DNA of 48,699 nucleotides from Thermoplasmata archaeon (GCA_020356005.1 CP070629.1:1981490-2030188), one strand, 5' to 3'. Counted from the stretch's first letter, positions 1 through 48,699 are shown. Translations and numbers: made by a program. The notes: generated from the sequence alone by a model not told the origin.

Positions 1-235
1 AGTGAAGAATATTTTTAATAAATATCAATTTAAAAAATAAAAATTACAGCTGCTTAATGAATAGGGTTCTGTAAGCTACCTTCACCCTTCAAGCGAGCGT
101 AGCGAGCGTATTTGGCCTTCACCATTCTCCAAGCGATTTAAAAAAAAAGTGGGGGGGAGGGGGCCCCGGAACATAGGACCTTGCACCTAAATGAGGGTTT
201 TCGCCATTCACTACTATCAAAGGAGTACTTCAGTC
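1..235. repeat. intergenic mosaic repeat, family A right-arm words
   Basis: 79-139 (ccttcacccttcaagcgagcgtagcgagcgtatttggccttcaccattctccaagcgattt) aligns with 8376-8444 with a few indels. A G-rich core gtgggggggagggggcccc lies at 149-167. Confidence 0.65.
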
Positions 236-243
236 ATTAAAAA

Positions 244-522
244 CTATTTCGCGACCCATTCTAATTTTTCAAAATAGTCAGGAGCGGATTTGCGCAGTTC
301 TCTCAACATCATTTTATGGGCCATTTTCGTGCCGTCGGGTCCTATAAATCTTTCCAGGGCGAATTCGATCCTTTTGATCAGTTCCTCGGCTTGTTCGGGA
401 GTTAGATCATATTCTGTGGCTCCCACTTCCTGGAGCTGTTTCTTGATTATACTAGGTAAAATGATCGGGCCTATTGGTTCCAACTTTTGTTGGATATTGT
501 GGATAAATCCCATTGAATCCAT
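244..522 (-). CDS. hypothetical small soluble protein
   Basis: 92-aa ORF with balanced composition and a GAGGAAG SD-like motif upstream. It starts 9 nt downstream of the stop of ORF 532..858 on the same strand. No family recognised. Confidence 0.45.
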   Translation of the reverse strand: MDSMGFIHNIQQKLEPIGPIILPSIIKKQLQEVGATEYDLTPEQAEELIKRIEFALERFIGPDGTKMAHKMMLRELRKSAPDYFEKLEWVAK

Positions 523-531
523 GTCTCTTCC

Positions 532-858
532 TCAGCTCCATAATGTTTTTAATTTTTCCAGGTTTTCTATTGTCTTCTGAAATATAATCAGAAAACAAAG
601 TCCCTCCCCGAATGCTATGGCTGCGCCGGCAGCGTTAAAATACCAGGCGTCGTTTACATTACCAATAAATCTTAATCCGAAACTTGCAAGATAAAGAAAT
701 GAAGCAATTAATAAGAATGTGATGGTGACTTCGATTATGCCCCCGCCTGTAAGTTTCAATGCCTTTCTACCTTTGGTTAATCCCATAAATATTACTATCA
801 AAGCACATATTACTCCCAAGAATTCAAGAATTGTAAGAGTTAAACTAGGAACATCCAT
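532..858 (-). CDS. hypothetical integral membrane protein (about 3-4 TM helices)
   Basis: 108-aa ORF made of long hydrophobic segments (LGVICALIVIFMGL, TITFLLIASFLYLASF, AAIAFGEGLCFLIIF). Confidence 0.45.
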   Translation of the reverse strand: MDVPSLTLTILEFLGVICALIVIFMGLTKGRKALKLTGGGIIEVTITFLLIASFLYLASFGLRFIGNVNDAWYFNAAGAAIAFGEGLCFLIIFQKTIENLEKLKTLWS

Positions 859-927
859 TCAATCACCCACTCATTATAATTATATTACATAATCAAAAAC
901 TAAAACCACATCATAAATTTCCGTTTA

Positions 928-1170
928 TCATTCTTCGTTACTACATTTATCACATATATATCCGTTATTGCTTTCTTCACTGTGAATTGAGCAAATATAA
1001 TTGTTGCAAACACTGCATGATCTGTTGGAATAGATCAGCCCACAAAGATAGCATTTATGAGTCGCTATTTTAGAAAGATTCCCATTATGATTATTTTTAT
1101 CCAATTCAAATTTCATACTTTTCATCTCCTCAAGACTTATCATAGAGTTTAGCATCATCTTCTCTACCAC
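928..1170 (-). CDS. small Cys-rich zinc-finger protein
   Basis: 80 aa with CxxC...CxxC...C...CxxC spacing (HKCYLCG..CSVCNNYIC..YICDKCS). It overlaps the stop of the upstream ORF by 7 nt, which suggests an operon. Confidence 0.5.
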   Translation of the reverse strand: MVEKMMLNSMISLEEMKSMKFELDKNNHNGNLSKIATHKCYLCGLIYSNRSCSVCNNYICSIHSEESNNGYICDKCSNEE

Positions 1171-1811
1171 CTCTTTTTATCTTTTCTAAATAAAAATATT
1201 GCGGCAAATATAATGAGTATTCCTCCGATACCTACTGCAATAAAACTTTCGGTGTTCAAATATACATAGGGTGAGAGCTCGATAAACTGTGTCGAAAAAT
1301 GTTTTATGTGAAACACATAAAAGGCTCCCTTTCCATTAGAATCGTTTGAGGAACTCATACCTTCGTAATTAACAGCCTCGCTGAGATCAAAATTTAAATT
1401 ATTGAAATCGTCGGTTATCAAATCATCTACAAATTCTTTATTTATGAGAATGTTTACATTATTTGTTGAATTTGTATCCTGTGCAGTTATAGATAATGTA
1501 CGTTCATCAGCATCGTACTCGACAGTAACTAAATCGACGCCGCTCCGATCCTTTGCCTTGTTGACCTTTACTACCCAGTGTTTATATTCCTCCACATACA
1601 AAAATGTGGTTTTACCACGGGCTCCTGCATTCTCCACTTTATCTTTTTTTGGTGTGGATGAATCATCACCATTTTCATCATCCTCGTTTTTGTCATCTTG
1701 CTCATCCTCTCCGCTTACAATTCCGATGGAGGTCAATAATAGAAAGATAACAATTATAATTGAAACAATAGACTTTGTCGGTTTCATTTTAATCTTTTTG
1801 ATAGGAGCCAT
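1164..1811 (-). CDS. hypothetical secreted/membrane-anchored acidic protein
   Basis: 215 aa with an N-terminal signal/TM segment (SIVSIIIVIFLLLTSIGIVSG), an acidic D/E-rich linker and a C-terminal TM followed by a basic tail (IGGILIIFAAIFLFRKDKKRW). Confidence 0.55.
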   Translation of the reverse strand: MAPIKKIKMKPTKSIVSIIIVIFLLLTSIGIVSGEDEQDDKNEDDENGDDSSTPKKDKVENAGARGKTTFLYVEEYKHWVVKVNKAKDRSGVDLVTVEYDADERTLSITAQDTNSTNNVNILINKEFVDDLITDDFNNLNFDLSEAVNYEGMSSSNDSNGKGAFYVFHIKHFSTQFIELSPYVYLNTESFIAVGIGGILIIFAAIFLFRKDKKRW

Positions 1812-1959
1812 AGATATACCACATTATTATATCGCCTCCGGGATATAAATAAAATCTGGCACATCTATCGAACAGATTAGCACAACCATCGAACATCAAA
1901 GGTAATCACCTGAAAAAATCTTTATATTCGTTGCGTTTTTTTTTATATAGGATGATAAT

Positions 1960-2229
1960 ATGGACAATTTCGAAATAGTTTTACGAATAGGTGTCATGGG
2001 ATTCGCTTTATTACTATTCATAGTACTGACTATTGCATATATTAATGTAAAAAATCCCAAGTTAATGTATGCATGCCTGGCGTTCTTGATATTCTTTATA
2101 AAGGGGATTATGTTCACACTGGGAATATTTTATGTTTATTTTTATAAGTTGTTTCCCACGACTTTTGAACTGGTATTACTTGATTTTTTCATTCTAGTCG
2201 TCCTGTATTTAGGAATTGCAAGAAAGTAG
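1960..2229 (+). CDS. small integral membrane protein (3 TM)
   Basis: 89 aa with three hydrophobic helices and AGGATGA 6 nt upstream of the ATG. It sits directly upstream of the wHTH gene on the same strand. Preferred over the overlapping minus-strand ORF 1896..2117. Confidence 0.45.
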   Translation: MDNFEIVLRIGVMGFALLLFIVLTIAYINVKNPKLMYACLAFLIFFIKGIMFTLGIFYVYFYKLFPTTFELVLLDFFILVVLYLGIARK

Positions 2230-2258
2230 TTTTTTAAATCTATTAAAGAGGATTCTTG

Positions 2259-2777
2259 ATGGATGATCAAACACTCACTCTTAAAAATAGAAGGGATTTA
2301 TATCAATATATATGTAAAAATCCCGGAATGCATTTAAGAGCCATAGAGAGAGCTATGAAAATTTCACTGGGTGATATAAGATATCATCTTGAGTATCTGG
2401 AAAAAGAGGGTTTGATTACATCTCAAAAAGATGAATATAAAAGAACTTACTTCTCGGCAGAGGATATATATCATGGCGATAGAGAAACTCTTGCCCTGCT
2501 GAGACAGGATTCACCGAGAAAGATCCTGTTATTTTTAATTAATCATCCTTCCTCACATTTTGAGGATATCCAGCAGGAATTGAAAAAATCGAAATCCACT
2601 ATCTCTTTTCATTTAAATAAATTAATAAAATGTAATATAATCGAGGTTAAAACAGAAGATAACAAAAATGAATATTCTATTATTGATATAGAACAGATCA
2701 TTAGACTTCTTATTACGTATCGGTCAAGCTTCATAGATGATACCGTTGATCGGGTTGTTGAGATGTGGTTAAGATGA
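2259..2777 (+). CDS. ArsR-like transcriptional regulator with two winged-helix modules
   Basis: Two HTH-like segments (GMHLRAIERAMKISLGDIRYHLEYLEKEGLI; SHFEDIQQELKKSKSTISFHLNKLIKCNII). ATG at 2259 is preceded by AGAGGA; the ORF track starts at a TTG at 2256. Confidence 0.7.
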   Translation: MDDQTLTLKNRRDLYQYICKNPGMHLRAIERAMKISLGDIRYHLEYLEKEGLITSQKDEYKRTYFSAEDIYHGDRETLALLRQDSPRKILLFLINHPSSHFEDIQQELKKSKSTISFHLNKLIKCNIIEVKTEDNKNEYSIIDIEQIIRLLITYRSSFIDDTVDRVVEMWLR

Positions 2778-2789
2778 TACGTCGCTTTC

Positions 2790-3175
2790 AGAGTGGTGAG
2801 CACGGTCCCTTCGGGACCTTGAATGGTGAGTGGTGAGTGAAATCTGATTCAATATCGATTACATAAATGGTGAGTACGACTGCTTCGCAGTCTTGTATGG
2901 AAAAGGCATTAAAAGCCTAGGGATTTGGGATTGGGACGGTTGCTACGCAACCTTTGGGGTTTAGGGTTGATTATAATCGATTGAAATTAACCCTAATCCC
3001 TAAAGCGAGCGACCATAGGGAGTACGCGTCCTAATCCCCAATCCCTGATTCTCACCATTCAAGTGAGAGCCCGAAGGGCTCGAGCGTCCTCACCATTCAC
3101 CACTCTTTAAGCAGTATCTCAGCTTACCTCACCATTTAAAAAGCATTACCTCAGCGCTCCTCAGCATTCACTAAT
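2790..3175. repeat. about 320-nt imperfect palindrome, family A (GGTGAG / GGGATT words), plus extra CTCACC/CTCAGC words
   Basis: agagtggtga (2790-2799) pairs with tcaccactct (3097-3106). Nested arms are gggatttgggattgggacg and cgtcctaatccccaatccc. The apex is gggttgattataatcgatt (2964-2982). Confidence 0.8.
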
Positions 3176-3391
3176 TATTTTCTCAACTTAATATAAAATA
3201 AACCAAAAAAAATCTAAATTGGATTATTTTTAAATACATGTATTTTCATTTCCATTGTTAATAAAAATTCAAAGAAAACGGTTTCGTGCTGAATTGGGAT
3301 GTTCATTAGAGGGAGACTGTAAAGTACATTGATTTCCCCTTTTATCTATCCCCATAATTCTCCTGTTCTCAGGGAGAGGAGGTGATCTGAA

Positions 3392-4819
3392 ATGAGAAAA
3401 TCCATTGGTACTTTAATGGTTCTTGCATTTGTTATTATTGCTTTTGGTTTTGCCCAGCCCGTCTCAGCCCAAATTACAGTGGAATTAATTGATATAGGAA
3501 CCCTGGGTTATAAACACAGCATTGCAAGAGATATGAATAATCTGGGCCATATTGCCGGCATGAGCCCTGTTGCAGAGCATGTTAACCATGTTTTCCTATG
3601 GACCGAAGAGACAGGAATGATGGACCTTGGTACATTGGGAGGCAACTTTGGCGAGGTTTTTGGAATCAATGACCTGGACCAGATAGTGGGATATACCCGC
3701 ATTAGTACAGATCCTTCTATAACTGACTTCCACGCGTTCTTATGGTCCGACGGCGTCATGACCGATCTCGGCACCCTGGGTGGAACGTTATCCATGGCAT
3801 ATGATATAAACAACCTGGGCCAGGTGGTAGGTTACAGTAAAACAGCTGAAGGATATAACCACGCGTTTCTCTATGAGAACGGAGAGATGAAAGACCTGGG
3901 AACCCTCGGTGGAACCAGCAGCTTTGCCAGACGTATTAATGAGGTGGGCCAGATCATCGGCCAGTCAAGAACTGCCTCTGGTGAAGAGCATGCGGTCATG
4001 TGGGAAAATGGGAAGCTAATCGATCTTGGAACTCTTGGACCCGGATGGTATGCACGACCGATAGCGATTAATGAACTCGGCCAGGTCGTAGGTTACTGCG
4101 TTGACTCTTCAAACCAGATTATACAGCATGCTACGTTGTGGGATTATCCCAGGGCAATCGATCTTGGAACCCTGGGAGGTATGTTTAGTAGTGCATTCGA
4201 CATCAATAACCTCGGTCAAATCGTTGGTGGCAGCCATACTGAAGACTACAAGATTCATCCAGTTCTATGGGAAGGAAAAGATATGATAGACCTGGGGGTA
4301 ATTTCGGGGCCAAGCGGAACTGCCCGTTTCATAAACGATAAGGGAGTCATCGCCGGAGATTATTTGACTGATACAGGCGAAGGCCGCAATTTCATATGGA
4401 CCGAACAGTACGGCAACATCGAGCTTCCGAATATTGGTGGTACCAGAAGTTGGGTATATGATTTGAATGAAAATAATCAAATTCTGGGATATGCACAAAC
4501 AGCCACGTTGGAATCTCATGCTATACAATGGACTTTAACCATACCCCAACCGGAAGACCCGGTAAGTTCAATCAGAGAAGAAATTGATGAGATCATCAGT
4601 ACCGGTGATCTTGGTGCAAACGAGGCAAATGCTTTCAACGGACCGCTAACAGGAGCTGAACATCAAATAGAGAAGGATAATACAGCAGCAGCAATAAATG
4701 GATTCAATGCTTTCATAAACCAGGTAGAGGCATTCAACAAAGCCGGTAAAATCTCAAACGAGGATGCGGCTACATTGATCGGTATGGCAAATGAGGCTAT
4801 TGCTGCACTCGGTGGTTAA
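3392..4819 (+). CDS. secreted HAF-family extracellular repeat protein with helical C-terminal domain
   Basis: Signal peptide (LMVLAFVIIAFGFAQPVSAQ). About 8 repeats of DLGTLGG..(x)..INNLGQVVGyS....HAFLW. C-terminal helical segment (EHQIEKDNTAAAINGFNAFINQVEAF..ISNEDAATLI) looks FIMAH-like. Perfect GGAGGTGA SD upstream. Confidence 0.75.
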   Translation: MRKSIGTLMVLAFVIIAFGFAQPVSAQITVELIDIGTLGYKHSIARDMNNLGHIAGMSPVAEHVNHVFLWTEETGMMDLGTLGGNFGEVFGINDLDQIVGYTRISTDPSITDFHAFLWSDGVMTDLGTLGGTLSMAYDINNLGQVVGYSKTAEGYNHAFLYENGEMKDLGTLGGTSSFARRINEVGQIIGQSRTASGEEHAVMWENGKLIDLGTLGPGWYARPIAINELGQVVGYCVDSSNQIIQHATLWDYPRAIDLGTLGGMFSSAFDINNLGQIVGGSHTEDYKIHPVLWEGKDMIDLGVISGPSGTARFINDKGVIAGDYLTDTGEGRNFIWTEQYGNIELPNIGGTRSWVYDLNENNQILGYAQTATLESHAIQWTLTIPQPEDPVSSIREEIDEIISTGDLGANEANAFNGPLTGAEHQIEKDNTAAAINGFNAFINQVEAFNKAGKISNEDAATLIGMANEAIAALGG

Positions 4820-4832
4820 AATCTATAGTATT

Positions 4833-4865
4833 GGGAGAGGTTTTGCCTCTCCTTAATTTTTTTTC
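4833..4865 (+). terminator. hairpin plus T-tract terminator candidate
   Basis: gggagagg-ttttg-cctctcc followed by ttaatttttttt, 14 nt after the stop codon of the HAF gene. Confidence 0.5.
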
Positions 4866-4869
4866 ATTT

Positions 4870-5160
4870 CATTATCGCTTAAAGAATGGTGAGGACGGCT
4901 GCTTCGCAGCCTTGAGCATTGAGCTATGAGCACGACCGCTTCGCGATCTTGTGCAAAAAAAGCTGAGAAAGCGATATATTCAGGCACTAGAGAATAGAGA
5001 TGAGGCGCTAGGGTGATTACAATCGATTAAAATCCCCAGGCCCGAGACCCGATGCCCCAGCCCCGAATATGTTTATTGCTCAAGCGAGCGAAGCTCGCGT
5101 GCTCAACGCTCAAGCGAATGAACGAAGTGAGTGAGCGTGCTCAATGCTTTCAAAGCATTA
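4870..5160. repeat. intergenic palindromic element (GAGCA/TGCTC words, family A module at its 5' end)
   Basis: Left arm is aatggtgaggacggctgcttcgcagccttgagcattgagctatgagcacg. Right arm is cgtgctcaacgctcaagcg..cgtgctcaatgctt. Apex is gggtgattacaatcgatt (5011-5028). Confidence 0.7.
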
Positions 5161-5167
5161 ACCAATT

Positions 5168-5662
5168 TTATAGATTATACTTTAATCCAACGCTTACAAC
5201 TAAAATAATCAATCCTGCAATCAGTACGCCAGCAAAGATAGCATAAAATGAGCGCCTGATGTCAAGATCGAACAGGTATGCAATGAGCGAGCCCGTCCAT
5301 GCACCGGTTACGGGCAGCGGGATGCCCACGAAAATCATTAGCCCTATAACTTCGTACTTACGAATGCTTTTACCCGCGCGGCGGCGCGTGCGTGCGAATA
5401 CCTTGTCCATTACCCTCGACCAGTACGGGTAGCGCCGCAGCCAGTTCTCCACGCGCTTGAAGAACACCAAAATGAACGGCACAGGTATCATGTTCGCCAC
5501 CACGCACAATGTAAACGCAAAGGCTATGTTCATATCGTAAACGAAGATTGCAATGGGCAGTGCACCCCTGAGCTCAACGAAGGGCAGCATTGATATGAAT
5601 GCGATAACGAACCAGTCTGGAAATGCTGCTAGAAATTCGGTAATCCTGTCGGCAACGGACAA
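5168..5662 (-). CDS. small multidrug-export-like membrane protein (COG2426 / Sm_multidrug_ex type)
   Basis: 164 aa, 4-5 TM, with the characteristic N-terminal motif LPFVELRGALPIAI. Confidence 0.65.
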   Translation of the reverse strand: MSVADRITEFLAAFPDWFVIAFISMLPFVELRGALPIAIFVYDMNIAFAFTLCVVANMIPVPFILVFFKRVENWLRRYPYWSRVMDKVFARTRRRAGKSIRKYEVIGLMIFVGIPLPVTGAWTGSLIAYLFDLDIRRSFYAIFAGVLIAGLIILVVSVGLKYNL

Positions 5663-5771
5663 AACTCACACCTGGAATTGATTTATATTGATATTTGTTG
5701 ATATCATATAGATTAAATATAATTTTCGAATGCTATCTTGACGATTAACAACAAAACTTTTTTGATTTTTG

Positions 5772-6402
5772 TTGCTTAGTAATACTACCAATACTACAAA
5801 ATCCAAATACTACAAAATTTACCTTTTAATGAATAGTTTCGGTGATCTCCTATTGTTAATTTTAATAAATATAGAATCATTATCATTTCAGGTTTGGGTG
5901 ATATAATGAAAACTGAACCAAAAAAGAAAAAGATTTACAATATTAGAGATAGAGTATTTCAATTCAGTCAAAGGATCTTGGAAATATCGGAATTACTACC
6001 TAATTCTAAAGCATGCGATGTTCTTAGAACTCAATTATTGAAATCAGGTACAGCGATAGGATCTAATTTAGAAGAAATCGATGGGACAATAACGAAACGA
6101 GATTTTTTAAACAAAGTTGTCATTGCCAGAAAGGAAGCAAAAGAGACACTCTACTGGCTACGATTAATCAAAGGAAAATATTTTGACGAAGAAATCATCA
6201 AGGATGATTTGGATGAACTTAATGAGATAACTCTTATACTGAGCGCAATAATAAACAAAACTAGAAAGAAAAATCCATCTTTGTAGTATTTGTCATTTGG
6301 ATTTCCACCGAAGGGGCTGGGGTGGGGCTTTGTAGTATTTGTAGTATTTGGCTTTCCTTTGTAGTATTTGTAGTATTTGAAGTATTTGATTTTACTAAGC
6401 AA
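5772..6402. mobile_element. inverted-repeat-bounded cassette carrying a four-helix-bundle ORF (IVS/MITE-like, no transposase)
   Basis: Terminal 11-mers ttgcttagtaa (5772-5782) and ttactaagcaa (6392-6402) are exact reverse complements. Inside them are arms of tactacaaa / tttgtagta word repeats. The ORF stop codon TAG lies inside the first tttgtagtatttg word. Confidence 0.45.
5906..6286 (+). CDS. four-helix-bundle protein (23S rRNA intervening-sequence protein / Avd-like family)
   Basis: Matches the family signature as I recall it: F.F...I......LP......L..QLLKSGTAIGSNLEE.......DF..K..IARKEAKETLYWLRL. Start placed at ATG 5906; the ORF track starts at TTG 5894. Confidence 0.85.
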   Translation: MKTEPKKKKIYNIRDRVFQFSQRILEISELLPNSKACDVLRTQLLKSGTAIGSNLEEIDGTITKRDFLNKVVIARKEAKETLYWLRLIKGKYFDEEIIKDDLDELNEITLILSAIINKTRKKNPSL

Positions 6403-6430
6403 TTTCAAATCCAAATAAATCGGCTTTTAA

Positions 6431-7759
6431 TCAATAATTTATCGCTTCAGTTTTCATATATTCTCTTAACAGCGATGTGGCGTATGTGCCTTTATTCAGC
6501 TGGAATTTGAACCTTGCAGAATCCTCTGTGATCTCCAGCTCGAAATTCGAAACAGGTGCCGCAAGTTCGCGCCGGATGCCCGAAGACGACGCGGGCAGCA
6601 GCTCGGGGATGACGAAATCGTCCGGCACCAATTTTTCTCGGTTAATGAACTCGTGCTCGATTTCGCCCTGCACCCCCGAGGCGAACTCCGTTTCCGAGCC
6701 GAAAACCAACCCACTTATAAACGCGCGCTGCGCGCCCACCAGCTTGGTGAGCTTCTTGCGGTTGTCAACCGTAACCTCGTACCATTCGGTATGGATGGGC
6801 AGCCCGTCCTTATCCACGGGCAGCACAAGATCCCCGGGCTGGGGCTCCGTCAACGATATGCCCCGCTCGATGCGCGCACAGAGGATGAGGTTGAATATAT
6901 ACGATTGGTATGAGTGCACGAACATCGCCAGCAGGTTCTGCGGAAACCTTCGCAGTGCCCCGATGTAGTCCTCGGGGTTGTCGATGAGGTATCTTATCAT
7001 CGCCCGTTCGAACTCCAGCTCCTTGGGGTATTCCTGCAGCGCACTCTCCAGGTCCCTCGTTTTTACCAGGTTGGTGCGTACCTCGAAGCCTATCGTATCC
7101 CCGGGGAGCGGCCTGCCGATATACTCCCATACCGCCTCCTCGAACTTGCGCTGCACAATATATTTCCCCACATTATGCGTTATGGGCCGTACGGCACCGA
7201 ACCGCTGCACACCGAAAAAATTGGGGAAGCCGTTGAGCTCCTCCAGCTGGGCTTGCGTTTCCTTAATGGCCTCCTCAAGTGCCTTGCCCTCGAGGTCGGG
7301 ATTGGATAAAAGTATATCGAACTTGTTGCCGTAAAGCCGGCCCAGCTTCAGGCGGTGGTTCGAGGTATAAACATCACTTATGGTAACATCGGGGATTCTT
7401 AAGTCCTTGAGATCTTCAGGCGAGGCCTCGAAGGACATCAGCTGGGTCGTTATTCCCCTCTTATCCTTTGTACCTGCAAAATGTACCTTGTGGCTCCTGA
7501 TATTAAGATCCCGGGCCAGCCTTTTCACCAGCCTGTTGGTCTCCCAGTTAAAGGCTTTCACTTTGGCCACGGAGAACCTCCCCGTTTTGGGCGGCTTTAC
7601 AGGGGCGGGGTACATGGAGACCTCCTCCACCACAAAATCCTCTGTTCGTTTGCGGAGCTTGCCACCTACTCCTGTGGATGTTGTATAAAATAATTCCAAA
7701 CCCATGGAACATTCGGCACTACCTGGTCTAAGCCTGTTTTGACCCGGAGCCGAGCTCAT
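6431..7759 (-). CDS. truD: tRNA pseudouridine synthase D (archaeal TruD/Pus7 type)
   Basis: N-terminal GVGGKLRKRTEDFVVEE and catalytic motif FAGTKDKRGITTQ. 442 aa. The true start may be the internal MGLELFYT (about 7705). Confidence 0.9.
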   Translation of the reverse strand: MSSAPGQNRLRPGSAECSMGLELFYTTSTGVGGKLRKRTEDFVVEEVSMYPAPVKPPKTGRFSVAKVKAFNWETNRLVKRLARDLNIRSHKVHFAGTKDKRGITTQLMSFEASPEDLKDLRIPDVTISDVYTSNHRLKLGRLYGNKFDILLSNPDLEGKALEEAIKETQAQLEELNGFPNFFGVQRFGAVRPITHNVGKYIVQRKFEEAVWEYIGRPLPGDTIGFEVRTNLVKTRDLESALQEYPKELEFERAMIRYLIDNPEDYIGALRRFPQNLLAMFVHSYQSYIFNLILCARIERGISLTEPQPGDLVLPVDKDGLPIHTEWYEVTVDNRKKLTKLVGAQRAFISGLVFGSETEFASGVQGEIEHEFINREKLVPDDFVIPELLPASSSGIRRELAAPVSNFELEITEDSARFKFQLNKGTYATSLLREYMKTEAINY

Positions 7760-8053
7760 TCACACACTAACCTTATTGACCAACTTCTCGAAGTCTTCAT
7801 ATTCCTTGAGTAATGATTTCAGTGCTTTCTTTAAAGCATCCTCGGGTTTGCCTTTGCGCACTTTTAAAAATATTCTAGGATGTTCAAGTTCGGGATGGCC
7901 CATTATATAAGTGGCCAATTCCACTTTTTTATCTTCCAAAAGTTTCTCGCGCAGTGGATGCAGGAGCGTTTCGCCCTCGCCCAGGACTTCAAGCTCCAGG
8001 GTGTCATCCGTATGTTCGATCTTTCGCAGTTCCATACTAATCTCAACCCTCAA
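7760..8053 (-). CDS. rpoL: DNA-directed RNA polymerase subunit L (Rpo11)
   Basis: 97 aa with LELEVLGEGETLLHPLREKLLEDKKVELATYIMGHPELEHPRIFLKV, the typical Rpo11/RpoL core. Its stop codon abuts the truD ATG (TGAATG). Confidence 0.85.
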   Translation of the reverse strand: MRVEISMELRKIEHTDDTLELEVLGEGETLLHPLREKLLEDKKVELATYIMGHPELEHPRIFLKVRKGKPEDALKKALKSLLKEYEDFEKLVNKVSV

Positions 8054-8103
8054 CGCTGGTGCTCTTTTTATATTTTTCCATAAATATGATTATATATCGA
8101 TTC

Positions 8104-8540
8104 CATAAATGGTGAGTACGGCAGCTAAATCTGCCTAGAATGGTGAGTGGTGAGTGAAATCTGATTAAATAATGATAATATAAATGGTGAGTACGGCAGC
8201 TAAAGCTGCCTGGAATGGAAAAGGCATTAAAAGCCTGGGGATTAGGGATTGGGACGGTTGCTACGCAACCTTTGGGGATTCGGGTTGATTTTAATCAATT
8301 GAAATTAACCCCAATCCCTAAAGCGAACGACCGCAGGGAGTGAGCGTCCGAATCCCCAATCCCTATTATAATCTGCCTTCACCATTCAAGTGAGGGAGCG
8401 TAGCGATCGAACGTATTTTGCCTTCACCATTCTACCAGCGATTTATATGCTTCTCTTACCATTCAAGCGAAGGAGCGAAGCTCGCGTGCTCATCATTCAA
8501 GCGAGAGCCCGGAGGGCGGAAGCGTGCTCTAATATCATTA
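8104..8540. repeat. family A palindromic element, second full copy with internal direct duplication
   Basis: 8181-8364 aligns with 2876-3058. In a 128-nt sub-block I hand-counted about 90% identity. The ataaatggtgagtacg+hairpin module is duplicated at 8106-8144 and 8181-8219. Confidence 0.8.
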
Positions 8541-8570
8541 CTCATTAATTAATCAGCTTCTTATCATATC

Positions 8571-8583
8571 AAATTATATATAG
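8571..8583 (+). promoter_or_regulatory. TATA-box candidate for a leaderless DUF63 transcript
   Basis: aaattatatatag is centred about 29 nt upstream of ATG 8606, with no SD in between. Confidence 0.4.
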
Positions 8584-8605
8584 ATTAGTTCGATTTACAT
8601 TTCCA

Positions 8606-9925
8606 ATGAAAGCCAGGACCGACTCAAAAGAGCCCGATAAAAACCAAACAGGTGGCCTGAGGGCGTATGTGAATGCCAATCCGGGTAAAGTTGTCCTCTT
8701 TGCACTGATAGCTATCCTGGGCATTTTTGCATTGGGTGCACTTATTCTTCCCGATCTGGTCTGGGACCAGTTCATATGGCGCTATTTCTGGGGACCTATC
8801 GCCGCCGATGCAGAAGACAGGACTATTGGCGGTATAAACGAAGGATACAATGCCGTAAGCACAATTTCGTACGGGTTGATCCTGGCCGCCGCCATCTTTT
8901 TGATCTACAGACTGATCGTAATTCTTCAAATCAATCTCGATAAATGGTTCTTCCTGGCTATCATACCTTTCATAATGTTCGGCGGCCTCGCCCGCGCCCT
9001 CGAAGATGCAAAACTGTTCAACAGCCCCGTGGTATACCTGTTCATTTCACCCTTGATCTATATTCTAACAGGCCTGATCGCTGTGGCTTTGATGGTGATC
9101 GCCCATAAGTTAACATTCCAATGCAGTTCAAAAGATAAGCCCTGTGAGGGAAAAACCTGTCCGGTGAGCAGGCTCGATTATAAATTAATTGCATACATCG
9201 CCATTTGCTTTATCGTTATCAATCTGGCTTTAGCTTACATTTTCTTGCAGTCCCATTGGACAAATTACCGTATATCTCTCGTCTATCCCGCGGTTATTTC
9301 CGTTGCCGCATACCTTTCCATCGTCGGTTATTCCAGGTATATTTCCAAAGGTGTTATACCCATGGCGCTGGTGTTCGGTGCCCTTGGGCTTGTCATGCTG
9401 AGCTATCCGTTAAGCGGCGTTATAGGTTGGTTCGAAAGCCCGCAGGAATGGCAGCAGATATTCCTGGCTTCCGAGGCTGAGGATTCTGTGGTGTTCAGAC
9501 CCGTGGTGGTTCTTCAGGTTATCGGCCTATCACTGGCGGCAACGGCCGTTTGGGCACTGGCTGCATTTGCAATTTATAAAAAAACCAAATGGCATCAGGC
9601 AGCTCTGTTTTTTTCCGGCACCAATCTTGCCCTGGTGTTCGGGCAGTTCACAGATGCGGCTGCAACCTTCATCGCCATCGATTATTACAGCTACTGGGAA
9701 AAGCATGTGGTGCCCGGGTTCCTGATTGATGTCTTCGATACCGCCGCCGTGATGTTCTTACTGAAAGTGTTCGCATTATTGTTCGCGATCTACCTCCTGG
9801 ATATCGGCTTGAGAGAAGAATTAAAGAAGCATTCGCAAATAATTCCGCTGGTCAAAATCGCGGTGCTGGTGCTGGGCTTGGCGCCCGGTACCAGGGACAT
9901 GCTGAGATTGGCAATGGGCGTCTAG
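8606..9925 (+). CDS. DUF63-family archaeal membrane protein (with internal insertion)
   Basis: FIWRYFWGPI....GYNAVSTISYGLILAAAIFLIYRL...FFLAIIPFIMFGGLARALEDA, then C-terminal FTDAAATFIAIDYYSYWEKHVVPGF..LK. These match the DUF63 pattern as I recall it. 439 aa is longer than typical members. Confidence 0.65.
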   Translation: MKARTDSKEPDKNQTGGLRAYVNANPGKVVLFALIAILGIFALGALILPDLVWDQFIWRYFWGPIAADAEDRTIGGINEGYNAVSTISYGLILAAAIFLIYRLIVILQINLDKWFFLAIIPFIMFGGLARALEDAKLFNSPVVYLFISPLIYILTGLIAVALMVIAHKLTFQCSSKDKPCEGKTCPVSRLDYKLIAYIAICFIVINLALAYIFLQSHWTNYRISLVYPAVISVAAYLSIVGYSRYISKGVIPMALVFGALGLVMLSYPLSGVIGWFESPQEWQQIFLASEAEDSVVFRPVVVLQVIGLSLAATAVWALAAFAIYKKTKWHQAALFFSGTNLALVFGQFTDAAATFIAIDYYSYWEKHVVPGFLIDVFDTAAVMFLLKVFALLFAIYLLDIGLREELKKHSQIIPLVKIAVLVLGLAPGTRDMLRLAMGV

Positions 9926-9936
9926 AATCAAACCCC

Positions 9937-10092
9937 TCCGAGAGCGCTTGAAATCGATGTTAAGCTGAACACTCTGTGAGCGCTTCTTATTAATGTAGAA
10001 TCAGAGCGCTCCGTGAGTGTTTACAATCAATGAAAAAACAGAACACTCTGTAGCGTTTCAAATAGAAATTAAATCGAAGCGTTCCGATTTTA
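9937..10092. repeat. family B element (CACTC..GAGCG words in both orientations)
   Basis: gaacactctgtgagcgcttc and gaacactctgtagcgtttc in one orientation, and cagagcgctccgtgagtgtttac in the inverse orientation. Confidence 0.65.
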
Positions 10093-10139
10093 CCGCAACC
10101 TTAATATTTACTTGAACTAATATCAACTCCGGTAGATAC

Positions 10140-10412
10140 ATGGCCGAAGATGATGCCGATAGCAAAACCGAAGAAAAGTCAGAACGCCGCCAGGTTCTTG
10201 AGATCCGGCCGAAGGACCCCTCGCCGGAGGTTAACGATGCCGAGCCGCCGAGATATTCCCTGGGTGGAGTTCTCAATACAGTCAAGAAAAAAGGGTTGTT
10301 GGAAGCATTAGCAGATGATGCCTGGGGACCTCATGTACACCTGACGCTTTTATTAACTGTAATTATTTTTATTGCTATTGTAACGGTAGCTATGTGGGTC
10401 TATGTGTCATGA
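10140..10412 (+). CDS. hypothetical tail-anchored small protein
   Basis: 90 aa with an acidic/charged N-terminus and a single C-terminal TM (LTLLLTVIIFIAIVTVAMWVYV). Flanked on both sides by repeat elements. Confidence 0.4.
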   Translation: MAEDDADSKTEEKSERRQVLEIRPKDPSPEVNDAEPPRYSLGGVLNTVKKKGLLEALADDAWGPHVHLTLLLTVIIFIAIVTVAMWVYVS

Positions 10413-10440
10413 AGCTTTTTAATCGATTAGTAACGATTAT

Positions 10441-10566
10441 AGAAGTGCGGCCTACGTTGGACGGTTGCGAGGTGCGTACCGTAATGCGGCTAACGTTAAA
10501 CGGCCGATAAACGTCTGACGCTAGACGTTACGCGCTTCGCAACCCCAAACCGTCAGACGCACTTCT
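10441..10566. repeat. family C 126-nt hairpin element (ACGTTAGACG-type words)
   Basis: Terminal agaagtgcg / cgcacttct, apex cggccg at 10501-10506, and imperfectly complementary arms. Second copy at 47609-47735. Confidence 0.8.
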
Positions 10567-10694
10567 GGAATCATTTACTAAGCTCTAATAAATCGTTAAA
10601 AATCTATTGATTATACTTATATATTGCATTTAGCTAACTATATATATTCTCAATTCTGATTACATTCAAAACAACAAGGGCCAAGGCAAACTAC

Positions 10695-12437
10695 ATGAAG
10701 AAATGGGTTTGGTTCACTCTGCTGGCAATTTTGGTTTTTGCCGTACTGTTGCGATTAGTGCCACTGACGCAGTTTATGATCTGGGGTTCAGATACAGGTG
10801 AATATTATTACCTTACAACCCACCTCGAAGAAGAAAATAAAATGGTAGAAGATTACAACGGGTGGGGCCTGGGCTATCCCAGTTTTCCGGGCATGTTCTA
10901 CTTGAATGTAGAGGTCTCGGAGCTTACCGGGTTGGACCCGTTCTACACTCTTCTTATTTTGACACCGACCCTTTCGGCCTTTAGCGTAATCTTCGTTTTT
11001 ATGCTGACCCGACGGTTTGGCGGAAGTGAAGGAGCAGGGTTGGTTGCTGCTGCCATAGTCGCTGTTGCTATGCCCGTTGTGTACGCCACCTCGCACGCAA
11101 TGCCCGGGACCCTGGGGGATCTTCTGGCTCTGGTCTGCATACTTGCCTTTTTACAGAGTTACCGTAATCAAATGTACTTTCCGCTACTGGCGTTATGCAC
11201 ACTGGCATTGCTGATTACCCACCATCTTTCAACTTTCATCTTTTTAATAGCGATAATCACAATGGTAATATTCCGTGAAATATTGAAGCGTCCCAACATA
11301 ACTTTTGAACGACTGAAAATAGATCTTATTTACATTTTCATTTTATTGAACCTTATTCTGGTTTACTGGTTATTATACGCCGTCCCCTTCCGCGAAAGAG
11401 TTATTATGCGCAGTTTTGGTACCGCGGGATTAATGTATGTAATAGCAATGATTTACGTCGGGTTCGCTGTTTTCGTTACCTTAATGTTCATGCTTCGGAA
11501 ATATTCGACCTATACCTACCAACCTACAGAGCACAGTACGAGGAGGCATATGATTTACTTTATTATTGCTGTTAGTATATGTTTACTGGCGATACTGATT
11601 GCATCAATGGGTCTTCTACCCACACTGGACATCACACCGGACCCGTTGGTTTTTATCTATCTTTTGCCTCTCGCCGTACTTTTCTCACTTGGAATTCTCG
11701 GGCCCAACGAATCACTTCGATTTACTAATGGGATATACATGCTCGCTTGGATAAGCAGTATCGGGATTGCTTTGCTTTTGACCATGATACTCGGCAGTCA
11801 CAGCATAATAATCTACCGTTATGCACAATATGCAATGGAACCGTGGGCGATATCCATTGGGTTGGGCACAATGATGATAATCGGAACATATTGTTCCGGC
11901 GTGCGAAGTGATGGTGACAGGAAAACAAATCACAGTGCATCGCGATTTTTTGCGGTGGTGTTCATTATCGCCATCCTGATACTGGGTACCGCCGCCACGG
12001 CGTACCCGCCCAGGAGCGTAATGAGCGGGTTCCAGGAAGGTATAACTGATTCTGAAATGGACGGTGTTCTGTGGTGTAGAAGCAATATCGAAGCAGGTTC
12101 GACGGTTGCAACAGACCACCGGTTGAGCTCCATGCTGTTCGGGTTTGCCGGGTTGAATGCGAGCTGGGATTACGTGGAAAAAACCTTTTATGAAGAGGAT
12201 TTTGAAGATGTCCGGGACGAATTGAACAGGGTAAGCCTGCCTTCCGGCCGCAAACAAATTGATTATGTTATGCTGTCTGATGAACTGCGCGAAGGCGTGG
12301 CGCTCGTGCAGTGGAAACAGGCCGAGCCCATGAGCGAGGAGGCGGCGGCTAAATTTCAAGATAACCCATTTTATGTAGTCTATGATTCCGGCGATGTACA
12401 AATCTATCAAATCGATTGGAAATACGATATCGATTAG
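10695..12437 (+). CDS. GT-C fold membrane glycosyltransferase (PMT/ArnT/STT3-like)
   Basis: 580 aa with more than 10 TM helices. There is an early loop acidic motif (WGSDTGEYYYL) and a C-terminal soluble domain containing SWDY. The exact family is not resolved. Confidence 0.55.
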   Translation: MKKWVWFTLLAILVFAVLLRLVPLTQFMIWGSDTGEYYYLTTHLEEENKMVEDYNGWGLGYPSFPGMFYLNVEVSELTGLDPFYTLLILTPTLSAFSVIFVFMLTRRFGGSEGAGLVAAAIVAVAMPVVYATSHAMPGTLGDLLALVCILAFLQSYRNQMYFPLLALCTLALLITHHLSTFIFLIAIITMVIFREILKRPNITFERLKIDLIYIFILLNLILVYWLLYAVPFRERVIMRSFGTAGLMYVIAMIYVGFAVFVTLMFMLRKYSTYTYQPTEHSTRRHMIYFIIAVSICLLAILIASMGLLPTLDITPDPLVFIYLLPLAVLFSLGILGPNESLRFTNGIYMLAWISSIGIALLLTMILGSHSIIIYRYAQYAMEPWAISIGLGTMMIIGTYCSGVRSDGDRKTNHSASRFFAVVFIIAILILGTAATAYPPRSVMSGFQEGITDSEMDGVLWCRSNIEAGSTVATDHRLSSMLFGFAGLNASWDYVEKTFYEEDFEDVRDELNRVSLPSGRKQIDYVMLSDELREGVALVQWKQAEPMSEEAAAKFQDNPFYVVYDSGDVQIYQIDWKYDID

Positions 12438-12461
12438 AATCAATTAAATCAGGTTCTAGGT

Positions 12462-13466
12462 TCATGGTTCAAGGTTCTGGGTTTCGGGTTCGGGGTTTGA
12501 CTCTATCGTTTTTAATTCTGATAAAATTAATTCCTTCAGCTTGTCGATGCCCTCTCCCTTCATTGCAGAGATCTTCAGCCTCTCCGAATCTAGAACCTTC
12601 AAATCACTTTTATTCTCCACTTCAATCATTGCCAGCTTTGGAAAATAATTTTTCAACCGCTCCGAAAGACCCAGCTGTACCTCCAGCGGATATCCGCAGT
12701 ACTCCGAAGGGTCCAGCACAAACACCATCAGGTTCGCAAGATGTTCCAGGGCCATAACCGCCTGGCGCTCAATATTTTTCTTCTCGGAGGGGTCGCTGTC
12801 AAGAAGTCCCGGAGTATCGATAACCTGGTATTTTACCCATTCAACTTCGATGTGTCCCACCAGAACCTGCTTGGTGGTGAACGGGTATGCAGCGATTTCG
12901 GGCCTGGCGGAGGATAACCGTTCCACCAGCATCGATTTGCCGACATTGGGATAACCTGCAATTACAACGGTGGGCACCTCGGGGTCGATATCAGGCATTT
13001 TTCGAAGCGTCTCACGGGCGGTGTTAAGCAGCAGCAGTTCGGAATTGATCTGTTTCAAAACCGATGCGACGCGGCCGTACGCTGCATTTCGATGTTTCTG
13101 GATTTCATTTATGTTATCCTCCGTTTTGATTCGACGGATATTGGCTGTGCACACCCCGGCGATCTTCCGCCGGCCCCAATCCATAGCACCCAGGGCCTTC
13201 TTCAATCTATCGTTGCCCACGAGCACATCCACAAGCTGGTTATAGAAGGGATGGAGATTATCAATGCTTGGGAAACCCTTAGTGTATTTTTTCAATTTTT
13301 CCGTCAGCACATCCTGTATGATCTGCAGTTTCGCGATTGCAAATGCGCGTTCGCGGGTAAGCTTCGAGCCGGCCCCACCAGGCTTGGATTTCTTGGCCGC
13401 GCGGTGGAACGCGAGCTCCGTTAGCTCGTCTGCGGTCATTACCCCGGGTATCTTAAAAACGGTCAT
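12462..13466 (-). CDS. Nog1-type GTP-binding protein (COG1084)
   Basis: Helical NOG1 N-terminal domain followed by G1 GYPNVGKS, G3 DTPG and G4 NKSD. 334 aa. Confidence 0.85.
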   Translation of the reverse strand: MTVFKIPGVMTADELTELAFHRAAKKSKPGGAGSKLTRERAFAIAKLQIIQDVLTEKLKKYTKGFPSIDNLHPFYNQLVDVLVGNDRLKKALGAMDWGRRKIAGVCTANIRRIKTEDNINEIQKHRNAAYGRVASVLKQINSELLLLNTARETLRKMPDIDPEVPTVVIAGYPNVGKSMLVERLSSARPEIAAYPFTTKQVLVGHIEVEWVKYQVIDTPGLLDSDPSEKKNIERQAVMALEHLANLMVFVLDPSEYCGYPLEVQLGLSERLKNYFPKLAMIEVENKSDLKVLDSERLKISAMKGEGIDKLKELILSELKTIESNPEPETQNLEP

Positions 13467-13546
13467 AACACGCCTACAATCAGTTACAATCAGATAATAT
13501 TATCGATACATTTCTTGAGGCAAGAGGATGAAGTATAATCCTGCTT

Positions 13547-13755
13547 CTAAATACTGCCAAAACCAAATATTACAAAATCCAAAGTAAGTCCAAACTCCCA
13601 AATTCAAAAGCAAATCCCAATGTCAAAATTCAAAGTAAATCCTAAATCCAAAGAGGATTTTCCGCCGCTTTTGATCTTTGGATTTCCTTTGGTAGTTATT
13701 TGATGTTTGAGCTTACTTTGTAGTATTTGTAGTATTTGTAATATTTGGATTTAAG
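13547..13755. repeat. family E palindromic element (TACTACAAA / TTTGTAGTA words), ORF-less
   Basis: ccaaatattacaaaatccaaagtaag (13563-13588) pairs with cttactttgtagtatttgtagtatttgtaatatttgg (13712-13748). Apex pair is aaatccaaag...ctttggattt. Confidence 0.7.
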
Positions 13756-13828
13756 AAACATTAAATATCTTTATTTTAGCAATTAATAAACAAAGTGAAT
13801 ATATATCCCATCCTCTATAATCAAAAAT

Positions 13829-14440
13829 ATGCTGCGTATCGGGATACTGGCCGTGCAGGGTGCGGTTGCAGAACATAAAGCCGCCGTGGAACGCACACTG
13901 CAGATGAAAAAGCTTGAAGGTGAGGTCGTGCTCGTAAGGGACAGGGGTGCACTGGAAAGCTCGGATGCTCTGATTATACCCGGCGGTGAAAGCACAACGA
14001 TCTCAAAACTTATTGTAAAATTCCAGCTCGCTGATCTGATTAAACATCGGGTCAAAGCAGAGAACTTTCCAGTTATGGGCACCTGCGCGGGCTCCATACT
14101 CCTGGCATCCAAAGGCGATGAGGAAGTCAAAAAAACCGGTACAATCCTGTTGGAGTTAATGGACTTTTCTGTCGTACGTAATGCCTTCGGCAGCCAGCGC
14201 GAATCCTTCGAAATGCCTTTGACCATCAAAGGTATAGCACCCGAATCTCAGCCTTTTCCCGGCGTGTTCATACGAGCACCTCTAATTATGGAAACCAGAG
14301 GATCTTGTGAATCGCTTGGCAGCCTCCCTGATGGAACTGGAATTATAGCCGCCAGGCAAAATAAATTATTGGCGCTGGTGTTCCATCCTGAACTCACCGG
14401 TGACCTCAGAATACACGAATACTTCATTGAGACCATTTGA
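13829..14440 (+). CDS. pdxT: pyridoxal 5'-phosphate synthase glutaminase subunit
   Basis: IGILAVQGAVAEH, IIPGGESTT, catalytic GTCAG, and C-terminal VFHPELTGDLRIHEYF. Confidence 0.9.
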   Translation: MLRIGILAVQGAVAEHKAAVERTLQMKKLEGEVVLVRDRGALESSDALIIPGGESTTISKLIVKFQLADLIKHRVKAENFPVMGTCAGSILLASKGDEEVKKTGTILLELMDFSVVRNAFGSQRESFEMPLTIKGIAPESQPFPGVFIRAPLIMETRGSCESLGSLPDGTGIIAARQNKLLALVFHPELTGDLRIHEYFIETI

Positions 14441-14469
14441 TTTTCAACAATTCAAATTAATAAGGGTAA

Positions 14470-14690
14470 AATTCTAAATTCTAAGTACTAAATACTAAAC
14501 AAATTCTAAGCACTAAGCACTAAACAAATCCGAAGCACAAATGACGAAAGCCCAAACAAATTAGAATATCGAATATCCCAGGCAAAAAATAAAACCGAAG
14601 GGGGCGGGGCCTTGGTAGTATTTGGATTTTGTAGTATTCCTTGGTAGTATTGGTAGTATTTGAGACTTGGTAGTATTAAGAATCAAAATA
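14470..14690. repeat. family E-like palindromic element, ORF-less
   Basis: The left arm has ctaagtactaaatactaaac / ctaagcactaagcactaaac heptamers. The right arm has ggtagtatttggattttgtagtatt..ggtagtattggtagtatttg. The core ccgaagggggcggggcc resembles 6309-6327. Confidence 0.6.
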
Positions 14691-14697
14691 AAAGCTA

Positions 14698-15021
14698 CTA
14701 TCTGTACATCATCTCATCAGAATTCTGGTCGCCAACGCGCTTGTACTTACGCTTCTTCTCCTTTACATGCTTTAATGCCTTCTTCTGAGTCTCCTTGTGG
14801 CCTATGAACTGGAAGTCCAGGCGGTTCAAACGGATGTAGGTCTTATCCGGTAGTTCATCAAAAGAAATAAAGCCCCGTGAAGCCAACCCCTTGAGCACCC
14901 GCACCAATTTTTTCTCCGAGATACCCAGTTTATCTCTAAGCTCATCGGTTGTTATGGGATAGGTTTTGAGCAATACTTTAATCACTCGCGCTTCAAGGCT
15001 TCCCGATTCGATCTCTATCAT
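14698..15021 (-). CDS. small winged-helix DNA-binding protein
   Basis: ITTDELRDKLGISEKKLVRVLKGLASRGFISF (HTH plus wing), followed by a basic C-terminal tail. Confidence 0.55.
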   Translation of the reverse strand: MIEIESGSLEARVIKVLLKTYPITTDELRDKLGISEKKLVRVLKGLASRGFISFDELPDKTYIRLNRLDFQFIGHKETQKKALKHVKEKKRKYKRVGDQNSDEMMYR

Positions 15022-15093
15022 GGTACTGCCTCACACCTGTAAGTTTGATATAACCTCGCATGATCGCATGAGGCCAAAACTAACTTTTTGAAT

Positions 15094-15375
15094 TCACAGA
15101 TATGATTTCGAAGTGCTGTCCACATCCTCATCCTCATGTTTCTTGGCCTTTTTAACGACATCAATTGCCAGAATCATATGTGTGGGAATAATACGCATTT
15201 TGCCTCCCATACCTTTATGGGATTTATCCAGTTTAATACAAACTGCCCCGCCGTTGCCGATTGACAGATACCCGCAGAATTCCCCGGTGCTTTTTATAGG
15301 CTCGTCACGGCTGCCCAGCGATGTGATTATGTACTTCGAACCTTCGGTGAGTTCCAAATCATTTTCTTCGGTCAT
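15094..15375 (-). CDS. hypothetical protein
   Basis: 93-aa ORF with balanced composition, lying between two wHTH genes on the same strand. No family recognised. Confidence 0.45.
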   Translation of the reverse strand: MTEENDLELTEGSKYIITSLGSRDEPIKSTGEFCGYLSIGNGGAVCIKLDKSHKGMGGKMRIIPTHMILAIDVVKKAKKHEDEDVDSTSKSYL

Positions 15376-15424
15376 GTTAACACCAGATAAATTTTAAAAA
15401 CGCTGTTTTGGAGATTCTCTAATT

Positions 15425-15874
15425 TTATTTGTTCTTGTTTTGTTCTATCAGTTCCTGAAGATGATCGATGGTTTTGCGATAATTCTCCATTGCAAGCTCG
15501 ACATTTGCCTCTACAAATTTCCAAGCTTTCGATATATTACTGTACCTGAGTTTATATGCCTTTTTTACCTGACCGGTCTCCTCGTTTTCCTGCTCCACTT
15601 CCTCAAGGAGGTCAAGTCCTTTCAATTTATTCAGGTGGCGGTAAACTGTAGGTCTTGATGTGTTCAGAACCGCTGCAAGCTCATCAACCAGCCAGGCTTT
15701 GTCCGAGCGACTTAAAAAACATTCAATGAACATTTTCTCCGGGATATCGGGATCGCTTCCTTTTGATAGGTACCCGATCTGGTAAAGAAATTCCCGGGTA
15801 GCATTTGTCAAATCTTTTTCTCCAGTCAGTGGTAAGTTATTGACTATTGTCAACTCGAATCCCACATCTATCAC
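15425..15874 (-). CDS. winged-helix (ArsR/TrmB-like) transcriptional regulator
   Basis: LVDELAAVLNTSRPTVYRHLNKLKGLDLLEEV. It is transcribed divergently from the surface supercluster across a 390-nt AT-rich spacer. Confidence 0.65.
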   Translation of the reverse strand: MIDVGFELTIVNNLPLTGEKDLTNATREFLYQIGYLSKGSDPDIPEKMFIECFLSRSDKAWLVDELAAVLNTSRPTVYRHLNKLKGLDLLEEVEQENEETGQVKKAYKLRYSNISKAWKFVEANVELAMENYRKTIDHLQELIEQNKNK

Positions 15875-16275
15875 CTGAATATGAATAAAATTGAGGGTTA
15901 TTAAATTTTGTGGATTAAGAAGGTAGCCGTTTGATGTTTATTCAGTTTAGGTTATTAATTAATTTGGATTTTTTTCCGAAAAATCATAATTTTGAGCTTT
16001 CAAAGAGATTTATAATGCACATTTTCATTTTTTTTCAACAGGTCGAACCTACCACTGATTTTTAATTTTGTAAGAATTATTCAATGATTTAAAACCGGCC
16101 AAAATTATATTAAAAGAATAGTCATCGAATTCAACTTAGGACAGCCATCAGTACAGAAACTTTTAATTACTAGTAAAATATAACGAGTGAACCACATATA
16201 ATTTACAGTATTTTTATTTATATAAAAGTATTAACATTACCATTAAATATTGCCCAAAAAATATTGGAGAATACA

Positions 16276-16974
16276 ATGACAGATACCGAATCCACCGGCG
16301 GACAGGATCTAAAACAACGCCCCAAAACCCGATCAAATCCAGGGAGGACGAAAGCACGCTCCAGGCCCAGGAAGAAACCATGGGTTTACTCGTTACTATG
16401 GCTGCTGCCGCTTATATCGATCTTCATTCTCATATGGATGATCGTTCTGGAAATGGGCGTTGTAGGTTCGCAGGACAATCTGGGGGTAAGTTTAGACCAG
16501 TGGTTCATGCTGTCGGTTTTTATCATTATTTGTTGTATTATAATTATGATATTATCGGTGGTAGGTACACTGCTGGGCGAAACCAGTGCATCTGCTGCTG
16601 CTGCCGGTGCAGCAAAAGCAAAAGGAGCCCAGGGTGTTGTAATCGAGGCTGTACCTGAAGAAGATCAGGCTGAAACAGCGGTGGAAAAGGCAGTAGAGAA
16701 ACCAGCCAAAGAAGGTGCAGAGGCTGCAATAACAAAAGAAATGGCTAAGGAAGTTTCAGAGGAGCTTGGTGCCGAAGCAAAGGCAGAAGTGGTAAGTGCA
16801 AAGGCAAAAAAAGCACCATCTAAAGCAGTCTCAGCTGAAGATATCGCACCGAGAATAATAGAGTATCCCACTAAGGTCGGATCAGGACTTTACGGCGATA
16901 CCTACGTCAAAATCGGTAACAACCGCATTTTAAAACTTCGAACTATATTATTTGATGAAAGTAATTTGTACTAA
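16276..16974 (+). CDS. hypothetical 2-TM membrane protein with basic N-terminus and A/E/K-rich region
   Basis: RPKTRSNPGRTKARSRPRKK, two TM helices, then an alanine/lysine/glutamate-rich stretch. GGAGA lies 6 nt before ATG 16276; the track starts at TTG 16264. Confidence 0.55.
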   Translation: MTDTESTGGQDLKQRPKTRSNPGRTKARSRPRKKPWVYSLLWLLPLISIFILIWMIVLEMGVVGSQDNLGVSLDQWFMLSVFIIICCIIIMILSVVGTLLGETSASAAAAGAAKAKGAQGVVIEAVPEEDQAETAVEKAVEKPAKEGAEAAITKEMAKEVSEELGAEAKAEVVSAKAKKAPSKAVSAEDIAPRIIEYPTKVGSGLYGDTYVKIGNNRILKLRTILFDESNLY

Positions 16975-16984
16975 ACAGACAAAT

Positions 16985-17004
16985 TCTTTTATTATTTTTT
17001 CTTT
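16985..17004 (+). terminator. oligo-T terminator candidate
   Basis: tcttttattattttttcttt starts 11 nt after the stop at 16974. Archaeal terminators are typically T-tracts. Confidence 0.3.
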
Positions 17005-17256
17005 ATAAACCCATTTTTTCATAATATTTTTAAAAATATACAAAATAATGATTCTTATATTAAAAAAATAATGAAAAGTAAGGGCGTTTTAAAAACAAAA
17101 TTATGATGATTATTTTAATACGGTGATTATACTTTTAATATTACAGTCCAGTTACTTTTATATAATACTAATTCATTCATGTGTTTACAAGTATATTAAT
17201 TTTAAATATTAATGTATAAATAAAAATAAAAATTCTTGTTCGATTGAGGTGGTTAC

Positions 17257-20200
17257 TTGGCAAAAAGTAGATTAGTAGTTGTATTTGTAACAATTGTATT
17301 GTTAATAACTGTCCTACCACCCTTTATCCCCGATGCACCGGTGAAAGGCGGTGTAACAAAATACGGTAACGGGGATCTGGAGGTAGACGGCGTAACACAT
17401 ACAATTGACATGGACGGCACTTATCAGCATGAAGGTAATCTGACCGTTATAAATAACGGGAAGCTTATAATCCGGGACACAATTTTTAACTTTTTAACAC
17501 CAAACTATGAGCGCCATATAAAAATAGAATCCGGCGGAACACTGTCCTTAGAAAATTCAACCATGACGGTTAATCTGGACTCTATCAACTTCCGGGAGAC
17601 GCTGGATATCGATGTAAGCGGCAATGGTAAGTTTGAAATGGTTGACTCATATCTTCTTTGTGACGGAATATTAGATGTGGATAACGGGAATGTCTACATA
17701 AGGGATTCTACTATAGCTAGAAATACCGACGATGGGGGGATAAATGATACCTGTGTGGATATTTCATTAAAATCTGCAAGTTATATGAAAATAACCGATT
17801 CCAAAATAAACGATTATCCTATATTGGCTAACATTACAATTGACGGTACTTCAACCTTCGTAGCAATAAACACCTATCTGGACATCGATTTTGAAAAGTT
17901 AAGTACAAAACCGAGCAGATTAGAGATTAAAGGAAGTGCAAAAGCCTATCTCTATGGTGTAACAACGGTTGAACCCACTAATTTTCCGCCCGATGCATCT
18001 GCAATTGCCATAACAGGGGCGAATGCTATTGCGGAGATATATAAATGGGTAGGCCTCAAGGTTGAAGACGCTGCAGGTATACCGGTTGGCGGGGCTTCCA
18101 TTACCGTTCGGAACCTTACTAAAAGCGAACCTGTAGGCACACCTCGCAGTGAAATTCTTGATTATATTGGTAGGACTTCCACAACGTGGAATGTAAGTGC
18201 TAAGGACGGTACTACTTATTTCCCGTTACGAACCAACATTCTCAGATATGGTGGAGGGGATCCGACCAATAATTATACCGGAACTTATAATGTAACCGCC
18301 GAGTTAGAATCTTATGAGCCCAAAGCCCAGGCAGGTTTGAGCTTCAGCAGTTATCCGCGTTTACTGGCAAGTGAGAATATAATAAACGCCACACTACTAT
18401 TTAGTGAAATTGTCCCACCGGATCTGAATAATCATTTTTCTGATCGTCCGCCAGTAAAAATAATGGGCAACACGAAATTTACCAAACCAGTGCAGATCCA
18501 GGAGAACATAATTATCGATGGCGGGACGCTGACTTTAGACGGTACTGATATGAAGTTTACCCAGGACGGCAGCGAAATGTTCTTTATATTCATCAAGAGC
18601 GGTGGAAAGCTCATTATTAAAGATTCTAATGTTTGGGATGCTAAAGGACTGGGATTTCCAATCTATAATTTTGGAGGTACAATAAGTGTATCCAATTCGA
18701 TCCTCAATAATAAAGGAACAATAATTGTACTCTCCGGGGGCGATTTGAATTTTGATGCCACAGATTTCACAGGCGATTTTTATGTAAAGAGCCAAGGTTC
18801 AAATGTGACCATCACAGATGACTCGTATCTGGAAACCAAGAAAGTAACATTTAACTCTGCAACAGTTAGAATAGAAGACACTATATTAAATGCAACAGAA
18901 CCTGTTAAAACAACTGATGTAATGTTCACTGCTATAAACACAAGTTTTACACATATTTTAGAATTCAACGGTAATAGTGAAGCAGAACTTATTAATGTCA
19001 ACAGTTCAAGCCTAAGTGTTAACGACAACTCAATAGTAGAACGAGGTTGGTGGTTAATAGCGAATGTCACCGATGGAGGCGACAATGCTGTACCCGATGC
19101 AACAGTCGATGTGTATAATTATACCCTTCCGGGCGGTGAACTGAAATTATACAGTAACGGAACCACCAAAGTAACCGGTCAGGCAATAATAAAAGTCATA
19201 GGTGAAATCATCACACCGACACAAACCCTGAAGGGCATAGAGCGCAGCTATTATCTGAATGCAACCTATAAAGAAAAAGAATATGTATCGGATTCAGAGG
19301 GTTTCTCATCACCATCAACGAATATTATGAAGAAGGTATCTTTCACACAACTACCTGATTTGAAGGTGGAGGGTCTGACCATCACCGGTGAGAGGACCGA
19401 AGGTAAAATGTTGAAATTCAAGGCCACCATCAAGAATATCGGAACATTTGAAGCCCGAGATATTACCGTTCGATTCCTGGTAGATAATGAGATGATAGTT
19501 GCCGATCAACCAATTGGATATCTGGAAAAGAATAAGGCAACATCGGTAGAAGCCCAATGGTCCGCCGAACTGGGAGAGTTCCCGGTATCGATTATGGTGG
19601 ACCCCACGGAATCCATTGGAGAAAGTGATGAATTTAATAATTATTATAATACCACTCTTGAGGTCCAGACTGGCGCACCTGATATTACAGTCCACGCCGG
19701 CGATATCAATTTCAATCCGGTGAAGCCTACACTGGAACAGACGATAAACATATCAATTGCTGTTGGCAACACCGGAGATACAAATCCAATACATTTCGAT
19801 GACAATGAAGTATATGTTGATCTATACCTGGGTGATGTGATACCGGCAAACAAGATCAAGAATACGACGACGATAACTTCCATCGAACCCAACAGTTACG
19901 CATATGTTTACGCCGAACTTACTTTCAATGTAACAGGTACCTATACAATCACAGCAATAGCAACAACCTCTCTTGACTCGGACATGACCAATAACATAGG
20001 TTCGGCCCAATTCACGGTATATGATTACGCAGATCTGATTTTAAAGGGTGTTGATATAACATTCTCTCCAGGTGCAGAGGTCGCAAAAGGGACCGAGGTT
20101 ACCATCTGGGCTGATGTATTAAATTATGGCGAATCTGCAGCACATAATGTTAAAGTGGAGTTCTACGAAGGCTCACCCGATGAAGGCTCAAGCACATTAC

Positions 20201-22809
20201 TTGGTTCTGATACCTTAGATATTGTTGAAGCGGGAGGCTCATCTGAAGCTCAATTTATATTTTCTCCATCAACTACCGGACCGCACAATATCTATGTAGT
20301 GGTTGATAGTATGAACACCACCAGGGAGCTCAGTGAAAAGAACAATGTGGCGAACAATACCTTGAGAGTATTGAAGGAGCCGGATCTTTATGTCGATCCA
20401 GCAAAGATATCGTTATACAGCAGTGTACCCGGCCATATTGTAGAGGACGAGATGATTACAATCACCGCCGATGTTGCAAATATCGGTGAGACCCCGGCAG
20501 AAAATTTCATGGTTCATTTCTATTACAAGAGCACCAAAACGGGACCAATAGGCACAGCTTCAGTAACAAAATTAATTGCAGGTAATACAACCACGGTAGA
20601 GATAAACTGGAATCCGCCGGAGGTGGGCTTGTTCAATATAATCGTCTGGGCGGATGCACTTCAGACTGTAGTTGAAGACAATGAGGAGAACAATCAGAAT
20701 ATCAAGATCATACAAGTTTACAGTAAGCCGGACCTTACCATGGACCCGGAGGACTTTACCACCGACATATCCGCGGATCCGGTTGTAGTTCCGTACTCAA
20801 AGGTAGTCAAGATCAACACTACGATTCGCAACCGCGGTGATACAGATTCGTCTTCATTCTGGGTACAGTTCTTCGACGGCAATCCTACCACCACCGGAAT
20901 CCAGATCGGGTTGAATAAACGGGTAGCCGGTATTCCCTCCGGCGAACTCCGGTCTGTAGAAATCGAATGGACTGCAATTCCAGGCGGTAATCACAATATC
21001 TATTTCCTTATAGATGCTTATAACGAAATCGAGGAGAGCAATGAAGGTAATAATTCCATGGTGTTAAACATTTATGTAGAAACAGTACCGGATCTCAAGG
21101 TTATGCCGGAGGATATCAACATCCTCGCGGGCGCTTATGGAAAGAAGGGTCAAGCCACCGATATTAATGTAACAATCCACAATGATGGTGATACTGATTC
21201 TGACGACTTCTATGCACAGTTCTTCCTCGGTGATCCGCTGCATGATACAACCTTTGAACTGCTTGAGAAGGTAAAAGTAACGGGAATTGCCGGCGGTATG
21301 GTAGGATACGCAGAGATAACCTGGACGCCAGAAGATTTCGGCATGCAGAAGATCTATGTGTGGGTCGATAGGGAAGAAACCATTTTCGAGCTCAGCGATA
21401 ACAATAATGTTGCAGGTAAAACATTTGAAGTACTGTTTTCAGCACCGGATGTTACGGCTTACGCAAATGAAATAAAGATTCTTGAAGCTGGAACAGAAAC
21501 ACAAGCAACATCCTATCAAACCGGCACCTCCTACATGTTTACCTTCAAAATCCATAATGTAGGCGATGAGACCATTACCGATTTCAATGTATCGGTTACT
21601 TACACCGGTCCGGGTGAAACTGGAGGGTTCTTGGGCGAAACTGAACATCAACTCATATCCAGTATAGAAACCAACTCCTTTGTTAACTTCGAAGAGGCCT
21701 GGACTCCAGCGTTTGATGGTTACTATGTATTTACAATAACTCTGGACAGTTCAGAACAATACCGGGAATATAACGAAACGGATAATATCATAACCACCGA
21801 ACCGTTGAAGGTAAATGTCAAACCCAATTTCTCCGTTATTAGAGCAAATGTTTTTATCTCGAACACAGAACCAAACATTGGCGAAATGGTAACAATCGAG
21901 ATCACTGTAACGGCTACGGGCAATTACTCAATAGGTGATCAAACACCGCCATTATCAATGACAATGACCGTTGATGGAACACCTCAGCCAACGGCAACTG
22001 CTACAATTACAAATGGACAAGCTGTCTTCACTTTTGAATGGACACCGGATACAGGGGGTTTCCCCATTCTTGAATTCACTATCAAACCTGATGACCGTAT
22101 AAAAGAAACCACAGATGCTGACAATACAGTGACTATAAATGATATCCTTGTCGGCGGTGCAGCCCAAGCAGACGATAAAGAGGAAGAGGGTTCCTCAATG
22201 ATGCTACTGATTATAATAATTATAATTATCATCGTGGTAATCGTGGTCCTGCTCCTTATAATGAAGAAGCGGAAAGGCAAGGAACCCATTGAATGTCCGG
22301 AATGCGGTGAAATGGTACCGGCAGGTGAAACGGAATGTCCGGAATGCGGTGCTGAAATTCTGCCACCGCCTGAAGAGGTGGAATGCAGTAAATGCGGTGC
22401 TTTGATAACAACGGAAGACGAGACCTGTCCGGAATGCAACGAGCCTAACGAGGCCTATGTGCCGCCGGTGGTAGGTGAAGGCGAGGAGGGAGTCGAAGGA
22501 GAGGTACCAGCTCCAGAAACACCCCAAGCTGTTCCTGGGGCGGCACCCAAGAAGGGTAGGAAACCCAAGGGAAAGGCGGCGGCGGCAGCCCCCGGGCCAA
22601 CACCCGCACCGGTACCACAGGCGGCTCCTGGTGCAGCACCGGCACCCGCGCCTGCCGCGCCCGGAATGCCTGAGGACGATCTGGCAGGCCTGGATGATAT
22701 AGAAATGATGGGAGAAGAAGGTGAAGGCGAAGCTGAATGTTATAAATGCGGCGCCCGTGTGCCTCTTTCCGTCCCGAAATGCCCCGTATGCGGTGCTGAT
22801 TTCGAATAA
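17257..22809 (+). CDS. giant type-I membrane surface protein GA1: signal/anchor, beta-helix-like repeats, 8 CARDB-like domains, TM, cytoplasmic tail with three zinc ribbons
   Basis: 1850 aa. TTG start preceded by GAGGTGG. N-terminal hydrophobic segment, then repetitive G-rich beta-strand motifs (NGKLIIRDTIFNF, GGTLSLENSTMTV, GGTLTLDGTDMKF). Eight units of about 110-120 aa begin with PDL/PDI/PNF and end in a ..NN.. motif. TM is MMLLIIIIIIIIVVIVVLLLIM. Ribbons are CPECG..CPECG, CSKCG..CPECN and terminal CYKCG..CPVCG. Confidence 0.85.
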   Translation: MAKSRLVVVFVTIVLLITVLPPFIPDAPVKGGVTKYGNGDLEVDGVTHTIDMDGTYQHEGNLTVINNGKLIIRDTIFNFLTPNYERHIKIESGGTLSLENSTMTVNLDSINFRETLDIDVSGNGKFEMVDSYLLCDGILDVDNGNVYIRDSTIARNTDDGGINDTCVDISLKSASYMKITDSKINDYPILANITIDGTSTFVAINTYLDIDFEKLSTKPSRLEIKGSAKAYLYGVTTVEPTNFPPDASAIAITGANAIAEIYKWVGLKVEDAAGIPVGGASITVRNLTKSEPVGTPRSEILDYIGRTSTTWNVSAKDGTTYFPLRTNILRYGGGDPTNNYTGTYNVTAELESYEPKAQAGLSFSSYPRLLASENIINATLLFSEIVPPDLNNHFSDRPPVKIMGNTKFTKPVQIQENIIIDGGTLTLDGTDMKFTQDGSEMFFIFIKSGGKLIIKDSNVWDAKGLGFPIYNFGGTISVSNSILNNKGTIIVLSGGDLNFDATDFTGDFYVKSQGSNVTITDDSYLETKKVTFNSATVRIEDTILNATEPVKTTDVMFTAINTSFTHILEFNGNSEAELINVNSSSLSVNDNSIVERGWWLIANVTDGGDNAVPDATVDVYNYTLPGGELKLYSNGTTKVTGQAIIKVIGEIITPTQTLKGIERSYYLNATYKEKEYVSDSEGFSSPSTNIMKKVSFTQLPDLKVEGLTITGERTEGKMLKFKATIKNIGTFEARDITVRFLVDNEMIVADQPIGYLEKNKATSVEAQWSAELGEFPVSIMVDPTESIGESDEFNNYYNTTLEVQTGAPDITVHAGDINFNPVKPTLEQTINISIAVGNTGDTNPIHFDDNEVYVDLYLGDVIPANKIKNTTTITSIEPNSYAYVYAELTFNVTGTYTITAIATTSLDSDMTNNIGSAQFTVYDYADLILKGVDITFSPGAEVAKGTEVTIWADVLNYGESAAHNVKVEFYEGSPDEGSSTLLGSDTLDIVEAGGSSEAQFIFSPSTTGPHNIYVVVDSMNTTRELSEKNNVANNTLRVLKEPDLYVDPAKISLYSSVPGHIVEDEMITITADVANIGETPAENFMVHFYYKSTKTGPIGTASVTKLIAGNTTTVEINWNPPEVGLFNIIVWADALQTVVEDNEENNQNIKIIQVYSKPDLTMDPEDFTTDISADPVVVPYSKVVKINTTIRNRGDTDSSSFWVQFFDGNPTTTGIQIGLNKRVAGIPSGELRSVEIEWTAIPGGNHNIYFLIDAYNEIEESNEGNNSMVLNIYVETVPDLKVMPEDINILAGAYGKKGQATDINVTIHNDGDTDSDDFYAQFFLGDPLHDTTFELLEKVKVTGIAGGMVGYAEITWTPEDFGMQKIYVWVDREETIFELSDNNNVAGKTFEVLFSAPDVTAYANEIKILEAGTETQATSYQTGTSYMFTFKIHNVGDETITDFNVSVTYTGPGETGGFLGETEHQLISSIETNSFVNFEEAWTPAFDGYYVFTITLDSSEQYREYNETDNIITTEPLKVNVKPNFSVIRANVFISNTEPNIGEMVTIEITVTATGNYSIGDQTPPLSMTMTVDGTPQPTATATITNGQAVFTFEWTPDTGGFPILEFTIKPDDRIKETTDADNTVTINDILVGGAAQADDKEEEGSSMMLLIIIIIIIIVVIVVLLLIMKKRKGKEPIECPECGEMVPAGETECPECGAEILPPPEEVECSKCGALITTEDETCPECNEPNEAYVPPVVGEGEEGVEGEVPAPETPQAVPGAAPKKGRKPKGKAAAAAPGPTPAPVPQAAPGAAPAPAPAAPGMPEDDLAGLDDIEMMGEEGEGEAECYKCGARVPLSVPKCPVCGADFE
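19351..22152 (+). other. array of 8 CARDB-like domains within GA1
   Basis: Units start at LPDLKVEG, APDITVHA, YADLILKG, EPDLYVDP, KPDLTMDP, VPDLKVMP, APDVTAYA and KPNFSVIR. Each has the ..V.N.G... and ..E.nE.NN signature. Confidence 0.75.
22198..22806 (+). other. GA1 TM helix plus cytoplasmic P/A-rich tail with zinc ribbons
   Basis: TM at 22198-22263 followed by KKRKGK (positive-inside). Cys pairs at 22294-22440 and 22738-22794. A P/A-rich tract (APAPAPAAPG) lies between them. Confidence 0.75.
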
Positions 22810-23129
22810 ATCAATCGCAATATAATTAAATTGAAATATATCACAGATTACAAAGCATAATGAAACCGTATGTATGTAAAAACCCGCCCGGGGCGCTAAC
22901 GAGATGAGCCTGGGATGGGTTTGACTAACAATTATGCACAATTAAGGTTATTTGGTATATTCGGTGATTAACACCTACCAATATTAATATAAAAATGCGA
23001 TATATAAACTACAGTACAAAATCTAGAAGACAACAACATGCTACGGGATTAGTTACTTTCTGATAATTGATTAAAATTAATGCCCTGAAAATTTCAATTT
23101 TGAATAATTTCAAAAAGTAGGTGAATTAA

Positions 23130-26100
23130 ATGAAGCAGCCTAAGTTTCATATAGGCGCACTGCGTAAAAGATTTTTCAATCGCGATACTCGTGCAGTAAC
23201 CGAGGCGCTGGGTACTGTATTTCTATTGGCGATATCTATCACTCTGGTTGGATTGGTATTTGTCTGGGTAAATTCGCTCGCCGATTTTGATGAAGGGCGG
23301 GCTCTGGCGGACCTGTCGATTTCTTACCAGGATGATGTCGTTTCAATCGAGCATAAAGGTGGGGAAGTACTGCAGGATGCCGAAACTGAGATTTTAATCC
23401 AGGTCGATACATATTTAACGCGTTACAGCATATCGGAATCAGAAGGAGACATGGCGGGAGATCTGGATTGGGGCCTTGGTGAAACCTGGAATAAAACTGT
23501 ATTATCAACACCAGACTCAGAGATCTATGTCGCTGTATATGATCTGAATACTAACACCAGGCTCATCGGCGAGACCGTCCAGGCCGGGGCAGGTAGAGCC
23601 CGGCTTGCTGACCTTTCGGTTCTGGCCGAAAATATCACATTTGAATTTTCAGGTGCTAATATCAGGAAAGATGATCTTGTCAATATAACCGTCAGGGTCA
23701 CCAATGAGGGCAGTGCGAATGCATATTACGTGCTCGTAAGATTTTATGACGGTGCCAATATAATCAGGAAGAACAACAGGGAATACCAGCTGGTTAATGT
23801 AACCGCCGGCGGCTATAATACAACCTGGATACACTGGTATCCCGATTCGTACGGACTTCATACCATTCATGTAAAGGTTTTCTATGAGTTCGGCGAGATT
23901 AATTATGCAAATAACTATGCCGAAAAGAACGCCAATGTGGAGGTTATTTTGCCGGAGGTGCACGGCTCCGACATGAAAATCACAACTTATGATATTCTTT
24001 TTGATAACAGCAACCCGACGCACGGTGCACTGATAAAGGTTACCATTCTGGTACATAACGAAGGAGACCGGGCGGTCACCGCGAAGGACGGTGCAACCCT
24101 GATCGTGCGCGATACACCGATTACGTGGAATCCCATCGATCCCCTTGCCGATAAGCCGGTCTATACCGACGGGGTGCATTTGAATAAAACCTTTTACAAT
24201 GTAACAATCCCGGTTTCAGGCTATACGCCGTATTCATTCTGGTGGAGCGCTATGCCAGGCGGAACCGTTCTGATATACGCCTTTGTGGATGCCAACAACA
24301 CCGTCATGGAAACCGAGGATACCAACGGGCTGTACGAGAGCAACAATCTCGCAATTCGTGCAATACAGATCCTGCCGAAGATTGTTCTCGTGGACGACGA
24401 CGGTGCTTCGGCAGGCAGCTTCGACGTCACATCCACCATGCGAGATTCTCTGACAGCATCCGGTGTGGTGTACGATAATCATTATGTAATAGGCTCGGAC
24501 GATCCTGCCTACGATACCGGCAGCCATCCGCTGAAGGATTACGATATTATTATCTGGATGACCGGCTACAATACAAACACGCTTACCCCAGCCAATATTG
24601 AAGCTATAAAAAGTGCAATGAAGAACGGCACGTACTTGTGGATGATATCGCAGGACGTTTTAAATGATACCGTAGCAACGCAGGGCGATCCCGTGGCCGG
24701 TGAGTTCGCATATGACTTCCTAGGTGTGGATGAATATACAATGACCGGCACACCTGTAGAATTATACGGTGTGCCCGGTGATGTGATTACAAACGGAACC
24801 TTGCTTAATACCACCGGTATTTTGCGTGGACAGGACAGAGGTGTCAATATTTCGGCCTTCAAATCCGATACATTAAAGGAGGATGTGAACGGAATTTTAT
24901 ACAATACAGTTGCACTGGGTCAGGACGGTAATATGTCTGTACGTTATTACAATGCCACCCACGACTTTAAGGTTGTATATTTCGGCTGGGAATTCGCATC
25001 GCTGGTTGATCCCACCGACCGTGCCGACCTGACTTTCAAGGTCCTACAGTGGTTCAACTGGACCATCTTACTCGGTACTGATTTCGCTATCGCCTCAGAG
25101 AAATTTTCGACCTTAACACCGCGCTATCTGGACAGGCTGGAGATCAACGCAACTGTCCGTAACAACGGTGCGGACACCGCTACCGTTGATGTGGCGTTTT
25201 TCCTGACAGGCCCTGACGGGGAGGAGGAACTCATTCCCAAATTCCCCGACAACCAGGCGAATCCTTATTCCATTACAATACCCGGTAACGGCGGCGAAGT
25301 CACCGTTGGCAAACAGTGGCTGGCCGTTTCTGTGGGGCTGCATAATTTCCGTGTGATGGTGGACCCGTACGATCTGGTTGACGAAGTTTCCGAGGCCAAC
25401 AACGATATTTCATACAGCAATCTTGCAGTTACCCAGCTGTTAATTCAATATACCATACTGGTGGTGGACGACGACAACAGCACCAATAACGGCGGGTTCC
25501 ATCCGAATGCCACAGCAGCTGTAACTACGGCGCTTGACAACATCGATTACCCCTTCGACTTCAGATCAGTAACCGGCGGTTTATCACCCGGGAACGGACC
25601 CACGGTGGATGTAATGAAGCATTACAACACCGTGATCTGGATAACCGGTAATGATACCGGTCCGACGCTCAACGGCAGCGACCAGCAAAATATCGTTGAA
25701 TACATTCGCGGTCTTTATTTTGAAGCGCAGTATTTGACAGACATTAAGGTGAACCTCTGGTTGATCGGCCAGCACATCCTGGAGGATCTTACGGTTACCA
25801 ACGCTACATTCATATCAGAAATCCTGCGGGTTTCGTCATTTACCTCCGATACAGGCATGCCCTCCACGCTGTACGGTGTTTACGATGATATAATCACCCA
25901 CGGGATACAATATGACACAAACACGCTCTATTCAGACTACGGCGATACGATTACACCAGGCGAAAATGCAACAGGAATTTTATACCAATCCCGTCTCGCA
26001 GGGACGTATAATTCTTTGAGATTTAACGATACCGAGCACCGGCTGATTTTCATGCCGTGGATTTATGATTTTATATCTACTCCGGCAGGCTTCCCCAGCG

Positions 26101-28970
26101 ATGAAACCTACCAGAGCGAGCTCGCATTTCTTATAATGCAGTGGTTTGCCTACCCCGAGCTGCGCATCGAATTGAAGACCTCGGTAATCGATATCACGGT
26201 CTCTAACGATAATCCCATGATCGGCGATTCGTATATCATTCGAACCGCTCTTTACAATTACGGCGGTAACGATACCTCCACCGTCGTGCGATTTCTGGAC
26301 GGCAGCACCATAATCGACACGCAGGCGGTATATGTACCCGCCGGCGGGAGCTCGGCAACAGAGGTTATCTGGACACCTCTGTTTGCGGGCAAGCGCAACC
26401 TGAAGGTAGCAGTGGACCCGCAAAACGACGTTGATGAAATCTTCGAGAGGTTAAACAACAACGCCACGCGCGTGGGGTTCAACGTATTCTATTTCTTCGA
26501 CGACCTGGAGAACGGTACAGGTAACTGGCAGCACGACGGAACCATTATCCACATAACCGGCGAGAGCCCTCTGGATTATATGGATAAACCCGTCTACTCC
26601 AACATAATGTACGACTGGAACCGCAGCGAGTCCGGGGGTTTCATTCCCACAAGTTATAGCTATCACAGCTTCAATTACTCTTATTATACCTACGAACCCG
26701 AGGGTACCGTCAGTATCGTATTCACTCTGGACAATTCCGAAACCATGACCGCCCAGAATCTCTACGACCTCAAGGTCGCATTCAATTCAACAATAAACAA
26801 CATGTCAGACGATGACCGCGTGGCGATGCTGACATATAACACAACAACGAACCATACGCTTTTCGACGGTAACGGCAGTTATACTTTACTCACCGATCTT
26901 GCTACTAACGAGGACGACGACGGGTTCCTAGAATTAGGCGGCAACTACACGTGTCCGATCCACGGTACGGATGAGTCCGGCCGTGCTGTAGCCAAGCATC
27001 TTGTCAGCATCCTGGATAATTCCGGAGGGGTGGGAAGACCGCTGTGGGAGACGGTTAACGCCGCAATCGATCTCGCTTACAGTTACGGTAGAGGCGTTCC
27101 CGCAGTGTTTGCAATGACCAGCGGTAACGATTCGGGGCCGCCCAACGGCTCGCCACCCGATGAAGGCCCGGCGGGCCCATGGGATCCACTGGATCCCAAA
27201 ACCTTCAACGGTAATGACGGCAATATCACCGATGATTGGACAATAGGTAAGGTATACGATGTCTGTAATGCACCGGTAAAGGTTTACACCGTGGGATTAA
27301 ATTTACCCGGCGGTAAGACCGGTATATCCATCGGCAATCCGTTGAACGAGACCTCGGAAAGCTCAAATGCAACGTTCTATCATACAACCGATTCTGCCAC
27401 ATTATCAGACATTTATAACGAAATGTTCATAGATATATTCAGGGTAACGCAGGCGCGGAGCGCACGCGCCCCTACTACGTTCTTCGAAGATGACTTCGAA
27501 ACAGACCTGACTAAGTGGCCGACAAGATCAACAAAATGGTCACAAAGTGCTGACCGAGGTTATGGCACATCAACATATAGTGCGAAATTAGATGCTAAAT
27601 CAGGGGCCGATAGTACCCTTGAATCAATTAGTATCGATCTATCCTCTGCTACTTCTGCTACATTAACATTTTATCATTGGTTGATTGGAACAGAAGATGC
27701 AGATATTGTCTTAGAATTTTATAATGGCGTTGATTGGGATCCAATTGATGATTTTGGGACAGAGGTAACCGTACCGAATAGTTGGGTTAAAAAAACAGTT
27801 ACTATAAATGTCGGAACCTATGGTATTCCCAGTTTCCAGATCAGATTCAATGGTAATACCAATCCCAGTGAGTATGTCTATATCGACGATGTTTTATTAT
27901 CAGGTGAAGTGTCCACAGGCCCCGGCTCGACGCCCGGCACAACCGAGCGGAGCTTGTGGGGCGCCGGCGACCGTAATCTGACCACCGAGAGCTTCGATTT
28001 GTTAGGGGTTACCACAGCCACGCTGACATGGTACCAGAAGTATGATATCAAGAGCGCCATGAACGGGCTGGTAGTACAAATCGGTATCTATAACAGTACC
28101 GATACAACCTGGAGGTACAGGTACCTGTACCCGAAACAGCCTTACACGAGCAATTACGATACCAGGAACACTCGCCGCGACGATTTCGGGACCGATATGC
28201 GCTGGTGCTATAACGGCGTTTCCGGGTACGGTTTGTATACCTGGGACTTTATTGAGGTTGATTTGTCAAATTATACAGGTCAAACCAATTTACGTGTTAG
28301 ATATCTATATATGTGGTCCGGCTGGGGCGACGGCGGTTATTACTTCATTGACGATGTTAAACTGCGTGTTATCCGAAACGACACCACCGCGGTTACTTCC
28401 GCTGCCGCAGACCAGTGGGCGATGACAACCGGGGATGCCCACAGCGGGACCCACAGCTGGTGGATCTGCGATCCCTCCACGGGTCATTTATCCGGCGGGC
28501 TCGATAACAGCTTATACACCCGCCCGATAGACCTGACGGGTGCACGCAATGCTACCTTATCTGCATATTTCAAATTCAATATTAACGCCAGTGCCGGCAG
28601 GCCCCCTGACGGGTTCAGGGTGGAAATCAGTTCAGATAACGGTGTGAGCTGGAAAGCCCTCAACCTGGGTGTGCGTACCGCCTGGGGCGTTTCCGGCAAC
28701 GAATCGGATGCAGAGGACGGTACGCCTGGCGACGGTAAGAGCTACACGGGGCTGGATTCGGGTAACCGGTGGGTACACACTTCTACACTTGCCAGATTGA
28801 ATACCGACATATCCGGCTGGGCCGGAAATGTTGTAATGCTGAGGTTCAGGGTGGTCACTGCATCGGATGATAACCCTGATTTCAGTAATCACTATGAATG
28901 GGCCGGGGCGGGATTCGGCGGCATTTACGTTGATGACATTATTATATCCGGCTTTTCGTTACTTGGATAA
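23130..28970 (+). CDS. giant modular type IV pilin-like (class III signal peptide) surface protein GP1: CARDB x4, two alpha/beta DDD modules, degenerate vWA, three jelly-roll-like modules
   Basis: 1946 aa with AGGTGA SD. N-terminus NRDTRAVTEALGTVFLLAISITLVGLVFVWV resembles the archaeal Pilin_N/DUF1628 motif. CARDB-like units (e.g. ADLSVLAENITF..VTNEGS..NNYA). Two alpha/beta modules (PKIVLVDDDGAS.., YTILVVDDDNST..). vWA-like VSIVFTLDNSET. The C-terminal modules each end in an hydrophobic-IDDV/VDDI motif: YVYIDDVLL, YYFIDDVKL and IYVDDIII. Confidence 0.85.
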   Translation: MKQPKFHIGALRKRFFNRDTRAVTEALGTVFLLAISITLVGLVFVWVNSLADFDEGRALADLSISYQDDVVSIEHKGGEVLQDAETEILIQVDTYLTRYSISESEGDMAGDLDWGLGETWNKTVLSTPDSEIYVAVYDLNTNTRLIGETVQAGAGRARLADLSVLAENITFEFSGANIRKDDLVNITVRVTNEGSANAYYVLVRFYDGANIIRKNNREYQLVNVTAGGYNTTWIHWYPDSYGLHTIHVKVFYEFGEINYANNYAEKNANVEVILPEVHGSDMKITTYDILFDNSNPTHGALIKVTILVHNEGDRAVTAKDGATLIVRDTPITWNPIDPLADKPVYTDGVHLNKTFYNVTIPVSGYTPYSFWWSAMPGGTVLIYAFVDANNTVMETEDTNGLYESNNLAIRAIQILPKIVLVDDDGASAGSFDVTSTMRDSLTASGVVYDNHYVIGSDDPAYDTGSHPLKDYDIIIWMTGYNTNTLTPANIEAIKSAMKNGTYLWMISQDVLNDTVATQGDPVAGEFAYDFLGVDEYTMTGTPVELYGVPGDVITNGTLLNTTGILRGQDRGVNISAFKSDTLKEDVNGILYNTVALGQDGNMSVRYYNATHDFKVVYFGWEFASLVDPTDRADLTFKVLQWFNWTILLGTDFAIASEKFSTLTPRYLDRLEINATVRNNGADTATVDVAFFLTGPDGEEELIPKFPDNQANPYSITIPGNGGEVTVGKQWLAVSVGLHNFRVMVDPYDLVDEVSEANNDISYSNLAVTQLLIQYTILVVDDDNSTNNGGFHPNATAAVTTALDNIDYPFDFRSVTGGLSPGNGPTVDVMKHYNTVIWITGNDTGPTLNGSDQQNIVEYIRGLYFEAQYLTDIKVNLWLIGQHILEDLTVTNATFISEILRVSSFTSDTGMPSTLYGVYDDIITHGIQYDTNTLYSDYGDTITPGENATGILYQSRLAGTYNSLRFNDTEHRLIFMPWIYDFISTPAGFPSDETYQSELAFLIMQWFAYPELRIELKTSVIDITVSNDNPMIGDSYIIRTALYNYGGNDTSTVVRFLDGSTIIDTQAVYVPAGGSSATEVIWTPLFAGKRNLKVAVDPQNDVDEIFERLNNNATRVGFNVFYFFDDLENGTGNWQHDGTIIHITGESPLDYMDKPVYSNIMYDWNRSESGGFIPTSYSYHSFNYSYYTYEPEGTVSIVFTLDNSETMTAQNLYDLKVAFNSTINNMSDDDRVAMLTYNTTTNHTLFDGNGSYTLLTDLATNEDDDGFLELGGNYTCPIHGTDESGRAVAKHLVSILDNSGGVGRPLWETVNAAIDLAYSYGRGVPAVFAMTSGNDSGPPNGSPPDEGPAGPWDPLDPKTFNGNDGNITDDWTIGKVYDVCNAPVKVYTVGLNLPGGKTGISIGNPLNETSESSNATFYHTTDSATLSDIYNEMFIDIFRVTQARSARAPTTFFEDDFETDLTKWPTRSTKWSQSADRGYGTSTYSAKLDAKSGADSTLESISIDLSSATSATLTFYHWLIGTEDADIVLEFYNGVDWDPIDDFGTEVTVPNSWVKKTVTINVGTYGIPSFQIRFNGNTNPSEYVYIDDVLLSGEVSTGPGSTPGTTERSLWGAGDRNLTTESFDLLGVTTATLTWYQKYDIKSAMNGLVVQIGIYNSTDTTWRYRYLYPKQPYTSNYDTRNTRRDDFGTDMRWCYNGVSGYGLYTWDFIEVDLSNYTGQTNLRVRYLYMWSGWGDGGYYFIDDVKLRVIRNDTTAVTSAAADQWAMTTGDAHSGTHSWWICDPSTGHLSGGLDNSLYTRPIDLTGARNATLSAYFKFNINASAGRPPDGFRVEISSDNGVSWKALNLGVRTAWGVSGNESDAEDGTPGDGKSYTGLDSGNRWVHTSTLARLNTDISGWAGNVVMLRFRVVTASDDNPDFSNHYEWAGAGFGGIYVDDIIISGFSLLG
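23178..23270 (+). other. class III (prepilin-like) signal peptide and hydrophobic pilin helix of GP1
   Basis: N-R-D-T-R-A|V-T-E-A-L-G followed by about 20 hydrophobic residues. The same [DN]x[RK]A[VL][ST] plus helix pattern occurs in the next three genes. Confidence 0.7.
26709..27446 (+). other. vWA-like domain of GP1 with degenerate MIDAS
   Basis: DNSET (26730-26744) stands in place of DxSxS, and MTSGND stands in place of the usual ..SDG.. strand. Confidence 0.55.
27480..27911 (+). other. extra jelly-roll-like module in GP1, absent from GP2, low GC
   Basis: FFEDDFETD....YVYIDDVLLSGEV has no counterpart at the aligned position of GP2. Six 60-nt lines hand-counted at 28-45% GC, against 55% and 70% in the flanking lines. 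Confidence 0.6.
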
Positions 28971-29020
28971 CGAGCAGACGAGGTTTGAAGCCATGTGATA
29001 ATGAAGGTGGTTGAGCAACA

Positions 29021-32000
29021 ATGAAAAGAACCGTACCAAACCGACCAAACCGAGGGCGAGACGATGCCCGGAGCAAGAGGCACAGCAGTATGAGGATGTA
29101 TTCTATTTTCAGAATGAACCGCAAGGCTGTATCGGAAGCGCTGGGTACCATACTGCTGATGGGTGTGGCTATTGTACTTGTCTCGGCAATGTTCGTCTGG
29201 ACCCAGCTTATACCTAAGCTTGAGGAAGGTAATCTGGCACATTTTAATGCCGATTATGCGGACGGCAACATAACCATCACGCATATGGGCGGCGATGAAT
29301 TAATTACGGATGAGACCGAGATAAGAGTAAGGGTGGATTCCCAGACCCTCAAGTACGAGCTCAGTTCAGATCCAGCCATAGATGAAGACAAACGATGGCG
29401 AGCAGGCGAAAGCTGGATAAAAGAGGTGGAGATAGAGGTCACTCCCGATTCCGAACTTGAAGTTCAGGTAATAGACACCGGTAACCAGATGGTGCTGTTC
29501 TCCGATGAACTTTATACCAAGACCACCCAGGAAGAACTGCCTGACCTGTCGGTCGTACCTGACAACATCACTTTCAACTATCCCGGCAACATGATAAGAC
29601 GCTACATCTGGACAAATATAACCGTCCGCATCTCTAACCTCGGCACCGTTGATGTGAGCAACGCGGTTGTAAGGCTGTTCGTTGGCAGCACCCCCATCAC
29701 AAAGGACGGGAGAGACCAGATTCTCGTTGATGTCCCTGCCGATTCCACCGTCTCGGTGTGGGTGAACTGGACGCCCCGCGAGTGGGGTCTGCAGACCATT
29801 TTCGTTAAATTATATTCAGGTTACAGCGAAATTGATTATTCCAATAACTACGCGTTCGAGGAGATACTGGTTGACATCCAGACGATTTTGATACACGGTC
29901 CCGACCTGCAGTTGACCAGCTGGGATATTTTGATGTATCCCGAGTTCCCCACGCGCGGTGACGATGTTAAGGTTACAATAATCGTTCATAATCTCGGCGA
30001 CGAGCCGGTCCAGAGCAAGGACGGTGCTACGCTTGTCATTCGAGACACAGAAATACAATGGAACACCACCACCGATAAGGCAATGTATACCGACGGTGTG
30101 TTTTTGAACCAGACGTTTTACAATGTAAGCATCCCGGCCAACGGCATAGTTTACAGAGATTTCGTATGGACTGCAAGGCCTGGCGGAAATGTTACATTAT
30201 ACACTTATATAGATGTCAATAATTCTGTAATAGAGACCCCTAATAACGACGGGGCCCTGGAGTACAATAACCTTGCAACGAGGATATTCAAGATCATGCC
30301 AAAGATCCTGCTGGTGGACGACGATAATATAACCAGTGGCGAATCCGATTCAGGCTCCAAACTCCGGCATGCCATGATAGCCGCCGGGGCTACCTTTGAT
30401 ATGTATATCACAAGCGGTAATGCGGATCCGTATTACGATTCCGGCAGTAAACAGCTCAAGGACTACGATATTGTTGTCTGGACCACCGGTTACGAGAAAG
30501 AAAACACGCTCAGCGCAGCAAATATCGCAACGCTGAAGCGTGCAATGGTTAACGGTACCTACCTCTGGCTGGTGGGCCAGGACATAGTACCCGAGCTCAC
30601 AGCGAACCTTGGCGATATGGACAGCGCCCCCGATCCAGGCGAATTTGTATATGATTTTCTGGGTGTAAAGGCCTATACCCAACCAGAGAACGGTACACCT
30701 GAATTACTGGAAGGTATCGATACAGACCCCATATCCACAGATTTGCGTTTGAACCTGTCCAGTATCTGGCTGGCGGAGGACAGAGGAATTAATATTTCCG
30801 CATTTAAGAATGATTCAATTTCCGACGGCATTGCAGGAATATTCTATAATACCTCTGAACTGGGGCCCGGAGGCAATGCGTCTATACGGTACTATAATAT
30901 AACTACCGACTTCAAAACAGTTTATTTCGGGTTCGAATTCTCATCAATCAACAATCCGGTTATACGCGCACAGGTCGCCTTCAGGGTTCTTAAATGGCTG
31001 AACTGGACGCTTACATTCGGTACGGACTTTGCGGTTGCAGAAGAGACGTTTTCGAAGGCCGAGCCGAAGTATCTCGACCGCGTATGGATAAACGCCACCA
31101 TTTTGAACAACGGTCCCGAGGAGATGAATGTAACAGTAGCGTTCTATGTTACCGGCCCGGACGGTCTGGAGAAACTGATACCGCAGTATCCCGATATGCA
31201 GAAGAACCCGTATACGATCATTATAGAGGGCGGGGGCGGCAAGTACCCCGTCTCCAAGGAGTGGCTGGCAACGGAGGTGGGACTGCACAACTTCAGGGTG
31301 GTGGTGGACCCCTTCGACGCGCATGAAGAGATCTCGGAGGAGAACAACGATATAACCTACACGGATTTGAACACGGAGCTTGACATAGCTTTCGCTATCC
31401 TGGTTGTGGATGATGATAACAGCACGAACAATAACGGCAACGACGTCGATATGGTATCCAGCATAACAGAGGCGCTGGATATACTGGAATATGATTACGA
31501 CTTCAGAATTGTTCAAGGCGGCGGAGACCCCAAGGCGGGCCCGGATGTAGAGATACTCAAGCACTACAATGCGGTTATATGGTGCACAGGTACCACCGGA
31601 AATCATACCCTGAACGTAACCGACCAGTATGAGATCGAAAAATATCTCACGGGCGTTTATGAAGAAGCCGCTTTTATCGAGAACCTCCGTGTGAATTTCC
31701 TGTTGATCGGCACCAATGTGCTGGAGGATCTGAACGGCTCGGGAACGAATATGGATCCTTCACCGGATGCGTTCGTAGAGAAGTATTTACATGTTGACCG
31801 TTACACCACCAACCAAACCCTGAATTCTGAGTTACACGGTATCGTCGACCACCCGGTAACGCACGGGCTGGATTACGAGCTCCAATTGTACGGCTCTGGT
31901 GCACCGGCTGATATCACAACCGATGCAGTAGTGCCCACAAGCGACGCTACCGGCTTGTTCTGGCGCACCGGCGCGCACACCTCGTACGCAGGTGTAAGCT

Positions 32001-35000
32001 ACAACAGCTCGGAATACAAGGTTGTATTTATTCCGTGGGCGTATTCCGCTATCGCACCTTCCAATATCGGCATGGAGACCAATCAATCCGAATTTATGTT
32101 TTTGATAATGAACTGGTTCGCTTACCCCGAGAAGCGCATCGAGCTCCGGACTTACGGCGTGGATATCACATTGAATGACGATAACCCTGTCATCGGCGCC
32201 TCGTATGTGCTCCGAACCAATGTGTTCAACTACGGCGGGCGGGATACCAGTGCCATAGTCCGTTATTACGATAAAAATACGATTATCGATACCCAGACGA
32301 TATATGTTCCGGCAGACGGTAATTCCACCTCGGAGATCATCTGGGTACCGCTGTTTGCAGGGAACCGAACCCTGAATGTAAAAGTGGATGCGGCAAACGA
32401 TGTACCGGAGATATTCGAGTACATCAACAATAATGCGTCACGGCCAAACGAAGAAGTGTTCTTCTTCTATGACGATATGGAGATGGGTACGAGCAACTGG
32501 AACCATGAGAGCGTGTTGTATCGGATCCGCGGCGAGAGCCCACTGGACTATATGGACCAACCTGTGCATACGACAATAAACGGCACCTGGGACCAGGTAA
32601 GCGGTTTCAAGAACTACACGTTTGATTACCACTCCTCGAATACGAGCTTTTTTGCGTCCGAGCCCGGCGGTTCCACCTCCAAGCCGATTCTGGACATTGT
32701 ATTTGTCTTTGATACTTCAAATTCAATGGCTTTTGTAGATGGAGTGAAACAAGATTTTCCAGATCGGCCTATCGATCTGGCCAAAGAGGCGGCGCGTTAC
32801 CTGCTTGACTATGTCCATGACGAATCGCGGGTAATGATATACAAGACCGCCGCCAGTGAAATTGCACGGAATGTTACTCGAGACCTTGGTTGGACAACAT
32901 TGGATAAGACCGGCCGGGATCTATTAATGAACGACCCGCCGCATTATCTCTCTCATCATGGATCATCGTCGGCAGAATTGGATCCTAGTTCGTGGACCTT
33001 GATATGGTGGGCCATGGGCGATGCAGTCGAAGCGGGAATCGGCATGGGTAGAAAAGGTAAAACTGTAGTGATAACACTTTCTGACGGTGCTGATTATAAG
33101 GGTTCAGACAATAATATCGACATATCCAAAGACAGCTCATTTGACCCGATAGAAATGGGAAGTGCCAGTAACGGCCCCGCTTACGGCTGGTGTCCGTGGC
33201 GCGACTTCGGTACGCAGGATCTAATCGATTTCCACTGGGGCAAATATTTTGGCGATTCCAACACTCCGGGTTACTGGTTCAACCAAACCTTCGGACCGCC
33301 TGTAACAAAACAAGACTATGCCAGAGGGTTGCTCCGTGCGCCGATACCCATTTATACTATCGGCTTAACTTTGGAGACCGCCACGAACCGGTCGGGTGAT
33401 ATAAATGAACCCGATTTCGTTGAAGTGAGCTCAGCAGTAAACTTCAGAGATAGGCACGGGGATGTTTTAATCCATCCCAATGGCAACGAGTCCGGCACAC
33501 CAGAATTTAACCTCTACAGAGTGGCAACAACTTCCCACGGTAAGTATTACTATGCCGAAAAAGCCGAGGATCTGAAGGACATCTTCGGAAAGATCCGGGA
33601 AGATATAACCGCGTTGCTAACACGCGGAACACCGTTATCTCGAGCAACCGATATCGGCATCGAAACCAAATACGCTTTAACTGGCGAATTCAGCCTGGTG
33701 GGCATGGATTCGGCTAAGCTAACTTTCTATCATAAGTTTAAACTCAATCTGGGTTACAACGGTGCTATCGTTCGCATAGGTATGCCCAACGCCACAGGAG
33801 GCTGGGCGTACAAATATATCGAACCCTCCCAGATGTACAACAGCAATCTATACCTCCAGCGTACCGAGTACGACGACTTCGGTACGCCCATGCTCTGGTG
33901 TTGGAACGGCGTTTCCGGAGGTGGTTTATACGAATGGGAATACGCCGAATTCGACCTCTCACAGTTCATCGGCCAGCCCCGGCTGAGGATGAATTTCACG
34001 CTGGTACTGTACGGCGGCGGCGACGGCGGGGGGTGGTGGATCGACGATGTGGAGGTGCGGGTCACCCGCAGTAATATGAATCCAGTAACAGATGCCTCCA
34101 AGGACCAGTGGGAATGGACGGAGCATGCCGCGCACAGCGGCAGCTTCAGCTGGTGGAACCATAACGCTACCACGGAAAATCTTACGGGCGGATTGGACAA
34201 CAGCCTGTATACCCGCTCAATAGATCTTACGAGGGCGCGCAACGCGACGCTTACTGCTTATTTACGATTCAATATCAATGCATCCGGCGGCCGACCGCCA
34301 GACGGGTTCAGGGTGGAAGTGTCTGCCGATAACGGCCGTATCTGGAAACCGTTGAATTTAGGTTCACGGGCAGCCTGGGGCGTGTCCGGTGATAAAGCTG
34401 ATATTACCGACGGCGTACTCGACGGCAGGAGCGTAACAGGGCTTGATCCGGACGGAGACGGCTGGGTTGAGTGTGGGACACTGACCCGGCTGGACACGGA
34501 CCTGTCCGGCTGGCGCGGCTCTGTAATCAAGATCAGGTTCAGGGTGGTAACCGCAGTTGGAGGTAATCCTTACTGGTCCGGTGAGCATTACGATGACCCG
34601 GATGCAGGCTTCGGCGGGCTGTACATTGACGACGTGATAGTCTACGGCGAATCCATCGAGGCGGAATCCGAGAAGAGCACGCGGATTTCGGACCGACCCG
34701 GTTCGGGATCGCTACGCACCGGTTTACCTGTGGTTACTGTAATTGAAGTCGAAGAATCCTCCGGTGAATCTCCCCAGGATACAGAGGTGACGGTTGAAGA
34801 ATATGCGGAGTCACCTGAAGGGATTCAAAGTCATATAATAACCGGCCCGCCTGCTCTGAACGATGAAACTTACGAACCGACGGTAAACGATGAAGGTTCT
34901 GATAAGAAGGAAGTGGAGGTTGAGCCGGTAATAGTTGAGGAAGATGGTTCGAACACAGAAGATAATGAAAATGACAGCAACCTCAGCCTGGCGGCTTTAT

Positions 35001-35077
35001 CATCCTCGCTGTGTGCCCTGATATTAATAATCATACTGTTGATCGGTAAATTATTTGGCAGATACAGGCGGAGGTGA
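29021..35077 (+). CDS. giant modular type IV pilin-like surface protein GP2 (paralog of GP1): canonical vWA MIDAS, acidic linker, C-terminal TM/basic anchor
   Basis: 2018 aa with AAGGTGG SD. MNRKAVSEALGTILLMGVAIVLVSAMFVW. Colinear with GP1 at about 50-65% identity in the segments I hand-aligned. vWA motifs are LDIVFVFDTSNSM and VVITLSDGAD. The C-terminus is an E/D-rich linker followed by LCALILIIILLIGKLFGRYRRR. Confidence 0.85.
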   Translation: MKRTVPNRPNRGRDDARSKRHSSMRMYSIFRMNRKAVSEALGTILLMGVAIVLVSAMFVWTQLIPKLEEGNLAHFNADYADGNITITHMGGDELITDETEIRVRVDSQTLKYELSSDPAIDEDKRWRAGESWIKEVEIEVTPDSELEVQVIDTGNQMVLFSDELYTKTTQEELPDLSVVPDNITFNYPGNMIRRYIWTNITVRISNLGTVDVSNAVVRLFVGSTPITKDGRDQILVDVPADSTVSVWVNWTPREWGLQTIFVKLYSGYSEIDYSNNYAFEEILVDIQTILIHGPDLQLTSWDILMYPEFPTRGDDVKVTIIVHNLGDEPVQSKDGATLVIRDTEIQWNTTTDKAMYTDGVFLNQTFYNVSIPANGIVYRDFVWTARPGGNVTLYTYIDVNNSVIETPNNDGALEYNNLATRIFKIMPKILLVDDDNITSGESDSGSKLRHAMIAAGATFDMYITSGNADPYYDSGSKQLKDYDIVVWTTGYEKENTLSAANIATLKRAMVNGTYLWLVGQDIVPELTANLGDMDSAPDPGEFVYDFLGVKAYTQPENGTPELLEGIDTDPISTDLRLNLSSIWLAEDRGINISAFKNDSISDGIAGIFYNTSELGPGGNASIRYYNITTDFKTVYFGFEFSSINNPVIRAQVAFRVLKWLNWTLTFGTDFAVAEETFSKAEPKYLDRVWINATILNNGPEEMNVTVAFYVTGPDGLEKLIPQYPDMQKNPYTIIIEGGGGKYPVSKEWLATEVGLHNFRVVVDPFDAHEEISEENNDITYTDLNTELDIAFAILVVDDDNSTNNNGNDVDMVSSITEALDILEYDYDFRIVQGGGDPKAGPDVEILKHYNAVIWCTGTTGNHTLNVTDQYEIEKYLTGVYEEAAFIENLRVNFLLIGTNVLEDLNGSGTNMDPSPDAFVEKYLHVDRYTTNQTLNSELHGIVDHPVTHGLDYELQLYGSGAPADITTDAVVPTSDATGLFWRTGAHTSYAGVSYNSSEYKVVFIPWAYSAIAPSNIGMETNQSEFMFLIMNWFAYPEKRIELRTYGVDITLNDDNPVIGASYVLRTNVFNYGGRDTSAIVRYYDKNTIIDTQTIYVPADGNSTSEIIWVPLFAGNRTLNVKVDAANDVPEIFEYINNNASRPNEEVFFFYDDMEMGTSNWNHESVLYRIRGESPLDYMDQPVHTTINGTWDQVSGFKNYTFDYHSSNTSFFASEPGGSTSKPILDIVFVFDTSNSMAFVDGVKQDFPDRPIDLAKEAARYLLDYVHDESRVMIYKTAASEIARNVTRDLGWTTLDKTGRDLLMNDPPHYLSHHGSSSAELDPSSWTLIWWAMGDAVEAGIGMGRKGKTVVITLSDGADYKGSDNNIDISKDSSFDPIEMGSASNGPAYGWCPWRDFGTQDLIDFHWGKYFGDSNTPGYWFNQTFGPPVTKQDYARGLLRAPIPIYTIGLTLETATNRSGDINEPDFVEVSSAVNFRDRHGDVLIHPNGNESGTPEFNLYRVATTSHGKYYYAEKAEDLKDIFGKIREDITALLTRGTPLSRATDIGIETKYALTGEFSLVGMDSAKLTFYHKFKLNLGYNGAIVRIGMPNATGGWAYKYIEPSQMYNSNLYLQRTEYDDFGTPMLWCWNGVSGGGLYEWEYAEFDLSQFIGQPRLRMNFTLVLYGGGDGGGWWIDDVEVRVTRSNMNPVTDASKDQWEWTEHAAHSGSFSWWNHNATTENLTGGLDNSLYTRSIDLTRARNATLTAYLRFNINASGGRPPDGFRVEVSADNGRIWKPLNLGSRAAWGVSGDKADITDGVLDGRSVTGLDPDGDGWVECGTLTRLDTDLSGWRGSVIKIRFRVVTAVGGNPYWSGEHYDDPDAGFGGLYIDDVIVYGESIEAESEKSTRISDRPGSGSLRTGLPVVTVIEVEESSGESPQDTEVTVEEYAESPEGIQSHIITGPPALNDETYEPTVNDEGSDKKEVEVEPVIVEEDGSNTEDNENDSNLSLAALSSSLCALILIIILLIGKLFGRYRRR
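29117..29200 (+). other. class III signal peptide and pilin helix of GP2
   Basis: N-R-K-A|V-S-E-A-L-G-T followed by a hydrophobic helix. Preceded by a basic leader, or by an alternative start at M32. Confidence 0.7.
32690..33610 (+). other. vWA domain of GP2 with canonical MIDAS
   Basis: DTSNS at 32711-32725, a later TLSDGAD strand, and a long insertion between strands. Confidence 0.7.
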
Positions 35078-35081
35078 AAGA

Positions 35082-36347
35082 ATGACTGGAAAGTTTATGA
35101 AACTTACAATGCAAAGGCTGTTACCAAAACGCCTTCGCAAGAAACGTTTCAGCTATGACCAGCGTGCACTTTCCAGTTTGATCACCGTGGCGGGTATTCT
35201 CGCTATAATCATTATGGTAATCAGTGCGGTCCTGAATACATTGGTACCGCAGTGGGCTAAAGAAGACGAATTGGAACATATGGATAACCAGCTCCGCAAT
35301 TTTTTAACCTTGAGGACCGAAATAAACAACCTGATCGAAAATGAAGATTTCGAAAGGTCGGTCTCACCGAGAGTTTCACTCGGCGCATCAGGTAACATTC
35401 CCGTGGGCGTAATACCCAGTTCGGGAAAATTAACCTTTAATCCGTTCGATAATAGTACTGACGCAACAGCCAACAGGGTGCACGATCCGCTCAGCATCTA
35501 CAGCAAGGGCGGGGGTAATATCCAGTATGAAGCCACGAATTACTATTACCAGGATCAAACCATCGTGTACGAGCACGGGGCAGTTCTTTTGTCACAGGCA
35601 GACGGCTCGGTCATGAAGGCGGGCCCGGAATTCTCGGCCTCGAAGGTCCCGCTGCTGAACGACACTAGATCCTTCGGGTACTTCGACCCCGGCACGAAGG
35701 AAGAACCTTCTGAAATGAATTTCAACTTCCCCGGCCGCTACGGCAACCTTACTCTCAGTTATGATATATTCGATGTGGATACCGACGGTGAAATTCTTAT
35801 TAAATTGAACCGGCGCATTGTTGCCGCCGCTCTCGTCACGGGGGACGAGAACTGGACAGGCCCGCATAAAATCGAACTCCGCGGGGACTGGATACACGAC
35901 CTGACAATCAATACGTTACAATTCAATCAAACCACCGGCATTCCCGGAGAGGAATGGGGTGTGCGGAACGTTTCGCTGAGCGGAAATATTACTGCTGTGG
36001 ATCTGACCATGGTGACGCTTATCGGCAACAAGGAAGACTCCAGCGGGCGCGACAGCCATACGGTTAACGCGAAGCTGATCGCTTCAGGTTTGAACAGCTT
36101 CAGCTGGCCGGACGAAAATATCACTATAAATTTCACCACCAAGTACCCCGAGGCCTGGGAAGCTCATTTGAACTCTGCAATGAACGAGTCCACCACAAAC
36201 CTACACTGGGATTCCGATAGTGCAAAATCAGAATTTATGGTCATGAGCACCCGGATCAGTGCCGATTATTATATTGTCTCTCTTACGATCAAACATGTTA
36301 CCAATTTTGACTGTACGGTAGCGATATTAAGAACCAATCTAGGATAA
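35082..36347 (+). CDS. pilin-like class III signal peptide protein SP1
   Basis: YDQRALSSLITVAGILAIIIMVISAVL, then conserved blocks shared with SP2 (VPQWAKE..EHM, SGKLTFNP, YEHGAVLLSQ). GGAGGTGA lies 5 nt before ATG 35082; the track starts at TTG 35055, which overlaps GP2. Confidence 0.75.
   Translation: MTGKFMKLTMQRLLPKRLRKKRFSYDQRALSSLITVAGILAIIIMVISAVLNTLVPQWAKEDELEHMDNQLRNFLTLRTEINNLIENEDFERSVSPRVSLGASGNIPVGVIPSSGKLTFNPFDNSTDATANRVHDPLSIYSKGGGNIQYEATNYYYQDQTIVYEHGAVLLSQADGSVMKAGPEFSASKVPLLNDTRSFGYFDPGTKEEPSEMNFNFPGRYGNLTLSYDIFDVDTDGEILIKLNRRIVAAALVTGDENWTGPHKIELRGDWIHDLTINTLQFNQTTGIPGEEWGVRNVSLSGNITAVDLTMVTLIGNKEDSSGRDSHTVNAKLIASGLNSFSWPDENITINFTTKYPEAWEAHLNSAMNESTTNLHWDSDSAKSEFMVMSTRISADYYIVSLTIKHVTNFDCTVAILRTNLG
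35157..35234 (+). other. class III signal peptide and pilin helix of SP1
   Basis: D-Q-R-A|L-S-S followed by a hydrophobic helix. The leader is long and basic (LLPKRLRKKRFSY). Confidence 0.65.
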
Positions 36348-36386
36348 GTCTGGTATATTATATGGAAGTAGAATGTATAAATAAAG

Positions 36387-37370
36387 GTGATGGCAATGTC
36401 AACCAATCATGTTATACCCCGAAACGGTAAACATAGACGGTTTCGCAGGCACATTCGATCTACATACAGGTCGAAAGTGAATGCCCGCAGAAGATTTTTT
36501 AAAATGGATTCCAGGGCAGTTTCCAATATAGTTACATCTATAATGATGCTGGGAATTATATTCACACTCCTGGGTATGGTTTTAACCGTTTATGTCCCGA
36601 TCTGGGCCAAATCTCTGGAAGCACAGCATATGGAGGAGGTTGCTAATGCCTTCACGGATCTTAAAAGTACAGTAGATTCACAGATCGCACAGGGTGATGA
36701 AGGAACGACCATGTCCACAAGGGTCCGGCTCGGCACAGAGGGCGGCCCCTTGCTCGGGCTGGGCCAGTCCACGGGCTCACTGCAGTTCCAACCCGAAAGT
36801 TCAATGATGAGTATTTATAATTCCAACGATACCTTCGAGAAATACGGTACAGGCCGGGGAAGATTGGCGTTCGAATCCCACAACATCTATTATGTTGACC
36901 AGAGGTATATTTACGAAAACGGCGCAATCATCCTGGATCAAGAGGGCCAGACGCTGATGAAAGTGAAGCCAAATTTTTTCATCAATAATGTCTCGGGCAC
37001 CAACGAGTTCTCAACGGTTATGATCGGTTTACAGGGCGACCTCGATAACGTGGGAGGAATCAAGAGCCAGACAGTACAAACCACACTCCTTTCCGGTAAC
37101 AAGAACACGCTCTATTGGGGCGAAAGCTCCAGACCGGGCACTGGCAAAAACCTGACAATATCAATTAATACAAGCTTCCCGCTCGTATGGAATCAATATT
37201 TTGATGATTTGTTAAAAAACCAGTCAGGGTTGAACCAATCTGAATATTATATAGCCGCCCCGTCGGTGATAGGAGATCCAATAGATAACTTCTGGAGGAT
37301 CGATGTTACTATACGCGATGTAAATAAATTTACCACAACGATTTCATATGTAGAATTGATAATAACATAA
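36387..37370 (+). CDS. pilin-like class III signal peptide protein SP2 (paralog of SP1)
   Basis: MDSRAVSNIVTSIMMLGIIFTLLGMVLTVYVPIWAK. Blocks TGSLQFQP and YENGAIILDQ match SP1. AGGTGA SD. The start could be GTG 36387, ATG 36390 or ATG 36396. Confidence 0.75.
   Translation: MMAMSTNHVIPRNGKHRRFRRHIRSTYRSKVNARRRFFKMDSRAVSNIVTSIMMLGIIFTLLGMVLTVYVPIWAKSLEAQHMEEVANAFTDLKSTVDSQIAQGDEGTTMSTRVRLGTEGGPLLGLGQSTGSLQFQPESSMMSIYNSNDTFEKYGTGRGRLAFESHNIYYVDQRYIYENGAIILDQEGQTLMKVKPNFFINNVSGTNEFSTVMIGLQGDLDNVGGIKSQTVQTTLLSGNKNTLYWGESSRPGTGKNLTISINTSFPLVWNQYFDDLLKNQSGLNQSEYYIAAPSVIGDPIDNFWRIDVTIRDVNKFTTTISYVELIIT
36507..36596 (+). other. class III signal peptide and pilin helix of SP2
   Basis: D-S-R-A|V-S-N followed by a hydrophobic helix. 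Confidence 0.65.
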
Positions 37371-37374
37371 GAGT

Positions 37375-37790
37375 ATCGGAGCGTTTTGATTTTATATTGA
37401 TTTTTATCACTCACAGAGCGTTAAGCTTAGTCATTGATTATAAGCACTCACGGAGCACTTCAATGGTATAACGATTGAAAGCGTTCTCGGTAAGGATGCA
37501 TATATACAAGAAGATGAGAAATGCAGCATGCGGCAGGCAGCAAGTTTAATTAAAAATAGGGATTAGGGATTTGGACGGTTGCTACGCAACCTTTGGGGAT
37601 TAGGGTGATTTTACAAGGACTCATGACCCAGGACCCAGGACCCAGGGTCTTGCTCTTACATTCTTCCACTTTTACACAATTCTACTCTTTAACTTGTCCT
37701 GAGAGCGCTTCAAATCGAAATCCAAGCAGAGCGCTCTGAATGGCTCTTATAATTAATATATAGAAAAACGCTCCAATAGTCCATCGATAG
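37375..37790. repeat. composite spacer joining family B, a family A half-copy and family D (AGGACCC heptamers)
   Basis: agcgttttgattttatattgat sits just after the stop codon. gggattagggatttggacggttgctacgcaacctttggggattagggtgatttta is a family A left arm only. It is followed by tgacccaggacccaggacccagggtc, then family B words again. Confidence 0.7.
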
Positions 37791-38084
37791 GTTTATATAA
37801 CCGTAGTCACTAATACAAGATAATACCACCGTAAAGTATATAATACGAAAAATATTACTCTTATATTCCTAGAATTAAATAGACATTATTATATATAATT
37901 CATAGTAAGGTGTGAATATATAGAACTGGATGAATTGACTGAATACAAGGAAATAATAAATAAGTAACAAGGGGGCAAGTAAGGAGAGCAGCTGATTTTT
38001 CCCTATAATGATTAATCCCTTGCATCTTAAATGAGGTTCGAGACCATAGAGCTGTTTTACAGAAGCGGAAAGGAGAACTTGAAA

Positions 38085-41000
38085 ATGGTGAAATTCCGAG
38101 GTCGCAAAATAGGAGAGATATCCCAGCGATTAATAACAGTTTTTGTTATCAGCTTGCTTTTTGTCAGCTTGACGGAATTTATCGGATTTGAGCCTGTGGA
38201 GGGCGAAGTCAAAGAGGATTCGTATGGTAACTTATTGATCGACGGCGGGTCCGTTCATGAGATAAACATGGGCGGGGGCACCTATCAGATGCAGGGCAAT
38301 ATTACAGTAACTGGGGCAGGAAGCACTTTATTGATCCGCAACACCACCATGAAGTTTTTAAAGGGCGCCGGATTTAAATATCACATCGATGTAAAAGATG
38401 GAGCTTTGCTGCAAATCAAGAACTCCGAAATAACCGTTGACCTAACAGCGGGGGGTTCCGAAGAGCGGGTTGATTTTTTTATTACAAATTCAGATTTTAT
38501 CATGGAAAATTCCTCTATTAAATTACCCGGGGAGTTCCATGCAAGTTCCAGCAATATCACATTCAATTACAGCTTGTTATCTAAAAACCCCTCTGGCGGG
38601 TCAGTAACCCACAGCCTGGTTTTGAATTTTACAGATTGTAATGTTCTTATGGTCGAACATATGATATACAATTTCAAAAGCGGTGAGGACATCTATCTCA
38701 GGGGAACGACAAATTTTTCAGCCATAAAATCCGAATTGAACCTGACATCTTCAAATACGCTTCAATTGCACGACAATGCTACCGCAAAACTTTACAGCAT
38801 TTCCGTTACTTCCAAAACAAGTAATAGTGTAATTTCAATCCAATCATCTTATGCCTACGCAGAAATATTCCGGTTATTAACTCTTGATGTCACTGATGTT
38901 ACGGAAGTACCTGTGGGAGGTGCACTTGTCACTCCCAGGAATTACAGTAATAAGAAAATGGCACCTCTACCCGCCGAAGAAATCCTGACTTATTTAGACA
39001 GGACGATCGGTAATTACAATATCACTGATTACCTTGGCCGGGTTATACTCCCGCTGCGGTCTGATAATATCACAGATATAGGGATCGAATATACAGGTAA
39101 TTATCTGCTGGATGTTGAATTATCATCATATTCCGTGGAGGGTGGGTACAGCCTGAAGCCCTTTCCAAACTTTTATAATATTTATAATAATCCGTACCAT
39201 GCCTTGAGCTTCGGTTCTCAAATACCTCCAGAGCTCAACGGGCATTATTCCAAGGCCCTACCGCCGCTCACGATAACAAAACCGGTCACATTCAATTCAC
39301 CACTGCAGCTTCAGCAGAACCTTATCATCGACGGCGGTACATTAACGGTTACCGGAACGGATCTTGAGATGAACCAGTCGGCTACCAACCGTTTCTATAT
39401 ACTTCTGAAAAACGGCGGTAAGCTGAACCTTATCAAATCCAAATTATCAGATCCCGGCAACTGGCCGCTGAATGTTTATACCATGGATTCAAGCGAGATA
39501 ATGGTTCGGACCAGCACGTTGAATCTTGGCAGTGGAATCCTCAGCCTCCGTAACGGCTCAAAATTGGAAATGAATGCATCCTCCATGGTTGGCAGTATAA
39601 ATTCCATCGGGCCCGGTAATACAATTTTAATCGAGGAGGACAGTTCGGTTGCTTCTAAAAACATGGTTCTTGTGAAATCCGATGTTACTCTGAAAGATGT
39701 TTCGATAACAACTGTCGGATCCATTCGCACTGAGCAGCTGCAGTTCACCGTAAAAAATACCACGTTCAACAAACCTTTGACTTTCAAGAGCGACTCGAAA
39801 GCTTACCTTACAAATGTAACATTTTCCGGTGTACCTTCACCCACTATAACAATCAAGGATACAAGCGAGGTCCATGTAAACTGGTGGCTGACTGTACGGG
39901 TAGTCGACGGCGGTAAAAATTTACTGGAGAAAGCCACGGTGCATCTCTACAACTACTCCCTATCGGGTGACAAACTTCATTACGGCGACAGCGAGACCGA
40001 TGCATCGGGCCTAGCACTTTTTGAAGTTTACAGCGAGATGCGCAATGCCAGCGGGTCGTACAAGGGAATCGAGCGCAATTACTACCTGAATGCAACTTAT
40101 CGCAGTGCAAAAAGCAACAGTCTGGGCACACCACCGTTAACCGCGAATAAACTGATGGAGCTGGAATTTGATCTCGCTGCAGATTTGAAACTGGCGGATA
40201 TCGATGTAGTGGGCAACCTGTTCGCAGGCAACAATCTTATGATCAATGCCACTGTTACCAATGTGGGTGATTTCGATCTGAACACAACCGAAATAGCCAT
40301 CCGCTTCGAAATCAACGGTATTGCACTCGGAACAGATGAAAAGCTGGACAGGCTGAGCGTGGACGAAAGCGCAGTTGTCAACAAGAATTGGGTTGCTTCG
40401 TTGGGGACGCATATTATCAATGTCACTGTGGATCCTTCCGATAAAATCGGCGAGAAAAACGAGAGTAATAACAAATTGACTACAATTGAAACCATATCGG
40501 TTTCGGGCCCGGACCTCGGGTTGAGTACAACAGATATCGAATTCGACCCGGGTGTACCCACTAAAGGAACAAATTTAACGGTAACGGCAAAGATAACCAA
40601 TTACGGCGGGTACGACCCTGCAGATAACGGCGATCCAATAACTGTAAAGTTTTACCTTAACGACCCCGCATTAATCGGTACACAGATAGGTGAAACGCAG
40701 ACGGTCGACTCCATACCGCCCACAACTTCTAGAACAGTCCAGATAAATTATACGATCCCCATGGAGGGTAATTATAATATATTTGTAGTGGTTGAAACGC
40801 CATTCGACAGCTCTCTGGCGAACAATAAGGTCAACCGTACCCTTATCATCTATACCCTCCCGGACCTTTACATTTCGAACACTGACATAACATTTACATC
40901 AACCTCCGATTTTATAGTGGAATCACCTGTGTTTATCAGAGCGGTGCTCCGCAATATCGGCGGGACCGCCGTGGATAATGTAGGTGTCGCATTCTACGAC

Positions 41001-44000
41001 GGCGACCCGAACTCGGGCGGTTTCCGAATCGGATTCAATACCACAATCGAGCCAGTAGAGGCCAACGGAGGCACGGTGAATGCCCAGATAGAATGGACGC
41101 CGCTGACCACCGGCACGCACCGCATATTTATTTTAATCGATCCTGACGGGCTTGTACAGGAGGCAAAGACCAGCAACAACATCGCGAATGTTTCCATTGA
41201 TGTCATTCCCAAGCCCAATTTGTATGTTGAAACCAGCGACATACAATTCTCGGCGAACCCCATCATGGAGGGCGAGCCGCTGAACATTCAGGTCCTCATA
41301 CATAATGACGGCGAGGTTAACGTTGGGTCTGTTACCATCAGGGTGACGCTGGACTCACTGGACAGCACCGCAATTGTTCCGGATATACAAATCGTAAGCG
41401 TCCCTGCAAACGGTTATTTCAATTTGCCGATAACATGGCCTTCGGCGGAACCCAACGGAACGCACAGCATTTATATCTGGATAGACCCGAACAACAAAAT
41501 CCCGGAGTCCAACAAGTTCGATAATTACGCATCCAAAACCCTTATAATAACGAAGACGATTGACCTCCGCATTACTGCTGATGATATTTATTTTAATGAT
41601 GCTTCGAACTCCACCGATATCGAATATGGCAAAGAGCTGAAAATAACCGCCAGGGTATGGAACGACGGCGGTTCACCTACAATCTCCGAGTTCATCGTGC
41701 AGTTTTATCTTATAACCAACGAAGGTGAGACGCAGCTGGGCTCAGACCAAACCGTGCCGACCATTCAGCCCGCCGGCTATGCCGACGTAAATTTAACATG
41801 GATCGCAAATCTCAGCGGCACGCACACGATCCAGGTGCTTGTGGACCCCTCGGGACTGGTTTTGGATTCCAACCGCGTCAATAACAAGGCGAGCAAGGAC
41901 TTCAAGGTAAACGATCCGCCCGACTTTGCGGTCACAGTGGAAGCTGCATTGTTTTCCACTGGTGCCACTGTGAAAGCCGGTGAGGCCATCACCATAACCG
42001 CAATGGTGCAGAACCGCGGTGATACCGGCTGGGGGCCGGTGGAGGTGATGTTCCACGACGGCGATCCCACAGATACGATAAACCCGTCCAAGCAAATAGG
42101 TACAACAAAACTCATAGAGTATCTTCAACCGCACGGTCAGCAGGAGATCAATACCAGCTGGACGGCCGAAGTCGAGGGTGAGCATCAAATATATGTCAGT
42201 GTAGATTTTAAAGAGAAGGTCCCTGATTCGGACAGGAGAAACAATCTGGATTTCGGTATAATAGAAGTGCTGACGCACGCACCGGATCTTAATCTAACGA
42301 AAATCGAGTACAGTCCCACATCAGTAACCGAAGGCGATCTGGTTTACATCAATATAACCATCCAGAACATCGGTAATATAGATGCCACCTCGGTGGTTAT
42401 CGGTTTATACAAGGACGATTATAAAAATGATAATTATATGATAGACCAGTTCGCCATGGGTAATATTTCGGTTGGTGAATCGGTAATATATAATTATGAA
42501 TGGACCGGAGCGGTTGCAGAGGGGCATTACGAGCTTTACATTGTCCTGGACCCGTTCAATACGATCAAGGAGTTCAATGAGCGTAATAATGTCAACGAGG
42601 ACAATCCCATAGAGATCGGAGTGGAAGGAGCGCAAAAGTGGCCGGATCTTAAGTTCGAAGATACCGAAAGCTGGATTATAATATCACCCTCAAAACCGCG
42701 GGTGGACGAATTAGTAGTTTTCTCAATTTACATAATCAATGTGGGCGATGTGCTCATACGAGATGTTATCGTGGTTTTGAAAAACGGCGACGAGGAGCTC
42801 GCCAGGTCGGAAATACTGGAGACTCTGGATAAACAGGAAACTGAAATCATGGAGATAACCTGGGTACCTGACAAAAAAGGAACCTTTACACTTACATTCG
42901 AGATAATCACATCGAACAATATCGAAGAAATCACAGATGAAAATAATATTAAGGATTACACGGTGAATGTGGCCGAATCAGAAGATGATAGTGATGACGT
43001 AAGCTCGCTGTTCGGCGCTGCAATCGCCACTGTTGTAATGATTGTGATTTTGGTTGTTATCGTTTTGCTGTTGATCGGCAGCAAGCGGAGAATAACGGAG
43101 TGGGCAGAATGCAGTGAATGCATGGAAAAAATGCCGCTTGAAGCATCCATATGCCCAAGCTGCGGTGCAGAATTTTCTGATGAGATGGAGTGCGGTGAAT
43201 GCCACAGCCTCATATCCGTTGAAGATACACGCTGTCCCAACTGCGGCGCTGCATTTATAGAGGATATGGAGGGGAGGAAGAAGTCGTTTCTGGGTATCGG
43301 TGAAGGACGCGTCGAGGAAGCCCCGGAGACCGCTGATCTGAGCGGCCCGGCGCCTATCGAAACCATAGATGAGGATACTATCCAGGACGCAGAAGAGATA
43401 GAGGAAGATATGCTTGATGTGGATTATGATGAGCCGGTAGTACCGCCGGCCCCGCCTGTACCGAAGGAGAAGCCCAAGAAAGTAAAGAAGGAGAAGGAAG
43501 AGGAAGAGCTGGAGAAAAAGGAGAAAGAGGAGGAAGAAGAGGAAGAGGAGAAAGAGAAGAAGGAGGAGAAGGAGGAGAAGGAGAAAGAGGAGGAAGAAGA
43601 AGAGGAGGGAGAAATCGAGCTTGACGACGAGGAATTCCAGGAATTCGAAAAGGCGCTTGACGAAGAGGAAATCGAAGAGCTCGAGGAGGCTCCCGGGGCA
43701 GGATTGGAAGCCGAGGCAGGAGATGAGGGCAGGAAGAAAGAGAAGAAAAAGAAGCTGAAGAAGCACAAGAAGGGCCGGCCGGCGGATAAGGGCGCAAAAA
43801 AGGAAGAGAAGAAGCCGTCAGAAGTAAAAGAGGCGGTGGAGAAGAAGGAACCGGAAAAGAAGGACGAAAAGGAAAAGGAGAAAGAGGAAGAGAAGAAGGA
43901 GGAAGAGGAAGAGAAGGATGATTTTGTCATTCCGGATGCGAAGTGGACCGCCGAATGCTATAAATGCAATGCAAGAATCCCCTTATCGGCTTCAAAATGT

Positions 44001-44027
44001 CCCGAGTGCGGCGCAGAGTTTGAGTGA
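38085..44027 (+). CDS. giant type-I membrane surface protein GA2 (paralog of GA1): beta-helix-like repeats, 8 CARDB-like domains, TM, cytoplasmic E/K-rich tail with three zinc ribbons
   Basis: Same architecture and order as GA1. AAGGAG lies 8 nt before ATG 38085; the longest ORF starts at 38031. Signal/anchor is LITVFVISLLFVSL. TM is AAIATVVMIVILVVIVLLLIG. Ribbons are CSECM..CPSCG, CGECH..CPNCG and terminal CYKCN..CPECG. Confidence 0.85.
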   Translation: MVKFRGRKIGEISQRLITVFVISLLFVSLTEFIGFEPVEGEVKEDSYGNLLIDGGSVHEINMGGGTYQMQGNITVTGAGSTLLIRNTTMKFLKGAGFKYHIDVKDGALLQIKNSEITVDLTAGGSEERVDFFITNSDFIMENSSIKLPGEFHASSSNITFNYSLLSKNPSGGSVTHSLVLNFTDCNVLMVEHMIYNFKSGEDIYLRGTTNFSAIKSELNLTSSNTLQLHDNATAKLYSISVTSKTSNSVISIQSSYAYAEIFRLLTLDVTDVTEVPVGGALVTPRNYSNKKMAPLPAEEILTYLDRTIGNYNITDYLGRVILPLRSDNITDIGIEYTGNYLLDVELSSYSVEGGYSLKPFPNFYNIYNNPYHALSFGSQIPPELNGHYSKALPPLTITKPVTFNSPLQLQQNLIIDGGTLTVTGTDLEMNQSATNRFYILLKNGGKLNLIKSKLSDPGNWPLNVYTMDSSEIMVRTSTLNLGSGILSLRNGSKLEMNASSMVGSINSIGPGNTILIEEDSSVASKNMVLVKSDVTLKDVSITTVGSIRTEQLQFTVKNTTFNKPLTFKSDSKAYLTNVTFSGVPSPTITIKDTSEVHVNWWLTVRVVDGGKNLLEKATVHLYNYSLSGDKLHYGDSETDASGLALFEVYSEMRNASGSYKGIERNYYLNATYRSAKSNSLGTPPLTANKLMELEFDLAADLKLADIDVVGNLFAGNNLMINATVTNVGDFDLNTTEIAIRFEINGIALGTDEKLDRLSVDESAVVNKNWVASLGTHIINVTVDPSDKIGEKNESNNKLTTIETISVSGPDLGLSTTDIEFDPGVPTKGTNLTVTAKITNYGGYDPADNGDPITVKFYLNDPALIGTQIGETQTVDSIPPTTSRTVQINYTIPMEGNYNIFVVVETPFDSSLANNKVNRTLIIYTLPDLYISNTDITFTSTSDFIVESPVFIRAVLRNIGGTAVDNVGVAFYDGDPNSGGFRIGFNTTIEPVEANGGTVNAQIEWTPLTTGTHRIFILIDPDGLVQEAKTSNNIANVSIDVIPKPNLYVETSDIQFSANPIMEGEPLNIQVLIHNDGEVNVGSVTIRVTLDSLDSTAIVPDIQIVSVPANGYFNLPITWPSAEPNGTHSIYIWIDPNNKIPESNKFDNYASKTLIITKTIDLRITADDIYFNDASNSTDIEYGKELKITARVWNDGGSPTISEFIVQFYLITNEGETQLGSDQTVPTIQPAGYADVNLTWIANLSGTHTIQVLVDPSGLVLDSNRVNNKASKDFKVNDPPDFAVTVEAALFSTGATVKAGEAITITAMVQNRGDTGWGPVEVMFHDGDPTDTINPSKQIGTTKLIEYLQPHGQQEINTSWTAEVEGEHQIYVSVDFKEKVPDSDRRNNLDFGIIEVLTHAPDLNLTKIEYSPTSVTEGDLVYINITIQNIGNIDATSVVIGLYKDDYKNDNYMIDQFAMGNISVGESVIYNYEWTGAVAEGHYELYIVLDPFNTIKEFNERNNVNEDNPIEIGVEGAQKWPDLKFEDTESWIIISPSKPRVDELVVFSIYIINVGDVLIRDVIVVLKNGDEELARSEILETLDKQETEIMEITWVPDKKGTFTLTFEIITSNNIEEITDENNIKDYTVNVAESEDDSDDVSSLFGAAIATVVMIVILVVIVLLLIGSKRRITEWAECSECMEKMPLEASICPSCGAEFSDEMECGECHSLISVEDTRCPNCGAAFIEDMEGRKKSFLGIGEGRVEEAPETADLSGPAPIETIDEDTIQDAEEIEEDMLDVDYDEPVVPPAPPVPKEKPKKVKKEKEEEELEKKEKEEEEEEEEKEKKEEKEEKEKEEEEEEEGEIELDDEEFQEFEKALDEEEIEELEEAPGAGLEAEAGDEGRKKEKKKKLKKHKKGRPADKGAKKEEKKPSEVKEAVEKKEPEKKDEKEKEKEEEKKEEEEEKDDFVIPDAKWTAECYKCNARIPLSASKCPECGAEFE
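40176..42969 (+). other. array of 8 CARDB-like domains within GA2
   Basis: Units start at AADLKLAD, GPDLGLST, LPDLYISN, KPNLYVET, TIDLRITA, PPDFAVTV, APDLNLTK and WPDLKFED. Confidence 0.75.
43008..44024 (+). other. GA2 TM helix plus cytoplasmic zinc-ribbon / E-K-rich tail
   Basis: TM at 43008-43079 followed by SKRR. Two ribbons follow immediately, then an E/K low-complexity tract, then the terminal ribbon. Confidence 0.75.
43461..43920 (+). repeat. near-homopurine GAA/GAG/AAG low-complexity tract encoding the E/K-rich tail
   Basis: About 460 nt dominated by A/G on the plus strand, e.g. gaggaagaagaggaagaggagaaagagaagaaggaggagaagg. Confidence 0.8.
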
Positions 44028-44110
44028 AGAGAAAGCGTTTTGATTTTATATCGATGTAATCAGGACCCAGGACCCGGGATCCAGGACTCAGGGTGATTTT
44101 AATCTGGTCA
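44028..44110. repeat. post-stop module plus family D heptamers plus shared core
   Basis: agcgttttgattttatatcgat matches 37389-37410, then taatcaggacccaggacccgggatccaggactcagggtgattttaatc. Confidence 0.75.
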
Positions 44111-44115
44111 ACCCG

Positions 44116-44129
44116 AAAGTTTATATATT
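44116..44129 (+). promoter_or_regulatory. TATA-box candidate for a leaderless DUF835 transcript
   Basis: aaagtttatatatt is centred about 29 nt upstream of ATG 44152. Confidence 0.4.
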
Positions 44130-44151
44130 GTAATTTAATCTTAATAGTGCC

Positions 44152-44775
44152 ATGGAACCCTACCTCGTTATAGTTTTAACAATTTTTATCCTAATAGTGC
44201 TTCTTATAATTTATCAGATTTACCGCTGGTATCAACTCTATTTGCGTGCGCAGGAATACAAGAGCCCCGGTGGGGGTACCAAAGTCTTGAAAAAGCCTGT
44301 TCCAAGGTACCAGCTTGTGTACGGCAGCAGCTATCTACTTTTAGAAGATAAATCGGTGGAAAGCTTCAAGTTATTTTCAAGCTACATATCGCAGGGCAGC
44401 AAAGGGCTGCTTATAACGCGCATTTTCCCGGCAAAGGTTCGCAAGCAGTATAATCTCGGTAATACACCTGTACTGTGGCTCAGCCGCACGCAGGAGGGCA
44501 AGGCGATAAATCCCACGAACCTGGGCGTGCTGGTGGAGGAGGTACGGGAATACATAAAGAAGAACCGTAAAACGATAATACTGCTGGACGGATTGGAATA
44601 CCTAATAATCGAGAACGATTTCGAGCGTGTACTGAAATTTATCAACAGCCTTGAGGATGAGATCGCTCTCCATAATTCAAGACTGCTGGTGTCTGTTAAC
44701 CCGAAAGTTCTAGACCCTGAGAAAAAGGCACTACTTGAAAAGACTTCAAAGGTGCTAGTGGGAGATGAGAAATAG
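44152..44775 (+). CDS. DUF835-family membrane-anchored protein
   Basis: N-terminal TM (LVIVLTIFILIVLLIIYQI), then GLLITRIFP..VLWLS....INPTNL......IILLDGLEYLIIENDFERVLKFINSLED. These match the DUF835 pattern as I recall it. Confidence 0.7.
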   Translation: MEPYLVIVLTIFILIVLLIIYQIYRWYQLYLRAQEYKSPGGGTKVLKKPVPRYQLVYGSSYLLLEDKSVESFKLFSSYISQGSKGLLITRIFPAKVRKQYNLGNTPVLWLSRTQEGKAINPTNLGVLVEEVREYIKKNRKTIILLDGLEYLIIENDFERVLKFINSLEDEIALHNSRLLVSVNPKVLDPEKKALLEKTSKVLVGDEK

Positions 44776-44814
44776 CTATAAGATTATTTTAATTATTGAA
44801 AGCTGTAAAAGCTT

Positions 44815-45160
44815 TCAGGTTGCGTTATGCGGTTGCAGTGGCGAGGGGCGTAACGTTGGGCGTCTAACGTTTAGCGGCTTTTAATTCTAATACATTATCC
44901 AATACGAGTTTCAATACATTTTTACACGACGAACGTCGCTACCGCTTGACGTAACGCATATCGCAACCGCTGAAGAGATTGCCGGCGTTGACTAGTTGCC
45001 CACACCGACCAGAAAAAAATGATTTCGAGGTGTAGGGCCGTGCAGAATAAAACAGTATATTGTCATTAGGATATACTTGTCAACGCTCGGCGGTGCCGTT
45101 ATATCAATGTAAATTTAAGTCGGTACGCACCTCGCAACCACTCAACGTTTACCGCTTTTC
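44815..45160. repeat. family C-derived large inverted structure
   Basis: ggttgcagtggcgaggggcgtaacgttgggcgtctaacgtttagcggc lies on the left. cggtacgcacctcgcaacc (45121-45139) is the exact reverse complement of the 19-mer at 10463-10481 and 47631-47649. Confidence 0.7.
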
Positions 45161-45186
45161 TATAAGCAATCTGAAATCATTTATTC

Positions 45187-45203
45187 TTTGTTATATATAA
45201 TTT
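45187..45203 (+). promoter_or_regulatory. TATA-box candidate for a leaderless KaiC-like ATPase transcript
   Basis: tttgttatatataattt is centred about 32 nt upstream of ATG 45227. Confidence 0.4.
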
Positions 45204-45226
45204 AATAACAACTTTTATCAATATGA

Positions 45227-45946
45227 ATGGATTATACAGCCTATGGTGAGCCGGTTATGGTGAAGCTGTTGAAGACCTACATACGCGGTTTTGACGAGGA
45301 GATCGGAGGGGGGATACCCCTGGGCCATGTGGTGCTGGTAACAGGCAGCCCGGGCACGATGAAATCCACGCTGGCGTACAATATCTTGTATAATGCAGTA
45401 AAACGCGATAAAATGAGCTCGTTGTACATATCGCTTGAGCAGAGCAGCCGGTCGCTGCTGTTCCAGATGGTTCGATGCGGTATGAAGGAAACCTTCGGCG
45501 ACGATCTGCTTATTGTTGACCTGGCCAAGATCCGCAAGCAGCTGGACGAAGCCCGTGATAAACCGTGGCTGGAGATACTTCGCAAGCACATCCAGTATAT
45601 CATAGCCAAGAACCGCTATCAGATAATAGTCATCGATTCTCTGCCCGTACTTGAGATACTGACCAGGATGGAAAATAAGCGCACACAGTTCTTCCATTTC
45701 TTCGAGTGGCTGCGTGACCTGAAGCTCACCTCGTTCATAATCACCGAGATCTCTGACGATCCCACTATTCTGCGGGACGAGGAGTTTTTAGCGGACGGCG
45801 TGATATATCTTTCCATGAAGCAGGTGGGCGAGATAGATATCCACCGCCGTATCAGGTGCATCAAGATGAGGGGAATGGACCATTCCACCAGCCAGTTCAC
45901 ACTGGAGTTTAAAAAGAACGAATTTAGAGTGACGAGGGCAATATAA
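45227..45946 (+). CDS. single-domain KaiC/RecA-superfamily ATPase (ArlH/KaiC-like) with atypical Walker A
   Basis: GFDEEIGGGIPLGHVVLVTGSPGTMKSTLA. Walker A reads GSPGTMKS (45344-45367), with M where the conserved G of GK[ST] sits. Also YISLEQS, Walker B QIIVIDSL, and a C-terminal RRIRCIKMRG. 239 aa. Confidence 0.8.
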   Translation: MDYTAYGEPVMVKLLKTYIRGFDEEIGGGIPLGHVVLVTGSPGTMKSTLAYNILYNAVKRDKMSSLYISLEQSSRSLLFQMVRCGMKETFGDDLLIVDLAKIRKQLDEARDKPWLEILRKHIQYIIAKNRYQIIVIDSLPVLEILTRMENKRTQFFHFFEWLRDLKLTSFIITEISDDPTILRDEEFLADGVIYLSMKQVGEIDIHRRIRCIKMRGMDHSTSQFTLEFKKNEFRVTRAI

Positions 45947-46330
45947 TCAGGACCCAGGACCCAGGACTCAGGGGTGATTTTAATCTGAGAGATTACCTAT
46001 TCGGTTTTGGCAAGGGGAAATTTTTGGCCACGAAGGGCACGAAAGACACGAAAATAATCTAGGGTTTTGATTAAAAACGTCTTGATTTCTAACGTCCCCC
46101 CACCCCTTATTAACCGCGGAACCGCAGAAGCGCGGAACGAAACGAGGTTCGATTCTGTGCCTCGTAACGAACATCGAATCCGAATACCGTAACGAGCCTC
46201 GATACCGTTAGACGTAACGCTAGACGCGACCGCTAATCGTAACGAGTCTCGCAACCGCCAAACGTGTTCCGCTCTTCTTGTAGCAATATATAATCACCCT
46301 AGCGCCTATTCTCTAGCGCCTAATCTAATC
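45944..46330. repeat. composite spacer: family D plus core, family C words, and an inverted copy of the 4983-5020 module
   Basis: taatcaggacccaggacccaggactcaggggtgattttaatc resembles 44058-44104. ccgttagacgtaacgctagacgcgaccgc is family C. aatcaccctagcgcctattctctagcgcc resembles the reverse complement of ggcactagagaatagagatgaggcgctagggtgatt. Confidence 0.7.
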
Positions 46331-46390
46331 TAAATTAAATTGTTACACTTGTTGCAGCTGTACACAATTACGATTGTAGTATTGAGCACT

Positions 46391-46828
46391 TTACGCATAT
46401 TTCTGGCAGGTATAGCAGTACCATTTCTGGTATTGCTGTACAAAAGTCAAAGGCCCGTTGCAGCTCTTGCATGTCTGGCCGCCCTGAGGCGGCGGTGGTG
46501 CTGGCGCACCGGCTCCGCCCATCAGCCGGCCGTCAAGAGCGGCGAAGTATTTATTGAGGGTCTCATCGGTTTTACCGAAAGAAGTCATTGCTCCCTCTGC
46601 TTTCACCTTTACCTTAACAAGAGTTCCGCCCTGAGGAGCCTGGCTTACCTGGATTTTGATCTTTTCGCCCATCATGGTCCTCACATCTGATTTCCCCTTA
46701 CCCTTGATCTCTCCGGTCTGGGGATTGGCGGATTTCAATTTCCCCCTGGAATCCACAATGGCGTTCTGGGCCGCCTGAAATACTACATCATATTGCTGCG
46801 GATAAACTCGTTCCCCTTTTGCAGACAT
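46391..46828 (-). CDS. hypothetical protein with C-terminal zinc ribbon
   Basis: 145 aa with a beta-rich N-domain, a P/G linker (GAGAPAPPPPQGG) and CKSCNGPL...WYCYTCQKY at the C-terminus. Confidence 0.55.
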   Translation of the reverse strand: MSAKGERVYPQQYDVVFQAAQNAIVDSRGKLKSANPQTGEIKGKGKSDVRTMMGEKIKIQVSQAPQGGTLVKVKVKAEGAMTSFGKTDETLNKYFAALDGRLMGGAGAPAPPPPQGGQTCKSCNGPLTFVQQYQKWYCYTCQKYA

Positions 46829-46930
46829 TTATATCCCGGCACACTAAATATAATTCTTCATGCATAAATCTATCGGTGGATATAGGACGTAATACTAATA
46901 TGTGATAACGATATTCAGGGATTGATTACG

Positions 46931-47572
46931 ATGAAGAAGGATATGAAGGGCATTATTTTGATGGTAATCGGTTTGAATATAGCAGCTTATGGAGGATCGA
47001 TAGTTATACCTATTTTGATGATGCCTTCCGATGTTAGTGAAATAGCCTATGGTGGATTTGGTACTTTGTTCTTTTTAGGAGGACTTGCCGGTTCAATTAT
47101 AGGGTTGGTAATGTTCTTTATGGGATGGAAATTATATTCAGAAGCAAGTTTAGAATCCAAGGCCAGGAAAGGTGAATACTGGCAGCCGCCGTTGAGTTCA
47201 CATCAACCTGTGATCGTCCAGAGCTATCGAGAGGAGGAGGCCGGGTATCCAAGAACCGACGTGCGAAAAACAGAGCCTGTTCGCAAAACGGTGCCCACGG
47301 CGGAGGTTGTGGAAGAACAAAAGCCGAAGGTTGAGAAAAAAGCCGAACCAAAGGTACCGCAAAAATCCAGAGGTGCAATGATACGCGAGTACGAAGCGAT
47401 TTTCAATATAAGCGAGGATCGCGCCAGGAATCTTTACGACAGCGGATATACAACGGCCAGGGCACTTGCACTGGCCGAGCTGTCAGATCTATTGAAGGTG
47501 GAGGGCATCAATCCGACTATTGCTAAAAAGATTAAAAGAACAGCCAGGATATTGGAGAGGATCAGGGATTGA
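46931..47572 (+). CDS. membrane protein with C-terminal helix-hairpin-helix domain
   Basis: Three hydrophobic helices, a charged linker, then LAELSDLLKVEGINPTIAKKIK (HhH-like). ATG 46931 chosen; the track starts at TTG 46922. Confidence 0.55.
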   Translation: MKKDMKGIILMVIGLNIAAYGGSIVIPILMMPSDVSEIAYGGFGTLFFLGGLAGSIIGLVMFFMGWKLYSEASLESKARKGEYWQPPLSSHQPVIVQSYREEEAGYPRTDVRKTEPVRKTVPTAEVVEEQKPKVEKKAEPKVPQKSRGAMIREYEAIFNISEDRARNLYDSGYTTARALALAELSDLLKVEGINPTIAKKIKRTARILERIRD

Positions 47573-47608
47573 TGAGAAAAGATTTCAATAAGCTTTTAAA
47601 TCGTTTAT

Positions 47609-47830
47609 AGAAGTGCGGAAAACGGTGTGCGGTTGCGAGGTGCGTACCGTTAAGCGTCTAACGGTTAGCGGCCGAAAAACGTCTAACGCTAGACGTTACG
47701 CACTGCGCTACCGCCCAACGTTAGACATACCTCTGGAATCGATTATTAAGCTTAAAAAAAAGAAAAAAAATCAGGGACTGGGTCCAGGATCCTAAGTTCT
47801 TGGTCCTGGGTGTCCGCCCCTGATTAACTT
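47609..47830. repeat. second copy of the family C hairpin followed by a family D-like palindrome
   Basis: 47609-47735 aligns with 10441-10572 at about 80% by my hand count (25 mismatches in 132). Then cagggactgggtccaggatcctaagttcttggtcctgggtgtcc. Confidence 0.8.
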
Positions 47831-47859
47831 GGTTTAATCAAAGCCTGCTCTTGTTCTGC

Positions 47860-48699
47860 TCAGTTACCGATTTTGTTGTAGTATTCTGTAGCTGTATCGC
47901 TTGGCAGCCAGTTAGTCAAGAACGCTTTTGCCTTTACCGTGGTGGTATTCCAAATTCCGAAGCTACCTGTGTATTTTATTGAAGACTGCGTGGGTTCCGT
48001 TCCGTCCAGGGTGTAATATATCACAGCCCAGGGTGTTGCACAACTTATGGTTATGTTTAGATACGATGTGAAGTTGCGGCCGCTGGGCTTGATTATCGGT
48101 GTGGCTACCTTGTTCTGGAAGTAGAAATCGGCTTTTGCTATATCGCTTTCCTCCCAGCATCCACCCTTTTTCGCCATTGCCTTCACTGTCGTGTTATCGT
48201 TGATATTGAACGATCCGGTATACACAGACCAGTTCGAAGGTTCAGGTGTACCCATTTTATACGCTTTGTAGTATATCGTCGCATTGGGTGTACCGCATGA
48301 AATTGAAACCGTTACAGTGGTATTGAAATATCCACCGTTGGGTGTAATCGTTGGTGTTAACACCTTGAATTTCCTGTTATAGGTCTGTGAAGCCGTATCG
48401 CTTGGCGTGCAGTTACCGCTGTAGGCCTTGGCCTTTACAGTTACAGTATCGTTGATGAACAGCAAGAACATGCCGGTGTATAACGTCGAAGTTGTTGATG
48501 GCTCGCTGCCGTCAGTGGTATAATATATCGTAGCTCCTGCGGTTGTACATGTTATGGTAACATTTACCCACATGCTTTGACATACCTCATTGGGCATGAT
48601 AACCGGCGTGTCAACTTTACACGGCTCAGGTCCCGGCCCCGGGATTTCCGGTTCGGGCTGCGTGTCGTAGGTCCCCAGCAGTCTGCGGTTGTACTGCCT
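47860..48699 (-). CDS. surface protein with chitobiase/hexosaminidase C-terminal-like (CHB_HEX_C) repeats; 5' end outside window
   Basis: Three repeats of C.TPgATIYYTtDGSEPs.sS..YTG.F......TVKAKA......PSD.A. The reading frame stays open upstream of the first Met to the window edge (..EPCKVDTPVIMPNEV). Confidence 0.7.
   Translation of the reverse strand, partial: RQYNRRLLGTYDTQPEPEIPGPGPEPCKVDTPVIMPNEVCQSMWVNVTITCTTAGATIYYTTDGSEPSTTSTLYTGMFLLFINDTVTVKAKAYSGNCTPSDTASQTYNRKFKVLTPTITPNGGYFNTTVTVSISCGTPNATIYYKAYKMGTPEPSNWSVYTGSFNINDNTTVKAMAKKGGCWEESDIAKADFYFQNKVATPIIKPSGRNFTSYLNITISCATPWAVIYYTLDGTEPTQSSIKYTGSFGIWNTTTVKAKAFLTNWLPSDTATEYYNKIGN

What the first reader, a model, noticed from the sequence alone, without database searches (positions are those of the whole stretch)
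23130..37370. Four consecutive genes with class III (type IV prepilin-like) signal peptides, two of them about 2000-aa modular 'giant pilins' with vWA domains
- **Seen in sequence:** all four proteins share [D/N]-x-[R/K]-A-[V/L]-[S/T] followed by a hydrophobic helix of about 20-25 aa. The segments are RDTRAVTEALGTVFLL.., MNRKAVSEALGTILLM.., YDQRALSSLITVAGIL.. and MDSRAVSNIVTSIMML... This is the pattern of archaeal Pilin_N/DUF1628 proteins.
- **Size contrast:** typical archaeal pilins are about 100-200 aa. GP1 and GP2 add about 1900 aa of CARDB, alpha/beta, vWA and jelly-roll modules.
- **Established parallel:** bacterial type IV pili use vWA-containing tip adhesins (PilY1) and modular pilins with grafted vWA or lectin modules (Streptococcus sanguinis). 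Archaea also use class III signals for non-pilus surface assemblies, such as the Sulfolobus sugar-binding proteins.
- **Inference:** SP1 and SP2 could be minor-pilin-like adaptors that present the giant adhesins.
- **Missing parts:** no PilB/ArlI-type ATPase, PilC/ArlJ platform or PibD/EppA/FlaK peptidase lies in the window.
Basis: partly seen in the sequence, partly recalled or inferred. Interest (0 to 1): 0.85.

Follow-up and report, generated by a model that had tools for sequence, protein, structure and literature searches.

The report
Giant modular type IV pilins, archaeal
Four neighbouring genes in a Thermoplasmata archaeon encode pilus-subunit-like proteins; two are about 2000 residues long because a normal pilin head carries a large adhesin, so they are probably sticky tips of a type IV pilus built by a machine encoded elsewhere in the genome.

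Summary
All four ORFs (23130-37370, + strand) carry a class III (prepilin-type) N-terminus.

- **GP1 and GP2:** both pass Pfam Pilin_N above the curated cut-off. Their N-terminal 165 aa models as helix plus beta-sandwich, and the best solved match is the Haloferax volcanii type IV pilin.
- **SP1 and SP2:** both are DUF7289 proteins, paralogues of each other. Their signal and helix align in register with the GP signal.
- **Cargo:** CARDB x4, two alpha/beta domains, a vWA domain and MAM-like jelly rolls. The MIDAS metal-binding site is complete in GP2 and degenerate in GP1.
- **Missing machinery:** in related genomes the same GP-GP-SP-SP block is followed directly by a PilB3-type ATPase and two TadC-like platform genes. 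The window's own chromosome has a second, paralogous cluster whose protein accessions run straight into a PilB3-type ATPase.

The window therefore holds a machinery-less satellite pilin cluster of a euryarchaeal PilB3/TadC-type pilus, served in trans.

The system type is known, and so are grafted vWA pilins in bacteria. Archaeal pilins of about 2000 aa were not described in any paper I found. They are not rare: 83 of the best 150 relatives of the pilin module are 1000 aa or longer.

This is a new variant of a known kind, of moderate to high interest. Cleavage, filament incorporation and the peptidase remain untested.

The parts
23130..28970 (+). GP1, a 1946-aa modular pilin. Leader aa 1-22, predicted cleavage A22|V23. 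Then a pilin module, CARDB x4, two alpha/beta (VVDDD) domains, a vWA domain and MAM-like jelly rolls.
   Evidence: - ORF and translation.
- Pfam Pilin_N 31.9 bits, CARDB 75 bits, VWA 25.7 bits.
- AGGTGA lies 8 nt upstream of the ATG.
- Orthologues of 70-72% identity and full length.
23130..23624 (+). GP1 pilin module (aa 1-165): class III signal, alpha-1 helix and beta-sandwich head.
   Evidence: - AF2 pLDDT 81, helix then 7 strands.
- Foldseek top hits 8fj5_A (H. volcanii pilus, E 3e-5), 8rey (Cuniculiplasma filament), 4p94 (FlaF) and 8fk7.
- Profile against PDB sequences: 8fj5_A at E 1.8e-11.
26667..27470 (+). GP1 vWA region (aa 1180-1447). The MIDAS site is degenerate: DNSET at 1201, and TSG in place of TDG at 1330.
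29021..35077 (+). GP2, a 2018-aa modular pilin and paralogue of GP1. Predicted cleavage A36|V37; alternative start M32 at 29114.
   Evidence: - Translation and Pfam Pilin_N 28.2 bits, CARDB 51 bits.
- 46% identity to GP1 over aa 1-1206 and 55% over the last 330 aa, with a divergent middle cassette.
32633..33646 (+). GP2 vWA region (aa 1205-1542) with a complete MIDAS pattern: DTSNS at 1231, a conserved Thr, and SDG at 1354.
   Evidence: - A family profile with GP2 as first row hits collagen VI vWA (E 4e-13), Mfa5, RrgA and S. sanguinis PilB 7b7p.
- Not detected by Pfam on GP2 alone.
34649..35059 (+). GP2 C-terminal acidic stalk (aa 1877-1987), TM helix (aa 1988-2013) and basic tail RYRRR.
   Evidence: - Sequence; coordinates.
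- Conserved in P0006, L043 and L045, which belong to the ATPase-less subtype.
- Absent in L001, L003 and L008.
35055..36347 (+). SP1, a DUF7289 pilin-like protein (430 aa from TTG; probable ATG at 35082). Predicted cleavage A38|L39.
   Evidence: - Translation and DUF7289 at 50.2 bits.
- 33% identity to SP2 over 176 aa.
- The motif [KS]A|LSSLITV is conserved in L043-L045.
36387..37370 (+). SP2, a DUF7289 pilin-like protein (327 aa from GTG; 324 aa from 36396; M40 at 36504). Predicted cleavage A44|V45. The mature N-terminus VSNIVTSIMMLGI is nearly invariant.
   Evidence: - Translation, DUF7289 at 41.2 bits, homologue search and alignment.
- hhalign against the GP pilin module aligns the signal and helix in register (probability 84%).
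- AF2 gives a long helix (aa 39-99) and a beta domain, but at low confidence.
37385..37410 (+). Oligo-T runs directly after the SP2 stop codon, a plausible end of the four-gene transcription unit.
   Evidence: Read from the sequence only. Not tested.
17257..22809 (+). Flanking CARDB x8 giant with a TM segment and cytoplasmic zinc ribbons. It is not class III. It is a probable S-layer-like partner of the pilus system.
   Evidence: - Domains and translation.
- Homologues lie convergently downstream of the PilB/TadC operons in 11 of 21 loci.
38031..44027 (+). Second CARDB x8 / zinc-ribbon giant. It occupies the place where relatives carry pilB3-tadC-tadC.
   Evidence: - Domains and translation.
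- The same order is found in L044 and L045.
44152..45946 (+). A DUF835 protein and a KaiC/ArlH-like ATPase, candidate regulators. The same gene order occurs in L044.
   Evidence: -.
- KaiC-family association with archaeal T4P loci is reported in PMC4858521.

Best explanation
The four genes form a machinery-less ('satellite') pilin cluster of a euryarchaeal PilB3/TadC-type type IV pilus system in a Thermoplasmata archaeon.

**Components**
- GP1 and GP2 are modular pilins. Each has a complete PilA-like pilin module: a class III signal, a hydrophobic alpha-1 helix and a beta-sandwich head, about 165 aa in all. This module is fused to about 1800 aa of adhesin-type cargo.
- The cargo comprises CARDB Ig-like domains, two alpha/beta domains, a variable vWA cassette and MAM-like jelly rolls.
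- SP1 and SP2 are DUF7289 minor-pilin-like proteins. They fit the published description of arCOG02911: duplicated, 250-550 aa, FlaFind-positive and all-beta.

**Proposed mechanism (inferred)**
1. A prepilin peptidase removes the basic leaders after [G/A].
2. A PilB3-type ATPase and a split TadC platform, encoded elsewhere on the chromosome, extract the alpha-1 helices from the membrane. One such ATPase lies next to a paralogous GP-SP-SP cluster.
3. The four subunits assemble through their helices into a priming or tip complex. This complex displays the two giant vWA adhesins on a pilus or a short stalk.
4. GP2 probably binds its ligand through a metal-dependent MIDAS site. GP1 has lost that site.

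**Shown here:** the motifs, the homology, the pilin fold of GP1, the conserved synteny with the machinery in relatives, and the presence of the machinery in the same genome.

**Inferred:** cleavage, assembly in trans, tip location and adhesion.
For: **Pilin identity of GP1 and GP2**
- Pilin_N scores above the curated cut-off in both, and in 21 of 23 family members.
- The GP pilin-module profile matches solved filament-forming archaeal pilins: 8fj5_A at E 1.8e-11, plus 8gi2 and 9myg.
- The AF2 model (pLDDT 81) has archaeal pilus subunits as its top Foldseek hits.

**SP1 and SP2**
- Both are DUF7289.
- The SP2 family keeps an invariant mature N-terminus after [G/A], with leaders of 11-80 aa.
- Its signal and helix align in register with those of the GPs.

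**Synteny with the machinery**
- L006, L007 and L009 read GP-GP-SP-(tiny ORF)-SP-PilB3(T2SSE)-T2SSF-T2SSF.
- The DUF7289 gene is immediately followed by a PilB-type ATPase in 21 of 33 non-redundant loci.
- In Methanosarcina loci, small PilA genes, a 334-aa Pilin_N protein and two DUF7289 genes sit in the equivalent positions.

**Same genome**
- UCH88963 (giant paralogue), UCH88965 (SP2 paralogue) and UCH88966 (PilB3-type ATPase, 68% identical to the L006 ATPase) are on the same 3,578,571-bp contig, with consecutive accessions.
- L005 shows an SP1-like gene directly upstream of the UCH88965 gene.

**The ATPase-less arrangement is conserved, not an assembly accident**
L044 and L045 share it at 65-70% identity.

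**Cargo**
The vWA profile hits the pilus tip adhesins RrgA and Mfa5 and the modular pilin PilB 7b7p.

**Literature**
- Archaeal pilins served in trans, arCOG02911 minor pilins, S-layer-like partners and KaiC association: PMC4858521.
- A split platform and pilin genes 500 kb from the machinery in Cuniculiplasma: PMC12448462.
- Paralogous tip clusters in trans in Myxococcus: PMC12075869.
Against: - No ATPase, platform or peptidase lies in the window, and the prepilin peptidase of this genome could not be looked for.
- No small major pilin is encoded in any GP-type locus, so the filament that would carry the tip is unidentified.
- GP2 has a conserved C-terminal TM anchor. This is hard to reconcile with display at the tip of a long pilus.
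- The SP2 model is of low confidence (pLDDT 59.6) and has no structural match.
- The leaders are long (22-44 aa from the first start codon) compared with typical class III leaders, although shorter internal starts exist for GP2 and SP2.
- The giant next to the ATPase in this genome (P0014) lacks the pilin module as annotated.
Confidence: 0.72

Rival explanations
1. Pilin-anchored surface display without a true pilus. The PilB3/TadC machine, or the membrane alone, erects GP1 and GP2 on a very short pseudopilus-like stalk made of DUF7289 proteins. This would resemble the Sulfolobus bindosome or a T2SS pseudopilus. The result would be an integrin-like adhesive coat on a cell that may lack an S-layer. 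GP2 would stay tethered by its C-terminal TM helix.
For: - No small PilA-type major pilin is present in any GP-type locus; these loci hold only GP, GP, SP and SP.
- The C-terminal TM anchor of GP2 is conserved in the ATPase-less subtype.
- Sister families fuse the same pilin module to FG-GAP propellers.
- A precedent for functionalised TFF machineries displaying class III binding proteins is in bioRxiv 10.64898/2026.04.22.720090.
Against: - The GPs keep a complete pilin head domain homologous to that of filament-forming PilA, not just a signal peptide.
- Stand-alone major pilin genes are commonly encoded far from the machinery in archaea (PMC4858521, PMC12448462), so their absence from the locus says little.
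Confidence: 0.2
2. The N-termini are ordinary uncleaved signal anchors or Sec signals of large envelope proteins, and the resemblance to class III signals is superficial. On this reading the proteins are S-layer-like or adhesin proteins unrelated to any pilus machine.
For: - The window has no pilus machinery.
- It is flanked by two non-pilin CARDB giants with Sec-type N-termini.
- The leaders are long if translation starts at the first start codon.
Against: - Pilin_N and DUF7289 hits lie above the curated cut-offs.
- Homology and fold similarity extend through the globular pilin head.
- The motif register is conserved across relatives at 25-70% identity.
- Synteny with PilB3/TadC operons is tight in 21 of 33 loci.
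Confidence: 0.05
3. The window cluster is a decaying duplicate. It would have lost its ATPase and platform genes to the insertion of the CARDB giant and would no longer be assembled.
For: - The place taken by pilB3-tadC-tadC in L006 and L007 is occupied here by a CARDB giant.
- GP1 has a degenerate MIDAS site.
Against: - All four ORFs are intact over 14 kb.
- The same ATPase-less order is conserved, with full-length genes, in at least three other metagenomic contigs at 65-72% identity.
- No pilB or tadC remnants are present.
Confidence: 0.03

Closest known systems
Euryarchaeal 'clade 2' / 'system 2' PilA-based type IV pili (Haloferax volcanii PilA1-6 with PilB3-PilC3; Makarova, Koonin and Albers 2016, PMC4858521)
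   Same: - The GP N-terminus is a Pilin_N (PilA-family) module, and its best solved match is the H. volcanii pilin 8fj5.
- The ATPases in related loci carry the PilB3_N/PilB3_C domains.
- A duplicated 250-550-aa FlaFind-type minor pilin (the arCOG02911 description) corresponds to SP1 and SP2.
- An S-layer-like large protein and KaiC-family ATPases are associated with the loci.
- Pilins can be encoded away from the machinery.
   Different: - The PilA-family proteins here are about 2000 aa rather than 130-170 aa.
- The platform is split into two genes and the ATPase is often duplicated.
- No small major pilin is encoded in the loci.
Bacterial modular pilins, e.g. Streptococcus sanguinis PilB (pilin module plus grafted vWA; PMC8179133; PDB 7b7p)
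   Same: - An N-terminal pilin module carries a vWA module with a MIDAS site.
- The protein is encoded with other minor pilins.
- The location is proposed to be the pilus tip.
- The vWA profile of the GP family hits 7b7p.
   Different: - The class III motif is of the archaeal type (RA|VSE...), not the bacterial G|FTLxE N-methylation motif.
- About 1800 aa of multi-domain cargo is carried, compared with one module. The largest bacterial modular pilin reported in that survey was 860 aa.
- The resemblance is analogy through convergent grafting, not orthology.
Myxococcus xanthus Kil (Tad) pilus 'Tip' clusters (PMC12075869)
   Same: - Paralogous clusters of minor pilins with large variable domains are present.
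- Some lie next to the machinery and others elsewhere in the genome.
- They are proposed to form interchangeable tips on one machine.
   Different: - That system is bacterial Tad, with three pilins per tip and much smaller proteins.
- In that system function is shown genetically. Here it is only inferred.
PilY1/PilC tip adhesins and DUF2341 adhesins of Methanococcus Epd pili
   Same: [quoted passage not shown]
   Different: - PilY1 is not a pilin and has no class III signal or alpha-1 helix.
- GP1 and GP2 carry their own pilin module.
- No PilY1 or DUF2341 domain was detected.
Sulfolobus bindosome (class III sugar-binding proteins with BasEF)
   Same: Non-pilin-sized proteins with class III signals depend on a PilB/TadC-type machine for surface assembly.
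   Different: - The cargo here is of adhesin type, not a solute-binding protein.
- There is no ABC transporter nearby.
- The GPs keep a full pilin head domain.

Membership tests
Archaeal type IV pilin (Pilin_N, PF07790 / class III signal-peptide proteins) | N-terminal Pilin_N HMM match above the gathering score | tested here: met
   - GP1 31.9 bits and GP2 28.2 bits against a cut-off of 25.2; 21 of 23 family members match.
- SP1 and SP2 do not match Pilin_N. They match DUF7289 instead.
Archaeal type IV pilin (Pilin_N, PF07790 / class III signal-peptide proteins) | A basic leader, then [KRDE][GA] followed by an uncharged hydrophobic helix of about 20 aa near the N-terminus | tested here: met
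   - All four proteins have it.
- The register is conserved in orthologues.
- This was my own regular expression written from memory of FlaFind. The FlaFind program itself was not run.
Archaeal type IV pilin (Pilin_N, PF07790 / class III signal-peptide proteins) | Pilin fold: an N-terminal alpha-helix followed by a beta-sandwich head | tested here: met
   - GP1 aa 11-175: pLDDT 81, with Foldseek hits 8fj5_A (E 3e-5), 8rey, 4p94 and 8fk7.
- SP2 is inconclusive: pLDDT 59.6 and no structural match.
Archaeal type IV pilin (Pilin_N, PF07790 / class III signal-peptide proteins) | Cleavage by a PibD/EppA/FlaK-type prepilin peptidase, and polymerisation into a filament | not testable with these tools
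   This needs N-terminal proteomics and microscopy. The genome outside the window was not retrievable.
Euryarchaeal PilB3/TadC-type type IV pilus system (clade 2 of PMC4858521) | A dedicated PilB-type ATPase (T2SSE with PilB3_N/C) and a TadC/T2SSF platform linked to the pilin genes | tested here: met
   - Not in the window.
- Directly downstream in L006, L007 and L009, and in 21 of 33 loci.
- In the same genome, the accession next to a paralogous cluster.
Euryarchaeal PilB3/TadC-type type IV pilus system (clade 2 of PMC4858521) | An arCOG02911-type minor pilin (duplicated, 250-550 aa, FlaFind-positive, all-beta) | tested here: inconclusive
   SP1 and SP2 fit the published description, but no arCOG library was available to assign them.
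Archaeal TFF 'system 1' versus 'system 2' (bioRxiv 10.64898/2026.04.22.720090) | Platform split into two genes (system 1) or encoded by a single gene (system 2) | tested here: inconclusive
   - The platform is split in the relatives, which is system 1-like.
- The ATPase carries PilB3 domains and the loci hold large adhesin-like proteins, which is system 2-like.
- PMC4858521 notes that many clade 2 loci have two tadC genes.
Bacterial modular type IV pilins (IPR012902 N-terminus plus grafted module) | The bacterial prepilin N-methylation motif (G|F/M-T-L-x-E) | tested here: not met
   The N-termini are of the archaeal type, RA|VTEALG and KA|VSEALG. The GPs are functional analogues, not family members.
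Bacterial modular type IV pilins (IPR012902 N-terminus plus grafted module) | A functional module (here vWA with MIDAS) fused C-terminally to a complete pilin module | tested here: met
   - vWA profile hits are.
- The MIDAS pattern D-x-S-x-S...T...D is complete in GP2 and degenerate in GP1.
PilY1/PilC-type non-pilin tip adhesin | No pilin module, and a PilY1 C-terminal beta-propeller domain | tested here: not met
   The GPs have their own pilin module, and no PilY1/Neisseria_PilC or DUF2341 hit was found.
Bindosome-type class III solute-binding proteins | An SBP domain and a neighbouring ABC transporter | tested here: not met
   There is no SBP domain in the four proteins and no ABC transporter in the window.

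The most novel reading that the evidence does not exclude
The giant pilin-fused proteins may be the main cargo of a dedicated PilB3/TadC machine, rather than accessories on a conventional pilus. On this reading the machine is a type-IV-filament-derived display system. It erects integrin-like adhesins on short DUF7289 stalks: vWA here, FG-GAP propellers in sister families. Paralogous GP-GP-SP-SP cassettes would act as interchangeable heads, and GP2 would tether the assembly to the membrane through its C-terminal anchor. That would be a previously undescribed archaeal cell-adhesion apparatus, widespread in Thermoplasmatota.
Probability: 0.2. Interest if true: 0.8.

Novelty: new variant of a known kind. 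Interest (0 to 1): 0.6.

Why it matters
- **Scale of pilin grafting.** Modular pilins were surveyed only in bacteria, through a bacterial motif, and the largest found was 860 aa (PMC8179133). These archaeal proteins show the same grafting strategy at more than twice that size, with multi-domain cargo.
- **A large unstudied class.** The pilin-module profile finds 1119 clusters (at 50% identity) at E <= 1e-10. Of the best 150, 83 are 1000 aa or longer. Some of these carry FG-GAP propellers.
- **A concrete adhesion hypothesis.** The genes give a testable model for how uncultured Thermoplasmatota attach to surfaces or partners, some of which lack S-layers.
- **A test of trans assembly.** The pair of paralogous clusters, one with machinery and one without, offers a natural test of whether one archaeal pilus machine serves interchangeable tip sets.
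- **An assembly puzzle.** It is unclear how a 200-kDa subunit passes through, or is assembled by, a TadC/PilB platform, and what the C-terminal anchor of GP2 does.

Tried and rejected
- **Retrieving the window's own contig.** Exact-protein look-ups of GP1 and of the same-genome ATPase P0098 returned 'not on record'. P0057 returned only a 2-kb Logan contig. Adjacency in the second locus therefore rests on consecutive NCBI accessions plus L005.
- **Genome-contig scan.** It did not return the window's genome, so the prepilin peptidase could not be sought.
- **SP2 structure.** The model was poor (pLDDT 59.6) and Foldseek found nothing significant. The SP2 profile against PDB sequences also found nothing significant.
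- **Single-sequence PDB searches of GP1 and GP2.** No hits. Only profiles worked.
- **NCBIfam.** Nothing for SP1 or SP2.
- **Remnants of pilB or tadC in the window.** None found.
- **tRNA genes as island markers.** None found.
- **Literature searches.** 'DUF7289' and 'Pilin_N' with 'CARDB' returned no papers.
- **Considered and rejected.**
  - PilY1-like non-pilin adhesin: the GPs have their own pilin module.
  - Bindosome SBPs: no SBP domain and no ABC transporter.
  - The 45-47-aa ORF between SP1 and SP2 in L001 and L003 as a system component: there is no room for it in the window, and it overlaps the SP2 leader ORF in L006.

Full report
**1. What is in the sequence.**

The region 23130-37370 holds four consecutive + strand ORFs.
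- GP1: 23130-28970, 1946 aa.
- GP2: 29021-35077, 2018 aa.
- SP1: 35055-36347, 430 aa from a TTG. An ATG at 35082, four bases after the GP2 stop, is the more likely start.
- SP2: 36387-37370, 327 aa from a GTG. The database version, P0027, starts at 36396.

Each consists of a basic leader, [R/K]-A, then V/L-S/T and an uncharged hydrophobic stretch. The spacing between genes is operon-like. An AGGTGA lies 8 nt before the GP1 ATG, and oligo-T runs follow the SP2 stop.

The window is archaeal: TruD, NOG1-type GTPase, DUF63, DUF835 and KaiC-like genes are present. It comes from a 3,578,571-bp contig of a Thermoplasmata MAG with locus-tag prefix JSV49_.

**2. Is the class III / pilin reading real?**

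Yes.
- Pfam Pilin_N scores 31.9 bits for GP1 and 28.2 bits for GP2, against a curated cut-off of 25.2. SP1 and SP2 match DUF7289 at 50.2 and 41.2 bits, against a cut-off of 27.
- In a window-wide scan of 153 ORFs of 60 aa or more with a FlaFind-like pattern, only these genes matched. The single other match was an artefact. A looser scan recovers SP2 as well, along with a few generic TM segments.
- In 23 GP-family proteins, the motif [K/R/G][A/G]|V-S/T-E-A/I-L/I-G-T is conserved at the N-terminus. Pilin_N is found in 21 of the 23.
- A profile of the first ~165 aa of the GP family matches the sequences of solved, filament-forming archaeal pilins. These are H. volcanii 8fj5_A (E 1.8e-11, covering helix and head), Natrinema PilA2 8gi2, and 9myg.
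- An AlphaFold2 model of GP1 aa 11-175 has mean pLDDT 81, with a helix followed by a seven-strand beta-sandwich at pLDDT above 90. Its top Foldseek hits are 8fj5_A (E 3e-5), the Cuniculiplasma divulgatum filament 8rey, S. acidocaldarius FlaF 4p94 and the Pyrobaculum pilus 8fk7.
- In 15 SP2 homologues, the mature N-terminus VSNIVTSIMMLGI after [G/A] is nearly invariant. The leaders vary from 11 to about 80 residues.
- hhalign places the SP2 signal and helix in the same register as the GP signal, with probability 84%.
- SP1 and SP2 are paralogues, 33% identical over 176 aa.
- The SP2 model shows a 60-residue helix and a beta domain, but its confidence is low and it has no structural match.

**3. 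The cargo.**

GP1 and GP2 are paralogues. They are 46% identical over aa 1-1206 and 55% identical over the last ~330 aa. The middle cassette is divergent.

Pfam finds CARDB x4 in each protein, a vWA domain in GP1, and an InhA-like MAM domain just below the cut-off in GP2. Across the family the counts are: CARDB 23/23, VWA or VWA_2 10-12/23, MAM 9/23, Reelin subrepeat-B 13/23. ThuA is found in 2 members and DUF4159 in 1, and these two Pfam families are the only candidate names for the two 'VVDDD' alpha/beta domains; the domain positions of those hits were not checked, so the assignment is tentative.

A profile of the middle cassette with GP2 as first row hits vWA domains in the PDB:
- collagen VI, E 4e-13;
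- the P. gingivalis fimbrial tip subunit Mfa5;
- the S. pneumoniae pilus adhesin RrgA;
- the S. sanguinis modular pilin PilB, 7b7p.

The MIDAS pattern is complete in GP2: DTSNS at 1231, a conserved Thr, and SDG at 1354. It is degenerate in GP1: DNSET, with TSG in place of TDG.

GP2 additionally ends in an acidic stalk, a TM helix and RYRRR. This tail is conserved in its closest orthologues and absent in the ATPase-linked subtype.

**4. Where is the machinery?**

There is none in the window. It is found in three other places.

- **Directly downstream in relatives.** In the nearest fully sampled relatives the order is GP-GP-SP1(~550 aa)-[45-aa ORF]-SP2-PilB3-type ATPase (T2SSE + PilB3_C; PilB3_N in the precomputed Pfam hits)-T2SSF(~280 aa)-T2SSF(~460 aa). 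This holds for L006, L007 and L009.
- **Across GTDB genomes.** A DUF7289 gene is immediately followed by a PilB-type ATPase in 21 of 33 non-redundant loci. The usual order is DUF7289-PilB-TadC-TadC-PilB. In 11 of the 21, a homologue of the window's CARDB/zinc-ribbon giants lies convergently downstream.
- **Equivalent positions in Methanosarcina.** Small PilA genes (162-171 aa, KA|VSPVIGVILMVAITV), a 334-aa Pilin_N protein and two DUF7289 genes sit beside PilB/TadC. The GPs therefore occupy the place of ordinary Pilin_N proteins.
- **In the same chromosome.** P0014 (UCH88963, JSV49_12130) is a 2405-aa GP paralogue. P0057 (UCH88965, JSV49_12140) is an SP2 paralogue. P0098 (UCH88966) is a PilB3-type ATPase 68% identical to that of L006. 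Their accessions are consecutive. L005 shows an SP1-like gene directly upstream of P0057. A second PilB3-type ATPase, P0176, also exists.

The window's ATPase-less order is GP-GP-SP1-SP2-CARDB giant-DUF835-KaiC-like ATPase. It recurs at 65-72% identity in L043, L044 and L045. It is therefore a conserved arrangement, not an assembly accident.

**5. Mechanism.**

- **Shown:** four class III-type proteins; two with a bona fide pilin module and adhesin cargo; two of a minor-pilin-like family; tight evolutionary linkage to a PilB3/TadC machine; and presence of that machine in the same genome.
- **Inferred:** leader removal by a prepilin peptidase; extraction and assembly by the machinery in trans; the four alpha-1 helices forming a priming or tip complex; and vWA-mediated adhesion, metal-dependent in GP2.

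The inference rests on three analogies: bacterial minor-pilin tip complexes, S. sanguinis PilB (PMC8179133) and the Myxococcus Kil tip clusters encoded in trans (PMC12075869). It also rests on archaeal precedents for pilins served in trans (PMC4858521; Cuniculiplasma, PMC12448462).

The main rival, at about 0.2, is a bindosome-like short stalk or surface coat rather than a long pilus. Two observations favour it: no small major pilin is encoded in any GP-type locus, and GP2 has a C-terminal anchor.

**6. Comparison with what is known.**

The system type matches the euryarchaeal clade 2 PilA-based pili of Makarova et al. 2016. That paper describes the duplicated 250-550-aa arCOG02911 minor pilin, the S-layer-like partner, the KaiC association, two tadC genes in many loci, and two ATPases in Aciduliprofundum.

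A 2026 preprint notes 'large adhesin-like proteins' in system 2 loci and class III binding proteins functionalising TFF machines.

Modular pilins with grafted vWA are established in bacteria. However, that survey used the bacterial N-terminal signature, and its largest protein had 860 residues.

I found no paper describing archaeal Pilin_N proteins of about 2000 aa. The literature search covered only the held library.

**7. How common?**

A full-library HMM search with the GP pilin-module profile finds 5149 cluster representatives at E <= 0.001 and 1119 at E <= 1e-10. Of the best 150, 83 are 1000 aa or longer, 36 are 1500 aa or longer and 22 are 1900 aa or longer, almost all with the module at the N-terminus.

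Five sampled proteins of 1100-1450 aa combine Pilin_N with FG-GAP repeats. A 2323-aa one combines Pilin_N with CARDB, VWA and Big_5.

The window is thus one member of a large, diverse and apparently unstudied class.

**8. Verdict.**

This is a new variant of a known kind. The interest score is 0.6: it is notable to specialists and opens testable questions, but it is continuous with known pilus biology.

Noticed in passing
window 17257-22809 and 38031-44027 (+): - Two paralogous giants (29% identity) flank the pilin cluster. Each has a Sec-type N-terminus, a long beta-rich region, CARDB x8, a TM segment and cytoplasmic double zinc ribbons. The second also has a very long K/E-rich tail.
- Homologues lie convergently downstream of DUF7289-PilB-TadC-TadC-PilB operons in 11 of 21 Thermoplasmata loci.
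- They may be the 'S-layer-like' partner of this pilus type.
   Followed up: partly
window 44152-47572 (+); L044 15169-16720; L040 6514-9132: - A DUF835 protein, a KaiC/ArlH-like single-domain ATPase and an HhH-domain protein follow the second giant.
- The DUF835 and KaiC-like genes follow the CARDB giant in the same order in L044.
- In core Thermoplasmata loci an 873-aa HhH + KaiC-like fusion sits directly upstream of the pilus operon.
- This suggests a regulatory link.
   Followed up: partly
window 37379-37459, 37703-37781 and 9934-10021: - The short intergenic repeat CACTC-N3-GAGCGYT occurs as 37-nt-spaced direct copies just after SP2, with an inverted copy 380 nt further on. A similar group lies after the DUF63 gene.
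- 14 of the 15 GAGCGYT matches in the window are intergenic.
- For the composite motif there are 10 matches against 3.8 expected, and none of 100 shuffles reached 10.
- Its function is unknown.
   Followed up: partly
window 34649-35059 (GP2 aa 1877-2013): - GP2 has both an N-terminal pilin module and a C-terminal acidic stalk, TM helix and RYRRR tail.
- The tail is conserved only in the ATPase-less subtype of the cluster.
- It is unexplained how a doubly anchored subunit would be displayed.
   Followed up: partly
same genome, outside the window: P0014 (UCH88963.1, JSV49_12130): - This giant paralogue lies next to the PilB3-type ATPase. As annotated, it starts about 150 aa into the alignment with its orthologue P0013, so it lacks the pilin module.
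- The cause could be a miscalled start, a frameshift or real loss. The DNA was not retrievable.
   Followed up: no
P0212, P0218, P0222, P0225, P0232: A sister class of proteins of 1100-1450 aa combines the same type of N-terminal Pilin_N module with FG-GAP (integrin-alpha-like propeller) repeats. Their taxonomy and genomic context are unknown.
   Followed up: partly
L001 24374-24511; L003 24279-24422 (L006 9844-9987): - A 45-47-aa ORF is called between SP1 and SP2 in the ATPase-linked relatives.
- It has no counterpart in the window.
- It overlaps the upstream extension of the SP2 ORF, so it is probably not a real gene.
   Followed up: partly
window 22001-36000 versus flanks: The G+C content of the GP1-SP1 block is 0.49-0.52. 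The flanking regions are at 0.36-0.47, and the intergenic region plus the start of the next giant is at 0.42. I did not test whether this reflects horizontal origin or amino-acid composition.
   Followed up: no
window 3392-4819 (+) and 47860-48597 (-): Other surface-type proteins lie in the window: a 475-aa protein with a C-terminal FIMAH domain, and a 245-aa ORF made of three CHB_HEX_C_1 / Fn3_assoc repeats near the window end.
   Followed up: no
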